From positions 1 to 64,000 of the forward strand of contig JALHMH010000009.1 in NCBI GenBank assembly GCA_022844165.1: a stretch of 64,000 bases of DNA. The letters run 5' to 3'. Made by a program: the position numbers and the translations under genes. The notes under the pieces are model-generated. The model saw only the letters and a list, made by a program, of their open reading frames with translations, did no database searches and was not told the DNA's origin. This DNA comes from Lysobacterales bacterium. Lineage in GTDB: Bacteria > Pseudomonadota > Gammaproteobacteria > Xanthomonadales > SZUA-5. The number at the start of each line of letters is the position of its first letter. The stretch's first letter is position 1. Positions 1-64,000 of this stretch are shown here, piece by piece.

Positions 1-118
1 GCCCGCCTCTTGAACGAGCGGCCGCGCGAAACGCTGGGTTGGGATACGCCGGCCGAACGACTCGCGAAAGTCATTCAACAAAACTCAAACCGTGTTGCAC
101 TTGATTCTTGAGACCGCC
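1..118 (+). mobile_element. Right end of an IS30-family insertion sequence (3' end of transposase plus terminal inverted repeat ~92-118)
   Basis: Frame 1 reads ARLLNERPRETLGWDTPAERLAKVIQQNSNRVALDS* (stop at 109-111), the LNxRPRxxLGWxTPxE C-terminal signature of IS30 transposases. It is followed by GTGTTGCACTTGATTCTTGAGACCGCC, an IS30-like end. Confidence 0.85.
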
Positions 119-629
119 CTGTGTTGATCTCTTTTTTTGTGTCCGTTGTCAAAGACTGGTGTCGTTCACTGGCTTGAAGCGTAGCAAATGCTCCCACAAG
201 TGCAGCGGCGAGCGGAACACTATGGGCGTTCAGCAACTCCTGCCGCTTCGTGAATGGTAGATTTCCCATTAAGAGCAAAGCACCGGCACTCAAATTGCTT
301 CTCGCCATCTCCACAATGGAAGAGGCGCTAGGGTGCGACGAAGTTAGAGCAGTACCATTATCAAGGCTCTCTCTGAGTCGATTGTGTAGCTTAGCGAAAG
401 TTGCCTCCGCCCCATTGCTCTCGAACGTTTCCGCCAGGGAGATCAGACTATTAAAAAATGCAGTCTGCGCTCCCCATATTTGGTCTAATGCCTGGTACTC
501 GGCTCGACCTTCGACCTTCCAAAAATCGGACTCTGCCCGAGCCCAGGCCAAGAGATCCTCCGAGGTACTGAACTCGAATTCTCGCCCGCTTCTTGTTTCG
601 CTGGCCGTAAGTTTTCTCGGGAATTGCAC
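119..629 (-). pseudogene. AT-richer hypothetical gene, 5' part only, interrupted by IS30 at ~118
   Basis: GTG start at 629 preceded by GGAGG. The ORF runs into the IS30 end, so its last ~14 codons are IS sequence. Composition is visibly more AT-rich than the flanking genes. Confidence 0.7.
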
Positions 630-647
630 GTCGCGACCTCCAAATAA

Positions 648-708
648 GTCTAACTAAAAATAGACGACACGAAGCCAACGCTGGGATGTCGCCTATTCCG
701 AATGGGAC
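648..708 (-). other. Degenerate attC-like imperfect inverted repeat with GTTRRRY core (GTTAGAC on minus strand)
   Basis: GTCTAAC-5 nt-ATAGACGACA ... TGTCGCCTAT-5 nt-ATGGGAC. The core site lies 19 nt upstream of the start of the 119-629 gene. Confidence 0.4.
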
Positions 709-969
709 TTGCGCTTGACCTGTCCACCGGCACTTCCCTCATCAGTAGTCAAACCTAAAGTTTCGTGGATGGAGAGGGAACGAGCCCTCCAGGACCAGCG
801 CTGTGCGATCTATCGGGACTGCAACAGTTTGCACTTTGAGACGGCGTGTGTCGATCTTGACGGACACTTGATGTCAATGAAGTGTCCCTGAGCCGCAACC
901 GCCGGCGCCACGCCATCATCCAAGAACGCGGATAGCTCGACGCCGAGCGGCTGGGGTCTGTCGTTGGAT

Positions 970-1350
970 GCTCATCGTCCGAGCACGAACCACAGGCAAT
1001 CGTTGCCAAATGCTCGTTGTTCGACGTCGAGTGAATTTCATTCGTCGTCGAGTGATCGAGCACACGTGCACGAACGCGCGGCGTTCGGCGTCGAGCAATT
1101 TTTGTTCGTCGTCGAGTGATCGAGCACTCGTGCACGAACGCGCGGCGTTCGGGGTCGAGTAATTTTTGTTCGGCATCGAGTAATCGACTATTCGTGCGCG
1201 AATGCGCGGCGTTCGGCGTCGAGCAGTTTTTGTTCGGCGTCGAATGAAATTCGTTCCCTGTCGGACAAATTTTGCTCGCCGTCGAATGAATTCTGTTCGG
1301 CGTCGGACAATTTTTGCCCGGCGGCGAGTGAATTTTGTTCGGCGTCGAAT
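970..1350. repeat. Degenerate 21-bp tandem repeat array with three 64-bp higher-order units
   Basis: Core GTTCGGCGTCGA recurs at 1019, 1083, 1104, 1147, 1168, 1211, 1232, 1295, 1337 and others. The 64-bp units are at 1041-1104, 1105-1168 and 1169-1232. Confidence 0.85.
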
Positions 1351-1406
1351 ACGGTGCATGCGATGGCGTCGCATGGGCTTCGATGGGTGATGCCCGGTCT
1401 CGCCTG

Positions 1407-1427
1407 GGAGCGCCGACGTCCTCGGCG
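1407..1427 (+). repeat. Single REP-like element (GGAG + palindrome)
   Basis: GGAG-CGCCGA-CGTCC-TCGGCG matches the G(T/G)AG-plus-hairpin architecture of RAYT-type REPs. Only one copy is seen. Confidence 0.35.
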
Positions 1428-1608
1428 ACATGTCTTCATCATTCTCCCGCCGCGCGATGTACTCATCGAGGCAGCGCATAGGCCCTGACAATTCGCAGAG
1501 CCGTTTTCCCCGAATGCCAATGGCCATCGCGTCCGCAGCGAGCGCCGCAACCTAATCAGCGGTCTGCTCCTATTCGCTGCGGCGTGCCGGATTCTTGACG
1601 ATCCTGCG

Positions 1609-4425
1609 TTGTTGAGTACCATGCCTACGCCCATGTCCGCCTCGCACAGCCAATTGCGCGCTTTGTTGGAAGCGGCGCTGGAACTCCCCAACAGCGCAGA
1701 GCGCGAAACGCTGTTGGCGGCCCACCCTGACCCGAGGTTGGCGCAGGAGGTGCGCGCGCTGCTCGGGCTGCAGGAGCAGGCATCGGCGCTGGACCTTGGC
1801 GCGGCAAGTCTGGCGCAGCTTGCCGCCGACGCCCAGGTCCTCCCCACGCGCATCGGGCCCTACCGCATTGTCGGCCTGCTCGGCTGCGGCGGCATGGGCG
1901 AGGTGTACCACGGGGTGCGCGACGACGGCAGTTTCGAGATGCATGTCGCCATCAAGGTGGTGCGCGACCTCCATTCGGCCGAACAGATCGCCCGCTTCGA
2001 ACGCGAGCGGGCGCTACTCGCGCGGCTGGAGCACCCGGCGATCGCGCGTGTGCTGGATGGCGGCCGCACCGAATCCGGTTTGCCCTGGATGGCGATCGAG
2101 CGTGTGGTCGGCCTGCCGTTCGACCAGTACGTGCGCGCCCACGGACTCGGTCTGCGCCAGCGCATCGAACTGCTGCTGGGGGTTCACGCGGCGGTCCAGT
2201 TCGCGCACCAGAACCTGATCGTGCATCGCGACCTGAAACCAGCGAACGTGCTGGTGGATGCCGATGGCCGGCCCCGGTTGCTGGATTTCGGCGTGGCCAA
2301 GCTGCTCGGCGAGGTCGACCACACCCAGACCGCCGGGCGCGCACCGATGACCTTCGCCTACGCCGCGCCGGAGCAAGTCCGCGGCGAGGCGATTACCACC
2401 GCCACCGATGTGTACGCCCTCGGCGTGATGCTGTACGAACTGTTGACCGGCGAACGGCCCCACAAACCCCGCGGCGAGAACCCGCTCAGCCTGCTCCAGG
2501 CAATCACCGACACCGATGCTACGGCGCCGAGCATTGCGCTGGAGAGACTCAGTCTTGGCACCGGCGTGGGTATCCCCGCCACCCAGCTTCGTGGCGATCT
2601 GGACACGATCTGCCTCAAGGCATTGAGCCGCGACCCGCAGCGGCGCTATGCCAGTGTCCAGGCTTTCGCCGACGACCTGCGCGCCTACCTCGAAAGCCGA
2701 CCGATCAGTGCGCGCCGCGACAGCGGCCGCTACCGGCTGGGCAAGTGGCTGCGGCGCAACCCGATGCTCGCCAGCAGCCTGATGCTATTGGCGCTGAGCA
2801 TTGTCGCTGGCGGATGGTTCAGCTATCGCTACGCCCGCGCTGCGAACCTGGAGACCGAGCGCGCACTGGCGCAACTGCGCGCCACCGACGCCCTGAGCCA
2901 GGTGCTGACCGGAATGTTCGCTGATGCCAGCCCCTACCGCAGCTCGCGCGCCGGCGTCACCGTGGAAAACCTGCTGCGCCTTGCCGCGCAGCGCGCGCAG
3001 ACCGAATTGCAGAGCGAACCCGATTTGCGCCTCAACGTCCAGAGCGATCTTGCCTTGGCGGTGCACTTCGCGGTGGATTCGGAACAGGGCCTCGCCCAGC
3101 TCAAGGACCTGTGGCAACAGGCGGAGCGCGATCCGACGGTGGCTCCGGAGGTCAAGCTCCGGGCGCTGCTGAATCTCATCAATGCCTACGACAATGCTGC
3201 CAAGACCGGCGACAGCGCAGAACTGAGGCCCAAGGTCGCGGCCTTCCGTCCCGAACCCGAAGCCGGTACGCTGCTGTGGTATCGGCGCCAGCGAGCGCTG
3301 CTGGACACCACCGACTACGCCCCCGATTCGATCGCTGCGCTGCGAGAGTTTGCGCGCCAGGCCAGCGGCTTCCGCGAGAGCTGGAAGTGGGAGACGCAGG
3401 CGATCCTGGCGCGCTACCTGCGCCGCGCCGGTCGCTTCGACGAATCCGACCCGCTGCACGAGCAGCTGATTGCCCACTACCGCGCATCCGGCGAACGCCT
3501 GGCATTGGCCTCGGTGCTACGCACCTCGGTGTACAAGGCAGCTTCCAGCCGCCACAAGGTCGAGCGGATCCAGGAGGCGCTCGATATCACCGTCGCCGAA
3601 CTGGGGGCGGATCACCCAGACACCTTGCTCACGCGGATGAACCTGATCGAGGCGCGGCTCGCGACCGGCGAGGTCGATCAGGTCGATGGTGAGTTCCTCG
3701 CGCTGATCGATCAGCAACGGCGCTACCGAAGTGAAGTCACGGTCGCGACCCTGGTCAACTATGTGCGTTACCTGATCGACCGGCGCGATTTCCGCCGCGC
3801 GGCGCCATTCGCGCAGGAAGCCCTGGCGCTCGCACCGGGCCTGAAGCTGAACAAGGATGCGCCGATGGCGCTGGCCCCGCGGCTCTACGCGCTGCAGGTG
3901 GAGCTGGGCCTGGGCCATCTGACGGCAGTAGCAGCGGACCTGCCAGCCCTGATCGAGGACGCTCGCCATGCGCCGCCGGCCTATTGGCGGATGTTGCTGC
4001 TGTCGGCCGAATTGAAGCAGCGCCAGGGCGCTCACCGCGAGGCACTGGCGACGGCACTGCAGGCGTTGGACGCGCTGCCCCCGCGGCCGGCTGATGCGCC
4101 GCCGACAGCGCATGAAGGGCGGGTGCAGTTGCTGCTCGGAGACCTGTACCTGACGCAGGGCGACCGGGTGCAGGCACGTGCCAGTCTCGAGCGCGCGCTG
4201 GCGGTCGATGCAGCCACGCCCGAACCTTGGGTCGTGTGGCCAGCACGCGCACAGTGGCTGCTGGCGGAGGCGCTTTCGGGAGAGCCGGGCCAGGACCAGC
4301 GTGCGGACGCGCTGCGCGAACAGGCGATGGATCGCATCGACAGGCTGACGCCGCAAGACGACCCCTGGCGCCGGGACCTGATTCGAGCCGGCGTTGCAGC
4401 GCCGCGGCAGGCCGATCCGCGCTGA
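1609..4425 (+). CDS. Hanks-type Ser/Thr protein kinase with TM helix and C-terminal TPR-like region (kinase 1)
   Basis: GCGGMGEVY, VAIK, HRDLKPANV, DFG and YAAPE motifs. Hydrophobic segment after RRNP, then an Ala/Leu-rich helical C-terminus. The start may be ATG 1621 or 1633. Confidence 0.93.
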   Translation: MLSTMPTPMSASHSQLRALLEAALELPNSAERETLLAAHPDPRLAQEVRALLGLQEQASALDLGAASLAQLAADAQVLPTRIGPYRIVGLLGCGGMGEVYHGVRDDGSFEMHVAIKVVRDLHSAEQIARFERERALLARLEHPAIARVLDGGRTESGLPWMAIERVVGLPFDQYVRAHGLGLRQRIELLLGVHAAVQFAHQNLIVHRDLKPANVLVDADGRPRLLDFGVAKLLGEVDHTQTAGRAPMTFAYAAPEQVRGEAITTATDVYALGVMLYELLTGERPHKPRGENPLSLLQAITDTDATAPSIALERLSLGTGVGIPATQLRGDLDTICLKALSRDPQRRYASVQAFADDLRAYLESRPISARRDSGRYRLGKWLRRNPMLASSLMLLALSIVAGGWFSYRYARAANLETERALAQLRATDALSQVLTGMFADASPYRSSRAGVTVENLLRLAAQRAQTELQSEPDLRLNVQSDLALAVHFAVDSEQGLAQLKDLWQQAERDPTVAPEVKLRALLNLINAYDNAAKTGDSAELRPKVAAFRPEPEAGTLLWYRRQRALLDTTDYAPDSIAALREFARQASGFRESWKWETQAILARYLRRAGRFDESDPLHEQLIAHYRASGERLALASVLRTSVYKAASSRHKVERIQEALDITVAELGADHPDTLLTRMNLIEARLATGEVDQVDGEFLALIDQQRRYRSEVTVATLVNYVRYLIDRRDFRRAAPFAQEALALAPGLKLNKDAPMALAPRLYALQVELGLGHLTAVAADLPALIEDARHAPPAYWRMLLLSAELKQRQGAHREALATALQALDALPPRPADAPPTAHEGRVQLLLGDLYLTQGDRVQARASLERALAVDAATPEPWVVWPARAQWLLAEALSGEPGQDQRADALREQAMDRIDRLTPQDDPWRRDLIRAGVAAPRQADPR

Positions 4426-4618
4426 GGCGCCGGCTGGCCTGGCATCCGTCGCAACCTGCGCGCCGCACGCATCGCTGACGCCAGAGATCGATCAGGAGAT
4501 TGTGGATGAGGTCAAAGCCGTTCGCGCCGAGCAGCGCGCTCGCCACGGATGAGCGCACTGCGTGCCGTTTTCGACGGGCTGCTCTGGCACGGGCCACCGA
4601 GTCTCCCGGCGCGATCGG

Positions 4619-5425
4619 TTACTCGAGCTTGCTGAGCGGCACGGGTGTTCCAGGCAACAACTGCGCACCATCGCGCTGGCTCATCACCAGCACCGCCGAT
4701 TTGTCGCTTGCAAAATCGATCGCAAACTCGCCGACATTGATGCTGGCAGCGGCAGACTGCGGAGCGAAATTGCAATCGGAGTTGGGAAATTGACCGGAAC
4801 ACGCAAACGGCACCGATGTCAGGCGATGGATCTTGCCGATCAGGCGCGTTGGCGTTTGCCAGCTGGCGTCCTGGAACAAGTGCCATCGAGGCGAACCGTC
4901 GCTGGCGTAATTCGTCCACATGCCCCAGACGCGATCGACATTGCGGTCTTTGTTGTGTTCAAGCACCAGGCCTGAGCCGCTTGCCTGCGGGAAGTACCAG
5001 GCGCCATCGACACGGTATTCGCTGATCCTGGGTGCGCTGCTGGAGCGGCTTTGAACCGCCAGATCTTGCTCGCCGAGGACTTCGCCCCTGGAGGTGGCGA
5101 GCGTGACACGCACAGTGCCGAAATCCACACCGCCCAAGTCCTCAAATCGTACCGAGGTTTCAACGCGATACGGGGTGAGCACAAAAAAACAGGCCCCGGG
5201 ATTGCCGGTATCCAGCGTCAGCAGACGGCGATGGAACCTGCCCGACATCGAGACGCGTTGTGGAACGCAACTGTCCCTCCAAATGCCGCTCACGGTCAGC
5301 GTGACCATCTCGCCAAAGACAATCTGTGCGGGTTCGGTGGTAATCCATCGGTGGTTGGTTTGCGCAAAAGCCTCGAGGGGCAAAGTCAACACCAGGGCCG
5401 CAACAGAACGCTGAAACAGTCTCAT
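4619..5425 (-). CDS. Secreted hypothetical protein with C-terminal W-x-x-P...G-x-G...G-x-P-R-W domain
   Basis: GAGGA RBS. Signal peptide MRLFQRSVAALVLTLPLEAFA. Contains GAWYFPQASGSGL...WTNYASDGSPRW. Confidence 0.8.
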   Translation of the reverse strand: MRLFQRSVAALVLTLPLEAFAQTNHRWITTEPAQIVFGEMVTLTVSGIWRDSCVPQRVSMSGRFHRRLLTLDTGNPGACFFVLTPYRVETSVRFEDLGGVDFGTVRVTLATSRGEVLGEQDLAVQSRSSSAPRISEYRVDGAWYFPQASGSGLVLEHNKDRNVDRVWGMWTNYASDGSPRWHLFQDASWQTPTRLIGKIHRLTSVPFACSGQFPNSDCNFAPQSAAASINVGEFAIDFASDKSAVLVMSQRDGAQLLPGTPVPLSKLE

Positions 5426-5996
5426 TGCTTTGTCCTCATGAAAGTTTCTGGTCGGCGACACCGGCGCTTTGGCACCGAACAGGGTGCATCAGTGATTGGG
5501 AAGGCCGCCGACGAGGCCACAACGGGGCGGATCATTGGGCAGTTCCTGGCGAACCACCAAGGCACCTGGCAGGTCGATCAGTGCCGGAGGTTGCCGGAAA
5601 ATCGCCCGACTCTGAATACAACGCGGAAAATGCCGAGCTAACGGGTCACAAGTTCCACTTGCCCTTGTCACCCGATCTCGGCCTTCACAGAATCGTCCCG
5701 TCGGCGTAGCCGCCGGGCGTTCGGCTCGGCACACGCCTTTCGGCGTGTACGCGCCGATCCTCACCCCCCGGGCTTATCGGCGATCAACCTCCAGCGACGG
5801 GTTGGTAGCTTTCGCTGGCCTGACGAACTCGTGTTCGAAGGCATGTCCAGGCAAGGCACTCTTAGCGATATCGAACTCGCGATCGAGGGTGACGGCGGAC
5901 TCACACGCGTGGCGCCGCTTACCTGTGCTGATCTCGGACACGGCCGGCTCGGAACCGCTGAGCCAGTCCTGCTGGATTTAACCGACATCGCTTCGC

Positions 5997-6026
5997 TTGA
6001 CTAAGTCATCGGACTAAGCCTAATCT
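5997..6026 (+). promoter_or_regulatory. Putative sigma70 promoter with operator palindrome for the phd-vapC operon
   Basis: TTGACT-18 nt-TAATCT. The palindrome TGACTAAGTCA overlaps the -35 box and a second half-site GGACTAAG follows. Confidence 0.55.
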
Positions 6027-6050
6027 GAACGGCAAACGGGAGGCGCCACC

Positions 6051-6275
6051 ATGATCAATGTCCATGAGGCAAAAACCAACTTTTCCAAGTTGCTTGAGGA
6101 TGCGCATGCGGGCAAGGAGATCATCCTGGCCAAGGCAGGTGTGCCCTATGCGCGGCTCGTGCCGCTGGCACCAACCGAGACCGGTCGCAAACCCGGGCGC
6201 GTTCCGGAGATCGTGGATGCCGGCTTTTTTGAGCCCTTGCCGGACGCCGAGCTTGCCGCGTGGAATGGCGAATGA
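6051..6275 (+). CDS. Phd/YefM-family antitoxin
   Basis: INVHEAKTNFSKLL...GKEIILAKAGVPYARLVP signature. GGGAGG RBS. Confidence 0.92.
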   Translation: MINVHEAKTNFSKLLEDAHAGKEIILAKAGVPYARLVPLAPTETGRKPGRVPEIVDAGFFEPLPDAELAAWNGE

Positions 6276-6291
6276 GCGGAGGCGGTGTACC

Positions 6292-6678
6292 ATGAAGCTG
6301 CTGCTCGACACCCACACCTTGCTGTGGTGGAGCGCGAACGACCAGCGGCTGTCGGCCACGGCGCGTGCGGCAATAGCCCACGGCAACAACGAGGTCATGG
6401 TCAGTGCAGCCAGCGCGTGGGAGATCGCGACCAAAGCGCGCATCGGCAAACTCAAAGGCGTAGAAAGGTTGCTGTCCAACTTCGAGGCATTGATGTCAGC
6501 CGACCAATTCGTGCTGCTGGCCATGCATCACCCCCATGCCTTGCTTGCGGGCAGTTTTGCACACGAGCATCGCGATCCTTTTGATCGCATGTTGGCGGCA
6601 CAAGCCTTGATCGAAGGCGCGACATTGGTGACTGAAGACGCCGCATTGCGTGCTTTCGGGGCGAAAACGCTATGGTGA
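6292..6678 (+). CDS. vapC: VapC PIN-domain toxin
   Basis: MKLLLDTHTLLWW, SAASAWEI and HRDPFDRMLAAQA motifs. Directly downstream of the antitoxin. Confidence 0.92.
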   Translation: MKLLLDTHTLLWWSANDQRLSATARAAIAHGNNEVMVSAASAWEIATKARIGKLKGVERLLSNFEALMSADQFVLLAMHHPHALLAGSFAHEHRDPFDRMLAAQALIEGATLVTEDAALRAFGAKTLW

Positions 6679-6887
6679 AATGCGATGGCCCGCGGTGCTC
6701 ACAAGCTCGACTAATGGTCGCGTATGACGACCTTGCGAGAAGTCAGCATCTCGCTACAACTCGCGAAACCCGTTTGCTGGTAGCGCCCGATGACGGCATC
6801 AAGATAGAAACGAACAGGGATACGCAGTAGCACAGGAAAGGTCAATCCCATTGACGCGGTGAATATGACCAGCATCGCTCCGCTTTC

Positions 6888-7106
6888 TCACTCGTCGCCA
6901 GAATGGCGCTCGAAAGCTAACAAGTCGCCCGGCTGACAGTCGAGCACATCGCAGATCTTGGCGAGAGTTTCGAATCTCACGCCACGGACCTTTCCGGCTC
7001 TGATCAGCGACAGGTTCTGCTCCGATAAACCGATCCGCCGGGCAAGCTCCTTTGAGCGCATCTTGCGCCGTGCCAGCATTACATCAAGCGTAAGGACGAT
7101 CCGCAT
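6888..7106 (-). CDS. XRE/Cro-C1 HTH regulator (YozG-like)
   Basis: LDVMLARRKM...NLSLIRAGKVRGVRFETLAKICDVLDCQPGDLL. This is the typical partner of DUF2975. Confidence 0.9.
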   Translation of the reverse strand: MRIVLTLDVMLARRKMRSKELARRIGLSEQNLSLIRAGKVRGVRFETLAKICDVLDCQPGDLLAFERHSGDE

Positions 7107-7109
7107 GGC

Positions 7110-7673
7110 TCAGAGAATGTGCGCCTGCTCGTCAGCCAGCGAGTGTCCATGCTCGAAGACCAGAGCGAGTGCCAGCAGCAGGAAGGCGAAAAGGATGTGG
7201 CGCAGCTCCTGTGCACGAAAGGTCAAAGCCAATATGCGTTCGCCTTCGCCTGCATTCCAGCTGAGAACGATCCCCTCGATCGCCTGAACAAATGGAGCCG
7301 CAAGGGCGAGCGCGAACATGAGCATGGCAAATGTGCGGAAGCTGCCCACCGCACTCCGGGAAAAGGCTCTGTCCTCGGCGAACTCCCGAAAAATGCCCGC
7401 GAGACGTATCAGCGCGAAGCTGTTCAGGCCCGCAAAGAACAAGCCAAGAGCGATGCCAGCCATGCGCTGGCCGGGCGCCAAACCGGATGCTGGATAGGGA
7501 AGCCCGTCGAAAACGCCCCAATAGGTGCGGAACCAGTCTGGCCAGAGCCAAACTGATGCCGTCGCCACGGGCGCTAAAGTGGCGAGAACGAAACATAGTA
7601 AAAACATGGTCTTACACCACTTTCGCAAGCTGTCGTTGACTTTCATCGGTTCCTCAGGATTAATGTCAGACAT
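7110..7673 (-). CDS. DUF2975-family membrane protein
   Basis: Four hydrophobic segments and C-terminal VFEHGHSLADEQ. Directly upstream of the YozG-like HTH gene. The start may be ATG 7646. Confidence 0.8.
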   Translation of the reverse strand: MSDINPEEPMKVNDSLRKWCKTMFLLCFVLATLAPVATASVWLWPDWFRTYWGVFDGLPYPASGLAPGQRMAGIALGLFFAGLNSFALIRLAGIFREFAEDRAFSRSAVGSFRTFAMLMFALALAAPFVQAIEGIVLSWNAGEGERILALTFRAQELRHILFAFLLLALALVFEHGHSLADEQAHIL

Positions 7674-7723
7674 GAATTACTTAACGCCTTATTGGATCCT
7701 ATCAAACCCGAACCAGGAAAACG

Positions 7724-9037
7724 ATGATGAGGTTGATCCGCCTGCCAAGACACTTGTTTCTTTCCATCATGATCGTCGCGACAGCTGCCTGCGCATCCAG
7801 GCCTCTGCCATCGGCGATCAATACGCCTACGCTCCATGCTTATGAAATCACGATTGATGCTCGCAGCCCAACCGAGGCGAAAGTGACTCTCGCCGTTTCC
7901 GGTGCCCCATCTTCGATTTATCCGGCGCGAGACGGAGACGGCGTAGGTGTCAAGGATGTACGTTGCGTCGACGGGCGCGAGGCTCTTGAGGACAATGGAA
8001 GCTGGCTGGTACCAGCGGCCTGCACGCGTCTTGAATGGGCGAGCGCGATAGAGGATTTAGACGCGGCTGGCATCGATGCCAGCCTGCCTACGGCGGCCTT
8101 TAGTCGACAGCACGGTTATCTTGTTCTACCAGAGCGCGACGGCCTCCTGCGCGCCGGGAGCGCTGGCGGGACTGCGACTCTGCGTCTTAGAGATCTCGGC
8201 GGAAGCATCACCGAGCGGAAGTACGCTTTCCCTTCGAACAATCAGCCGCCGTTCTATGCGGTCGTCGGCACACAAGCTACGCGAGAATATGAAACTAGCG
8301 GATTTACGTTGCGGATATTCGGCGATGCTCCCGACTACAGCTGGATGGACGAGATCCACCGTCACGTGCTCGCCAGTTGGTCCAGATGGCGCCGCGATCT
8401 GGTTTCCGGTATCTCACCCTCTTCGATTGACTGGGCTTGGGTAAGGCCGGTTGCGGGTTCCGAGCCTGGCTATAGTGCAAGCGCAGGCGCCGAGGCGATC
8501 GTGTCGCAAATCGTTCTGCGCGAGGGCGACCCCGATGCCGAGGCAAAAGCGCGTGTGGTGATCGCCACCAGCGCGGCACATGAGGGTTTTCACACGATCA
8601 CCGGTGCCGCCGGCCAGGCTTGGCCGGCCTGGGTCAACGAGAGTCTTGCGAACCACTTCGCGATAGCTGCCGCACGCGTATTTCTCGCGCCTGCGGATCA
8701 GCGCTGGTTGAATGCTTACTATGTCGATCCGGAAGCGCGCGCGCCGTTGCTCGAAGCGCAGGCACTTTATGGCGCGGGGGACGGTGGGCAGGCTCAGGTT
8801 TTTTACACTTGGGGTGCTCGATTCTGGCGCGAGATCGAGAAAGTGCTGACCAACCAGCCCAACGAATCGGGCAGCCTGGCGGCGCTGATTGTTGAGACGA
8901 ACAACTTTGCTCAGGTTGATCTCAATAATGCCGGTGCGCTAGCGATGCTGCTTGATCGCCATAGCGAGGATAGGGCCTCACCGATCGTGCGATGCTTCCT
9001 CCAAGGTCTAGATTGTCCGTCACTGAATCTAGAATGA
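7724..9037 (+). CDS. Exported (possibly lipoprotein) zinc metallopeptidase, gluzincin/MA-like
   Basis: N-terminal signal with TAAC lipobox-like motif. HEGFH followed by WVNESLA (HExxH...E). Confidence 0.7.
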   Translation: MMRLIRLPRHLFLSIMIVATAACASRPLPSAINTPTLHAYEITIDARSPTEAKVTLAVSGAPSSIYPARDGDGVGVKDVRCVDGREALEDNGSWLVPAACTRLEWASAIEDLDAAGIDASLPTAAFSRQHGYLVLPERDGLLRAGSAGGTATLRLRDLGGSITERKYAFPSNNQPPFYAVVGTQATREYETSGFTLRIFGDAPDYSWMDEIHRHVLASWSRWRRDLVSGISPSSIDWAWVRPVAGSEPGYSASAGAEAIVSQIVLREGDPDAEAKARVVIATSAAHEGFHTITGAAGQAWPAWVNESLANHFAIAAARVFLAPADQRWLNAYYVDPEARAPLLEAQALYGAGDGGQAQVFYTWGARFWREIEKVLTNQPNESGSLAALIVETNNFAQVDLNNAGALAMLLDRHSEDRASPIVRCFLQGLDCPSLNLE

Positions 9038-9164
9038 CATCGGAAGCCACGCCAACAGTGGTGAACAACGACTTTCTCGCCTTGGAGCTTATCCACGCGA
9101 GTACTCTCGGTTCTGGAATCGGCCGCAAGATCTCCCACAGTACATTGGTGTCGAGAACAATCAT
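9035..9164 (-). pseudogene. vapC: Truncated VapC/FitB PIN toxin (N-terminal ~40 codons only)
   Basis: MIVLDTNVLWEILRPIPEPRVLAWI...LFTT, then similarity is lost where the peptidase gene ends. The downstream catalytic acidic residues are absent. Confidence 0.8.
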
Positions 9165-9409
9165 TGGCCGAGGATGTTCGGTTCTCGGATTGGTTCACGC
9201 GGTGCGAGCTCCAGCTCGATACCACCGAAGGATTGAACACGAGCGCGAATCGCCTCTACGATCGAAACCGAACTTGAGGGTTCTGCCGACAGCGCCGCCC
9301 GTAGGATGTCGCGCGCTTCGTCTTCCATCGATCGGCCATTCTGGGCCGCCAATACACGAAGCCGCTTTTTAAGAGCGTCATCGATGTTCCGAATAGTCAT
9401 GCTGGCCAT
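9161..9409 (-). CDS. FitA-like ribbon-helix-helix antitoxin
   Basis: MASMTIRNIDDALKKRLRVLAAQNGRSMEDEARDIL signature. GGAG RBS. Overlaps the vapC start (ATGA). Confidence 0.9.
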   Translation of the reverse strand: MASMTIRNIDDALKKRLRVLAAQNGRSMEDEARDILRAALSAEPSSSVSIVEAIRARVQSFGGIELELAPREPIREPNILGQ

Positions 9410-9570
9410 TGGTATCTCCGTGCATCGCGATTCATCATTTTCGCCCATTTCCTTAGACAGAATCACATGAAATCGAAACGCTCTCCCGCTGCCTCTAATG
9501 CGCCGCGCCTTCGCGTCGGGCTCAAGGATGTTGATCGCGAGGTTTTTTCGTCGCAGTCCAGGCACGACTC

Positions 9571-9744
9571 GGAAAGCAGCGTGTATCCATCATGCTGGAT
9601 GGTTCGGTGATTGCTTTTTTCAAAGCGCAGGCCGGCGATCGTGGCTACCAAACACTGATCAACCAGGCACTTCACAACGCCATGCCCGGAGATCAGATCG
9701 AGGCAACCATCCGCCGCGCAATTCAAGAAGAACTGCGCGCGTAA
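9571..9744 (+). pseudogene. BrnA-family antitoxin fragment lacking its N-terminus and cognate BrnT toxin
   Basis: Not in the ORF track. Reads GKQRVSIMLDGSVIAFFKAQAGDRGYQTLINQAL...IQEELRA*. There is an in-frame stop at 9532 and no start codon before the motif. Confidence 0.75.
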
Positions 9745-9800
9745 GCTCGCACCGTCTAGACGTCACGGTCTGGATCCAGGCCACGCCGCGGTCGTTGCCA

Positions 9801-10208
9801 TCATGCCGCCCAATTTTCGAGTTTCAGATCAGGCACGCGGGCGAACTCGCGCGCGTTGTTGGTCACCAGGATCAAGTCGGCAGCTCGCGCATGCGCAGCG
9901 ATCCAAAGGTCGTTGTTGCCGATAGGAGTACCCGCACGTTCTAAATGCGCGCGGATATCGCCGTAGTGCGCAGCTGCGTCAACCGGCAGCTCCATTGCAT
10001 CAGCGATTTGCTGGAGCGCTTCCAGCCGCAGCAGCGCATCGTCGCGCCTTTGGCTCTTGCTGATGCCAAACAGAAGCTCGCCCAGCACAATCACAGAGAT
10101 ACAGACTTTGCCCGTTCCCTGGCGGTCAAGCTTGCGGGTAACCAATGGGTGCCGACCGGAAACCGCATACACGCACATATTGGTGTCGAGCAGATAACGC
10201 AGGCTCAT
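9801..10208 (-). CDS. vapC: VapC PIN-domain toxin
   Basis: YLLDTNMC, GTPIGNNDLWIAAHA and LVTNNAREFARV motifs. Confidence 0.93.
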   Translation of the reverse strand: MSLRYLLDTNMCVYAVSGRHPLVTRKLDRQGTGKVCISVIVLGELLFGISKSQRRDDALLRLEALQQIADAMELPVDAAAHYGDIRAHLERAGTPIGNNDLWIAAHARAADLILVTNNAREFARVPDLKLENWAA

Positions 10209-10432
10209 CAAAGAGCCTCCCGTTCCTGTGGGGGCGTGTCGTTTGTTTCGACAAAGTCATCAGGCCAGGGCGGCAGGTTTTCGAGTAGTCGACTCAAGCT
10301 CCGCGCCTTCTCGCGCAGTACCACTTCATTGCCGCGGCGATATATCTCAACTTCGCTCGCGTTGAAACGAAACTCTCTAGGCAGACGAACCGCCTGGCTG
10401 TTACCAGACTGGAATACCTTTGCAGTGGTCAC
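10208..10432 (-). CDS. vapB: VapB (AbrB/MazE-fold) antitoxin
   Basis: TAKVFQSGNSQAVRLPREFRF. GTG start. TGATG coupling to vapC. Confidence 0.92.
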   Translation of the reverse strand: MTTAKVFQSGNSQAVRLPREFRFNASEVEIYRRGNEVVLREKARSLSRLLENLPPWPDDFVETNDTPPQEREAL

Positions 10433-10446
10433 GACGCTTCTTCCAA

Positions 10447-10468
10447 GTGTATACACAAAATATATACT
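10447..10468 (-). promoter_or_regulatory. vapBC operator palindromes
   Basis: Perfect palindrome GTGTATACAC plus adjacent ATATATAC just upstream of vapB. Confidence 0.55.
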
Positions 10469-10674
10469 CCGATGAGGCCTGCTTCGCAATCCTCATTCGC
10501 CTTTCGACCAGCGGCGAACCATCGATCTTGATGGCCCGTCATCCTGTCTACAACACAACCTGCGCACAACATACGCTTGCGCATAGTGTGTTTGTTCTAT
10601 CCACCCGCCCATACCTTTATCGCCAACGCGGCGCTCGCCGCGATGTTTCCCTAAGCCTAAACTGGAGAATCACC

Positions 10675-11088
10675 ATGGCGACGAAGAAAGTGACGAAGAA
10701 ATCCGTGCGCACCGCGCCGGTTGCCACCCACCCGGCACGCGACGTGTTGCTCGCCTCGATCGGCGCCGTGTCGCTGGGCGGCAAGGAAGCACAGAAGCTG
10801 GTCGGCGGTTTGATCGAAGACAGTCAACAGTTCGGTCAGCGTACTTTGAAGCTGGTGGAAGGTCGCGTCAACGGTGTTCGCGAGCAAGTGCTTGGCGTCG
10901 TCAGCAAAGTGCAGGACACGGCGCAGCAGAACCTCGCGCAGGTCGAATCTGTTGCACAAACGCAAGTTTCGAAAGTGCTCGCGCGCCTGGGCATTCCCAG
11001 CAAGAGCGATGTGGCGCAACTGTCGCGTCGCGTCAGCGAACTGAGCCGCCAGGTCAAGGCGATGCAGGGTGCACGCAAGGCTGCATGA
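10675..11088 (+). CDS. Phasin / PHA granule-associated protein (PhaI/PhaF family)
   Basis: ARDVLLASIGAVS and KVLARLGIPSKSDVAQLSRRV motifs. GGAG RBS. Confidence 0.85.
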   Translation: MATKKVTKKSVRTAPVATHPARDVLLASIGAVSLGGKEAQKLVGGLIEDSQQFGQRTLKLVEGRVNGVREQVLGVVSKVQDTAQQNLAQVESVAQTQVSKVLARLGIPSKSDVAQLSRRVSELSRQVKAMQGARKAA

Positions 11089-11188
11089 TGACAAGTCGGC
11101 CGGTCGTCGGCCGACAGTCTTCAGCGAAGAAGTCCCGCAGTATGGGATCAACTCGCAACTGAGAGCGACGGCGCACGAGCGCCGTCGT

Positions 11189-11845
11189 TCACATCGGCGG
11201 ATTCAAATACTGATCGGCCAGCTTGTTCAGATGTGCCCGCTCCGCCGCTTTCAGGTACGGCGCGAGCAACACCATCACTTGATAAATGCCGCGGCCGATG
11301 TCGACGTCCTGTTTGCTACCCGTCACCGGCTTGATCTGCTGAAAGTTCAGCCAGAACGTCGTCAGAACGACGATGTTTTGCGCGACCGCCTCGATTTCCC
11401 GCTGACTCGCCAACATCGCGCCGGACTTGACGAGCTCAGTACACACCTGCGAAATGCTTTCGTGAGCGCGCTTTAGAATCCGCGAAAAGTGCATCTTGAG
11501 CTTACGGCTACGCGTCAGCAAATCGACCAGATCGCGGTAGACAAAGCGGTAGTCCCAAATACACTCGAAGACCAGATGCATCTGCAGCCAGATGTCTTCC
11601 AGATTCGGCGTGCGCCCTTCCGGCACCAGCAGCGCCTCCCCGATGCGCTCCTCGAAGCGTGCGAACAGCTGCTCGATGATGTCGTCTTTGTTGCGGAAGT
11701 GGTAATACAAGTTGCCCGGGCTGATTTCCAGCTCATCGGCGATATGGTTGGTCGTGACGTTCGGCTCGCCTTGCGTATTGAACATCGCCAGACTCTTGGC
11801 GAGGATTCGATCGCGCGTTTTCAGTGGCGCACTTTCCTGGCTCAC
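11189..11845 (-). CDS. TetR-family regulator, PhaD-like
   Basis: KTRDRIL...GEPNVTTNHIADELEISPGNLYYHFRNK. Adjacent to the phasin gene. Confidence 0.88.
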   Translation of the reverse strand: MSQESAPLKTRDRILAKSLAMFNTQGEPNVTTNHIADELEISPGNLYYHFRNKDDIIEQLFARFEERIGEALLVPEGRTPNLEDIWLQMHLVFECIWDYRFVYRDLVDLLTRSRKLKMHFSRILKRAHESISQVCTELVKSGAMLASQREIEAVAQNIVVLTTFWLNFQQIKPVTGSKQDVDIGRGIYQVMVLLAPYLKAAERAHLNKLADQYLNPPM

Positions 11846-11955
11846 GGTGTACCGCTCCCCGGTTGCGAGTGACAAAACCCGCTCCCCTATTGACTATCTA
11901 CGATTCACTTCAGGCGCACTCGCCGAAGCTCGACGAGCCCGGCTCAGCGTTGACG

Positions 11956-12219
11956 CTAGAACTTCCCGCCCAACCGTTTGACCAGATCGATGTACTTTTT
12001 CATCGCCTCGTCGCTCGTCAGTCCCTTCAGTTTCTCCCAGGCCTCGTACTTGGCTGTACCGACAAAGTCAAAGAACCCCGGCTTGGGGCCCGATACATCG
12101 CCCTCCGTCGCCTGCTTGAAGTGGCCGTAGAGTTTGAGCATCGTATCGTTGTCCGGGCGCTCCGGCAGCTGTTTGGCCGCTTCGGTTGCGGCATCGAATT
12201 GGGCTTTGAGATCGGACAT
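11956..12219 (-). CDS. Acyl-CoA-binding protein
   Basis: PDNDTMLKLYGHFKQATEGD...AKYEAW. GAGG RBS. Confidence 0.92.
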   Translation of the reverse strand: MSDLKAQFDAATEAAKQLPERPDNDTMLKLYGHFKQATEGDVSGPKPGFFDFVGTAKYEAWEKLKGLTSDEAMKKYIDLVKRLGGKF

Positions 12220-12465
12220 GGCTTCCTCCGGCAAATAATCGATCGCACAAGTGCGCCGACTATTCAGCGCCGCGCGGATTTGCGCAAGACGTTCCGACGT
12301 TGCGAATCGCCAATGCGGAGTAAAAGCGTGGATCCGCGACCTGCGATTGCCACCCCGCGGCACGTTGGCGCGCCGCCATAGTCCGTGCGCCGGATTGATG
12401 CCGCAGGTTGGCAGGGTTACGCCGCCGTCACGCGCCGTCGGCAGACCGCGACGTTCGCCAATTGC

Positions 12466-15400
12466 TCAATCGACTTCGTCGAACCCAGAGCGGAACATGG
12501 CGTCCGCGCGCACATCGACGCTCACCTCGGTGTCGGCCGGCAAGAATCGCGTGTCGCCTGCATATTGCAGCGCAAAGGTCCGCAGGCCGGAGGTTTGCAC
12601 GATCAGATCGCAACTGAGCGCGGGCAAGGTCAGAACACAAACTTCCACGCCTGGCATGCCGGTCACAGTGATGCTGCCGGTGGGCACGCCGGAGCCCGGC
12701 GCGATCACGTTGACGCTCACAGGAAAGCGCATCGGTGCGAACTGTCGCGGCAGATTGCCATCGTTGGCTGTCGGTGTGTCGGGCGATAGCATGGTGCCGG
12801 CACGGCCCACCTGGTGGGCCGTGCTCGCGGTACTCTGCAGGTGTGTGCTGCTACCGGTAAAATCGGCGCGCAGCGTGATTTCGCCAGCGTTGGTGGGAAT
12901 CAGGTTGCAGTTCCCAATAGCGCCTCCGATCTGGCACGTCGCGCCAGCGCTATCGCTGATGACAATAGGACCGGCGGGAGTACCAACGCTGCTCGAAAGC
13001 TGCGCGGCGACGTTGACCGCCTGGCCGAAGACACTCGGATCGGGCGTATCGCTCAGGATTTGCAAGGTGCTCGCCACGGCGTTGACTTGATGCGGTTCGG
13101 TATCGCTGCTGGCCAGGAAGTTGGCGGTTTGAACGTAGCTCGCAGTTAGCGTCAACGCGCCGCCGGCACCCGGCGTGAGCACGCAGCTGCCATTGCCGCC
13201 CGCGCCGACGGCACTGCTGCACTGGCCACCCACACCGTCGCTGACGACGACGTTGCCGCTGCCCTCCGTGGCTTGCGCGCTCAGGACCTGAAAGGCAACA
13301 GTGATCGCGTCACCAAAGGTCGATGGATCCGGCGTATCGCTCTGAATGCTGAGCGTCGTCGGTACACGATCAACGACGTGAGCTGTGGTTGCTGCGCTGC
13401 TGGTGAATCCGGGCGCGCCCGGATAACTGGCGGCCAGCGTGATCGCGCCGGCGCCGCCGGGCGTCAACTGGCAACTGCCGCTGCCGGCGCTCAGCGTCGC
13501 ATGACAGTTGCCACCATTGGAGGCGGCGATGCTCACCGTGCCAACTGGCGTGGCAATGAAGCCCGAAACGCTGACATTGACGGTTATGGCCTGCCCGAAC
13601 ACCGAAGGGTTCGGTGTTGCACTGATGTTAGTGGTGGTCGCATCCGCGATCTGCACGTGCTGCGCAAACTCGCTGGTGTCCTCGAAGGCACCCTGAATGC
13701 GCCCTGCGGTCGCCGTCAAATGGCTGAGAAAAGTTGCCGGCAGCAACGGCGTTGAACCGCTGAAATTGCCGCTGGCGTCGGTCGAAACGGTTTGACTCAC
13801 CAACGCGGGATCGTCGCATTCGCCATGGCCGCTGGGATCAGGCGTCGCCACAAAACAGTAGCGCAAGCGGTACTGCTGGTTTGGCAGCGAATTCAGGCTG
13901 ACGTCCGCGGTCACACCACTGGCCGAGCGGCGCACGTTGCTGAGCACCGGAAAGTTCTGACCATTGTTGCCGCCGATGTCGCCGTCGCCGGGATCGTTGG
14001 GTGTGACGCCGTCGCCGAATACACTGGAGCCCAGGTTCAAATCGACCGCCAGTTCATCATTGCTGCGTATTCGGTTATCGATCAACGTCGTCAACGTGCC
14101 ACCGGTGATGGTCACACCATCGCGGCCATTGTGCGCAATCAGATTGCCGACAATCGTCGCGGTTGCAGAATCGACCGCAACGCCGTGGCGCGCGTTGCTC
14201 ACCGGCGTCGTGCCATCCGCGCCAACGCCGATGCGGTTGTTTTCGATGGCGACATTGCCGACGGCGATCACGCGGATACCGTTCACCAGACCGCCGATCA
14301 CATTGCTGCGGATCGTCGTGAATTGCCGCGCCACCTCAATGCCGATTGGAATCTGCGAGGCACCGTTGTCGACCGGGGTTACGAGGCGCGCCAAACCGCT
14401 GGCGGTCACGCCGATCAGATTACCTTCGACTCGTGCCGCTCCCGGATTGCCAAAATTGCGCACGGCGATGCAACTCATGGCATTGAACTGTTGCGGACAG
14501 GAAATGACGTTGCGCGCAGCCAGTGTCGCGCCGCCGATGCGACACGGGCCATCGCAGACGACTTGCGCGCCGTTTTGCGCTGTCGACGCGATGCTGCTGC
14601 CATCGACACTGACACCAATGAAGTTGCCTTCGAGCGCGCCGCCGGCAATCGAGATCAGACCGCTCGGACCGCGCAGAACCAGGCCGCGGACCAGCGTGTC
14701 GTCATTGCGCAACCCGATCTTGACGTTGAGCAAGTCGATCTTGAGCTGCGCATTGCTGCCGATGCTCGCCGTATTCGCCAGCGCGCCGGATTGCGTGTAA
14801 CCGTCGATCTCCAGTTTGCCGGTCAACACCGGCACCGACAACACGCCAAGCCCGATCGTATGCGGCCCGGCGCCTGGAATATTGAAAACCACACGATCCC
14901 GCGTGGCCCCATCCGGACGCGCCTCCGACTCCAACAACGCGCGGAACAGAGAACCAGGGCCGCTGCTATTGGTGTTGGTGACCACAAAATCGCCGCTGGT
15001 TTGTGTGTACACGGCGCGCGCTTCGCCGTACTCGCTGGTTTCGATACCGATGCCGCTGCTGTCGAGCCGCGTCGCGGTGCCGACCACCGCGCCCAAATCA
15101 CCACTGCCGTCGAATTCGACAGGCACCGGTCCGAAACTCGCCACACCGCCGGCATCCGTCGTCACTGTGATCGTCCCGGTCGAAATGCGTTCGCCGTTGG
15201 CCAGCGCAAACGCGCTCGATGCAGCTCGCGTGATCTCTGGCGAGGCAAAAAAACTCCAGCGCAAAACTGGTGCCTGGCGTCGAGCGCAACTGGCCGGCCA
15301 TCAGCACCTGATCGTCGTCGATACGGCGCGACTCGGAGATCGTTGGGTAGTTCTGCAGATTGTTGGCGCCGGTGTCGGCGTCGGTTTCGTCGTTAAAGGT

Positions 15401-16402
15401 GAAACCATTGTTGTTCAGATCGAAGGGCACCGCCGTGCCGCCGACGATGCGATTACTGCGCAACACAATGCCGGTCAGGGTCGAGGCCACTGGCAACGGC
15501 GAGCTGGCGAAGTTGGCGAAGGTGTTAAAGGAAAAGGACTGATTGCTGAATGTGGAAAGCCGTTCCGTGGTGCAACCGGGATTGCCGATGCCATCGGTGG
15601 TCGTGCCAAAGCGGTTTTGTTCGAACACTCTGCCGAAACTTTGCAGTGCGATGCCCCCGGTGCAGCTGATGGTGTTGGCGATGACGCTTTGCGTGCTCAA
15701 ATTGCCGATGGAGACGATCGCGAAGTCCACGGCGGCCGGTGTGACGCCATCCGGCAGCAGGCCGAAGATGTTGTTGCGTACTGTGTTGATACCAGTCGCC
15801 GCAGACTCGAAACGCAGCGCGGTACTTGCAGCAACAAAAACGTTGCGATCCGCATTGGCAGCGCCGCCGACGGTGTGGGTCGAGGACGAGTTGACCGTCA
15901 AGCTGCGCGAGTGAGCGACGGTCGTGGTGCCGTCAGGCTCCACGCCGAACCAGTTGCCCGCCACGGTGCCGCCGTCTGTCACATTCAGGCCAAAATTGCC
16001 TGGCGGGCCGATGATCGATAGCCCACGGACCGACCCACCCGTGACCGTGAGAATGGTCTGCGTCAGCGTGCGACCATCGACGATGATCTTGAGCACGGCA
16101 TTGCTGGCATGCGCATGGGTGTTGGCCTGCGCGCCGGGCTGCGTATAGCCATCAATCGTAACAAGGTTGATCGTACCTAGAGCGCTGCCGAGCGTGATCC
16201 GATGGGGTCCGACGCCCGGGATGTTAAAGGCAACGGTGTCGGCACCGGCGGCGTTGTTGGCGGCCGTCAGCGCCTGCCGTAAGGTACAGACGGCCGCACA
16301 GGATGCCCCGGCGGTATCCGCCGTCGAGGTCACCGTGAACGTAGCGGCATGGCCGAACGACGTTACAAGCAGCAACAACCACCCAGCAACACTGCGCGCC
16401 AT
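12466..16402 (-). pseudogene. Large secreted surface protein (CSLREA-type N-terminus, two beta-helix modules, ~4 Ig-like repeats, C-terminal FxxGFD motif), split by a +1 frameshift at T7 (15247-15253)
   Basis: ORFs 15098-16435 and 12466-15264 join into ~1311 aa if one T is removed (LEFF|ASPE). Signal peptide, CTLRQAL motif, duplicated FNIPGxGPHxI and GxNNxQNxP, repeated SDTPDPSxFG. Confidence 0.85.
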
Positions 16403-16461
16403 GACGCCATCTCCCCGCCGTTTGCGATGTTGCAAACGCTAGTGCCAGCCGGGTGGCGCGA

Positions 16462-16499
16462 TTTGACGCCAGGCTGCAAAGGTTTGACGTCAGGTTGCA
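16462..16499. promoter_or_regulatory. 17-bp direct repeat with 21-bp period upstream of the adhesin gene
   Basis: TTTGACGCCAGGCTGCA (16462-16478) and TTTGACGTCAGGTTGCA (16483-16499), 15/17 identical. Confidence 0.55.
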
Positions 16500-16576
16500 G
16501 TCCAGCACCGGGCAAGCCTAACAGGACGCCGCAACCGTGTAGCCTAATCGCTGCCGCCCTAGGACAACTCGCATCC

Positions 16577-18673
16577 ATGCTGTTTTTCGCCACCTGCGCC
16601 CGCGGTTTGGAACCGATCGTCGCCAAGGAACTCGCGGCCTTGGGCGCCAGCGAGGTGCGTGAGACGGTGGCAGGCGTGCGCTGCGAGGGCGATCTGGACA
16701 CACTGTATCGTGTCGGCTACTGCATCCGCACGGCGAGTCGCTGGCTGCTGAATCTGACCGAGAGCGACATCGCCGATGCCGATGCGCTCTACGATCTGGC
16801 GCGTGGCGTGCCGTGGCACGAGCACTTCGGCGCTGAGGACCGCTTCGCGATCCATGTGGCCGGGCAATCGGTTGCTATCAATGATTCGCGATTCGCGATG
16901 CTGCGCGTCAAGGACGCCATCGCCGATGCGTTTCGTGAGCGCGATGGGCGACGGCCGTTCGTCGATGCCGAGAGCCCGGATGCGTCGATTCATGTCGCGC
17001 TGAAGGGTCGTCGCGCGACGATTTCGCTGGATCTCATCGGCGGCTCGCTGCATGAACGCGGCTGGCGTACTCAGGGCCACGAGGCGCCGATCAAGGAAAC
17101 GCTCGCCGCTGGCCTGCTGTTGCGGGCTGGCTGGCCGTTCGCGGTCGATTGGATCGCCGATCCGTTCTGCGGCTCTGGCACACTGTTGATCGAAGCGCTG
17201 CAGATCGCGGCGCGTGTGCCCGCGCAACGGATGCGCGAGCAGTTCGCGTGGACGCGTTGGCGCGGCCATGATGCGATCCAATGGGCGACGGTGCGCAACA
17301 GCAGCGATGCCGCGATCGATCACTCCGCATTGCCGCGCGCACTGGGCAGCGATAGCGACGCTGGCGCCATCCGCATCGCCAGAAGCCAGGCCGCATTGGC
17401 CGGCCTCGGGCCGCATTGCGAGTGGCAGCGCAGCGATGCGCGTGCGTTCGCGCCGCCGCCGGGCAACGGATTTGTCGTCGGCAATCTTCCGTATGGCGAA
17501 CGCCTCGGGGATGAGCGCCAGTGGCTGAGCCTGCATCGTGAGTTCGGCGCGGCACTGAAGGCACGCGCAGTCGGTGCACGTTTTGCGTTGCTCACGGGTA
17601 GCGATACCCTGGCACGCGCTACGGAGCTGCGCGCGCAGAAAGTCATCTCGTTGCACAACGGCGCCATAGAATGCGCGCTGATCACAGGGCAGGTGCAAGC
17701 GCCGCGTACCATCGAAGGACCACCGAAGTTCAAACGCGCCGGCGCCGAGATGGTGTACAACCGCATCCTCAAGAATCGCCGACGCTTAAAACCCTATCTC
17801 GAACGCCATCACATCGAGTGCTACCGGATTTACGACGCCGACATCCCCGAGTACGCAGCCGCGATCGATGTCTACGCAGATCGGGTACATATCCAGGAAT
17901 ATCAGGCACCTTCCGAGATTCCAGCGGACAAAACCGCCGAGCGCTTCGACGACATCGTGATCGCCGCGCGTCGCGCGCTCGATGTGCCGCGTGAGCGGCT
18001 GTACTTGAAGCAACGCCGACCGCAAACGCCGGGCGAGCAGTATCAGCGTCAGGCGCATACCAGCGATTTTTTCACCGTGCGCGAAAATGGTGCGCTGTTC
18101 GAGGTCAACCTGGCCGACTATCTCGACACCGGTTTGTTTCTGGATGGCCGCCAGATTCGTAGTTGGATCGGCGAAACGACGCGCGATGCGCATGTACTGA
18201 ATTTGTTCTGTTACACCGCCACTGCAAGCGTGGCGGCTGCGCTCGGCGGTGCGCGCAGCTCGGTCAGCGTCGATCTATCGCCAACCTACACTGCCTGGGC
18301 CGAGCGCAACTTTCGCTTGAACGGATTGACCGCCGAACATCGCATCGTCACCGCCGATGCTGTCGAGTGGCTCAAGACTCGCAGCGAGCGTTTCGATTTC
18401 ATCTACCTCGATCCGCCCAGCTTTTCCAACAGCAAACGCACGCGCACCGTGCTCGACGTACAGCGCGACCATGTCGAGTTACTGCGCTCCGCACTGGACC
18501 ATCTAAAACCCGGCGGCCGGCTGCTGTTCGTCTGCAATTTGCGGCGCTTCAAGTTAAGCGACGAGGTCAGCGCATTCGCACAGATCAATGACGTTACCGA
18601 GGCCAGCATTCCACCTGACTTCGCGCGCGACGCGCGCATCCATCGGGCGTACTGGCTCAAGCTGCCCGAGTAG
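16577..18673 (+). CDS. rlmL: Bifunctional 23S rRNA methyltransferase RlmKL
   Basis: FFATCARGLE, THUMP region, SLHERGWR, DPFCGSGT, YLDTGLFLD, VLNLFCYT and DPPSFSNSK motifs. Confidence 0.93.
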   Translation: MLFFATCARGLEPIVAKELAALGASEVRETVAGVRCEGDLDTLYRVGYCIRTASRWLLNLTESDIADADALYDLARGVPWHEHFGAEDRFAIHVAGQSVAINDSRFAMLRVKDAIADAFRERDGRRPFVDAESPDASIHVALKGRRATISLDLIGGSLHERGWRTQGHEAPIKETLAAGLLLRAGWPFAVDWIADPFCGSGTLLIEALQIAARVPAQRMREQFAWTRWRGHDAIQWATVRNSSDAAIDHSALPRALGSDSDAGAIRIARSQAALAGLGPHCEWQRSDARAFAPPPGNGFVVGNLPYGERLGDERQWLSLHREFGAALKARAVGARFALLTGSDTLARATELRAQKVISLHNGAIECALITGQVQAPRTIEGPPKFKRAGAEMVYNRILKNRRRLKPYLERHHIECYRIYDADIPEYAAAIDVYADRVHIQEYQAPSEIPADKTAERFDDIVIAARRALDVPRERLYLKQRRPQTPGEQYQRQAHTSDFFTVRENGALFEVNLADYLDTGLFLDGRQIRSWIGETTRDAHVLNLFCYTATASVAAALGGARSSVSVDLSPTYTAWAERNFRLNGLTAEHRIVTADAVEWLKTRSERFDFIYLDPPSFSNSKRTRTVLDVQRDHVELLRSALDHLKPGGRLLFVCNLRRFKLSDEVSAFAQINDVTEASIPPDFARDARIHRAYWLKLPE

Positions 18674-18695
18674 CGTGGTGACCACTGCGCAAACT

Positions 18696-18900
18696 TCAGT
18701 CCCACCAGAAATACCAGACCTTGGCTTTCAGCAGCCTCGCAGCCAGATCGCCAACGGAGCCGGCACCTTGATGGACAGCATCTGGGCAGTACGCATAGGT
18801 CTCGAGGCCAATGCGTGGGCATCGTCCCAGGTTTGTGTCGACCGAATGACTTCGCACTCAAGGGTATCGCCGCTCATGAGACACTGTTCGAGCCGTAACG
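18696..18900 (-). pseudogene. Frameshifted DUF4253-like gene remnant
   Basis: Pieces in different frames: QRYG, SGDTLECEVIRS...AHALA, and ETYAYCPDAVHQGAGSVGDLAARLLKAKVWYFWWD*, which is the characteristic CPD...QG...WxFWWD terminus. Confidence 0.65.
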
Positions 18901-18972
18901 CTGACTGAGTTCTACGCTATCCGCAAGCAGGCCGAGTTCCGTACGATCCCCCTCCACGATTGCGCACCTGTT

Positions 18973-19362
18973 TCACGGCGCTAACCCGATCTGACGAACA
19001 CCAGCGCGGCGCCCGCTGGCGAGCAATACGGCGACGTCCTCAAAACGCACATCCTCGGCGGCGAACAACTGCACCGTGGGTTGCGAATTGCCCATCGCCG
19101 CCCAGGCAGAAAACTCCGCGTTTAGTGCGCGCAGCCCGACTGGCTGATCGTCGAGGCGATACTGCGGTTGACCATCGACCACACTCACTTCAATGAGTTT
19201 TCGGACTGTTTGAGCTGCGGGGCCATCGCTCGGCGTCGGCAACGGAATCCGGTGCGTCATCACCGGCGCGGCGATCATGAAAATGATCAGCAACACGAGC
19301 ATCACATCGATCAGCGGCGTCGTGTTGAGGTCGGTCATCGGCGGGGTGAAGTCTCTGGCCAT
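18973..19362 (-). CDS. exbD: ExbD/TolR family protein (no adjacent exbB)
   Basis: DLNTTPLIDVMLVLLIIFMIAAP signature. AGGAG RBS. Confidence 0.88.
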   Translation of the reverse strand: MARDFTPPMTDLNTTPLIDVMLVLLIIFMIAAPVMTHRIPLPTPSDGPAAQTVRKLIEVSVVDGQPQYRLDDQPVGLRALNAEFSAWAAMGNSQPTVQLFAAEDVRFEDVAVLLASGRRAGVRQIGLAP

Positions 19363-19634
19363 GTCGTCTCTCCTGTGCTGATTCACACGCTTAAGCTATG
19401 GCGAAGTTTGGCGCGAGGCGAGAACCTTCAATACGTGTTAATGCTCTGGCCATTTCGGGCCGCCAAGGATGCCGAACCCGCTGCCTGATGATCGCGGTGC
19501 CATGCGTCGCAGTTACGGTGGAACGGCGTCGCACGCGTCCCGACCCATGGATCGGAACGCTCGCGCTGTGTTCTGTCACGTCCGATGGCCAAGCGAGCGG
19601 CGCGAAACCAGGCCGTCTCGCGGCGCCATCGGCC

Positions 19635-21353
19635 TTATTCGGCAATCGCCACGTCTTGCCCTTTGTCCAGCGATTCGGCACGTGCAAGCAGCTCGACAAA
19701 TTCGGCTTCGAGCCCGTACGGATCGGCGCGCTCAACGCGTTTGGCCAGTGCAGCTATTTCGGCGTAGTCGAAGCCGTCTAGATATTTCCCACCGCGCAGA
19801 CGTTCGCCAAATGCCGCGACCGCAGCGGCAAAGCGTAGTTCTGCGGAGCCGGCACCGATCGATGCGGGCCGCGCAATCGGCGTTTCGATCAAACGACTCT
19901 GTTCGGCATCGGGTGCCTTATAGCGCAGCTTCAGAAATGCGATCTCGTTTCCGCCAGCGGGTTTGTCCTCGGCGCCGTAACGGAGCGGCGGCAAACGCGC
20001 CGCATCGGTGCCGACTGGCGTCAACTCGTACAGCGCGGTGACCGTGTGTCCGGCGCCGATCTCGCCCGCATCGACGGCATCGTTGTTGAAGTCCTCGCGC
20101 GCCAGCAAGCGGTTTTCGTAACCGATCAAGCGGTACTCGGCGATCACCGCCGGATTGAATTCGATCTGGATTTTGACGTCCTTGGCGATGGTCATCAGGT
20201 TCGCGCCCAGCTCACGCACGAGCACCTTACGCGCCTCGCGTTCGGTGTCGATGTAGGCATGATTGCCGTTGCCCAAATCGGCCAGCCGTTCAGCAATCAC
20301 ATCGTGATAATTGCCCTGACCGAAACCGAGCGTGGTCAGTGCGATGCCGCTCTTGCGTTGGCGCTCAATGAGATCTTCCAGATCCTGCTGATCCACCATG
20401 CCGACATTGAAATCACCATCGGTGGCGAGAATCACGCGATTGACGCCACCATCGACGAAGTGTTCGCGCGCCACTTGATAGGCCAGTTGAATGCCCTGCC
20501 CGCCGTTGGTCGAGCCGCCGGCCTCGAGTGAGTCGAGCGCTGCAAGAATGGTCTGTTTGTCGCTGGCCGCTGTCGATGGCAACACGAGGCCCGCTGCGCC
20601 GGCGTACACCACAATCGCGATCCGATCTTGCGACCGCATTTGCTCCACGACCATTCTCAGCGCCGTTTTCACCAACGGCAGTTTGTTGGCGTCCTGCATG
20701 GAACCAGAGACATCCAGCAGAAACACCAGATTGCTCGCCGGCAGCTGCTCGAACGGCACTTCGAAACCTTTGAGACCCACTTTGAGAAGCCAGCGCTGTT
20801 CATTCCAAGGCGCTGTTGCGACCTCTGTCGCGACACTGAACGGCTGTCCGCGCGGCGGAAGTGCATAGGCGTAGTCGAAGTAGTTGATGAACTCCTCGAT
20901 GCGCACCGCGTCGGTGGGCGGCAGTGCGCCCTGGTTCAAGAAGCGTCGCACATTGCTGTAAGAACCCGTATCCACATCGACCGAAAACGTCGATACCGGC
21001 TGCTCGCGTGCCGCGGTCACGGGATTGGGCGCGACGTCGGCATATTGCTCGGTGTCGGTGTGCTGAGAAATCCCGGCGCGGTCCAGCGACTGCGCAGCAG
21101 CGATGCTGCCCGTGGCCATTTCCATGGGTGGCGCTGGCGGCGCCGCCGGCGCGAGCGTTGCCGGCGACTGCGCATCACGGCCGATTTGATCATGCATCGG
21201 CTGCGCTAGTTTTCGTGGTGTTTGCGTTTGTGCCCTGGCACGTTCTTCGCTCAAGGCCTCACTGGCGACAGGCGCGCTTTGTCGCGCGCAGGCGCCCAAA
21301 GCAAGCACGGCTGCGATCGCGACAACCAGCGGTAACGGACGAATGACTTGCAT
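19635..21353 (-). CDS. VWA-domain lipoprotein, YfbK-like (vWF_A + VWA + DUF3520)
   Basis: LGAC lipobox. STFSVDVDTGSY, MIDAS DVSGS, ATDGDFNVG and YRLIGYENR motifs. Confidence 0.9.
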   Translation of the reverse strand: MQVIRPLPLVVAIAAVLALGACARQSAPVASEALSEERARAQTQTPRKLAQPMHDQIGRDAQSPATLAPAAPPAPPMEMATGSIAAAQSLDRAGISQHTDTEQYADVAPNPVTAAREQPVSTFSVDVDTGSYSNVRRFLNQGALPPTDAVRIEEFINYFDYAYALPPRGQPFSVATEVATAPWNEQRWLLKVGLKGFEVPFEQLPASNLVFLLDVSGSMQDANKLPLVKTALRMVVEQMRSQDRIAIVVYAGAAGLVLPSTAASDKQTILAALDSLEAGGSTNGGQGIQLAYQVAREHFVDGGVNRVILATDGDFNVGMVDQQDLEDLIERQRKSGIALTTLGFGQGNYHDVIAERLADLGNGNHAYIDTEREARKVLVRELGANLMTIAKDVKIQIEFNPAVIAEYRLIGYENRLLAREDFNNDAVDAGEIGAGHTVTALYELTPVGTDAARLPPLRYGAEDKPAGGNEIAFLKLRYKAPDAEQSRLIETPIARPASIGAGSAELRFAAAVAAFGERLRGGKYLDGFDYAEIAALAKRVERADPYGLEAEFVELLARAESLDKGQDVAIAE

Positions 21354-21476
21354 ACCTCACCCCTCTCTCAATTCAGCCAGTCGGGATGACCGGCGTGCCT
21401 TGCAACAAACGGCGCGCCGCAGCGAATGGGGTTTGACGCTGGCCCTATTTTTGCGCCTTTGCGTATGGCATGAATA

Positions 21477-21759
21477 TCACCCGGGAGTACGCGGAATGCA
21501 CAAACTCAAAACTCGGCGACTCAGTGCCCTGGCTTTCGCGCCAGTGCTGCCAGCCATCGCCTGTGTTCGATCAAGTGATATACGACAGGAGCGCAGCATC
21601 ACGATATGCCGCCGTCCGGTAAGCATCCAATAACACACGAAACGGACGCTCCAGGTAGGACGCATCAACACGCAGCCCGGAACCTGCATAGACTTCTCTG
21701 ATCTCCTGGGCTGCGGGATCAAGGCGCTTCAGAAGGTCCGCGAATTCAAGACTTTTCAA
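21477..21759 (-). pseudogene. Degraded AT-richer ORF remnant next to the tRNA 3' end
   Basis: Short broken ORFs with atypical composition immediately downstream of tRNA-Arg. No recognisable family. Confidence 0.3.
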
Positions 21760-21851
21760 CGCGTCAAAAATCTCTTTCGCTCTCTCGGCCTGGACTAATC
21801 TGGCGCGGCCATAACCTATCCCTGAAGATCAGTCACTTAGACACGGAAGCT

Positions 21852-21928
21852 TGGCGCGCCCGGAGGGATTCGAACCCCCGGCCCCTTCCTTCGGAGGGAA
21901 GTACTCTATCCAGCTGAGCTACGGGCGC
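21852..21928 (-). tRNA. tRNA-Arg (CCG)
   Basis: GCGCCCGTAGCTCAGCTGGATAGAG...CTTCC-CT-CCG-AA-GGAAG...GGTTCGAATCC...GGGCGCGCCA, with encoded CCA. Confidence 0.97.
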
Positions 21929-21948
21929 TTGTGCAGCACGCAGCATAG

Positions 21949-23379
<1,431 letters not shown>

Positions 23380-23471
23380 AACCCGCGGGCGCACGCACAA
23401 CGAAGAATGTCATCACAGCATCGCGTCTGCGCTGCTATCGTCGCGCTCTCTCGATCCGGCCAAAACGAACC

Positions 23472-23981
23472 ATGTTTGCGCTGCAATCTTCTGCCTACGA
23501 CAGCAAAACAGCCCAATACGAAGACCTCGTCCAACAAGCCACGCATCTGCTGGCCGGCGAATCCGACCGTATCGCCAACGCCGCCAATTTCAGCGCACTG
23601 ATTTATCACTCGCTGACGGATGTCAATTGGGCGGGCTTTTATTTCTATGATGGCAATGAACTGGTGGTTGGGCCATTTCAAGGCAAACCCGCCTGCGTGC
23701 GCATCGCGCTCAATCGTGGCGTGTGTGGAGCGGCAGCGCGCACCCGGCAGGTCCAACGTGTCGCCGATGTGCACGCTTTCCCTGGCCATATCGCCTGCGA
23801 TGCCGCGTCGCGCTCCGAGATCGTGGTACCGTTGGTGCTGGGCGACGAGCTGTTGGGTGTGCTCGACATCGACAGCCCATCGCCGAACCGATTCGATGCG
23901 GACGACGAAGCGGGTCTGATCCGCCTCGCCGAAGTTTTCCTCGATGCTTGCCGCGCAGGAGCCAACCATGGCCGCCAGTGA
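23472..23981 (+). CDS. msrC: GAF-domain free methionine-(R)-sulfoxide reductase
   Basis: NWAGFY, GPFQGKPAC, GVCGAA and FPGHIACD motifs. Confidence 0.9.
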   Translation: MFALQSSAYDSKTAQYEDLVQQATHLLAGESDRIANAANFSALIYHSLTDVNWAGFYFYDGNELVVGPFQGKPACVRIALNRGVCGAAARTRQVQRVADVHAFPGHIACDAASRSEIVVPLVLGDELLGVLDIDSPSPNRFDADDEAGLIRLAEVFLDACRAGANHGRQ

Positions 23982-24354
23982 AAAAATCCGCAATGTCGGA
24001 CCCAAGAGCGCCGCATGGCTGCGTCAAGTCGGCATCCGCACCGAAGCGGACCTGCGCGCCATTGGGGCGGTGGCGGCCTACCGTAAGGTGAAGGTTGCCG
24101 GCTTCAAGCCGACGTTGAACCTGCTGTATTCGATGGCGGGCGCCGAGGACGACTGTCATTGGACCCAACTGAGCGACGACCGCAAGGCGAGCCTGCTCGC
24201 CGCAGCAGAGGCGATCGATCAGGAAATGGCCGCGCGCAAGACCGCCAAGCGCATGGGCCAAACCAATGTTGGCCAGTCGATCGTCGACAAAGCGCTGAAC
24301 TTTGTTGAGCCTGTCGATTCCAGCGCTCCAGTTGGCGGGGGCGACGACGACTGA
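23968..24354 (+). CDS. TfoX/Sxy C-terminal domain protein
   Basis: IRNVGPKSAAWLRQVGI...LNLLYSMAGA...HW. Confidence 0.85.
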   Translation: MAASEKIRNVGPKSAAWLRQVGIRTEADLRAIGAVAAYRKVKVAGFKPTLNLLYSMAGAEDDCHWTQLSDDRKASLLAAAEAIDQEMAARKTAKRMGQTNVGQSIVDKALNFVEPVDSSAPVGGGDDD

Positions 24355-24384
24355 ACGCTGCAATCGCCCTCCCCTGCCGGCGTC

Positions 24385-25569
24385 ATGCCCGATCATAGAT
24401 TCGACACCATCGTCCTTGGCGGTGGCGCCGCGGGTTTGATGTGCGCATCCACGGCCGGGCAACGTGGCCGGCGCGTATTGCTCATCGAACACGCGAACCG
24501 TGTCGGAAAGAAGATTCTGATGTCGGGTGGCGGTCGCTGCAATTTCACCAACACGCGAACGGCGCCGGGCAATTTCCTATCGGCCAATCCACATTTCTGC
24601 AAGTCCGCTTTGGCGCGATACGCGCCAGAGGACTTTATCGAACTGGTTGAAGCCCACCGCATCGCTTATCACGAGAAAGAACTCGGCCAGTTGTTTTGCG
24701 ACGACTCATCGAAACAAATCGTGCAGCTGTTGTTGGACGAGTGCACGCGCGGCAACGTGCGCGTCGAGACGCAGTGCAAGGTCACGCGCATTGACCAAAC
24801 CGGGGCAGGATTTGTTGTCGATTGCACGTTGGGACCAGTCAGCGCGCCCACATTGGTCGTGGCAACCGGCGGCCTTTCGATTCCGAGCATGGGCGCGACG
24901 GGTTTTGGCTACGATTTAGCCCGCCAGTTTGGACACCGCGTATTACCCACGCGCGCAGGTTTGGTGCCACTGACGCTGACCGGATCGTTTCAGGAGCACT
25001 ATGCGCCGCTCAGCGGCGTGTCGTTGCCCGTCATGGCCAAAGCTGGCCGCACGCGCTTCGACAACGCAATGCTGATCACGCACCGCGGATTGAGCGGCCC
25101 GGCAATTCTGCAGATTTCCTCGTACTGGCAACCGGGCGAGCCGCTGCAAATTGATTTGCTCCCGCAGGTCGATGCCCTTGAATTTCTGCTGCTCGGCCAG
25201 CGGGAACGGCCCGCCGCGGAGCTGCGCAGTTGGTTGGCCGAGCGCCTGCCGAAGCGATTCGCACAGCGCTTTTGCGAACTCTATGCCGACGAGCGACCGC
25301 TACGCCAATACACTCGGCCGCAGTTGACTCTCGTTGCCGCAAAGCTCAAGGAGTGGCCCGTCCAGCCAAGTGGTACCGAAGGTTATCGGACGGCCGAAGT
25401 CACGCTCGGCGGCGTGGATACAACGGAGGTTTCGTCGTCGACGATGGAGTCGCGGCGGGTACCGGGTCTGTATTTTGTGGGCGAAGTACTCGACGTCACC
25501 GGCCACCTCGGTGGCTACAATTTTCAGTGGGCGTGGGCATCGGGGCGCGCAGCAGGTTTGACGATTTGA
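24385..25569 (+). CDS. HI0933/YhiN/BaiN-family flavoprotein
   Basis: GGGAAG, GKKILMSGGGRCNFTN, THRGLSGP and GGYNFQWAWASG motifs. Confidence 0.93.
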   Translation: MPDHRFDTIVLGGGAAGLMCASTAGQRGRRVLLIEHANRVGKKILMSGGGRCNFTNTRTAPGNFLSANPHFCKSALARYAPEDFIELVEAHRIAYHEKELGQLFCDDSSKQIVQLLLDECTRGNVRVETQCKVTRIDQTGAGFVVDCTLGPVSAPTLVVATGGLSIPSMGATGFGYDLARQFGHRVLPTRAGLVPLTLTGSFQEHYAPLSGVSLPVMAKAGRTRFDNAMLITHRGLSGPAILQISSYWQPGEPLQIDLLPQVDALEFLLLGQRERPAAELRSWLAERLPKRFAQRFCELYADERPLRQYTRPQLTLVAAKLKEWPVQPSGTEGYRTAEVTLGGVDTTEVSSSTMESRRVPGLYFVGEVLDVTGHLGGYNFQWAWASGRAAGLTI

Positions 25570-25632
25570 CAGGCGCTTGCAAGCTCGGCGCGCCTCGTCG
25601 AGCATCCGCGACCGCAACAAAGGGCTTCGAAC

Positions 25633-27231
25633 ATGCTGCGCCTGACCGAGCTGAAATTGCCACTCGACCATCCGCCCGAAGCGCTTGAGGCCGCTATTCG
25701 CGATCGCCTTGGCGCGGTGGCGCGTTCAATGACCGGTTTCACGGTGTACAAACGCAGCTACGACGCGCGGCGGCGCACGGCGATCAGCTTGATCTATACC
25801 GTCGACGTGGAGCTGCCAGAGGCGGCGAGCGAGCAGGCGTTGCTCAACAACCTGCTGCACGTCGCACCGAGCCCGGACATGGAATACAAGTTTGTCGCTC
25901 GCGCGCCAGCCAGGCTCAAAACGCGACCCGTGATCATCGGCTTTGGCCCATGTGGTTTGTTCGCGGCGCTGATCCTGGCACAGATGGGTTTTGCGCCGAT
26001 CGTGCTCGAACGCGGCAAGGCCGTGCGCGAGCGAACGCGCGACACCTTCGGCTTGTGGCGCACCAGCAAACTGGACACCGAATCCAATGTGCAATTCGGC
26101 GAAGGCGGAGCCGGGACCTTCTCCGACGGCAAACTCTATAGCCAGATCAAAGACCCACTGCACTATGGTCGCAAGGTCATGCACGAGTTTGTGTTGGCGG
26201 GCGCACCAGAAGAAATCCTCTACGTCAGCAAACCGCATATCGGGACATTCCGGCTCGTCAGCATGGTCGAAAAAATGCGCGCGACGATCGAATCGCTGGG
26301 CGGCGACATTCGCTTCCAATCGCGCGTCGTCGATGTGCTGATCGACGCCGGCAAAGTGCGCGGATTGCGGCTGGCAGACGGCGAAGAATTGGCGTGCGAA
26401 CACGTGGTTCTCGCGGTGGGCCACAGCGCACGCGACACCTTCCAGATGCTCTACGATCGCGGCGTGCACATCGAAGCCAAACCGTTTTCGATCGGCTTTC
26501 GCATTGAACATCCGCAATCGCTGATCGATCGCGACCGCTTCGGCAAATTCGCTGGCCATCCGCTACTGGGCGCTGCCGATTACAAGTTGGTCCATCACTG
26601 CCGCAATCAGCGCTCGGTCTACAGTTTCTGCATGTGCCCCGGAGGCACCGTTGTGGCCGCGACGTCGGAGGCCGGGCAGGTGGTCACCAACGGTATGAGC
26701 CAATATTCGCGTAACGAGCGCAACGCAAATGCCGGCATCGTCGTCGGGGTAACACCGGGCGACTATCCGGGCAATGCGCTGGCTGGCATCGAGTTCCAAC
26801 GTCATTGGGAACGCCAGGCATTTGTTCTGGGCGGCAGCGACTATCGCGCGCCCGGTCAGAGCGTCGGCGATTTTCTGGCGCGGCGCAAAAGCACTGCGTT
26901 CGGCAGCGTGCAGCCGTCTTACACGCCGGGCGTGGTGCCGACCGACCTCAGCACGGCGTTGCCCGACTATGCCGTCGCCGCTCTGCGCGAAGCGTTGCCG
27001 GCGTTCGAACGCCAGTTGAAGGGTTTTGCGATGGACGATGCGCTGTTGACCGGCGTCGAAACGCGCACCTCCTCGCCGATTCGCATCGTGCGTGGTCGCG
27101 ACTACCAAAGCATCAATACGCGTGGCTTGTATCCAGCCGGTGAGGGCGCCGCGTATGCCGGCGGAATCTACTCGGCAGCGATCGACGGTATCGAAGTCGC
27201 TCAAGCGGTGGCTCTGGCCATGACCGCCTGA
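25633..27231 (+). CDS. FAD-dependent oxidoreductase (uncharacterised, COG2509-like)
   Basis: GFGPCGLFAA, QFGEGGAGTFSDGKL, YSFCMCPGG and ETRTSSP motifs. Confidence 0.9.
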   Translation: MLRLTELKLPLDHPPEALEAAIRDRLGAVARSMTGFTVYKRSYDARRRTAISLIYTVDVELPEAASEQALLNNLLHVAPSPDMEYKFVARAPARLKTRPVIIGFGPCGLFAALILAQMGFAPIVLERGKAVRERTRDTFGLWRTSKLDTESNVQFGEGGAGTFSDGKLYSQIKDPLHYGRKVMHEFVLAGAPEEILYVSKPHIGTFRLVSMVEKMRATIESLGGDIRFQSRVVDVLIDAGKVRGLRLADGEELACEHVVLAVGHSARDTFQMLYDRGVHIEAKPFSIGFRIEHPQSLIDRDRFGKFAGHPLLGAADYKLVHHCRNQRSVYSFCMCPGGTVVAATSEAGQVVTNGMSQYSRNERNANAGIVVGVTPGDYPGNALAGIEFQRHWERQAFVLGGSDYRAPGQSVGDFLARRKSTAFGSVQPSYTPGVVPTDLSTALPDYAVAALREALPAFERQLKGFAMDDALLTGVETRTSSPIRIVRGRDYQSINTRGLYPAGEGAAYAGGIYSAAIDGIEVAQAVALAMTA

Positions 27232-27369
27232 AGCTGAATTTCGCGACTGCGCTCACCTCAGGCGAAAGAGGGGGCGATACCCGCACGGTGTACGATCGAA
27301 CTCGCTCGAGTTTGGACGATTTCGCCACGACCGTATGAAAACTCCGGGCAATCCCTGTATTCAGTGCGC

Positions 27370-28731
27370 ATGACTATCTTCGCCACACTTTCGCCTGCGC
27401 TGCAACAAGCGGTTGCCAGCGCCGGGTACGCTGAACCGACACCGGTGCAGCAACAGTCGCTGCCAGATATCCTGGCCGGACACGATCTGATTGCGCTGGC
27501 GCCCACTGGCAGCGGCAAGACAGCCGCATTCGGGCTTGGCTTGCTGCAGCGTTTGCAGATCGAACGCATCGCCACACAGGCGCTGGTGCTGTGCCCGACG
27601 CGGGAGTTGGCTGATCAAGTTGCGAAAGCCCTGCGCAAGCTGGCCGCACAGATGGCCAACGTTAAAATCTCCGTTTACACGGGTGGCGTTGCGATCGGAC
27701 CGCAACAAGCGTCACTGGCGCATCCTGCGCATATCGTCGTCGGCACGCCGGGGCGACTGCAGGAGCTGATCGATCTTGGCGCCTTGAAACTTGATGCGGT
27801 TGGCATGCTGGTGCTGGACGAAGCCGACCGCATGCTCGACATGGGCTTTGGTGAGGCCATCCTGGCGGTGATCGCGCGACTGCCGAAGAACCGCCAGAGC
27901 CTGATGTTTTCGGCAACCTGGCCCGATGAGGTCGGTGCCGTTGCGGCCTCGTGCCTGCGCGATCCGCGCCGCATCGACTGCCGCAACGAACAATCCAAGC
28001 CGCAAATTGAGCACTACTTCATCGAGGCGACAGAGGCGCAAAAGCTCAGCGCATTGGCGGCCTGGTTATGCGAGCGTGCTTCGTCAAGCGCGGTCGTGTT
28101 CTGCAACACGCGCAAGCGCGTCGATGAAGTTGCTGGCGAACTGCAATCGCTCGGATTCGCTGCCGCCGCGCTGCACGGCGATATGGAGCAGCGCGATCGC
28201 GATGAGACTTTGGTGTGTTTTGGCCAGCGCAGTTTGAGCGTGTTGGTCGCCAGCGACGTCGCCGCGCGTGGCCTGGACGTCAAAGAGCTGCCGTGCGTGA
28301 TCAATTTCGATGTACCAGGCGATGCGGACAGCTATCTGCATCGTGTGGGTCGAACAGCGCGCGCAGGCGAAACGGGGCTCGCGTTGTCGCTGGTAGCGCC
28401 GAGCGATGCCCAGCGCACACTGGGCATTATCGAGCGGCACCAGATCAAACCGCGTTGGTTGAAAGCCGGCCGACCGACCCAGCCAATTCCACGAGCGGCG
28501 ATGCGCAGCCTGCGTATCGACGCCGGCCGAACAGAGAAACTGCGCCCGGGAGATATTCTGGGCGCACTCACCGGCGAGGCTGGCCTGCCCGCGACGGCGA
28601 TCGGCAAAATCGATGTTTTTGCAACACGCTGCTATGTCGCCATCGGCGAGCGAGAAGCGGATCGAGCCTTTAAGGCAATGCAGGCGGGCAAGATCAAAGG
28701 CAAGAAGCGGCGCGTTGCTTGGGTGCGCTGA
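27370..28731 (+). CDS. dbpA: ATP-dependent RNA helicase DbpA
   Basis: APTGSGKT, DEAD, SAT and HRVGRTAR motifs, plus C-terminal KLRPGDILGALT DbpA RNA-binding domain. Confidence 0.92.
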   Translation: MTIFATLSPALQQAVASAGYAEPTPVQQQSLPDILAGHDLIALAPTGSGKTAAFGLGLLQRLQIERIATQALVLCPTRELADQVAKALRKLAAQMANVKISVYTGGVAIGPQQASLAHPAHIVVGTPGRLQELIDLGALKLDAVGMLVLDEADRMLDMGFGEAILAVIARLPKNRQSLMFSATWPDEVGAVAASCLRDPRRIDCRNEQSKPQIEHYFIEATEAQKLSALAAWLCERASSSAVVFCNTRKRVDEVAGELQSLGFAAAALHGDMEQRDRDETLVCFGQRSLSVLVASDVAARGLDVKELPCVINFDVPGDADSYLHRVGRTARAGETGLALSLVAPSDAQRTLGIIERHQIKPRWLKAGRPTQPIPRAAMRSLRIDAGRTEKLRPGDILGALTGEAGLPATAIGKIDVFATRCYVAIGEREADRAFKAMQAGKIKGKKRRVAWVR

Positions 28732-28760
28732 CACGTGTGCGCCGATCGACCCAATCGCCG

Positions 28761-30890
28761 CTACGCTTTCGCGTACTGCACCGCCGAGCCGACCCAGCGT
28801 TTGACCAACATCTCAGCCACCGCTGGTTCCGCCGCTAACAGCGGCCCTGCCAGCCGTTGCGCTTCCATCAGCCAATGTGCGTCGCGCGCCAGGTCCGCCA
28901 CGCGAAAGCTGGCAAGGCCTGTTTGCCGCGTGCCGAGCACCTCGCCAGGACCACGCAGAGCAAGATCGCGCTCGGCGATCACGAATCCATCCTGACTGTC
29001 GCGCAAAACGCCAAGGCGCTCCCGCGCGTTCTCACTCAGCGGCGGCTCGTAAAGCAGCACACAGCTCGACTCGATGGCCCCGCGCCCGACACGTCCACGC
29101 AACTGGTGCAATTGTGCTAAACCCAGACGCTCCGGGTTCTCGATGATCATCAGACTGGCATTCGGAACATCCACACCCACTTCGATCACCGTGGTAGCCA
29201 CCAGCAACTGAATATCGCCACTGGAGAACGCCTGCATGACCGGCGTCCTTTCCGAGGATTTCATACGGCCATGCACCAGGCCGATACGCACATCGCCGAG
29301 CGCCGCAATCAACTCGGTGGCGGTACTTTCTGCAGCCTGTGCCTGCACTTCATCCGAATCTTCAATCAGCGTGCATACCCAGTACGCCTGCCGCCCGGCG
29401 GCGCAGGCGTCGGCGATGCGTCGCACAACGTCGGCTCGCCGTTGCCGGCTGACAGCGACCGTCTGGACGGGCGAGCGCCCAGGCGGTAGCTCATCGATCA
29501 CCGACACATCCAGATCGGCGAACTGCGTCATCGCCAGGGTGCGCGGGATGGGCGTTGCAGTCATCACCAATTGGTGTGGTCGATACGTGCCAAAACGGCC
29601 CTTGTGCGCGAGCGCCAGTCGTTGGTCGACACCGAATCGATGTTGCTCATCGATCACTACCAGGCCGAGCGCACGGAAGGCCACGGCATCCTGCATCAGC
29701 GCATGCGTCCCGACGATCCACTGCGCATCGCTGCTCAGCGCCGCGAGCGTCGAGGTCCGCGCGCGCCCCTTGACGCGGGCACTCAGATGAACGCCGAATA
29801 ATCCGAGCGGTGCGAACCAGCGTTCCAGATTGCGCCGGTGCTGCTCGGCAAGCAATTCCGTTGGTGCCATGAGCGCCGCCTGCACACCGGACTCGATCGC
29901 AGCCAACATCGCCAACGCTGCTACGATCGTCTTGCCGGAACCGACGTCCCCCTGAATCAGTCGCAGCATTGGAGCGCTGCTCGCGAGATCTCGGTCGATT
30001 TCGGTGAGCACCCGTTGCTGAGCTTGCGTGAGCGAAAAGCCCACACTGGCGAGGAGCCTTTCGCGAAGACGACCTGTGGCACGCAAGACAGGTGCTCGCT
30101 CGCTGCGCACGCGTTGACGAACCAACCGGAACGACAAGTGATGCGCAAGCAGTTCTTCGAGCGCCAGCCGATCGCGAGCAGGATGGTGGCCGTTCTTGAT
30201 GGCATCGGCTTCGCTGCGGTTGGACGGTCGGTGCAACGCTCGGATGCTGGTCGACAGATCCGGCCAGTGTTGTCCGGGCGGAACCCAGCCATCGCTTTGC
30301 GGCAGCATCATCAATGCGGCGTCGATTGCGCGCATTAATCGCGCCGGTCCCAGACCCTGGATGGTTGGATAGATGGGCGTGAGCGCCGCGGCGACGTCGA
30401 CGACTTCATGTTCGCCGATCAGCTTGTAGCGTGGGTGCACGATCTCAAGAGAATTCGGTCCGGCTTTGACATCGCCAAACACGAGAATGCGCTGGCCAAC
30501 TTTGAATCCATCGGCTTGTGCCTGCTTGAAGTAGAAGAACCGCAGCATCAGGCGCTGCGCACCGTCACCAACAAGCACACACAAGCTGCGCCGCTTACCG
30601 AAGCGGATTTCCGCGTGTTCCACTTGAGCGATGAACTGCGCGCTGGCGCCAGGCCGCAGCGCGCCGAGCGGCAGGATTTGTGTGCGGTCTTCAAAGCGCA
30701 GCGGGAAAGTGAACCAGAGTTCGCCCACCGTTTCGAACCCAGCCGCGTGCAGATCGTCCAAAAGCGCCTTGCCGAGCGTCTTGAGGCTGCGCAAAGGCGC
30801 AGCGCCGGCAACGGCGAAGTGGTCTTGTGGGTCGCTCAACGCGCTGCTGTTTTCTGTTCCCCGAGGATTGCCGACCATCGCTGAAATCAC
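28761..30890 (-). CDS. recG: ATP-dependent DNA helicase RecG
   Basis: QGDVGSGKT, DEQH, MTATPIPRT and QLRGRVGRG motifs. The true start is probably ~30839. Confidence 0.95.
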   Translation of the reverse strand: MISAMVGNPRGTENSSALSDPQDHFAVAGAAPLRSLKTLGKALLDDLHAAGFETVGELWFTFPLRFEDRTQILPLGALRPGASAQFIAQVEHAEIRFGKRRSLCVLVGDGAQRLMLRFFYFKQAQADGFKVGQRILVFGDVKAGPNSLEIVHPRYKLIGEHEVVDVAAALTPIYPTIQGLGPARLMRAIDAALMMLPQSDGWVPPGQHWPDLSTSIRALHRPSNRSEADAIKNGHHPARDRLALEELLAHHLSFRLVRQRVRSERAPVLRATGRLRERLLASVGFSLTQAQQRVLTEIDRDLASSAPMLRLIQGDVGSGKTIVAALAMLAAIESGVQAALMAPTELLAEQHRRNLERWFAPLGLFGVHLSARVKGRARTSTLAALSSDAQWIVGTHALMQDAVAFRALGLVVIDEQHRFGVDQRLALAHKGRFGTYRPHQLVMTATPIPRTLAMTQFADLDVSVIDELPPGRSPVQTVAVSRQRRADVVRRIADACAAGRQAYWVCTLIEDSDEVQAQAAESTATELIAALGDVRIGLVHGRMKSSERTPVMQAFSSGDIQLLVATTVIEVGVDVPNASLMIIENPERLGLAQLHQLRGRVGRGAIESSCVLLYEPPLSENARERLGVLRDSQDGFVIAERDLALRGPGEVLGTRQTGLASFRVADLARDAHWLMEAQRLAGPLLAAEPAVAEMLVKRWVGSAVQYAKA

Positions 30891-31032
30891 TCTGAGGTTC
30901 CTTCACGACGCAATCCAGTCTGCGTGCGGCAATACGTCGATGCAGGGTGCGCGACACCAGCCGGGACTGCTGCCAATCGATCGCAGCGAGCAACAGCTGA
31001 CGGCGTCGCCGCATGGCAGCACACCCTCGCCG

Positions 31033-31413
31033 TTACAACTCCATCACCCCGTCCATTTCCACCCTCGCCCCGCGCGGCAATTCGCGCACGCCGACCGCGG
31101 CGCGAGCGGGGTATGGCGCTTTGAAGTACTGCGCCATGATTTGATTGACGGTTGGGAAATGGCTCAGTTCCGTGAGGTACACATTGAGTTTGGCGATGTG
31201 TTCCAAGCCACCGCCAGCCGCCTGACAGACCGCTTTGAGATTGCCAAAAACGCGATGGATTTCGCTTTCAATCGACCCGTTGTCGAGTTTCCCTGAGACC
31301 GGATCAAGCGGAATCTGGCCGCTCAAGTACACAGTGCTGCCGACCTTGACCGCTTGCGAGTAGGTTCCGATCGCAGCGGGGGCATGTTCGGTCTGGATGA
31401 TTTCTCGGGCCAT
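31033..31413 (-). CDS. ridA: RidA/YjgF family enamine deaminase
   Basis: APAAIGTYSQA, SGQIPLDP and PYPARAAVGV motifs. Confidence 0.92.
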   Translation of the reverse strand: MAREIIQTEHAPAAIGTYSQAVKVGSTVYLSGQIPLDPVSGKLDNGSIESEIHRVFGNLKAVCQAAGGGLEHIAKLNVYLTELSHFPTVNQIMAQYFKAPYPARAAVGVRELPRGARVEMDGVMEL

Positions 31414-31568
31414 TGTGCGCCATCCTGTCTGGGGTTGCTGCGGATTCTGCACACGGACAGCGATTTTGTGCAAAAAACCGACCGAACACTCATGTTCGGC
31501 GTGCTTTAATCCGCCGCCTCTCGGTACCGTCCTGACCGAGCATCCGTATTCGCTATGATGTTGGGTCA

Positions 31569-33362
31569 ATGAAGCACATTCGCAATTTTTCAATCATCGC
31601 GCACGTCGACCACGGCAAATCGACGCTGGCCGATCGCTTTATTCAGCTTTGCGGCGGCTTGGAAGACCGCGAGATGGAGGAGCAGGTACTGGACTCCAAT
31701 CCCATCGAGCGCGAACGTGGAATCACCATCAAAGCGCAGAGCGTGTCTTTACCCTACCGTGCCGATAACGGTCAGATTTACGAGTTGAACTTTATCGATA
31801 CGCCTGGGCACGTCGACTTCTCCTACGAGGTGTCGCGCAGTCTGGCTGCGTGCGAAGGCGCGCTTCTGGTCGTCGACGCGGCGCAAGGCGTTGAAGCGCA
31901 GTCGGTCGCCAATTGTTACACGGCTGTCGAACAAGGCCTGGAAGTCGTTCCGGTGCTGAATAAGATCGATCTGCCCTCGGCCGAACCCGATCGCGTACGC
32001 CAGGAAATCGAAGACGTGATTGGCATCGACGCCACCGACGCCATCGAGATCAGCGCCAAGACCGGGCTGAACGTGCGCAAAGTGCTCGAAGCGATCATTC
32101 AGCGAATCCCGTCGCCACGAGAGAGCGACGACTCGACGCTCAAAGCCCTGATTATCGACAGCTGGTTCGACAATTATCTGGGCGTCATATCGCTGGTGCG
32201 CGTGATGCAGGGCGAAATCAAAGTCGGCGACAAGATTTTGATGATGAGCACTGGCCGCACGTGGCAAGTAGAGCAAGTGGGCGTGTTTACGCCCAAGCGG
32301 GTCACACGCGACAAGCTCAGCTGCGGACAAGTGGGTTTCGTGTCGGCGGCGATCAAAGAAGTCCACGGCGCGCCGGTGGGCGATACGATCACTTTCGCCA
32401 AAGGCGCGGCCACCGAACCACTACCGGGGTTCCAGAAGATCAAACCGCGGGTGTTTGCGGGCCTGTTTCCGACTGAGGCCGACGACTATTCGGCGCTGCG
32501 CGAGGCGTTGGAAAAACTGAAACTCAACGACTCCGCTCTTCAGTTTGAGCCGGAATCATCCGAGGCGATGGGTTTTGGTTTTCGCTGCGGCTTCCTGGGT
32601 ATGCTGCACATGGAAATCGTGCAAGAACGCCTTGAACGCGAATACGATCTGGATCTGATCACCACCGCGCCTACGGTCATTTATCAGGTGTTGCTGAAGA
32701 ACGACCAGGTCATCGATCTTGACAACCCGGCGAAGATGCCGGTGCCATCGGAAATGGTCGAAATCCGCGAACCGATCATCGTTGCCAACATTCTGGTACC
32801 ACCCGACTATGTCGGTTCGGTGATTAAACTCTGCGAAGAGAAACGTGGCCGACAAAAGTCGATCAACTATCTGGGAACGCAAGTCCAAATCAGCTACGAG
32901 ATGCCGCTGGCCGAAGTCGTGCTGGACTTTTTCGACCGGCTCAAGTCGGCATCGCGCGGCTATGCCTCTTTCGACTACCACCTCGACCGTTTCGAAGCTG
33001 GCCCGTTTGTGCGACTCGATATCTTGATCAACGGCGACCGCGTCGACGCTCTGAGCCTGATCGTGCATCGCAGCCAGGCCGACCGTCGCGGGCGTGACCT
33101 CGCCGAGCGCATGCGGGAACTTATCCCGAGGCAGATGTTCGATGTTGCGATCCAGGCGGCCGTGGGCGCGCAGATCATTGCCCGATCGACCGTCAAAGCG
33201 CTCCGCAAAAACGTGCTGGCCAAGTGTTACGGCGGCGATGTCTCGCGCAAACGCAAGCTCCTGGAAAAGCAGAAGGCTGGCAAGAAGCGCATGAAACAAG
33301 TGGGTCGGGTGGACATTCCGCAGGAAGCGTTCCTGGCGGTCTTACAAGTTGACGACAAGTAG
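31569..33362 (+). CDS. lepA: Elongation factor 4
   Basis: [20 protein letters not shown] and [14 protein letters not shown] motifs. Confidence 0.98.
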
Positions 33363-33369
33363 GCGGGCA

Positions 33370-34194
33370 ATGGATTTTGCGCTAATTCTGGTGGTACTGA
33401 CGGGCGTGACGGGTTTCGTGTGGGCCGTCGATTCGCTGTTCTTCAGAGCGAAACGGCTTGCGTTGGTGAACCCGGCGCAGATGGGCGAAGCCGCGCTGGC
33501 CCAGGCGGGCGCTGCACCCGCCGCTCGCGACCCGGTGATTGTGGAGTATTCGAAGTCGTTCTTCCCGGTGATCCTTGCTGTACTGATGATCCGCTCATTC
33601 CTGTTTGAGCCGTTTACCATTCCATCAAGCTCGATGGTGCCAACCTTGTTGATTGGAGATTTTATTCTGGTCAACAAATACGCCTATGGTCTGCGACTGC
33701 CGGTGGCAAACACAAAGATCGTCAGTATCGGCGCGCCTGAGCGCGGCGATGTTGTCGTGTTTCGCCCGCCGCATCAGCCAAACACAAATTTCGTCAAGCG
33801 CCTCGTCGGCATGCCAGGCGATGAAGTCGCCTACTTCGACAACACGCTGTACATCAATGGCGTGGCGATCCAGAACACGCCGGTGGGCCGCTACTTTGGA
33901 GAAGGCAGCAATGATGAATCGACCGGCCAGGAGCTGCGCACGGAAGACCTGCTCGGCGTCGAACACCAGATTTTAATTGCCGGGAATCGGCTCGGCATTC
34001 AGAATTCGTGGAAAGTGCCCGACGGGCACTACTTCATGGTCGGCGATAATCGCGATAATAGCGATGACAGTCGGCGTTGGGGTTTCGTTTCGGAGAAGAG
34101 CCTGGTCGGTCGCGCCGAGTTCATTTGGATGCACTGGGATTGGAAGATCCGGGGTTTCGTTTCCTGGAGTCGTATTGGCACGAGCGTGGAGTGA
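33370..34194 (+). CDS. lepB: Signal peptidase I
   Basis: IPSSSMVPTL, FVKRLVG and GDNRDNSDDSR motifs. Confidence 0.96.
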   Translation: MDFALILVVLTGVTGFVWAVDSLFFRAKRLALVNPAQMGEAALAQAGAAPAARDPVIVEYSKSFFPVILAVLMIRSFLFEPFTIPSSSMVPTLLIGDFILVNKYAYGLRLPVANTKIVSIGAPERGDVVVFRPPHQPNTNFVKRLVGMPGDEVAYFDNTLYINGVAIQNTPVGRYFGEGSNDESTGQELRTEDLLGVEHQILIAGNRLGIQNSWKVPDGHYFMVGDNRDNSDDSRRWGFVSEKSLVGRAEFIWMHWDWKIRGFVSWSRIGTSVE

Positions 34195-34197
34195 GCG

Positions 34198-34572
34198 ATG
34201 AATACTGGGCGCAAGCAGTTGGGCATCACCTTGATGGGATTTTTGATAGTCCTTGCCGTCGGCGGCGTGTTCGCCTTGTTCGCGGCAAAGATCATCCCGA
34301 TGTACACCGAGTTCAGCGCTGTGAAGAAGTCGATGAATACACTGGCGGGACAAGCGGGCGTCGGTAACCTGCCGCCTGACCAGGTCTGGAGCAAGCTCGA
34401 CTTTATTTTCTCGACGGCCTACGTCGATAGCGTCAAGAAGAACAATCTGCAGATCATCAAGAAGGGGAAGCCGAGAATCGTCGTCACGTACGAAGTCCGG
34501 AAACCGCTGTTCTACAATCTCGACCTCGTAGGTCGCTTTTCGCACGAAGAGCCACTTAGAGGCGGGCGCTGA
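34198..34572 (+). CDS. DUF4845-family protein
   Basis: Pilin-like N-terminus KQLGITLMGFLIVL, C-terminal YEVRKPLFYNLD, and conserved position between lepB and rnc. Confidence 0.85.
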   Translation: MNTGRKQLGITLMGFLIVLAVGGVFALFAAKIIPMYTEFSAVKKSMNTLAGQAGVGNLPPDQVWSKLDFIFSTAYVDSVKKNNLQIIKKGKPRIVVTYEVRKPLFYNLDLVGRFSHEEPLRGGR

Positions 34573-34575
34573 CAC

Positions 34576-35259
34576 TTGTTCGTCGCCGCGCCGCGCAATC
34601 CGCTGGCCAGACATGGCGTCGAGCTGGATGGCGCCATTCTCACCCGCGCGCTGACACATCGCAGCGCGGGCCGCGATAACTATGAGCGGCTCGAGTTCCT
34701 GGGCGATGCGCTCGTCAACACCATCATCAGCATTGGTTTGTATCAGCGTTATGCGCGCGCCGCCGAAGGCGACCTGACGCGATTGCGCGCCGCGCTGATC
34801 CGCGAATCCAGTTTGGCGGAAATCGCCCGATCGCTGAATTTGTCCGATTACCTGTTGCTCGGTTCCGGCGAACTCAAGAGTGGCGGCTTTCGTCGCGACT
34901 CAATACTTGCCGACACCCTGGAAGCCTTGGTGGCAGCTGTATTCCTGCATCATGGTTGGGACGAGTGCCGCCGACTGGTCGATGCGTTGTTCGAGAGTGC
35001 TTTTGCCAAGGTCGACCCGGAAGCCGCAAAAGACTCCAAGACGCGACTACAAGAACTGCTGCAAGGTCGCGGGCTCGGCCTGCCCGAGTACCGATTGATC
35101 GACAGTCACGGCAAAGACCACGACAAGACCTTCGTGATGGCCTGCGAAGTGGTGGCGCTGGGTACTGCTGCGCAAGCCACTGGGCGCAGCCGTAAACACG
35201 CCGAACAGGCGGCTGCCGAAGCCGTGCTGACACTACTTGCCAACGGCGCCGGCGCATGA
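34576..35259 (+). CDS. rnc: Ribonuclease III
   Basis: ALTHRS, NYERLEFLGDA and dsRBD KTRLQE motifs. Confidence 0.96.
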   Translation: MFVAAPRNPLARHGVELDGAILTRALTHRSAGRDNYERLEFLGDALVNTIISIGLYQRYARAAEGDLTRLRAALIRESSLAEIARSLNLSDYLLLGSGELKSGGFRRDSILADTLEALVAAVFLHHGWDECRRLVDALFESAFAKVDPEAAKDSKTRLQELLQGRGLGLPEYRLIDSHGKDHDKTFVMACEVVALGTAAQATGRSRKHAEQAAAEAVLTLLANGAGA

Positions 35260-36140
35260 GCTTTGTGGCGGGTCACGCGGCGCTGATCGGCCGTCCCAAT
35301 GTCGGAAAATCAAGCCTGCTGAACGTCTTTGTGGGCGCTCATTTGGGCGCGGTTTCGCCCAAGCCGCACACAACGCGGCAGCTGGTCCTGGGCGTGCGCA
35401 GTTTCCCAGACTCGCAGATTGCGTTCGTCGATACGCCGGGGCTGCAACAACGACGACCGAATGCGGTACACAAGGCGATGGACCGTGCTTTTGACCGCGG
35501 CGTCGGCAGCGTCGACCTGGTAGTGCTGGTCGTCGAAGCCGGGACCTTCAATGCCGGCGATCGCGCGGCGCTGGAGCGCGCGAAGCAAACCGAGCGGCCG
35601 ATTGCGGTGGTGGTCAACAAAGTCGACCTGATCAAAAACAAAGCCGAGTTGCTGCCGTATATCGACAAGCTTAGCCGCGAACACGACTTCGCCGCGATTT
35701 TGTTGGTGAGCGCACGCAAAGAAAGCGGTACCGAGGAGGCAGTCAGGCGCCTTGCAGCCCTGTTGCCGAGGCAGGAAGCACTGTATCCGGCCGATACGCT
35801 GACTGACCGTAGCGAGCGCTTTCTGGCAGCCGAACTGGTGCGAGAGCAACTGATGCGGCAGCTCGGCGACGAAGTGCCATATGCATGCGCGGTCGAGATC
35901 GAAGCCTTCACGATTGAAGGCGCGCTGCGTCGTATTCACGCCATCATCTGGGTCGAACGCGACGGCCAGAAGGCGATCGTCATCGGCGAGGGCGGTCAGC
36001 AATTGAAGTTCATCGGCAGCAAAGCGCGTGAAGCCATGGAACTGTTGTTCGACGGCCGCGTACATCTGGAGTTGTGGGTCAAAGTACGCGCCGATTGGAG
36101 CGACAGCGAGCGAGCGCTGAAACAATTCGGTTTTGAGTGA
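35256..36140 (+). CDS. era: GTPase Era
   Basis: GRPNVGKS, DTPG and NKVD motifs plus KH domain. Confidence 0.96.
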   Translation: MSFVAGHAALIGRPNVGKSSLLNVFVGAHLGAVSPKPHTTRQLVLGVRSFPDSQIAFVDTPGLQQRRPNAVHKAMDRAFDRGVGSVDLVVLVVEAGTFNAGDRAALERAKQTERPIAVVVNKVDLIKNKAELLPYIDKLSREHDFAAILLVSARKESGTEEAVRRLAALLPRQEALYPADTLTDRSERFLAAELVREQLMRQLGDEVPYACAVEIEAFTIEGALRRIHAIIWVERDGQKAIVIGEGGQQLKFIGSKAREAMELLFDGRVHLELWVKVRADWSDSERALKQFGFE

Positions 36141-36143
36141 ACC

Positions 36144-36839
36144 ATGCGCGTGGTTGCGCAAGCGCTTTTTGTACTGCATCGCCGGCCCTACTCAGAGACC
36201 AGCTTCCTGATTGAGGCTTTGACACCCGAGTTCGGTCGCCTTGGCCTCGTGGCGCGTGGTGCGCGCACCGGGCGGCGCGGCCTTTTGGCGCTATTGCAAC
36301 CGTTCCAGCCGTTGCTGGTCGATTTCGTGCATGGCCCCGAGTTGTGCCGGCTGAATGCCGCAGATGCGGCGGCAGCGAGCTATACGATGAGCGGCGAACG
36401 CTCGTTGGCGGGTCTGTACCTCAACGAGCTCCTGGTCAAGTTGCTGCCAAGGGGAGAGGCTGCACCGACACTATTCGCACGCTATGCACGTGCGCTCGAA
36501 GAGCTGTCCTCTTCGCCCGATCTGGCCTGGCAACTGCGGCGATTTGAGCGCGACGCGCTTGCCGAGCTCGGTTGGCTCATTGACCTTCGATCGGATATCG
36601 CCAGAGATCCGATCGACGCCACAGCCCACTATCGCATCGTGCCTGAGCTCGGTCTCGAACGCGACAACCATGGCTGGTCCGGCGCGGCTATCGCGGCGCT
36701 CGCGGACGATGGCTCGACCCCAAGCGCTGCGCAACTGACGCAATTGCGCGGTTTCCTGCGTGAGCTGTTGTTGCCGCATATGCAGGCGCCTATGGTGGCA
36801 TGGGGCATGGTGGCGGCACTCCGCGAGCTGGGTGGTTGA
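36144..36839 (+). CDS. recO: DNA repair protein RecO
   Basis: FVLHRRPYSETS, LQPFQPL and GLYLNELL motifs. Synteny after era. Confidence 0.93.
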   Translation: MRVVAQALFVLHRRPYSETSFLIEALTPEFGRLGLVARGARTGRRGLLALLQPFQPLLVDFVHGPELCRLNAADAAAASYTMSGERSLAGLYLNELLVKLLPRGEAAPTLFARYARALEELSSSPDLAWQLRRFERDALAELGWLIDLRSDIARDPIDATAHYRIVPELGLERDNHGWSGAAIAALADDGSTPSAAQLTQLRGFLRELLLPHMQAPMVAWGMVAALRELGG

Positions 36840-36953
36840 TCCGGTTGCGTGAGGCACGATAAGGGTACTTGTGCGTAGATACGCGCCTCTGTCACTTGGA
36901 ATTTCGCAATTGGCGCCTATTCTCAGTTCCTCGCCGCCAAAAGGATTGCCGTT

Positions 36954-37466
36954 ATGGCCAAAAAGAAGTCTGCACCGATCGATACTTTCGCGACGCGCAT
37001 CGACATTCCGGGCAAAGTGCGCAATGCGTTGATCAACGTGCTGAACCAGCAACTCGCCGACACGCTGGACGTCTACAGCCAAACCAAACAAGCCCATTGG
37101 AATGTCAAAGGCCGCGGGTTTTTTCAATTGCACGAGTTGTTCGACAAATTTGCGGGAGACTTGCTGGAGCACATCGACGAGATCGCAGAACGCATTACCG
37201 CGCTGGGTGGTACCGCGCTCGGGACGATTCGGCACACGGCGCAGGTCAGCCGGGTGGCGGAACTGCCTGACGTGCTCGGTCACTCGCAGCAAGCGATCTC
37301 CTTGCTCGCCGATCGATATGCGGAACTCGCCAAATCGACGCGCGATGCGATCGAAGCGTGCGATGAAATTGACGATGCGGGCAGCGAGGACTTACTCACG
37401 ACCATCTCGCGCGATCTCGACAAGAAACTGTGGTTTCTTGAGGCCCATTTGCAAGACGAGGCTTAG
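36954..37466 (+). CDS. dps: DNA protection during starvation protein
   Basis: KQAHWNVKG, LHELFD, DEIAER and DLDKKLWFLEAH motifs. Confidence 0.94.
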   Translation: MAKKKSAPIDTFATRIDIPGKVRNALINVLNQQLADTLDVYSQTKQAHWNVKGRGFFQLHELFDKFAGDLLEHIDEIAERITALGGTALGTIRHTAQVSRVAELPDVLGHSQQAISLLADRYAELAKSTRDAIEACDEIDDAGSEDLLTTISRDLDKKLWFLEAHLQDEA

Positions 37467-37481
37467 CCGCACGGCCCGTCG

Positions 37482-38594
37482 ATGATCGATTCTTCGTCCA
37501 ATTTCGAGAGCTCCGATTCGGGACCGCATTGGTACGGCGTGATCGCCGTGGAGCGGCAAGCGGCGACCGCCATGGAGCTGCAATTGTCCCGGCAGGCCGC
37601 CGACACATTGGTGACTGGACTCATGGCACAGGTGGCTCGACACGTCCCCGACGGGCTGGGTCTGGCCTGGAGTGCGGCACTATATGACCCGGCGCAGTTG
37701 CTAAGGCGCGGTTTCCCGGTGCACCGCGAGGTACTCGACCTCGCTCGTGCCGGGCGCGCACAGGGAGTTGCCCCGGGGCAAGCATTGACGGTCATTGCCG
37801 GCCCATCTGGTATGCCAACAGCACTCTTACAACCCGATCCAAAACTGGGCGCAGGTACGCTCCTGGTGATCCCCTGGGTCCTCTGGGGCGACGCCGCCGC
37901 CGTCGCAGCCGCCACGCAACGCCTTGAATCTGAGTTGTTTGAACAGGGTCTTGCCGATCCGGCTATCGTGCTGGCACTCGCCGAGCTTGGCGAAACCTTC
38001 GAGCATGCGCGTCTGATGTCGATTGCCGATCTGATGGCGATGATGGCCGCTCAACTCGATCAAGTCGGTTTGGCTGCCGCCTGGCAAATCCTCGAAGAGA
38101 GCCTGCTGGCACCTACGCCGAGGGAGTTCGACGTGCAATCGCGGCTGGGACAAGCCTGGCGGCTGACACCCGAACACGCAATCCTGAGCTTCGAACCGAT
38201 CTCGGCTTACGCCAATCGCGTGCCGGTAGACCACATCGAACTGATGCTCGGCGACTATCTCGAACGCGTGCACGAATTCCGTCAAACGCAGGCGCTATTG
38301 TTGGCACACGGGCTGGACGTTACGATCAATCCCGCGCCCGAAGGCGGGCTGATCGTCGACTACAAGTCCAATGGTCTGGCGCGATCTGCTGTACTGCACG
38401 AGCATCCCGGGCTGGGCGCACTGGCATTCACGTTGATCGATGATCGTCGTCACGTGCTGGCGCACTATTACCCGGTCGCTCCGGGGGCGATCGGCGACTT
38501 CCTGGCCAGTATGCGCGAGCGCGGCTTGGAACTGGTGAGGCCGGGGCGAGTCATGCTTGCCATAGACGGCACAGATCTTTGCGCCGACGCATAG
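37482..38594 (+). CDS. Conserved hypothetical protein
   Basis: Long ORF with genome-like codon usage in line with dps. No motif recognised. Confidence 0.75.
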   Translation: MIDSSSNFESSDSGPHWYGVIAVERQAATAMELQLSRQAADTLVTGLMAQVARHVPDGLGLAWSAALYDPAQLLRRGFPVHREVLDLARAGRAQGVAPGQALTVIAGPSGMPTALLQPDPKLGAGTLLVIPWVLWGDAAAVAAATQRLESELFEQGLADPAIVLALAELGETFEHARLMSIADLMAMMAAQLDQVGLAAAWQILEESLLAPTPREFDVQSRLGQAWRLTPEHAILSFEPISAYANRVPVDHIELMLGDYLERVHEFRQTQALLLAHGLDVTINPAPEGGLIVDYKSNGLARSAVLHEHPGLGALAFTLIDDRRHVLAHYYPVAPGAIGDFLASMRERGLELVRPGRVMLAIDGTDLCADA

Positions 38595-38629
38595 TGCTGC
38601 TGCGCTACGGCCATATGCCAAATCGCCAG

Positions 38630-38659
38630 TTGACAACTCAAGCAACCTTGGTCGACACT
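38630..38659 (+). promoter_or_regulatory. Putative sigma70 promoter of the leu operon
   Basis: Perfect TTGACA with GACACT 18 nt downstream, ahead of the leader ORF. Confidence 0.5.
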
Positions 38660-38685
38660 GCACGCATCCTCTGACGCACCGCACC

Positions 38686-38760
38686 ATGACGACTTCGATG
38701 CTCCTCGCGCTTCGACTTCTATCGCCCAATCGCGAGGTGTGTGGCTGCTGGTCGAGCTAA
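38686..38760 (+). CDS. leuL: Leucine attenuator leader peptide
   Basis: MTTSMLLALRLLSPNREVCGCWSS*, with five Leu codons (CTC CTC CTT CTT CTA) in seven positions, upstream of the terminator and leuA. Confidence 0.75.
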   Translation: MTTSMLLALRLLSPNREVCGCWSS

Positions 38761-38789
38761 TCGAACGGCGAAGAGGAAGCAAGAATCTC

Positions 38790-38830
38790 AAAGCCCCGCA
38801 TCTCGGTCTCCGAGGCGGGGCTTTTCTTTT
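38790..38830 (+). terminator. Attenuator (intrinsic terminator)
   Basis: AAAGCCCCGC...GCGGGGCTTTT-CTTTT hairpin with U-tract just before leuA. Confidence 0.85.
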
Positions 38831-38856
38831 GGCAATCACGGCACTGGACTTCAGCA

Positions 38857-40407
38857 ATGGCAAGCGACAACCGAGTGTATGTGTTCGATACCTCCCTGCG
38901 CGACGGCGAGCAGGCACCAGGGTTCTCGATGGACCCACGCGGCAAACGGCGGCTGGCGCATCAACTTGCCGAACTGGGTGTCGACGTGATCGAAGCCGGA
39001 TTTCCGTCGGCCAGCCCAGATGATTTTCAAGCGGTTTTTGGTATCGCCACGGAAGTCCGCGGCGCATCGATCGCGGGCCTGGCGCGTGCAACAAAAGGCG
39101 ATATCGAGGCCTGCGCGCGTGCGGTCGAAAAAGCCGAACGCCCACGCATCCACACATTCATTTCGACCAGCCCATTGCATCGATTGCATAAGCTCAACAT
39201 GGACAAAGGACAAGTGCTCGCAGCGGCCGTTGCCGCCGTCGAACTGGCGCGCCGCTATGTCGATGATGTCGAGTTCTCCGCCGAAGACGCGATTCGCACT
39301 GAGCCCGAGTATCTGGTCGAGATTTTCTCCGCCGCGATCGCTGCTGGCGCGCGAACGCTGAATGTGCCGGATACCGTGGGCTACAGCACGCCAGACGAGG
39401 TTCGCGAACTCTTCGCGCGTTTGAAACGCGAAGTGCGTGGCGCCGAAAACGTGATTTTTTCTTGCCATTGCCACAACGATCTGGGTCTGGCGGTGGCCAA
39501 CTCTCTGGCGGCGCTGGAGGGTGGCGCCCGGCAGGTCGAATGCACGGTCAATGGCATCGGTGAGCGCGCCGGCAATGCCGCACTGGAAGAGCTGGTGATG
39601 GCGCTGCGCACACGATACGAACGTTATGGCCTGGTCACGGGCATCGATACGACGAAGATCTACCCAACCTCGCGCCTGCTGCAGAACATTACCGGGCAAC
39701 AAGTGCAGCGCAACAAGGCGATCGTCGGCGACAACGCGTTTGCGCACGAATCCGGCATTCACCAGCACGGCATGCTCAAACATCGCCAAACCTACGAGAT
39801 CATGAATCCCGAAGACGTCGGCTTGAGCAAAAGCGAGTTGGTACTCGGCAAACACTCGGGCCGCCACGCGCTGAAAGATCGGCTGACGCGCATGGGCTAT
39901 CGCCTGGAAGACGCAGAAACCGACAGAGTGTTCACGGCGTTCAAGGCGCTGGCCGACAAGAAAAAGGAAATCTACGACGCCGACCTCGAGGCCATCGTTC
40001 TTGGCATCACCGGCGGTGTCACGTCGAGCTACATTTTGAAGAGCCTGTCGATCCAAAGCGCCACCGGCGAAACGCGCATGCCGACGGCGAGCGTACGCCT
40101 GGCCACACCCGATGGCCGCGAAGTCTGTGAAGCGGCCGTCGGCGATGGGCCGGTTGACGCTCTGTTCCGCGCGCTGTCGCGGGCGATCGGCGCCGAGATC
40201 ACGCTAAAGAGCTTCCACATCCGCAGCATTTCGTTCGGCAGCGACGCACAAGGTCAAGCCACCGTAGAAGCCGAATGGAACGGCCAGGAACACGTTGGCC
40301 GCGGCACCTCGACCGACATCCTCGAGGCCAGTGCGTTGGCCTATCTGGATGTGGCCAATCGCCTGCTCAAAGTGCGGGCGCGCGAAGCACTGGCGGCAGC
40401 GGCCTGA
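38857..40407 (+). CDS. leuA: 2-isopropylmalate synthase
   Basis: [25 protein letters not shown] and HESGIHQ motifs, plus regulatory domain GDGPVDA. Confidence 0.96.
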
Positions 40408-40575
40408 ACCTTTCGCGTCGCGTCGCATGGCGGCATATGCAGACACGAAGGGAACCAGAAAAGCCGTGCGCCGCCCACAACGCCTTCGGCTTTTCGTGGA
40501 CTCGCACTTACGTGCGAATCCAGGGAACATAGGTCCCTCGTCAACTGATCGATAGAAGTGCGATTCACGGCAGAC

Positions 40576-41982
40576 ATGAACATGAAGACGCTATTCGACA
40601 AAGTCTGGCAACAACACGTTGTAGTGCCGGAAACGCAGGAAGCGCCCGCCGTGTTGTACATCGACTTGCATCTTGTCCATGAAGTCACCAGCCCCCAGGC
40701 ATTCGCCGAACTGGCCACGCGAGGCTTGAAAGTCCGATGCCCGGACCGAACCCTGGCGACACTCGATCACTCGACGCCGACGCTGCCGGCAATCGACGGC
40801 GAATTGCCTTATGTCACCGACGAGGCCAGACATCAGGTAGCGACCTTGCGCGCAAACGCCGCTACGTTCGGCATTGAGCTGCTGGATTTCGGTTCCGGCC
40901 AGCGCGGCATCGTGCACGTGGTCGGGCCCGAACAAGGCGCCACACAGCCCGGCATGACCATCGTCTGCGGCGATAGTCACACCTCGACACACGGCGCCTT
41001 TGGCGCAATTGCATTCGGTATCGGCACCAGCGAAGTCGGTTATGTACTTGCGAGCCAGTGTCTGCTGCAGCGCAAGCCGAAAACGATGGCGATCAATGTC
41101 GAAGGTACACTGCGCGCTGACGTCTGCGCCAAAGACGTGATCCTGCACATCATTCGCACGATCGGCGTCGAAGGTGGTACCGGTTATGCGATTGAATATC
41201 GTGGCAGTGCGATCCGCGGTCTCGATATGGACGGCCGCATGACGCTGTGCAATATGTCGATCGAGGCCGGTGCACGCTGCGGGATGGTGGCGCCCGATGA
41301 GGTCACGTTTGCGTATTTGAAAGATCGCCCGCGTGCCCCTAAGGGCGACGCCTGGGAGGCCGCGGTGGCGCGCTGGCGCGATCTGGCGAGCGATGCCGAT
41401 GCGCAGTTTGATCGCCAGGTTCACATCAACGCAGCTGAGATCGCGCCAACGGTGACCTGGGGCACGCACCCAGGCATGGGATTGAGTCTGAGCGAGTCGG
41501 TACCGAACGCTGATGATGCGCAACTGGCGAAAGCGCGGCGTTACATGGGCTGGGAAACTGGCGAAGCGCTCACCGGTCGGGCGGTCGATGTTGTGTTCAT
41601 CGGCAGCTGCACCAATGGCCGCTTGAGCGATCTTCGCGCAGCAGCCGATCAACTGCGGGGCCGGCACGTTCACCCGCGGGTTCGCATGTTGGTCGTACCC
41701 GGATCCGATCAGGTCAAACGCGACGCCGAAGCCGAAGGCCTGCACGACGTGTTTCGTGCTGCGGGTGCCGAGTGGCGCGAGCCCGGCTGTTCGATGTGCA
41801 TCGCGATGAACGGCGATATCGTCGAGCCAGGGCAGATCGCCGTGAGCACCAGCAATCGCAACTTCGAGGGACGCCAGGGCAAGGGCTCGCGCACGATACT
41901 CGCCAGTCCGGCGGTGGCTGCTGCGAGTGCGGTGGTCGGGGCGCTGGCAGTTCCTGCATCACCTCGACCAGAAAGACACTAG
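40576..41982 (+). CDS. leuC: 3-isopropylmalate dehydratase large subunit
   Basis: [34 protein letters not shown] and [12 protein letters not shown] motifs. Confidence 0.97.
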
Positions 41983-42318
41983 CGAGGCTTCGCCTCAGAC
42001 CGCCGAGCATTGTTGGCTTCGTCCGACAGCGTACTCGCCACAACCCCGCGCTTCGCGCGCCCCCTTGACTCAAGGGGGCTGCAAAAGCCAAAGCCGCTCC
42101 TAAGAAAATTTGACTCAAATGACAAGATCCAGCTCAGTCAAGGACTCTAGCGAGGCTTCGCCTCAGACCGCCGAGCATTGTTGGCTTCGTCCGACAGCGT
42201 ACTCGCCACAACCCCGCGCTTCGCGCGCCCCCTTGACTCAAGGGGGCTGTAAAAGCCAAAGCCGCTCCTAAGAAAATTTGACTCAAATGACAAGATCCAG
42301 CTTCATCATGGACACTAG
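41979..42318. repeat. Tandem duplication of a 168-bp structured unit bounded by CTAG
   Basis: 41979-42134 equals 42147-42302 except for one base. CTAG at 41979, 42147 and 42315. Internal hairpin GCCCCCTTGACTCAAGGGGGC. Confidence 0.92.
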
Positions 42319-42330
42319 TGACGATACGAA

Positions 42331-42903
42331 ATGAACCCAATCACTGAGCTTCGTGCAACCACCTTTGTGCTGCACCAGGACAACATCGATACCGACCAGA
42401 TCATTCCGGCGCGGTTCTTGACGACCACCGAGCGCACCGGCCTGGGACGGGCGGCCTTTTACGACTGGCGATTCGATGCCAGCGGTGCGGCGACCACACA
42501 TCCGTTGAACGGGGAGGCGAAATCGCACGCGATCCTGATCGCGGGGCACAATTTCGGCTGCGGCTCATCACGCGAACATGCGCCGTGGGCGCTGCTGGAC
42601 TTCGGCTTCCGTGCGGTAATCTCGAGCGAAATCGCAGACATCTTTCGCAGCAATGCGTTGAAAAATGGCCTGCTGGCCATCGTCGTCGGTGCCGAGGAGC
42701 ACGCCTACCTCATCGCCAACCCTGGAATCGAGCTGAGAATCGATCTGGAGACCATGCAGATCACCGGCCCAAATGACTGGCACACCGGTTTTGCGCTCGA
42801 TGCCTTTGCTCGCCGCTGTTTGATGATGGGCGTCGATCAACTGGGCTACTTGTTGGCACAAGACGCGGCCATCGCGGCGTTCGAGCGCAATCGGGCCGCG
42901 TGA
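42331..42903 (+). CDS. leuD: 3-isopropylmalate dehydratase small subunit
   Basis: NIDTDQIIPARFL and NFGCGSSREHAPWAL motifs. Confidence 0.96.
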   Translation: MNPITELRATTFVLHQDNIDTDQIIPARFLTTTERTGLGRAAFYDWRFDASGAATTHPLNGEAKSHAILIAGHNFGCGSSREHAPWALLDFGFRAVISSEIADIFRSNALKNGLLAIVVGAEEHAYLIANPGIELRIDLETMQITGPNDWHTGFALDAFARRCLMMGVDQLGYLLAQDAAIAAFERNRAA

Positions 42904-43565
42904 ACGCGTTGATTTTTGCCGCTGGCAAAGGCGAGCGCATGCGGCCGCTCACGGCGACCACGCCCAAAGCACTGCTGGAGATACGCGGCAAAGCGCTGGT
43001 CGAGTTTCACATTGAGGCGCTGGTGCGCGCCGGCGTCGACCGAATCGTGATCAACACCGGCTGGCTCGGCGCGCAGTTACCCGCGCGGCTGGGTCATGGC
43101 ACGCGCTTTGGCGCCGATCTGGTCTATTCGCATGAAGGCCAGGAACCTCTGGAAACGGGCGGCGGGATGCGTCGCGCATTGGCGCTCCTCGGCGACGCGC
43201 CGTTTATCGCCACCAACGCCGACATCTATACCGATTTTGACTACGCTCGACTGGCGCCACCGCAGGGTCTCGCGCATCTGGTGTTGATCGACAATCCGCC
43301 GCACCATCCCCGCGGCGATTTTGCGTTCGATGGCAAACGCGTGCACGTATGCGGCAGCCCGCGCCTGACATTTGCCGGCATCGGCGTTTACCGGCCAGAA
43401 TTGACCGAACACTTGCCCGATGGCCGCTATCCGTTGGCGCCGATTTTGAAGGAAGCGATGGACTTTGGCATCGTCACTGGCGAGCACTTCCGCGGTGCCT
43501 GGACGGATGTCGGCACGCCGGAGCGCCTTGCACACCTTCAGCTGTCGGCCAGTTCTAACATCTGA
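42900..43565 (+). CDS. murU: N-acetylmuramate alpha-1-phosphate uridylyltransferase
   Basis: ALIFAAGKGERMRPLT, PLETGGG, NPPHHPRGDF and WTDVGTPERL motifs. Confidence 0.85.
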   Translation: MNALIFAAGKGERMRPLTATTPKALLEIRGKALVEFHIEALVRAGVDRIVINTGWLGAQLPARLGHGTRFGADLVYSHEGQEPLETGGGMRRALALLGDAPFIATNADIYTDFDYARLAPPQGLAHLVLIDNPPHHPRGDFAFDGKRVHVCGSPRLTFAGIGVYRPELTEHLPDGRYPLAPILKEAMDFGIVTGEHFRGAWTDVGTPERLAHLQLSASSNI

Positions 43566-43614
43566 AGCGACGGGCGGTGTAGCCTTCCGTCGCATAGGCT
43601 CAAAGGAGTGATTC

Positions 43615-46600
43615 ATGCGTACCCTGACGTTGGCGATTGCGCTTGTGTGCGCGCACGGCGCACATGCGAATGCACCGAGCGCGCTCAATTTTCCGGCCCT
43701 CGATACAGCGAAACTGGCGCAGGAAGACAGGAAGGGCGCGCAAGCGCTGCAACCCCATCGATACGCCATCATCCAGGACGCCAGCTCGGTCAAGGCGAAC
43801 GCCGATAAAACCGGCGGCGGCCAGTGGCAAACCCTGAAAGACGGCCGTCTACGCTGGACTTTGCCGATCAGCGCTGCCGATGCGGTCAGCATCGATGTCG
43901 GCTTTCGCGAATTTTTCTTGCCGCAGGGTGCGGAACTCAAGTTCCGCAGCACGGACGGACAATTCGAACATGGCCCATATACGGATGCACACAATCCGCG
44001 TGAGGGTGGGCTGTGGCTGCCAATCGTGCCCGGCGACATGGCCGTCCTCGAACTGACGATCGATGCTGCGCAGTTGCCGTATCTGAAGCTGCAACTCGAT
44101 GGCGTGGGCCACGGCTATCGGCAAATGCGCGGAGCGGGCGAAAAAGCGGGAAGCTGCAATGTCGACACGATCTGCCCACAAGGCGATCCTTGGCGCAACG
44201 AGATTTCAGCCGTCGGCGCTTACGCGTTTTCGTCCGGCGGCGGCACGCCCTCGCGCTTCGATTGCACAGGCACGTTGATCAACCAGGTCGGCAACACGCG
44301 CGATCCATTGTTCTTGACCGCCAACCATTGCCTCGATTCGCAGGCCGAAGCGGCGACGGTGGTCGTTTATTGGAATTACCAGAACAGCACCTGCCGCGCA
44401 GTGGGTAGTGTTCCGAACGGCACACAGTTGCCGGTCAGCGCCAGCTTGCCAAACCAGTCGGGCACGACGTTGCTCGCCACGTACAACATTTCTGACTTCA
44501 CCTTGCTGCGCTTGAATCAAGCGCCGCCGGCCGCCGCCAATGTCTACTGGGCTGGTTGGGATCGGCGCAATACGGCGCCGGTGAGTGCTGTCTCCATTCA
44601 CCATCCGCAAGGCCACGAAAAGCGCATCTCGTTCGAGAACGATCCGCTCAGCATCAGCGGTTATCTGATCTGCGACGCTGGTCAGGGCTGTCCGAGCGCC
44701 TCGTGGCCCAGCAGCACCAGCCATTTGCGCGTCAACCGCTGGGACGTGGGCACCACCGAACCGGGCTCGTCGGGAAGCGCATTGTTCTCCCCTGAACGGC
44801 GCATCATCGGCCAATTGCATGGTGGTTATGCGTCTTGCACCGACAACCGCCCGGACTGGTACGGACGCTTATCTGTGTCGTGGGAGGGCAACAATACAAC
44901 CGCGACGCGCTTACGCGATCATCTCGATCCCGCCGGAGCAGCGCCACAAACGCTCGACGGCGTCGGCGCTTGTACGCCGCCAACAGTCACCTTGAATGCG
45001 ACTTCGCCTGTGGCCGCCGGCACCGACGTGACCTACACGGCGACGGTCAGTGGTGGCAGCGGTCTGTTCGGCTTCGATATCGATGGCGACGGTAATGTCG
45101 ACAAAATCCAGAGCACGCCGACATTGGTTGCACGCTACAACCGCGAGCAGTCGTTCAATGCCAGCGTGCGTGTGTTTGGTACGTGTGAAGCCACTGCGCA
45201 ACGTGCCATGGTGGTGACTGCGCATCGCATCGCCCCCGCTGCAGCACTGGCAGCACCGACGCAGGTCTGCGGCGATGGCGATGCGGTCATTGAGCCGGGC
45301 GAGCGTTGGCGGCTGGCAACCGACCTGAGCAACGGTGGCCAACAGGCGACGACCGCTCAAGCAGTATCTCTGTTTTCCAAGTCTGCCACCGACGTGCTCG
45401 CCGGAGCGACTCGCGATGCCTTTGGCTATGCGGTCACAAGCAACACGCAATCTAATATTTGTGGTTACCAGTTCGTCGATATCACCGATGTTGTTCAGCC
45501 TCTGCCGCTCAGCGCTGCGGGAACCGCACCGGCGACCGACGATGGGCGCACGGCGGTATTGGATCTGACTGGCTCAGGCACCAACAACAGTTTCAGCTTT
45601 TACGGACAAACCGTCTCTCAGGTTGTCATGAGCACCAACGGCTACATCGGCACCACCGCGGCCACCACCGGTGGCGACTTTAACAACGTTTGTGGCGCGA
45701 CGCCGGACTCCGACAACAATGGGCGGCGTATGCAGGCGCTGCATGACGATCTGGTGGCCGGCAGTTTGCGTGCGGTGTCGTATCCGACGTGTCCACGGCC
45801 GTCGGAAGTGGCGCCAGCCAATCAGCGTTGCCTTGTATTCCAATGGAACAACATGGGCGTTTACACCAGTTCCACAACACCGCCCACCGGAAATTTCGAT
45901 TTCCAGGTCATCGTCTATCCGGGCACCTGGCAGATCGTCTATCAGTATCGCAATGCCGTGCCCAACGGCGGTAGCGGCGCAACGGTGGGCATCTTGAACC
46001 CTGGTCAGTCGGGCCAGCAGCTGAATTTCTCGTGCAACCAGAACGCCATAGCCGCCCAACGCGCCGTGTGTTTCTATCACCCGCAGAATTCGCCGGGTAC
46101 GGCTTCGGACTTGACCAAGATCCGCCTGGAAAATCCGGTCGTGAATCTTGGCGCAATGAACCCGGCGGCCACTCAAAGCGCGTCGACCATTTTTTCTGTC
46201 GACCCAACGGCAACGTGCGGTGCGCGCTATCGGGTGGGTTTGGCCGGGACAGCAGACGAGAACGCCGGCAACGTCGCCAATCAGGATCGCGAAATTGTGA
46301 TCGGCGCCGACGGCAATTGTCAGGTCATTCAGAGCTGTCCATCGGCTTTGGCGCCCACCGTCAACCTCAGACCGGGGGCGTACTTCAATACTCGCCGACC
46401 AGGCAACGGCGTCGTGGCGCATGTGGTTCCACGGACAAACGGCCTTCCGACATTTTTCGGCGCGTGGTTTACCGGCACGCCGACGCGTGACACCACCTGG
46501 TACGTGATTTCTGGTGAGGTGCAGGACAATCAAGTGATCGGTTCGGTCCTCCGCGCAAGGCGCAATGTGGGTGCATCGACGTTCACTGTGAACCTGGAAC

Positions 46601-47115
46601 CGGTCGGAACAGCGAGACTGCATTTCTTGGGCAGCGAACGCATTTTGTTCAACTACCAACTCACGAGCACCGGCGAAACGGGTAGCGAAATTCTGACGAA
46701 CAGCCTGCAGGGGTTGCAGTCGCCTGTTCCCAACCGCACGGGTGTCTGGTTCTTCCCGCAGGAAGACGGCTGGGGACAAACCTACGATAGTTTCCTATCC
46801 GGCGATTTCTCCCGCGAGTTCATTGCGACCTACTTCTACGACACCCAGGGCAATCCGCGCTGGGTCGTGACCGATGCCGCCAGCGGCAGCGCCGGCCCCT
46901 TGCCAACAGTGTTCTACAAAGTTCACTGCCCACGTTGTGGTTGGATCAATTTCGAGGATTCGGCAGCCAGCGCCGGCACCATCACGCGGCAATTCCTCTC
47001 GCCAACCACCGGCACTCTCAGCACGAATCTCATTTTGCCCGCGTCGACGATCACCACGGGACATGTGTGGACGCGCAACAATGTCCCGATCGTCATCCTG
47101 ACACAGCCGCAGTAG
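43615..47115 (+). CDS. Secreted lysyl-endopeptidase-like (S1D) serine protease with long multidomain C-terminal extension
   Basis: Signal peptide, propeptide, SCNVDTICP, catalytic TANHC / SDFTLL / GTTEPGSSGS, PKD-like segment and two C-terminal repeats of the W-x-x-P/G-x-G domain. Confidence 0.88.
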   Translation: MRTLTLAIALVCAHGAHANAPSALNFPALDTAKLAQEDRKGAQALQPHRYAIIQDASSVKANADKTGGGQWQTLKDGRLRWTLPISAADAVSIDVGFREFFLPQGAELKFRSTDGQFEHGPYTDAHNPREGGLWLPIVPGDMAVLELTIDAAQLPYLKLQLDGVGHGYRQMRGAGEKAGSCNVDTICPQGDPWRNEISAVGAYAFSSGGGTPSRFDCTGTLINQVGNTRDPLFLTANHCLDSQAEAATVVVYWNYQNSTCRAVGSVPNGTQLPVSASLPNQSGTTLLATYNISDFTLLRLNQAPPAAANVYWAGWDRRNTAPVSAVSIHHPQGHEKRISFENDPLSISGYLICDAGQGCPSASWPSSTSHLRVNRWDVGTTEPGSSGSALFSPERRIIGQLHGGYASCTDNRPDWYGRLSVSWEGNNTTATRLRDHLDPAGAAPQTLDGVGACTPPTVTLNATSPVAAGTDVTYTATVSGGSGLFGFDIDGDGNVDKIQSTPTLVARYNREQSFNASVRVFGTCEATAQRAMVVTAHRIAPAAALAAPTQVCGDGDAVIEPGERWRLATDLSNGGQQATTAQAVSLFSKSATDVLAGATRDAFGYAVTSNTQSNICGYQFVDITDVVQPLPLSAAGTAPATDDGRTAVLDLTGSGTNNSFSFYGQTVSQVVMSTNGYIGTTAATTGGDFNNVCGATPDSDNNGRRMQALHDDLVAGSLRAVSYPTCPRPSEVAPANQRCLVFQWNNMGVYTSSTTPPTGNFDFQVIVYPGTWQIVYQYRNAVPNGGSGATVGILNPGQSGQQLNFSCNQNAIAAQRAVCFYHPQNSPGTASDLTKIRLENPVVNLGAMNPAATQSASTIFSVDPTATCGARYRVGLAGTADENAGNVANQDREIVIGADGNCQVIQSCPSALAPTVNLRPGAYFNTRRPGNGVVAHVVPRTNGLPTFFGAWFTGTPTRDTTWYVISGEVQDNQVIGSVLRARRNVGASTFTVNLEPVGTARLHFLGSERILFNYQLTSTGETGSEILTNSLQGLQSPVPNRTGVWFFPQEDGWGQTYDSFLSGDFSREFIATYFYDTQGNPRWVVTDAASGSAGPLPTVFYKVHCPRCGWINFEDSAASAGTITRQFLSPTTGTLSTNLILPASTITTGHVWTRNNVPIVILTQPQ

Positions 47116-47230
47116 CAGACGAACGGTTCACGCCGGCACGCGCATTACGCGCGCCGGCGCAGAACTTCCGCTACGACGGCTGGTCGCAATTGAACACGAA
47201 TCCCAGCGATCGCGCACTGCCCGGCAACGA

Positions 47231-47806
47231 ATGATCACTGACCTTCTGCAGCGTTGGCGTAAGGGCGACCGTTCGGCCGAAGCCGAACTGATGAATGTGG
47301 CCTACCCGACGCTGCTCGATCTTGCGCGGGCGCAAGTGCGCCGAAACGGCGGCGTGCTGACGCTGCAGTCAACGGAGCTTGCACATGAGGCTTACGAGCG
47401 CCTCAGCGAGCAGCATGGCGTCGACTGGCAAAACCGCGAGCACTTTTTTGCAATCGCGGCGACGGTGGTTCGGCGCGTGGTCGTCGATTACTTGCGCATG
47501 CGCGGGCGGGATAAACGCGGCGGGGGTTTGCCGTTTGTGGCCCTGGACGAGATCACCGAACGCGAGCAGCCGACCATCGATGAATCGATCGACTGGATCG
47601 AAGTCGATCAGGCACTCAGCGAGTTCGAAGCCATCGATCCGGTGGCGGCACGCGTCGTCGAACTGAAGTTTTTTTCGGGCCTGACCACTGAAGAAATCGC
47701 CGCTGCCATGGATAGTTCCGTCGCAACCGTCGGGCGCCAGTGGCGGTTTGCGCGCGCCTGGCTCGGTCATCGACTCGGCGCCGATCTCGAACCCCAGAGT
47801 CCATGA
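47231..47806 (+). CDS. ECF sigma factor, TIGR02999/ECF43 type
   Basis: ITDLLQRW...TLQSTELAHEAY...WQNREHFFAIAA...RVVELKFFSGL...ARAWL. Overlaps the kinase start (ATGA). Confidence 0.92.
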   Translation: MITDLLQRWRKGDRSAEAELMNVAYPTLLDLARAQVRRNGGVLTLQSTELAHEAYERLSEQHGVDWQNREHFFAIAATVVRRVVVDYLRMRGRDKRGGGLPFVALDEITEREQPTIDESIDWIEVDQALSEFEAIDPVAARVVELKFFSGLTTEEIAAAMDSSVATVGRQWRFARAWLGHRLGADLEPQSP

Positions 47807-50220
47807 GTCTTCAGGCACTGTTCGAGGCAGCGCTGGCGCTCCACCCAAATCAACGCGACGCTTACCTGGCGAAGGCGACGCCCGACCCTGCGGTGCGCGC
47901 ACAAATACTCGCAATGCTCCGCGTCGATGCGCGTCTCGATGGCATGGAAAGCGCCACGCCCGGCATCGATGTGGGCCAGTGGGCGGCGATGTTGAGCGCC
48001 ACCAAAGTCCGGCCAGGCGACATGATTGGCCCATTTCGCGTTTGTGAGCCGCTCGGGCAAGGGGGGATGGGCGTCGTGTTTCGCGCCGAGCGCGACGAGC
48101 CCAAGCAACAGGTGGCAATCAAGATCGTGCGCGGCGGCGAGCTCGATGCACTTTATCGGCAGCGCTTCGATCTGGAACGCCAGGCGCTGGCCGCGCTCGA
48201 TCACCCCTACATCGCACGGCTGATCGATGCCAACGCCCTTGCCGACGGCACACCCTACTACGTGATGGAGTATGTCTCCGGTCTTGCGCTGGACCGCTAC
48301 TGCACGGAACGGCGACTCAGCGTGCGCGACCGCGTGCGGCTCATGCTGCGCATTTGCCAGGCGGTAGCGCATGCACACCGTCATCTGATCGTGCACCGCG
48401 ATCTGAAACCCAGCAATATCCTGATTGACGCCGATGGTTTGCCCAAACTCCTGGATTTCGGAATCGCCAAACGGTTGGGCGGCGATGCGCTGGCTGACAC
48501 TGGCACGGCGCAACGGTTTTTCTCGCCGCGATATGCCGCACCCGAGCAATTTCGTGGTCACTCTGCGAGTGTCGGCACGGATATCTATGCACTCGGTGTA
48601 CTACTTTTCGAAACGCTGACCGGGCGTCTGCCCTTCGATTTCGACGGGCTAAGCCTGGGTGAGATCGATCGCCTGATCGCTACGGTCGCTGCACCGGCGC
48701 CCAGCGCCCGGGCGCATGGAAATCATATCCAGCGGGAGTTGCGTGGCGACCTGGACGGGATCGTACAAAAATGCTTGCGAAAATCGCCCGACGAGCGCTA
48801 CGAATCAGTCCCGCAATTGACCGAGGATCTGAACGCGTGGCTCGATGGATTGCCCGTGCGAGCCAGAGGCGGCCACCAATGGTATCGGCTGCGCAAGTTC
48901 ATTGCCCGCCATCGTCTCGCCGCCAGTATCGGTGCTTTTTCGTTGTTGGCCTTAGGCGCTGCTGCTGCACTGCTTTGGCAGCAGAATTTAGCGTTGCGGC
49001 AGCAACGCGATTTAGCGCAGCGCGCACTGACGATGATGCAGGACGCATTCACGGCCGCAGACCCGATGCGCGCCGCGGGCGCAGAGGTCACCGCGCGACA
49101 GATACTGGAGTCCGCGCGGCGTAAGCTGGAACCGCTGGCGGCCGAACAACCCGCATTGTTCGTGACCTTGGCGCGCACGATCGCGAGCGTCGATGTCTCG
49201 TTGGGTCGTGGCGAACAGGCCTCTGAGTTATTGGGCCAGGCACGGATGGCGGCTGCAGCCGCCGAAATCGAAGACGCCGATTCCGAACTGGCGCTGATGC
49301 ATGCGCGTGCGCTCACCATCGCAAAGCGCCTGCCGGAGGCGCAAGAGCTGCTCGACGACATCGCCACGCGTGGCCACCAGGGCGCAGCTTGGCTGTCAGC
49401 GCAGGGGCGTTTGTGGTCGCGCCGCGGCGATCATTCGCAGGCGGTTTCGATTCTGGAAAACGCAATGCAGGCCCTGTCGGCGAGGCCACCCGGCGATGAG
49501 CTGGCAACGACTACGCGCTACGCGCTGGCCGAAGCGCGCGGCGTAGCCGGCGACAACACAGGAGAACTTCGGGAAATCGACGCCATCCTGGCCTGGCAAA
49601 AGTCCAGTCTGGCAGCCGACCATCCACAGTTGATTGTGACGCGAATGCGCCGCCTGGTTGCACTCTACCTGGCCGCTCAAATGGAGACCGCAGTCGCCGA
49701 AGCACAGCTCATTCTCGAGGACGTTCGAACGATCTATGGGGAGAATGCTGCTGAAGCGGCTTCGGTTTACAACACGCTGGGCCAGGCCCTCGGTAGCCTC
49801 AAGCGTGTCGATGAGGCGCTCGATGCCTATCGTCAGGCGCACGCGATCAGCAGTCGCGCGGCAGGTCGCGACGCAACGAATACCCTGCGCATGCACTTTA
49901 ATCTGGCGCATACCCTGGCTGCGGCTGGAAGAGCCGGCGAGGCCGAGCTTGAGTATCGCGAATTACTGCAACTGGCCGAAAAGCGACGCGGCGGCGCCAA
50001 CGCAACGGTAGCGTATTACCGAATGCAGGCAGCGCTGCTTCAGTTATCGCTGAAGCGGCCTGAGGTGGCCCTGACGATACTGACGGCGGAAGACTGGCAG
50101 CTCGGCTGGGCGGAACTCGACGCCGGCAACCGCAAGCGCTACAGGCTCGCACTGCGCGACGCTTGCGGTTCGTCTCCAGACGAAATCTGCACGATCGCTT
50201 TGGCATTTGTAGCATCTTGA
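47803..50220 (+). CDS. Hanks-type Ser/Thr kinase with TM helix and TPR region (kinase 2)
   Basis: GQGGMGVVF, VAIK, HRDLKPSNI, DFG and YAAPE motifs. Confidence 0.93.
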   Translation: MSLQALFEAALALHPNQRDAYLAKATPDPAVRAQILAMLRVDARLDGMESATPGIDVGQWAAMLSATKVRPGDMIGPFRVCEPLGQGGMGVVFRAERDEPKQQVAIKIVRGGELDALYRQRFDLERQALAALDHPYIARLIDANALADGTPYYVMEYVSGLALDRYCTERRLSVRDRVRLMLRICQAVAHAHRHLIVHRDLKPSNILIDADGLPKLLDFGIAKRLGGDALADTGTAQRFFSPRYAAPEQFRGHSASVGTDIYALGVLLFETLTGRLPFDFDGLSLGEIDRLIATVAAPAPSARAHGNHIQRELRGDLDGIVQKCLRKSPDERYESVPQLTEDLNAWLDGLPVRARGGHQWYRLRKFIARHRLAASIGAFSLLALGAAAALLWQQNLALRQQRDLAQRALTMMQDAFTAADPMRAAGAEVTARQILESARRKLEPLAAEQPALFVTLARTIASVDVSLGRGEQASELLGQARMAAAAAEIEDADSELALMHARALTIAKRLPEAQELLDDIATRGHQGAAWLSAQGRLWSRRGDHSQAVSILENAMQALSARPPGDELATTTRYALAEARGVAGDNTGELREIDAILAWQKSSLAADHPQLIVTRMRRLVALYLAAQMETAVAEAQLILEDVRTIYGENAAEAASVYNTLGQALGSLKRVDEALDAYRQAHAISSRAAGRDATNTLRMHFNLAHTLAAAGRAGEAELEYRELLQLAEKRRGGANATVAYYRMQAALLQLSLKRPEVALTILTAEDWQLGWAELDAGNRKRYRLALRDACGSSPDEICTIALAFVAS

Positions 50221-50375
50221 TCGAGTTCCGCAGGTTTTGACGCGTAGATCTAAAACTTGGCGACGCCATCGGTCCCCACCGTCGCGTTTTCGTTACCGCT
50301 CGGAGACTCGATGGCGTCATTCATCAGGCCAGGCTCGACACGACACTGCACCGAACTCAAAACAGGATTCCAACC

Positions 50376-50834
50376 ATGTTCCGAATACTCAGCCTGACGC
50401 TGTGCCTCTCGATCGGTACGATCGCGCATGCAGAACTAGAGCCGGACCCCGACACCTGCGTTGTCCGCCCGACGCTTTCGTGCCCTGTTGCCCTGGAAAA
50501 AGTCCACTTCACAGAGAGCTGCCCCGACGATCCACCCACTCCGGACGGCTTCCGTTTTTATTGCGCGAAAACGGCACCTCGTGCGGAGATCGTGTGCGAG
50601 GGCGTCTACAACGTCGTTGTCTGCGAAGCCTGGCCTCAATCGCCAGAAGTGCAATACCGATACTTCTACACCGTGCTAGGCGGGATTGGCCCGGACTACA
50701 GCGTCATCGAATCCAGTCCAATGTTGTATGGAAACTGCAGCGGCAGAACCGGGCGGGTCTCAGTCACTGTCATGGCGCCAGATGGAACAAGCAGTGCCGC
50801 GCAGACGTTGTTCCCTTGCCTGAACAACCAGTAG
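50376..50834 (+). CDS. Small secreted Cys-rich protein
   Basis: AGGA RBS, signal peptide ending IAHA, eight Cys in the mature part. Confidence 0.75.
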   Translation: MFRILSLTLCLSIGTIAHAELEPDPDTCVVRPTLSCPVALEKVHFTESCPDDPPTPDGFRFYCAKTAPRAEIVCEGVYNVVVCEAWPQSPEVQYRYFYTVLGGIGPDYSVIESSPMLYGNCSGRTGRVSVTVMAPDGTSSAAQTLFPCLNNQ

Positions 50835-51350
50835 AAAAAGCGCCTTGTCCACGTTCGGCGAGTTCCCTTCCTGACCCGCTCCGTGGGCCAGGAAGGGACA
50901 AGAACCTGGGGCTGCTTGCGCCAGAGTCAGAAAGAAATCGGCAATGAAATCGACCTGCTAGCGATTTAGCCGCGCACGAGCGACTCACGGCTGAAGTTGG
51001 TCGGGCGCCGCAACCCACCTCGCTGCTTTCACGAGTGCGACTTCCCCAGGCCATGGCCCGCTCCGCTGTGCTTCGCCGTTAACTGCCGCAATCGCACTCG
51101 ATCCACATCGCAATCCGACCCTTTCCTCGCGACCGCAAGAACTGTCCGGATTGGGACGGTTCGCGACCGACAAACCAGTGCAAAATGCGCGCTCGAATGA
51201 GAACGTACTCGTCCGCCTCGTTGCCAACGATTTTGGGGGCTTGCTTGGCGCAGTTTCGTACCACGCCAGAAGGTGGAGACGGTTCTCTCCGCAAGCTGCT
51301 GATCGTGCAGCAGGCATGAGAGAACTGTGCGCACTGAGAAGCCGCACTCA

Positions 51351-54260
51351 ATGAGTATTCCAGCCACTTTGCAAGAGCAACTTGCGCGCCTGATGGGATT
51401 GCCGCCGGTCGAGCGCGAGCAGGCGCTGGCGGCGATTGAAGATGCAGAAATGCGCGAAGAGCTCGCGGCGTTGATTGCGGCGCAAATCGCGTCCGAGCCC
51501 ACGACCAATGCCGGCGACCAGGGGCAAGCAGAACCGGGCCTTTCGGTGACCAGCGTCAACCCCGACCTACCGAAAAACCCAATTCCACGTTTAGACGTCC
51601 ACTCTACCGGCTTGCAGGGCAAGCGCATTGGGCCGTACACGCTGGATGCGTGGATCGGCGATGGCGGTTCGGCTTCGGTGTATCGCGCGCATCGACTGGT
51701 TGAGGGCGTACGCCAGACGGTGGCAATCAAGGTCCTGCATCGTGGCATGCAGGCGCCCGAAGCGCGCCAGCAATTCGACCGCGAGCGGCGCGTGCTCTCG
51801 GTGCTGGAGCATGCCTCGATCGCGCGCTGGATCGATGGCGGCGTGACACGCGATGGCGCGGCCTATCTGGTCTTGGAATTTGTCGATGGCCAGAGTATCA
51901 CCAGTTTCGCCAGGGCGAAAAAGCTGTCGCTGCGATCGCGCATCGGGCTGATGATCGAGGTCGCCAACGCAGTCGATGCCGCGCACCGGGCACTGATTGT
52001 GCATCGCGACTTGAAACCTGGAAACTTGCTCGTCAACGGCTCTGGGCAAATCAAACTGCTCGACTTTGGCATCGCCAAACTGCTGGAAGGCGACGGCGAG
52101 AATCAAACGCAAGTGCACATGTTCACACCAGCCTACGCCGCACCCGAACAGCGTAGCGGCGGGACCATCACGACCGCAACCGATGTTTACGCGTTGGGCG
52201 TGATTCTCGGCGAGTTGCTGATCGGCAAACGCTTCAATAGCGAGATCACCACCACGCCCTCGCTGCAAATCGATGACGAAGCTACCGAAGAAGGCACGTT
52301 GCCTGCGCCGCCCGCGCGGCTGCGACAACTGATCAAGGGCGATATCGACAACATTCTGCTCAAAGCGCTGGCCAACGATCCGAACAAGCGCTATAGCTCC
52401 GCAGCCGCGTTCGCCGACGACTTGCGCTGTGCGCTGGAGGGTCGCCCGGTCGCCGCGCATCCACCTTCGCGCAGGTATCGCGCCAGCAAGTTCATCACCC
52501 GAAACAAAATCAGCGTCGGATTAGTGACCGCGCTCAGTATCGGGATCATCGCCGCAAGCATCGTCTCGGTGCTGTTTGCGATCAGTGCCGAGCGCGCACG
52601 AGAACGAGCCGAACTGAGTTTCAGTGCGTCGGTGCACGCGGTCAACAACCTGACGCAGGATCTGGCGAAGAACCTGCGCGAGGCGCGCGGCGTTCGCGCC
52701 GAAACTGTCGCTGGCGTGCTGCAAAAGGCGCAGAAGCTGGTCAGCGACATCGAGCGCACCGATCCAGGCAACATCGCGCTGGAACACGCGCGCATTGGAA
52801 TGTTGATCGGCTTTTCCGGCACCTATCGCAGCATCGCGCGATCAAACGAGGCCGATGCTGCACTCGACGACGCCTGGTCGCGTCTGGAGGCGCTGCGAGA
52901 TCGCGGCATCGAAACGCCATTGCCGTTGAAGATCGACGCGCTGCTCGCGCGTTCGGAGGCGCACTACTACACGATGGACTGGCAGTCTTCCGCGGATGCT
53001 GCGCGTCAGGCGTCGGCGCTGAGCGCGGGTGACTCCACGCGCGCATGGCGCGCGCGCAAACAACTGGCGATCGCGTTGTTTTTCGCCAACGAGCTTAAGG
53101 CCGTGCACGCACTCCACACCTCGGAACTAGCAATTGAGCGCACGCTGGCATCGGACGACCTTGATGCCGACGGCCTGGCGCACGCGCTCGACTGCTACAC
53201 GACGATCGCATCGGCGCTCGCCTTGCTCGGTGAGCACCAAAACGCAGAGGCGTTGCGCGTTCATGCGCGTGCGGCAACACAGCAAGCGTTGCAACGCTTT
53301 CCAAATTCTCAAGACCTGCTGCTCACCGATTTGCGCTTGACCAATCTCGAAGCCAACTATTTGTTGCGGCTGGACCATATCGACGAAGGTCTGGCGTTGG
53401 CGCAAACTGGGCTGGAACTGGCGAATGAGGCGATCGTGGCGAATCCGAATTCGATGGCATTCCGTTTCGTTGCCAGATCGTTCTACAACGTTCGTGCAAG
53501 AGTGTTTCGCCAGCGCAATCAGGTTGAATCGGAACTCGCTGATCTGCGCGCAATCCGTGATTCGCACAGGGAGCTTTCCGATCGCGATTCTGGCAATAGG
53601 TTCTTGCGCGCCGAGTTGTCGTTTGCTGAGCGGCGCGTGGCGAATGCGCTGTTGTTGCGGAGCAAGGCGCAACCGGATGCCATAGTCGAGTCCGAGCGGT
53701 CAACGTTGGCAGCGCTTCAGATCGACCGCGAATTGTTGCAACCGGCCCCATCGCGTCCGTTTGCGCGGCGCTATCTTGCCGCCTCACTGGAACAACTAGG
53801 CGATCTTCGTAAGACGCAAATGCGTTTCGACGACGCCGATGCTGCTTACCAGGAGAGTTTGCAATTGCGACTCGCGCTGGCGCGAGATTTTCCGTCCGAG
53901 CCGGGTTGGCTTCGCTTGGTGGCAATCAGCTACGAGGCAATCAAGGACCTCGCAGCTAGGCGCGATGACCTTGATGGTGCGATTCGTGCACAACGCGAAG
54001 CGGTGAGCCTTTGGGAGGCGCTTCGGGCGCAATCGAAGGAGCCCAGCGATTCGCTCTCTTGGTTCGATAGCCAGTTGTTGCTGGTTGAGGCATTGCTGCT
54101 CCAGAGGAACAACCCAGCGCTAACTGCCGAGGCAGTCCAAATACTCGGACGGTTGCGCGATTACGCAAAGGAGCATGCTCAATCTCTGCAAGCAAGACCC
54201 GATCTCGTCAAAGAACTCGCTCGCCTGTATGAGCGCGCATCACCCGGAGGAACACGCTGA
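51351..54260 (+). CDS. Hanks-type Ser/Thr kinase with TM helix and TPR region (kinase 3)
   Basis: GDGGSASVY, VAIK, HRDLKPGNL, DFG and YAAPE motifs. Long helical repeat C-terminus. Confidence 0.92.
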   Translation: MSIPATLQEQLARLMGLPPVEREQALAAIEDAEMREELAALIAAQIASEPTTNAGDQGQAEPGLSVTSVNPDLPKNPIPRLDVHSTGLQGKRIGPYTLDAWIGDGGSASVYRAHRLVEGVRQTVAIKVLHRGMQAPEARQQFDRERRVLSVLEHASIARWIDGGVTRDGAAYLVLEFVDGQSITSFARAKKLSLRSRIGLMIEVANAVDAAHRALIVHRDLKPGNLLVNGSGQIKLLDFGIAKLLEGDGENQTQVHMFTPAYAAPEQRSGGTITTATDVYALGVILGELLIGKRFNSEITTTPSLQIDDEATEEGTLPAPPARLRQLIKGDIDNILLKALANDPNKRYSSAAAFADDLRCALEGRPVAAHPPSRRYRASKFITRNKISVGLVTALSIGIIAASIVSVLFAISAERARERAELSFSASVHAVNNLTQDLAKNLREARGVRAETVAGVLQKAQKLVSDIERTDPGNIALEHARIGMLIGFSGTYRSIARSNEADAALDDAWSRLEALRDRGIETPLPLKIDALLARSEAHYYTMDWQSSADAARQASALSAGDSTRAWRARKQLAIALFFANELKAVHALHTSELAIERTLASDDLDADGLAHALDCYTTIASALALLGEHQNAEALRVHARAATQQALQRFPNSQDLLLTDLRLTNLEANYLLRLDHIDEGLALAQTGLELANEAIVANPNSMAFRFVARSFYNVRARVFRQRNQVESELADLRAIRDSHRELSDRDSGNRFLRAELSFAERRVANALLLRSKAQPDAIVESERSTLAALQIDRELLQPAPSRPFARRYLAASLEQLGDLRKTQMRFDDADAAYQESLQLRLALARDFPSEPGWLRLVAISYEAIKDLAARRDDLDGAIRAQREAVSLWEALRAQSKEPSDSLSWFDSQLLLVEALLLQRNNPALTAEAVQILGRLRDYAKEHAQSLQARPDLVKELARLYERASPGGTR

Positions 54261-55777
54261 TGTCCATTGACCGATACGCATCGTCGCTGCGTTACGCGCT
54301 GATATTGCCAGCGCTGCTGGCAAGCGCCGCCTATGCGCAAACCATCGGCCTCAACCAAACCGTGGTTGCCGAGTTCAACAACGCCGCAGAATTCCAAACG
54401 CTCTCCAATGCCGGCTGGATCTTTCGCGCGGGAAATGGCACCGGTACGCAGAGCTGCGCCACACCGGGTAACATCGACGCTTGCGGTTTCGGTTTTTTTG
54501 CTGATGGCGCGCAAGGCACGGCGCGCGGTTTGGCGGCAGGCAACACGCAGGGCCGTTGGATCATCACGCCACCTATCATTTTCGGGAGCAGCGGCAACGT
54601 CAGTATCGTTCTGCGCAAAGTGAACTCAGGGACGGGAGGCCTTGATCTTCGCGAGAGCGGTGGCGCGTCGGATACGCAAGAGATGTCCGATAACGGTATT
54701 GAGCCTGGAACAGACAAAGGCAGCGGCGCCTGTCCGGCGGGAAACAGCTTCTGCGCGCTGCGCAACTTGCGTAGCTCCGGCGACGCCACCTCCGGCGGCG
54801 AGCCGAGTTGTGCGAACTTGTTCACACCGGCCAATCCTGGTGTGGGCTTGAGCTATTGCACAGTGCAAATCAACGCGTCGGAGTTACAAAATTTCGGCAC
54901 CGGCGTGCATCGCCTCGCGATCAAGCTGCGTTCCTCGGGTTCCACCGTGGGCAGCAATGTGGACATGTTGCTGGATCGCATCGAGATCAACACTGGCAAC
55001 AACGATCAGGTACCCGCGCAGGCGTTCATCAGCCACGGCTTCACTGGCAGCAACCCTGTGCTCGGCCTGTATCGCCATCCGATTGCGGGCCACACCGCAG
55101 CCAACTTGTCCTTGGTAACGGCGCTAACGAGTAACGATTTTGCTGCGCTCGACTTCAGTCCCAACGGCAACACGCTGTACGGGATCGTCGGCTCTCCGCC
55201 GACGCTGGTGCGCGTAGATACCAACACAGGCTCGCGAACGCCGATTGGCGCAGTGACAGGGCTGCTATCCAGCAACGAGTTCATCCGTGGCTTGATGGTC
55301 GATCCACGCAGCGGCGAGAGCTATTTGATGACGCGCAGTTTCGCCGATGCGCAGTCGCGCCTGTATTTGTTCGATCTGACCAATGCCGAGGCGAACCTCC
55401 AGGCCGGCGTCAACAACGGCGGTGATTTCCGCGCCTCGGCAAGCTCCATCGACTGCGCAGGACGCCTCTACAGCGTCGACACCACCAGCCCGCCGGGCGG
55501 GCGCCTGTATCGCGTCAATCGCATCGATGGCTCCGTTACGCTGGTGGGCAACACCGGCTACACCTCCAGCCTGTTCCATGGACCTATCGACTTCGACAAT
55601 GCGAACGATCGGTTGATGGGTTGGGTGCAAGCCCAAAATGGCGCCTACGTCGGCTACGGCAGCTACAGCTTGAGCACCGGATTCTTCAGCGTGATCTCGA
55701 CCACGCCGCAACTGTCGATGGGCGCCGGCGCGATCAACAGCCGCTGCTGGGAGCGATTTGCAGATGGTTTTGAGTAG
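54260..55777 (+). CDS. Secreted protein, beta-sandwich N-domain plus beta-propeller-like C-domain, ending FADGFE
   Basis: Signal peptide ending AYA, repeated LYxVD/LDF-type blades, TGATG coupling to kinase 3. Confidence 0.82.
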   Translation: MSIDRYASSLRYALILPALLASAAYAQTIGLNQTVVAEFNNAAEFQTLSNAGWIFRAGNGTGTQSCATPGNIDACGFGFFADGAQGTARGLAAGNTQGRWIITPPIIFGSSGNVSIVLRKVNSGTGGLDLRESGGASDTQEMSDNGIEPGTDKGSGACPAGNSFCALRNLRSSGDATSGGEPSCANLFTPANPGVGLSYCTVQINASELQNFGTGVHRLAIKLRSSGSTVGSNVDMLLDRIEINTGNNDQVPAQAFISHGFTGSNPVLGLYRHPIAGHTAANLSLVTALTSNDFAALDFSPNGNTLYGIVGSPPTLVRVDTNTGSRTPIGAVTGLLSSNEFIRGLMVDPRSGESYLMTRSFADAQSRLYLFDLTNAEANLQAGVNNGGDFRASASSIDCAGRLYSVDTTSPPGGRLYRVNRIDGSVTLVGNTGYTSSLFHGPIDFDNANDRLMGWVQAQNGAYVGYGSYSLSTGFFSVISTTPQLSMGAGAINSRCWERFADGFE

Positions 55778-55843
55778 GCGCCCGGCGCGCGAGCACTGAA
55801 CCCGAGAATGACTCACGTTCTGTTGCGTGCCTGTTGAGTTACG

Positions 55844-56890
55844 ATGAGTCTGGAGATACTTCAGGTGCCTGTCAGGAGACCGCTCATGCGATGGGTTCTC
55901 GCGCTTGCCTTATTGCTAGCCAACAAAGCGCTGGCTGAGATCTACGTGACCGATGGCGTGTCCAACGGCAACCCGCCCAACCGTATCAGTGTGTGGCCCG
56001 ATACTGCCACCGGCAATCCGGCCCCCGTGCGGCGTATCGTCGGCTCGCGCACACAGATCGGCAACGGCAGCAATGGTCTGCCCGACATCATCACGATCAG
56101 CAGCCGCCAGGAAATCTTGATCACCAACAACTCGCAATTGCGCATCCAGACGTTTCAGCTCGGCGCCAACGGCGACGTATTGCCCTTGCGTGAATTGTTG
56201 CTCACTGGCCAGCCCAAAGGGTTGGCTTACATCCCGATCACTGATGAAATCGTCACCGCACCGTCGAATTTTTCTGCCATCCACTTCTATCCGCGCGCAG
56301 CCACCGGAAGCGCGCCGACCACGCGCGTGATCAGCGGCAACAACACCGGAATCGGCTCCATTCCGACCGACATCGTTTACTTGTTCGGCGTCGATCAGAT
56401 TGCGGTGTCGGACTATGTGCCGGGAGACCCAAATTTCGCCAAGCGAATTCAGGTTTTTGCACGCACCGCCTCCGGCAATACCGCGCCAGTGCGGGTGATC
56501 CAAGGTCCTGCAACACAACTTGGCGCTTGCAACGGCCGTGCCGCTGGCATCACCACCGATCACACCGGCACCGAGATCATCATCGGCTGCTTCAATCAAA
56601 TCCTGACCTTCGGCCCGGCAGCCAGTGGCGATGCTGCGCCACTGCGGCAGATTACAGGTGTGGCGACAACGCTTGTCGCCATTTCCGACGTCACCTTTCT
56701 ATTCGGTAACCAGGGCCAACCCTCAACGCTGGTCGTGACGCAGTTCAATGCCACCAACTCTGTCGCGCGCTTCGACGCCGCCGCGAGCGGCGATGTTGCG
56801 CCGCTCACGAGCCTGAATAGCCTCGCGCTGTTTCAAGCGCGCTCGGTCGCTGCCGAGGTGATCACATTGTTGCAGGATGGCTTCGAATAG
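55844..56890 (+). CDS. Secreted repeat (beta-propeller-like) protein ending LQDGFE
   Basis: Signal peptide (likely start ATG 55886). About six repeats of A(T/S)G(N/D)xAPxRxIxG. Confidence 0.82.
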   Translation: MSLEILQVPVRRPLMRWVLALALLLANKALAEIYVTDGVSNGNPPNRISVWPDTATGNPAPVRRIVGSRTQIGNGSNGLPDIITISSRQEILITNNSQLRIQTFQLGANGDVLPLRELLLTGQPKGLAYIPITDEIVTAPSNFSAIHFYPRAATGSAPTTRVISGNNTGIGSIPTDIVYLFGVDQIAVSDYVPGDPNFAKRIQVFARTASGNTAPVRVIQGPATQLGACNGRAAGITTDHTGTEIIIGCFNQILTFGPAASGDAAPLRQITGVATTLVAISDVTFLFGNQGQPSTLVVTQFNATNSVARFDAAASGDVAPLTSLNSLALFQARSVAAEVITLLQDGFE

Positions 56891-56963
56891 CCGCTAGTGG
56901 CAGCCGACGACTGTGACGCGATCAGATCGCGCTGCAGTCGATTCGACCTGATCAGCATCGCCG

Positions 56964-57872
56964 CTATTCGGCCGGGCTGGTTCTGGGTTTCAAGGTTCTC
57001 GCAAACAGGTCCAATGTCGCCTGCCATGCTTGAGCGGCAGCTTCGGCGTGGAATCGGGGCGTGGTGTCGTTGTGGAACCCGTGCTGGGTTCCGGGCAGTT
57101 GCAGTTTGCTGTATCGAACGCCGTTGGCCTGCATGGCTGCCTCGAAGCTGGGCCAGTTGGCATTGATGCGTTCGTCGTTCGCTGCGAGCACGACCAGCAG
57201 TTCCGCCTTGATGCTCGGAACGTCCTCGATTGCGGCACCCATGCCATAAAACGGTGCGGCTGCGCGCAACGATGGCAATTGTGTTGCCAACCAGTTGACC
57301 AGACCGCCGCCCCAGCAGAACCCCACCGCGCCGAGCTGCCCGTTGCCACCTTCGACGCCGAGCAAATACTGCGCAGCCGCTAAAAAGTCGGCGCGCGACT
57401 TGGCCTGGTCGAGCGTTTGAAACTTCGCGCGCGCGTCGTCCTCATTGCCCGGGTAACCACCCAGCGGAAAGAGCGCGTCGGGCGCCAATGTAATGTACCC
57501 CTCGAGCGCAAAGCGTCGCGCGACATCCTCGATGTGCGGATTCAAACCGCGATTCTCGTGCGCCACCAAAACCAGCGGTGCTGCAGTGGTGAGCTCGGCC
57601 GGGCGGACCAAATACGCTCGCCCGCGATCATGACCTGGCGACGCGAATTCGATGAACTCGGCTATCAGTCGCGCGTCGTCCGGCGCAACTTTCTGTGCTT
57701 GCGCGAAGCGCGGCGACAGCAAGGTCAGCATCGTCGCCGCCGTCATCGCGCCGGTCGCAAATCGCCCCGCATCGCGGAGGAATGCACGCCGATCGATGAT
57801 ACCGTGCACGTACTGATCGAATAGCCGCCACACGCCGGGATGGAAATCGATGGTCGGGTCGGGTTCTGTCAT
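56964..57872 (-). CDS. Dienelactone hydrolase family protein (YghX-like)
   Basis: FDQYVHGIIDRRAFL, HENRGLNPHIEDVARR, GFCWGG and HGFHNDTT motifs. Confidence 0.9.
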   Translation of the reverse strand: MTEPDPTIDFHPGVWRLFDQYVHGIIDRRAFLRDAGRFATGAMTAATMLTLLSPRFAQAQKVAPDDARLIAEFIEFASPGHDRGRAYLVRPAELTTAAPLVLVAHENRGLNPHIEDVARRFALEGYITLAPDALFPLGGYPGNEDDARAKFQTLDQAKSRADFLAAAQYLLGVEGGNGQLGAVGFCWGGGLVNWLATQLPSLRAAAPFYGMGAAIEDVPSIKAELLVVLAANDERINANWPSFEAAMQANGVRYSKLQLPGTQHGFHNDTTPRFHAEAAAQAWQATLDLFARTLKPRTSPAE

Positions 57873-57959
57873 GGCGTCAACCTCTTTTGATACCGTTCAC
57901 CCAATGATCGCAGCGCAAGCGTGTTGGCGACGTTTAGCTCCGCAGCGGCGAGCAGCGGC

Positions 57960-60900
57960 TCATCCAACCAGATCCAGCCAATCGTCCGCCGTCAACCCTG
58001 CGGCGAGGCTCTGGCCGGCGTCATCAAAAATGGCTGCGCTCCACTCACGTTTGCGCGCCTGCAATTCCTGGATGTGCTGCTCGACGGTGTCGCTCGCAAT
58101 CAGACGGTAGACGAAGACCGGTTTGTCCTGGCCAATGCGATGGGCACGATCCGTCGCCTGGGCCTCAGCTGCCGGGTTCCACCACGGATCGTAGTGGATC
58201 ACCGTGTCTGCCGCAGTCAGATTCAAACCAAATCCGCCGGCCTTCAAGCTGATCAGGAACACCGCCACTTCGCCGCGCTGAAAGCGCTGTACCGGCGTGG
58301 CGCGGTCGTCGGTTTGTCCGGTGAGCTTGGTGTAACGGATTCGGTGCGCCACCAGTTCGGCTTCGATCAACGACAGCATGCTGGTGAATTGGCTGAACAC
58401 CAGAATGCGTCGTCCCGCTTGCGTCAGTTCGCTGAGCATATCGACGAGCACCTCTAGTTTTGCCGATGGTGCGCGCACCTCATGGTCCAATAGTCGCGGA
58501 TCGCAACACACCTGCCGCAAACGTGTGAGCCCCTCGAGCACGCGAATCCGACTGCGCTCCCAAAGCCCCTTGGCGATCAGGTCCTTCAATTCGGCCAGAT
58601 ACACAGCGCGCAAGCTGTCGTACAACTCGCGTTGGCGGCCTTCGAGCGTCAACGAACGCACGATCTCGGTCTTCGGCGGCAGGTCTGCTATCACCTGGTC
58701 TTTGGTTCGCCGCAACAGGAACGGGCGAATGCGGCGACGCAGCCGTTCGCGTGCGTCCACATCGCGCAATTTCTCGATGGGCTTGCGATAGAGGCGGGTA
58801 AAGTCGGTCTTGTTACCGAGTAATCCCGGCAACAGGAAATCGAACTGCGCCCAGAGTTCGCCCAAGTGGTTCTCGAGCGGCGTGCCCGTCAGGCACAAAC
58901 GCTGACGCGCGTCGAGTTTACGTGCCGCACGTGCGGCCAGTGTTGCCGGGTTCTTGACCATCTGCGACTCGTCGAGCACGACGATATGCCAGGGTTGTGA
59001 CGCGAATGCCGCACCATCGCGCGACAGCACGGGATAGGTTGTCAGTACAATGTCAGCGCCGGCAATCGACTTCAGGCGTTTACCGCGCTCGGCGCCGGCA
59101 TAAACAACAACACTCAGGCTCGGCGCAAAACGCGCGACTTCTGCGCTCCAGTTCGGTAACACGCTCTTCGGGCAGACCACCAAGGCAGGCCGATCCAGAC
59201 GCCCTTCTTCCTGCTCGCCAAGCAGATGTGCCAAGACCTGTACGGTTTTGCCCAGCCCCATGTCGTCAGCCAGGATGCCCGACAGGCCGCCCTGCCCTAG
59301 AAAGCGCATCCACGCCAGACCCTCGACCTGGTAACTGCGCAGCGTCGCGCGAAGCTCTTTCGGGACAGGCGTTGCAGGCAGACCCGAGTACCGGGCGAGA
59401 CGTTCGGCCAATAGCCGGACCGCCGGTGCGCTGGAAAAGAGCCGTTCGCCATCCGCAAGCTCGGTCTCCAGCTCGATCAACGCCGCGGCGCGCGCGCGCG
59501 GCAACACAACCGTGCGCTGATCGCTACTGCCGGCATCGCCAAGTTCCTCCAGCGTGCGCAGGATTGCCCGGAGTTTGCCGCTGGCGACCGGCAATCGTTT
59601 TTCGCCAGGCAAGCTCAACGCGATGACAGTGTCGGCCGTCGGCAGGTCGGCAAAGCGCCCCTCGCGCAAGCCGGCGCGCAGGCTCGGCAATAATTCGATC
59701 CGTTCGCCATCGACCTCAATGCCCAAGGACAGCCGCAGCTGGCCCGGCAGCTCCTCAACATCGGCGACGAACCGGTAGTCGGTATCGATGAGCTTCAGCG
59801 GGAAACGTGGCCCGTACTCGATGCGCCAACCCTCGCTGCGAAGGCGCGGCAACATCACATAACAGAACTCGTTCAGGCTCTGCGGGTCGCCATCGGGATT
59901 GATGATCCAATCCGCCCCGGTCAGGCCCGGGTGGTCGATCAACGCGTGGCGATTGGAAGTCAAGCCGAGCTGCTTCAGGCGCAGTGCGAATCCGCGCTCC
60001 TGGGTGCGATCGCGCGGCTCGACCGAAACGCGTTCGCCGTCGTAGCTGGTCATTGCCGGCGCCGGATCCGTTTCGCCAACACGCTGCGCACCGTAGGCAA
60101 ACGACAAACGCGCGAAAGCGATCAACTGAGCGCTGCGCCGGCCACGCTGTTCGATCGTTCCCGCGCTCTGGTGCAGCGACAGAATCGGCAGCGGCGTGCG
60201 CGGCTCGCTTGCGAGCGTTGGCAAGACCGGAGGCGCCGGGAAATTCGCCGGGAGTGCATCGGAGAACTGCGGCGGCCAAACCGCAGCCGCTGCCGGCAGT
60301 AGCGGCGGCAATGCCAGAAGCTCACTCGCAAGTCTGGGTGTCAGCGGCCAGTCCAAGGCGCCGATTTGCCGCGCCAGGCGATCGACATAGTGCCAGACGG
60401 TACCAATACGCACGAGGTCTGTCGCCAGGCCCGTGCGCGGATGTAGCCGTTGTGCACCGCGCGAATCGATCTCCCAGGTCCATTCCGGATTGCGGCCAGG
60501 GCCCGGCACCACCAGGAGCGCAGGTTCGCGCCAGGCGAAAGCACCTTGACCGGCGATCGTCTGAAGCACCGCCCTGGCATCTTCGGGCAAGATCCACCAG
60601 ACCTGCGATTCGAGATGCGAGCCGCGAATCGGCGCCAATCTTACCGCCAGTTGCCGCGCAGCGGGCATCGCCAGCGACTCGGGCAGATCACGCAGTATCG
60701 AAAGCGGCACCTCTTCGAAGCGCCAGCTGCTGCCGTGAGCGGTCCATCGCCCAGGACGCACTGCGAGCGCTTGCGGCGGGCCAAGTGCGGTGCCCAGAAA
60801 CCCGTAACGACCAGCCACCGGGGCGATGATCGCGCGCGCCGTCTGCGGTTCGGCCGCGATCTCTACGTGCGCGCTTTGCAGCAGGGCCGCGGCATGTTTG

Positions 60901-61148
60901 CATGCCACCTGCACCGGACAACTGCAGTGGCTTTCGATCCGCCATCGCCCGTTTCTCAATCGCGCGCGAACATGAACTCGATAGGGATGTCTGCGCCCGC
61001 CGCGAACTTCTCCCAACACCGCACGTTCGTCCTGGCCTTCGGACCATTCCAACCACAGAACACGACGCTCGCGCACGTACGCCAGACCACGCCGCAAGTC
61101 GGTCTCGGTGAAGTGCGCTGCAAGCGAATCGGTGGAGATAGACCACAT
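57960..61148 (-). CDS. SWIM zinc finger / SNF2-family helicase
   Basis: CSCP...CKH SWIM motif, LADDMGLGKT, DESQ, LTGTPLENHL and QATDRAHRIGQ motifs. The start is ATG 61148 or an upstream alternative at 61187. Confidence 0.92.
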   Translation of the reverse strand: MWSISTDSLAAHFTETDLRRGLAYVRERRVLWLEWSEGQDERAVLGEVRGGRRHPYRVHVRARLRNGRWRIESHCSCPVQVACKHAAALLQSAHVEIAAEPQTARAIIAPVAGRYGFLGTALGPPQALAVRPGRWTAHGSSWRFEEVPLSILRDLPESLAMPAARQLAVRLAPIRGSHLESQVWWILPEDARAVLQTIAGQGAFAWREPALLVVPGPGRNPEWTWEIDSRGAQRLHPRTGLATDLVRIGTVWHYVDRLARQIGALDWPLTPRLASELLALPPLLPAAAAVWPPQFSDALPANFPAPPVLPTLASEPRTPLPILSLHQSAGTIEQRGRRSAQLIAFARLSFAYGAQRVGETDPAPAMTSYDGERVSVEPRDRTQERGFALRLKQLGLTSNRHALIDHPGLTGADWIINPDGDPQSLNEFCYVMLPRLRSEGWRIEYGPRFPLKLIDTDYRFVADVEELPGQLRLSLGIEVDGERIELLPSLRAGLREGRFADLPTADTVIALSLPGEKRLPVASGKLRAILRTLEELGDAGSSDQRTVVLPRARAAALIELETELADGERLFSSAPAVRLLAERLARYSGLPATPVPKELRATLRSYQVEGLAWMRFLGQGGLSGILADDMGLGKTVQVLAHLLGEQEEGRLDRPALVVCPKSVLPNWSAEVARFAPSLSVVVYAGAERGKRLKSIAGADIVLTTYPVLSRDGAAFASQPWHIVVLDESQMVKNPATLAARAARKLDARQRLCLTGTPLENHLGELWAQFDFLLPGLLGNKTDFTRLYRKPIEKLRDVDARERLRRRIRPFLLRRTKDQVIADLPPKTEIVRSLTLEGRQRELYDSLRAVYLAELKDLIAKGLWERSRIRVLEGLTRLRQVCCDPRLLDHEVRAPSAKLEVLVDMLSELTQAGRRILVFSQFTSMLSLIEAELVAHRIRYTKLTGQTDDRATPVQRFQRGEVAVFLISLKAGGFGLNLTAADTVIHYDPWWNPAAEAQATDRAHRIGQDKPVFVYRLIASDTVEQHIQELQARKREWSAAIFDDAGQSLAAGLTADDWLDLVG

Positions 61149-61373
61149 GGGGCGCAATATCGGCAGTTGGCGCGCAACGGGACGCAACAGGACAGCCTAA
61201 CAGTCCTAAGGTGCTGGTGTCAGTGAATCCGCCATGGGTTCTTGCACCAACTGAGAGCCTGTTGAATGTCAAACTTGAGGAATGCTCCGCAAACCGTTGG
61301 TTTGGCGAATGGAAAAGCGGTGTTATGCTTGAGGGGACGTCGCCCTCTGTGCGATTCGCGTGGATCGAAGACC

Positions 61374-61853
61374 ATGAAAAAAATCGCCGCCTTGCTGTTA
61401 TTGATGGTGTCGATCGTCGGCAGCGCGCAAGACCAACCGCCGGAAGGCGCGGTCTGGCAGTACTCGATTTACCCAACAGGAATCGGGACCGCTGGCTATT
61501 TTTGCGTGATCAACCGCCTGCCCGCAAACCTGGCGACGAATCAGGCCGGTTTTGCGGCGAGCGAAGGTGCGTTCTTCACCGAGTCGTCGCCTGGCCTGCC
61601 GCTGTTGCCACCCAGTGGCCTGGCGTTTCACATCCTGGACTGCCTTGTGCCGTCCTGGACCGATTTCAGATTCTGTTTTCAGGCGCCAACACCCTGGTAC
61701 ACAGGCTTTTATCCGAACCAGCGCATCGCCCAAATTAACGTTTTTATGTGCGCCAACCCACCGCCGCAAGGCTTCATGTGGGACTACTACGTGACCATGC
61801 GGCGCGAGGCCTATTTTCCGCCGCCGCTGATGTCGAACGGCTTCGAGCCGTGA
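61374..61853 (+). CDS. Secreted hypothetical protein ending LMSNGFEP
   Basis: Signal peptide MKKIAALLLLMVSIVGSA, four Cys, abuts holC. Confidence 0.78.
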   Translation: MKKIAALLLLMVSIVGSAQDQPPEGAVWQYSIYPTGIGTAGYFCVINRLPANLATNQAGFAASEGAFFTESSPGLPLLPPSGLAFHILDCLVPSWTDFRFCFQAPTPWYTGFYPNQRIAQINVFMCANPPPQGFMWDYYVTMRREAYFPPPLMSNGFEP

Positions 61854-62276
61854 ATGCCCAAAGCTGATTTTTATCTGATCGGCAAACCGCGCTTCAGCAG
61901 CGATCCGTCGTTGCTGGTCTGCGAATTGGCGAAGCGGGCCTACGCTGCTGATCTGCCGACCTTGATTCTGGTGCGGTCGGTTGAGGACGCGGAACTGCTC
62001 GACGACAAACTCTGGGCATTCGAGGACGACGCCTTCGTGCCGCACCAGATTGCCGGCCAGGATGAGGACGATGTGACGCCGATCTTGATCGTGCCGCCCG
62101 GCGCGGTGGTCGCGTCGCGTTCGCTGATCATCAATCTGCGCGACGAATGTGCCAGCGGCGAATTCGATACCGTCAAGGAAGTCGTTCCCGCCGACCCGCG
62201 CGAGCGCGACGGCTCGCGGGAACGTTGGGCCGAATATCGACGCCGCGGATTTGACGTGCGCAAGTTCGACATGTGA
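61854..62276 (+). CDS. holC: DNA polymerase III chi subunit
   Basis: MPKADFYLI, LDDKLWAF..AFVPH and SRERWAEYR motifs. Confidence 0.93.
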   Translation: MPKADFYLIGKPRFSSDPSLLVCELAKRAYAADLPTLILVRSVEDAELLDDKLWAFEDDAFVPHQIAGQDEDDVTPILIVPPGAVVASRSLIINLRDECASGEFDTVKEVVPADPRERDGSRERWAEYRRRGFDVRKFDM

Positions 62277-62283
62277 CCGGCCG

Positions 62284-63405
62284 TCAAGCGCTCTTCTTCG
62301 CATAGGGCGAATGTGTATCGAGTTCGGCACGATACTGCCGGAGCGATTCGGCCTCGCGATCCAGCGCGTGCCGAATCGCAGTCCGAAAACCCGAGTGACG
62401 TACGTAGTGCGCCGAGCGTGTGCGCGTCGGCAGAAAGCCTCGCGCAATCTTGTGCTCACCTTGCGCGCCAGGTTCAAATCTCGTCAAGCGGTTGGCGATC
62501 AGATGTTCGATGCCCTGGTAATAACAAAGCTCGAAATGCAGGCCGGCATAGTCAGCGTCGCTGCCCCAATAACGACCATACAGTGCATTCGCGCCGCGGA
62601 TGAACACGGCCACCGCATGCAGCCGCCGCTGGCGCCATGCACCCGCGACATGCAGCGACCCGGGCAATCGTTCTCTGAGCAAGGAAAAGAAAGATCGGGT
62701 CAGCGCCGGCGTGTTGCCTTTGCGCTCGAAGGTGTCGCTGTACAGCGCGTGCATCGCATCGAGGTCAGCTTCGTCGAGTTCGATGTCTGATTTCCAGACG
62801 ATCTCGAAGCCATGCCGCTGCGCTTGCCCGCGCTCCTGGCGAATGTTCTTGCGTTTCTTGCCGTTGAGCCCATCCAGAAAATCTTGGAAATCCCGATAAC
62901 CGGGGTTATGCAGATGGAATTGCCAGTCGAATCGCGGCAGCCACGGATCGTGAGCGAGCGTGGCTGCATCTTCGAGCGTCAAAAAATTCAGGTGCGCGCT
63001 GGAGAGCTTACTACGGTCGACAAGCTGCCGAATCGCAACCGCCAATTCGCCACGCCTGGGCCCAAACAAACGCGGCCCCGTGACCGGCGAATACGGCACG
63101 GCAACGAGCAGCTTCGGATAGTAGTCAAGCCCATGACGGGCATACGCATCCGCCCACGCCCAATCGAACACGAACTCACCGTGCGAGTTGGTCTTCAGGT
63201 AGCCCGGTGCAGCCGCTACGACCGCCTTGCCTTCGCGCCATAACAACGGCATCGGCGACCACCCCAACTCGCGGCGCAAACTGCCGCTGTCTTCAAGCGC
63301 CGACAAAAAACCATGCCGCACAAACGGCTGATCGCTGCCAGCCAGCGCATCCCAGGTTTGCGCGTCGACATCGCTGATTGTGGAATGAACCAGAAGCTCG
63401 GACAT
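62284..63405 (-). CDS. FemAB-like GNAT family protein (DUF482)
   Basis: SHGEFVFDWAWA, YYPKL, LYGRYWG, HFELCYYQGI and GAQGEHKIARGF motifs. Confidence 0.9.
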   Translation of the reverse strand: MSELLVHSTISDVDAQTWDALAGSDQPFVRHGFLSALEDSGSLRRELGWSPMPLLWREGKAVVAAAPGYLKTNSHGEFVFDWAWADAYARHGLDYYPKLLVAVPYSPVTGPRLFGPRRGELAVAIRQLVDRSKLSSAHLNFLTLEDAATLAHDPWLPRFDWQFHLHNPGYRDFQDFLDGLNGKKRKNIRQERGQAQRHGFEIVWKSDIELDEADLDAMHALYSDTFERKGNTPALTRSFFSLLRERLPGSLHVAGAWRQRRLHAVAVFIRGANALYGRYWGSDADYAGLHFELCYYQGIEHLIANRLTRFEPGAQGEHKIARGFLPTRTRSAHYVRHSGFRTAIRHALDREAESLRQYRAELDTHSPYAKKSA

Positions 63406-63872
63406 GCTTGAGTTAGCGATCTTGGGGGAACGGTGTCGGGCCTGCGATGGCGCTGATCGGCTTTGGTACAGCCCGATTCCCATCCCAACAAGCTAGTCTC
63501 GCTCAGAAACCGGGTTGAAAGGTCATCAATGCCTGCGCACGTTGGACGAAATCCTGGGGCCGGTGCCGACGACGAAACGCGGGCGCAAGCGCAAGGCGTA
63601 GGCGCGGCGCTGTTGAAGCTGCTTCGGCTGCACCTGAGTTGATTCTGATCGCGCCAAAGACGCTGCTAAAAAACGATGGACCGAAGCGTTTCGCTCGCGT
63701 GAACGCGGCGGCAGACAACGACGTTCTCTCGGGCCCTGTTGATCACCGTCAACACTGGGATGGCCGATTCGCGTCAACCTCTACCCAGGCTCATAGCCGT
63801 TTGCGCGACTCGCGAATCTGCGAACGCGATCAGCGCTGTGATGTGTGCCTGCTCACTATCCGGAGATTCACC

Positions 63873-64000
63873 ATGATCAAAGCCCTCGCTTTCACGCTCA
63901 GCGTGTTGCTCGCGCAAAGCGCAAGTTGCCAGGATGCACAATTCGAGCAGGCGCAGGCGCAACTGGACAGTGCGCGGCGATTGTTGGTTGCGTTGCAAAC
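63873..64000 (+). CDS. 5' end of an exported protein (partial, runs off window)
   Basis: GGAG RBS, MIKALAFTLSVLLAQSASCQDAQ signal-like start, open to the window end. Confidence 0.6.
   Translation, partial: MIKALAFTLSVLLAQSASCQDAQFEQAQAQLDSARRLLVALQ

Follow-up and report, generated by a model that had tools for sequence, protein, structure and literature searches.

A short GFE tail at the C termini of unrelated exported proteins in Lysobacterales, a candidate sorting signal

We examined a 64,000-nucleotide stretch of a Lysobacterales genome (here called the window) in which four exported proteins carry G-F-E or G-F-D at or near the C terminus. Rereading the translations of the open reading frames (ORFs) bore out all four of the C termini reported in a preliminary description of this DNA. 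That description had treated the largest of the four, a beta-helix/Big_3_5 "adhesin" on the reverse strand, as a single protein of ∼1311 aa, but there is no single open frame. The tail-bearing 3′ part (12466 to 15264; variant tail DAMFRSGFDEVD, encoded by 12469 to 12504) and the 5′ part (15098 to 16435, also on the reverse strand), which holds a signal peptide starting at about 16402 and a CSLREA N-terminal domain (TIGR04214; 30.3 bits), are read in different frames, shifted by one base near 15247. The split means that either the gene is frameshifted or the assembly contains an error. The other three genes are intact and lie on the forward strand. The gene at 54260 to 55777 encodes an exported DUF6923/DUF4394 protein (Pfam match; 505 aa) with a visible signal peptide (ALILPALLASAAYAQ) and the tail WERFADGFE (encoded by 55748 to 55774). 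It is followed by an exported NHL/YncE-like beta-propeller of 334 aa (55886 to 56890; longest ORF from 55844), with the signal peptide MRWVLALALLLANKALA from Met 55886 and the tail ITLLQDGFE (56861 to 56887). The fourth gene (61374 to 61853) encodes a small exported protein of 159 aa with the signal peptide MKKIAALLLLMVSIVGSAQ from 61374, the tail PLMSNGFEP (61824 to 61850), and no family match in Pfam or NCBIfam. Thus, the claim that all four proteins have signal peptides held for the three intact genes, while that of the adhesin sits on the half in the other frame.

Two Ser/Thr protein kinases are encoded on the forward strand of the same locus, one with TPR repeats (47740 to 50220) and one of 977 aa (51327 to 54260) that is among 14 paralogues adjoining tagged genes. 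The TGA stop of the latter overlaps the ATG of the tagged DUF6923 gene (TGATG, with GGAGG upstream). Elsewhere in the window, a GTPase-like cytoplasmic protein (35256 to 36140) ends in KQFGFE; the rest of the motif is absent, and this ending is a chance match.

We then counted the tail across the genome, using gene calls (3,556 proteins) and a signal-peptide heuristic that were both home-made and crude. Of the called proteins, 59 end exactly in GFE, whereas composition predicts 0.55. No other C-terminal tripeptide is as common in the genome (AAA is second, with 22). The strict tail was defined as the nine residues D-x-[LVI]-F-x-[NDS]-G-F-E, typically D-x-L-F-A-N-G-F-E, and was found on 69 proteins (∼2% of the proteome). 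The strict motif itself occurs 80 times, 68 of them within 6 residues of the C terminus; 3 of the remaining 12 copies come straight after a signal peptide, and the others are mostly in linkers between domains. A reversed-pattern DNA control gave ∼0 matches per genome. The tail is restricted to exported proteins, and the supposed enrichment among them was confirmed, with a signal peptide recognized by the heuristic in 63 of the 69 tagged proteins and in 1,183 of the 3,487 untagged ones (34%; odds ratio, 20; P = 7.5e-23). The tagged proteins fall into 38 unrelated BLAST clusters, including 26 singletons. Together, the GFE excess, the signal-peptide enrichment, and the number of clusters agree with the earlier view of a tag that is independent of protein family and is carried by Sec-exported proteins. 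The four window proteins are indeed mutually unrelated: the adhesin belongs to a cluster of nine tagged paralogues, the propeller (55844) and the small protein (61266/61374) are singletons, and the fourth is the DUF6923/DUF4394 protein. The adhesin's ending, GFD followed by three residues, is an outlier: when the tails of this genome were counted under relaxed criteria, no other SGFD ending appeared.

The tail is conserved. Among the listed homologues of the DUF6923 protein, which share 52 to 89% identity with it, 47 of 49 keep F-x-[NDS]-[GS]-F-E with zero or one further residue, and the two without it are truncated sequences. Codons, moreover, differ freely among copies, so selection acts on the amino acid sequence of the tail. 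In this genome, 59 of the 69 tails stop exactly at the Glu, and in two other genomes (G028 and G032) 0 to 10 unconserved residues follow the motif in 35 of 40 loci. The free carboxylate on the Glu therefore appears to be dispensable, judging from these relatives. In PDZ-type C-terminal ligands, such as the Y-x-F ending sensed by DegS, this carboxylate is at a constant distance from the motif. In AlphaFold2 (AF2) models the tail is disordered. Residues 498 to 505 of the DUF6923 protein have a pLDDT below 50, yet G503, F504, and E505 are invariant; in the propeller (mean pLDDT, 87.5), the last strand stops at residue 339, and the final 8 residues are coil (mean pLDDT, 54). The tail is thus predicted to lie outside the fold in two unrelated families.

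No existing model or description of the tail was found in Pfam, NCBIfam release 20, or the searchable literature, in agreement with the preliminary description. NCBIfam profiles searched against the four proteins and their 30-residue tails gave no tail match. Because the proteins stop 0 to 6 residues after G-F-E, with neither a transmembrane (TM) helix nor a basic tail, the motif is not a tripartite signal of the sortase or exosortase type, as had been argued. Like PEP-CTERM/exosortase, LPXTG/sortase, and GlyGly-CTERM/rhombosortase signals, it is a lineage-restricted C-terminal tag found many times per genome on unrelated exported proteins. To our knowledge, however, the motif of all three must be followed by a TM helix and a basic cluster, and the enzyme that processes each signal has been identified; the GFE tail lacks both elements, and our searches turned up no machinery for it. 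It shares with the C-terminal domain (CTD) of type IX secretion substrates (type A, TIGR04183/PF18962) a C-terminal position on Sec-exported proteins, the lack of a TM helix, and, as proposed for the tail, a reading after export. That CTD, in contrast, is a folded beta-sandwich of 70 to 100 residues, and the tail is far too short for one, as previously noted: its conserved segment is an unstructured nonapeptide, and no CTD match was obtained. It also differs from the beta-signal of outer membrane proteins, a terminal F or W that closes a beta-barrel, in ending in Glu; its passengers are soluble beta-helix, Ig-like, and propeller domains. The nearest in concept are "ultrashort_CTERM" (NF053834) and "sort_motif_YLP" (NF050076), curated models of 10 to 11 positions for putative ultrashort C-terminal sorting motifs. 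They had 4 and 1 chance-level matches here, none at a GFE tail, and also matched in 10 and 11 of 14 control genomes, respectively; we rejected both as models of the tail.

The closest parallel is IPTL-CTERM with exosortase H (TIGR04174 and TIGR04177; XrtH-associated membrane protein, NF041730), an assignment that is itself computational according to the family descriptions. IPTL-CTERM is likewise C-terminal on unrelated Sec-exported proteins, and it occurs in the same genomes and at the same position on homologous passengers. It is, however, a segment of ∼27 residues (motif, TM helix, and Arg-rich end) present 1 to 16 times per genome, compared with 9 residues without a TM helix or basic end and 20 to 118 motif copies for the GFE tail. 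None of the four window proteins scored over the cutoff of the IPTL-CTERM HMM, whose four matches in the genome are other proteins. Some paralogues in this genome share passenger domains with tagged proteins and end in IPTL-CTERM (44% identity over 212 aa in one case and 30 to 35% in others). Homologues of the beta-propeller end, at the same position, in the short GFE tail, in a long tail (GFESGD..W..VP), or in IPTL-CTERM. The GFE tail thus replaces IPTL-CTERM on homologous proteins.

The long tail, F-x-D-G-F-E-S-G-D-x-S-x-W-S-x-x-V-P over 18 to 19 residues, is common in Acidobacteriota and is found in other phyla as well. In an Acidobacteriota-centered sample (n = 131), 3 genomes had 42 to 91 copies and the other 128 had 0 or 1. 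The GFE nonapeptide is the short, minimal form of the longer tail, and the strict lineage specificity proposed earlier does not hold. Both forms match the strand with which a LamG-like jelly-roll domain begins. In Chloroflexota, Actinomycetota, Armatimonadota, and one archaeon, the same words open a jelly-roll domain of ∼230 residues (at least 13 of 86 instances). LamG/concanavalin-like domains that begin F-x-D-G-F-E-S-G-D-F-S-x-W have the same residues as the tail in the same order, but tagged and long-tail proteins end after 7 to ∼19 residues of strand, and the full domain of ∼200 to 230 residues does not follow. An HMM built from 15 full jelly-roll domains matched a single protein in this genome, on another contig (C42:8749-11808), in which the words open the domain, and no strandless jelly-roll partner was found with the full-domain HMM at an E value of ≤1e-3. 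The strand match lends indirect support to the idea that the tail may be an isolated beta-strand.

The tail is all or none across genomes. Among 149 genomes of the order, the motif was present in 20 to 118 copies per genome in families f1, f3, f4, f5, f9, and f10 and in 0 to 4 copies in most of f2 and f12, in which many genomes had no tail altogether. Even sister genera differed (21 to 41 copies in g29 versus 1 to 6 in g14). Of the 98 motif-rich genomes (10 or more copies), 96 encode the XrtH-associated membrane protein, an association that a Fisher P value overstates because related genomes do not count as independent samples. Of the 30 genomes without this protein, 28 were at background, and the 2 exceptions were 87% and 70% complete. 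Inspection of 20 motif matches in six genomes lacking the protein revealed no genuine tail. Conversely, 23 of the 119 genomes with the protein stayed below 10 motif copies (genus g14, much of family f8, G077, and G083). Outside the order, 247 genomes of the class were scored; 10 had the XrtH-associated protein, and the one tail-bearing genome (G469) was among them. The high motif count of another genome, G533, was false, the matches being housekeeping proteins. In the Acidobacteriota-centered sample, XrtH was present in 2 of 3 tail-rich genomes versus 12 of 128 others. In long-tail genomes of other phyla, XrtH was present in 3 of 5, and the XrtH-associated model scored over its cutoff in 0 of 5; XrtH was not found in the tail-bearing G670 (which is tail-rich), G549, and G551. 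Tail-rich genomes are thus almost a subset of those with the exosortase-H system. The link is one-directional, and shared ancestry may be its cause. In this genome and in all eight others inspected, from six families, the XrtH-associated gene immediately precedes gspE in an Xps-type type II secretion operon.

Three candidate readers of the tail were rejected on their phyletic profiles across the 149 genomes of the order. A periplasmic protein with two PDZ domains (C26:19721-20830) was present in 0 of 17 genomes of the tail-rich f10, yet it occurred in tail-free f2 genomes. Peptidase_C13 was found in 17 of 17 genomes of the mostly tail-free f12, 1 of 17 of f10, and 0 of 8 of f3. Peptidase_C25 (PorU family; two genes here) was found in 0 of 4 genomes of f5, 0 of 2 of f6, 1 of 6 of g29, and not in G134, yet in 5 of 9 of the tail-poor g14. 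Genes around the type II secretion operon (those for 195-aa and 558-aa proteins after gspD and an O-antigen ABC transporter) are conserved whether a genome is rich or poor in tails. The genome also has an orphan GspC(PDZ)-GspD pair (C16:22858-25919). The only recurrent neighbors of the 69 tagged genes are kinases, ECF sigma factors, and two-component regulators, with no envelope gene among them.

The explanation that we favor, with a probability of about 0.5, is that the tail serves Sec-exported proteins as a short linear address tag, which is read in trans in the periplasm or at the outer membrane. The Sec pathway would first carry the tagged protein across the inner membrane, and the tail would hang unstructured off the last folded domain. 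A periplasmic or outer membrane factor would then most likely read it in trans, leading to passage across the outer membrane or to retention at the cell surface. We infer the reading in trans and the effect on localization, and hence the term sorting signal. Docking of the tail as a strand onto a partner is a plausible mode of reading because both tail forms correspond to the first jelly-roll strand. The tag sits where paralogues and homologues in the order carry IPTL-CTERM, almost only in exosortase-H/IPTL-CTERM genomes, and the gene for the partner membrane protein of exosortase H opens the type II secretion operon; the tail may be linked to exosortase H or to type II secretion. In a more specific version, which we regard as improbable, short and long tails would be a second, TM-less class of cargo of a surface-sorting route formed by exosortase H and type II secretion, with the isolated jelly-roll strand docking by strand complementation onto an envelope partner.

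One rival explanation needs no reader in trans. Copies of the motif are also found behind signal peptides and in linkers, and the same words open a full jelly-roll domain in other phyla (and in C42:8749-11808). A purely structural origin is therefore a real possibility: the tail could be a cap or folding element acting in cis, or the first strand left over from a C-terminal LamG-like domain that has been lost, with no role in sorting. We consider this rather doubtful, since a remnant would not stay invariant in 47 of 49 listed orthologues, span 38 unrelated families, or be all or none between g29 and g14, and since AF2 leaves the tail unpacked against the preceding domain in both families tested. 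Covalent anchoring or processing would explain why N, D, or S precedes the Gly in 56 of the 59 exact GFE endings and why 0 to 10 variable residues follow GFE in relatives, which fits a leaving group. The [N/D/S]-G bond would be cleaved or transpeptidated by a putative periplasmic or membrane enzyme, possibly the exosortase-H module, so that G-F-E and any following residues leave and the protein is trimmed or joined to lipid, lipopolysaccharide, or peptidoglycan. The interchange with IPTL-CTERM, to which a transpeptidase-like enzyme has been assigned, and the nesting of tail-rich genomes within XrtH genomes also fit. Such anchoring nevertheless seems unlikely: exosortase substrates as defined have the TM helix and basic tail that are missing here; the obvious Asn/Asp-directed or sortase-like candidates, legumain-type (C13) and gingipain/PorU-type (C25) peptidases, are not codistributed with the tail; and in a comparison of 9 sequences of the XrtH-associated protein, no Cys, His, or Ser is invariant.

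The neighboring kinases suggest yet another role. DegS senses Y-x-F C termini of outer membrane proteins, and by analogy, exposed GFE C termini might be sensed by periplasmic parts of Ser/Thr kinases that control ECF sigma factors. Besides the overlapping stop and start codons in the window, 12 of 37 kinase homologues lie within three genes of a tagged gene (∼4.3 expected; P ∼ 7e-4), and a kinase paralogue is found this close to 15 of the 69 tagged genes. The other 54 have none nearby, the adjacency is equally explained by a kinase/sigma pair regulating a neighboring secreted protein, and Pfam recognized a kinase domain only, with no periplasmic peptide-binding domain, in the kinase at 51327 to 54260. 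We regard a signaling peptide as very unlikely.

How folded periplasmic proteins are chosen to cross the outer membrane of Gram-negative bacteria or to stay on it is a long-standing question, and we know of no linear signal in substrates of type II secretion. New here are the kinship with the long form and its match to a jelly-roll strand, the replacement of IPTL-CTERM, and the near nesting within exosortase-H genomes. If the more specific version is true, in which the tails mark cargo of a route formed by exosortase H and type II secretion, they would provide the first example of a short linear signal linked to the secretion of type II-type exoproteins or to their retention at the surface. 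A nine-residue tag on ∼2% of a proteome, with a homologous form of 18 to 19 residues in other phyla, is portable, easily deleted or transplanted, and sharply present or absent across genomes, so that reporter fusions, C-terminal proteomics, and comparative genomics can be used to test the question. Annotation would benefit too, since the tag marks exoproteins in many uncultured Lysobacterales and Acidobacteriota, and the tag provides a handle on the uncharacterized exosortase-H system.

Translation of the four window ORFs reproduced the C termini worded in the preliminary description. The GFE tail, a C-terminal nonapeptide on exported proteins with the short form D-x-L-F-A-N-G-F-E, closes three plus-strand genes: 54260-55777, a DUF6923/DUF4394 protein ending in WERFADGFE; 55844-56890 (probable start, 55886), an NHL/YncE-like propeller judging from its homologues, ending in ITLLQDGFE; and 61374-61853, which belongs to no known family and ends in PLMSNGFEP. 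On the minus strand, the adhesin is formed by two ORFs in different frames with a one-base offset near position 15247. Its 3' part (12466-15264) holds a beta-helix, four Big_3_5 repeats, and the end DAMFRSGFDEVD, and ORF 15098-16435 holds the signal peptide and a CSLREA domain (TIGR04214). The signal peptide attributed earlier to this adhesin is thus present, but the tail-bearing ORF lies in another frame; the split reflects either a frameshifted gene (pseudogene) or an assembly indel. A GTPase-like protein (35256-36140, plus strand; G1 motif, GRPNVGKSS), which we take to be Era-like, ends in KQFGFE; it lacks the rest of the motif and a signal peptide, and its ending is a chance one.

The assembly comprises 4.68 Mb in 59 contigs (here given C numbers), and the window corresponds to C9:1-64000. 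Gene calling was crude (a codon-usage score followed by greedy removal of overlaps) and yielded 3,556 genes covering 87% of the DNA. Exact GFE endings occurred in 59 of these 3,556 proteins, against 0.55 expected from composition, and GFE was the top C-terminal tripeptide of the genome, followed by AAA (n = 22). The conserved segment spans nine residues, D-x-[LVI]-F-A-[NDS]-G-F-E: across the 59 exact endings, D was found in 28, L, V, or I in 51, F in 44 (L in 10), A in 34, and N, D, or S in 56 (N, 36; D, 13; S, 7). The strict motif [LIVMF][FLIVM]x[NDS]GFE was present 80 times, 68 times within six residues of the C terminus; three of the other 12 copies directly follow a signal peptide, and the remainder are mostly in linkers, such as one joining an LPMO-like domain to an FN3/GH18 part. 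A relaxed census added a few tail variants (DNFE, NSFE, and SGYE), and the exported protein at C18:28002-30140 ends in LMFADNFE, with Asn replacing Gly. Among C-terminal tetrapeptides, LVTG is frequent because of nine paralogues ending in GIGYAR[SR]LVTG (nine loci, e.g., C3:489-1475 and C54:22372-23289); these are presumably copies of a transposase-like mobile gene.

A slightly wider pattern defined a tagged set of 69 proteins, which is conservative in that it missed 54260-55777 (R at position -7). The link between tail and export proposed for the window held genome-wide: 63 of the 69 tagged proteins were positive in a signal peptide test, compared with 1,183 of 3,487 others (odds ratio, 20; P = 7.5e-23), although the test was a home-made heuristic that clearly over-calls, so that only the contrast between tagged and untagged proteins is meaningful. 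One of the six tagged proteins failing the test was the frameshifted adhesin, whose signal peptide lies in its other half. With their tails removed, the tagged proteins (103 to 2,139 residues) formed 38 single-linkage BLAST clusters, including 26 singletons.

The tail is also conserved among homologues. For the 54260-55777 protein, 47 of 49 listed homologues (52 to 89% identity) kept F/Y-x-[NDS]-[GS]-F-E plus zero or one residue, and the two without a tail were truncated entries; one 80%-identical orthologue is labelled "Pseudomarimonas sp.," a genus within Lysobacterales according to NCBI. Tail codons vary freely among copies and genomes, and therefore what is under selection is the peptide rather than a DNA repeat. 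For two unrelated families, AlphaFold2 models made with alignments showed the tail lying beyond the folded part. In the DUF6923 protein, residues 498 to 505 had pLDDT values below 50, and G503, F504, and E505 were nonetheless invariant; in the propeller (mean pLDDT, 87.5; pTM, 0.85), the last strand ended at residue 339, with the eight C-terminal residues modelled as coil (mean pLDDT, 54). A terminal peptide that is invariant yet predicted to be disordered resembles a short linear motif that another molecule reads.

The NCBIfam check proposed in the preliminary description turned up no model for the tail. Pfam gave no match to the tail for the four full-length window proteins or five long-form tails (see below), nor did NCBIfam release 20 for the four proteins, their 30-residue tails, or the five long-form tails, both tail sets being searched up to E = 10. 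The NCBIfam models ultrashort_CTERM and sort_motif_YLP had four and one chance-level matches genome-wide, none at a GFE tail, and fired in most control genomes as well. Full-text literature searches with motif strings and names gave nothing relevant among the listings.

Across 299 genomes of the order, we counted the back-translated pattern F-x-[ND]-G-F-E followed by a stop codon, an approximate pattern that overlooks variants such as those with S at position -4; a reversed-pattern control gave about zero. There were 10 to 76 copies per genome throughout three families, namely, f1, to which the genome under study belongs (24/24), f4 (41/41), and f10 (40/40). The pattern was also found in families f9, f3, f5, and f6 and was nearly absent from f2 (2/41) and most of f7, f8, and f12. 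When the stop requirement was dropped (149 genomes), several poor-looking groups became rich, with 21 to 41 copies in genus g29 and up to 41 in the f12 genera g19, g31, g41, and g44. Inspection of 40 such loci in genomes G028 and G032 explained the change: the motif was still C-terminal in 35, followed by 0 to 10 unconserved residues, and therefore a free Glu carboxylate does not appear essential to the motif; two of the 40 copies directly followed a signal peptide.

The preliminary description proposed a lineage-specific tag; the tail is abundant in several families of the order, but a longer form occurs in other phyla. Among 248 genomes sampled across the class but not from the order, the motif was at background except in G469, where 7 of 10 loci inspected end in F-x-D-G-F-E-S-G-D-x-S-x-W-S-x-x-V-P; the count in G533 was as high, but its matches were housekeeping proteins. 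A long-form scan using one genome per species found at least 120 stretches, which among the matches listed came mostly from Thermoanaerobaculia, Holophagae, and other Acidobacteriota, with "Ca. Multivoradales," a Polyangiaceae, a Deltaproteobacteria MAG, and Crocinitomicaceae as further sources. The distribution was all or none across the 131 genomes of an Acidobacteriota-centred sample: three had 42, 54, and 91 copies, and the other 128 had 0 or 1. At 80 long-form loci, a stop came 5 to 14 residues after GFE in 68 of 86 closed instances. In at least 13 of the 86, the same words open a jelly-roll domain of ∼230 residues after a signal peptide or linker (Chloroflexota, Actinomycetota, Armatimonadota, and one archaeon). 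Because these words open such domains elsewhere, the tail is, judged by sequence, the first strand of a LamG-like domain standing on its own. An HMM of 15 jelly-roll domains detected one protein in the genome under study (C42:8749-11808), the C-terminal domain of which starts with a near match to the motif.

A connection to a known sorting system came from IPTL-CTERM, the tripartite signal assigned computationally to exosortase H (XrtH). It takes the same position as the GFE tail on homologous passengers and differs in its TM helix and Arg-rich end. Two of about four IPTL-CTERM proteins in the genome have passenger domains in common with paralogues that end in the GFE tail (44% identity over 212 residues; 30 to 35% over ∼280). 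Among 120 listed propeller homologues, a regular expression flagged nine short and three long tails, further variants were seen by eye (HGFE, QGFE, SSFE, and DGFQSGD..W..P), and two homologues (P0072 and P0164) have an IPTL-type motif, TM helix, and Arg-rich end at the position of the tail. Classically, a C-terminal appendage that is swapped with a recognised sorting signal is argued to be a sorting element itself.

The distribution of the tail is almost entirely nested within that of the XrtH-associated membrane protein (NF041730), found in 119 of 149 genomes of the order. This protein was present in 96 of the 98 genomes with at least 10 motif copies, the two exceptions being 87% and 70% complete, and 28 of the 30 genomes lacking it had four or fewer copies. 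The only f2 genome with the protein (G134) is also the only tail-rich f2 genome in this 149-genome sample, and the f12 genera with it are exactly those holding tail-rich genomes. The relation is one-sided, as the motif count stayed below 10 in 23 positive genomes (g14, much of f8, G077, and G083). IPTL-CTERM had the same distribution, with 1 to 16 matches per genome. Outside the order, the protein occurred in 10 of 247 class-sample genomes, including the sole true tail-bearer, G469; in six genomes negative for it, none of 20 motif matches was a genuine tail. Of five genomes from other phyla with the long tail, none had NF041730 above its cut-off and three had XrtH (TIGR04177) above its own, and in two of these three XrtH adjoins a sub-threshold NF041730 homologue; in the 131-genome phylum sample, XrtH exceeded the cut-off in 14, including two of the three tail-rich genomes but not G670. 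These tallies include unpublished genomes (G336 and G438, class; G575 and G600, phylum), on which no claim individually depends. The genomes counted are related and not independent, and a few joint losses alone may explain the association, so that we treat it as a lead and not a finding.

A complete Xps-type T2SS is encoded at C3:210-222 kb; the genome also has PilQ, and an orphan GspC (PDZ domain)-GspD secretin pair (C16:22858-25919) lies apart from the main T2SS operon. Within the stretch C3:209547-221733, the gene immediately upstream of gspE encodes an "exosortase H-associated membrane protein" (NF041730, E = 1e-46), with XrtH away from the operon (C54:7060-7581). The order of XrtH-associated gene, gspE to gspN, and gspD recurred in all eight other genomes compared, which represent six families and are both tail-rich and tail-poor (L053 to L060); there, a gene of ∼1,290 aa precedes it. 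This position is a hint of cooperation between the exosortase-H system and type II secretion. Three candidate readers of the tail, picked on mechanistic grounds, were tested by phyletic profile, and a two-PDZ periplasmic protein, Peptidase_C13, and Peptidase_C25 all failed, the last being widespread in the order without tracking the tail. Peptidase_C25 domains of the gingipain/PorU family, unusual in a gammaproteobacterium, were found at C10:108826-109872 and C11:11038-12063, in ORFs of 1,672 and 1,351 aa.

Recurrent neighbours of the 69 tagged genes were regulators only: 14 paralogous Ser/Thr kinases (about 520 to 980 aa), seven ECF sigma factors, and two-component proteins. Kinase homologues lay within three genes of a tag in 12 of 37 cases, versus ∼4.3 expected, and at 47740-54262 in the window the stop codon of a kinase gene and the start codon of a tagged gene overlap (TGATG). 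Sensing of the tail by neighbouring kinases is conceivable for a minority of tagged genes and very improbable as an account of the tail. A cleavage or anchoring signal would fit the preference for N, D, or S before Gly and the variability of what follows GFE, and we consider it unlikely. A purely structural or vestigial tail, which its origin as a domain strand would fit, is somewhat less so but still doubtful; neither the all-or-none distribution nor conservation across 38 families agrees with it.

The best-supported account, to which we give a probability of about one-half, is that the GFE tail serves, after Sec export, as an address tag that is read in trans. Its origin suggests that such a tag may be read by strand docking. 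A tie to an exosortase-H/T2SS route may also exist, given the nested distribution, the place of the XrtH-associated gene in the operon, and the exchange of the tail for IPTL-CTERM on related proteins.
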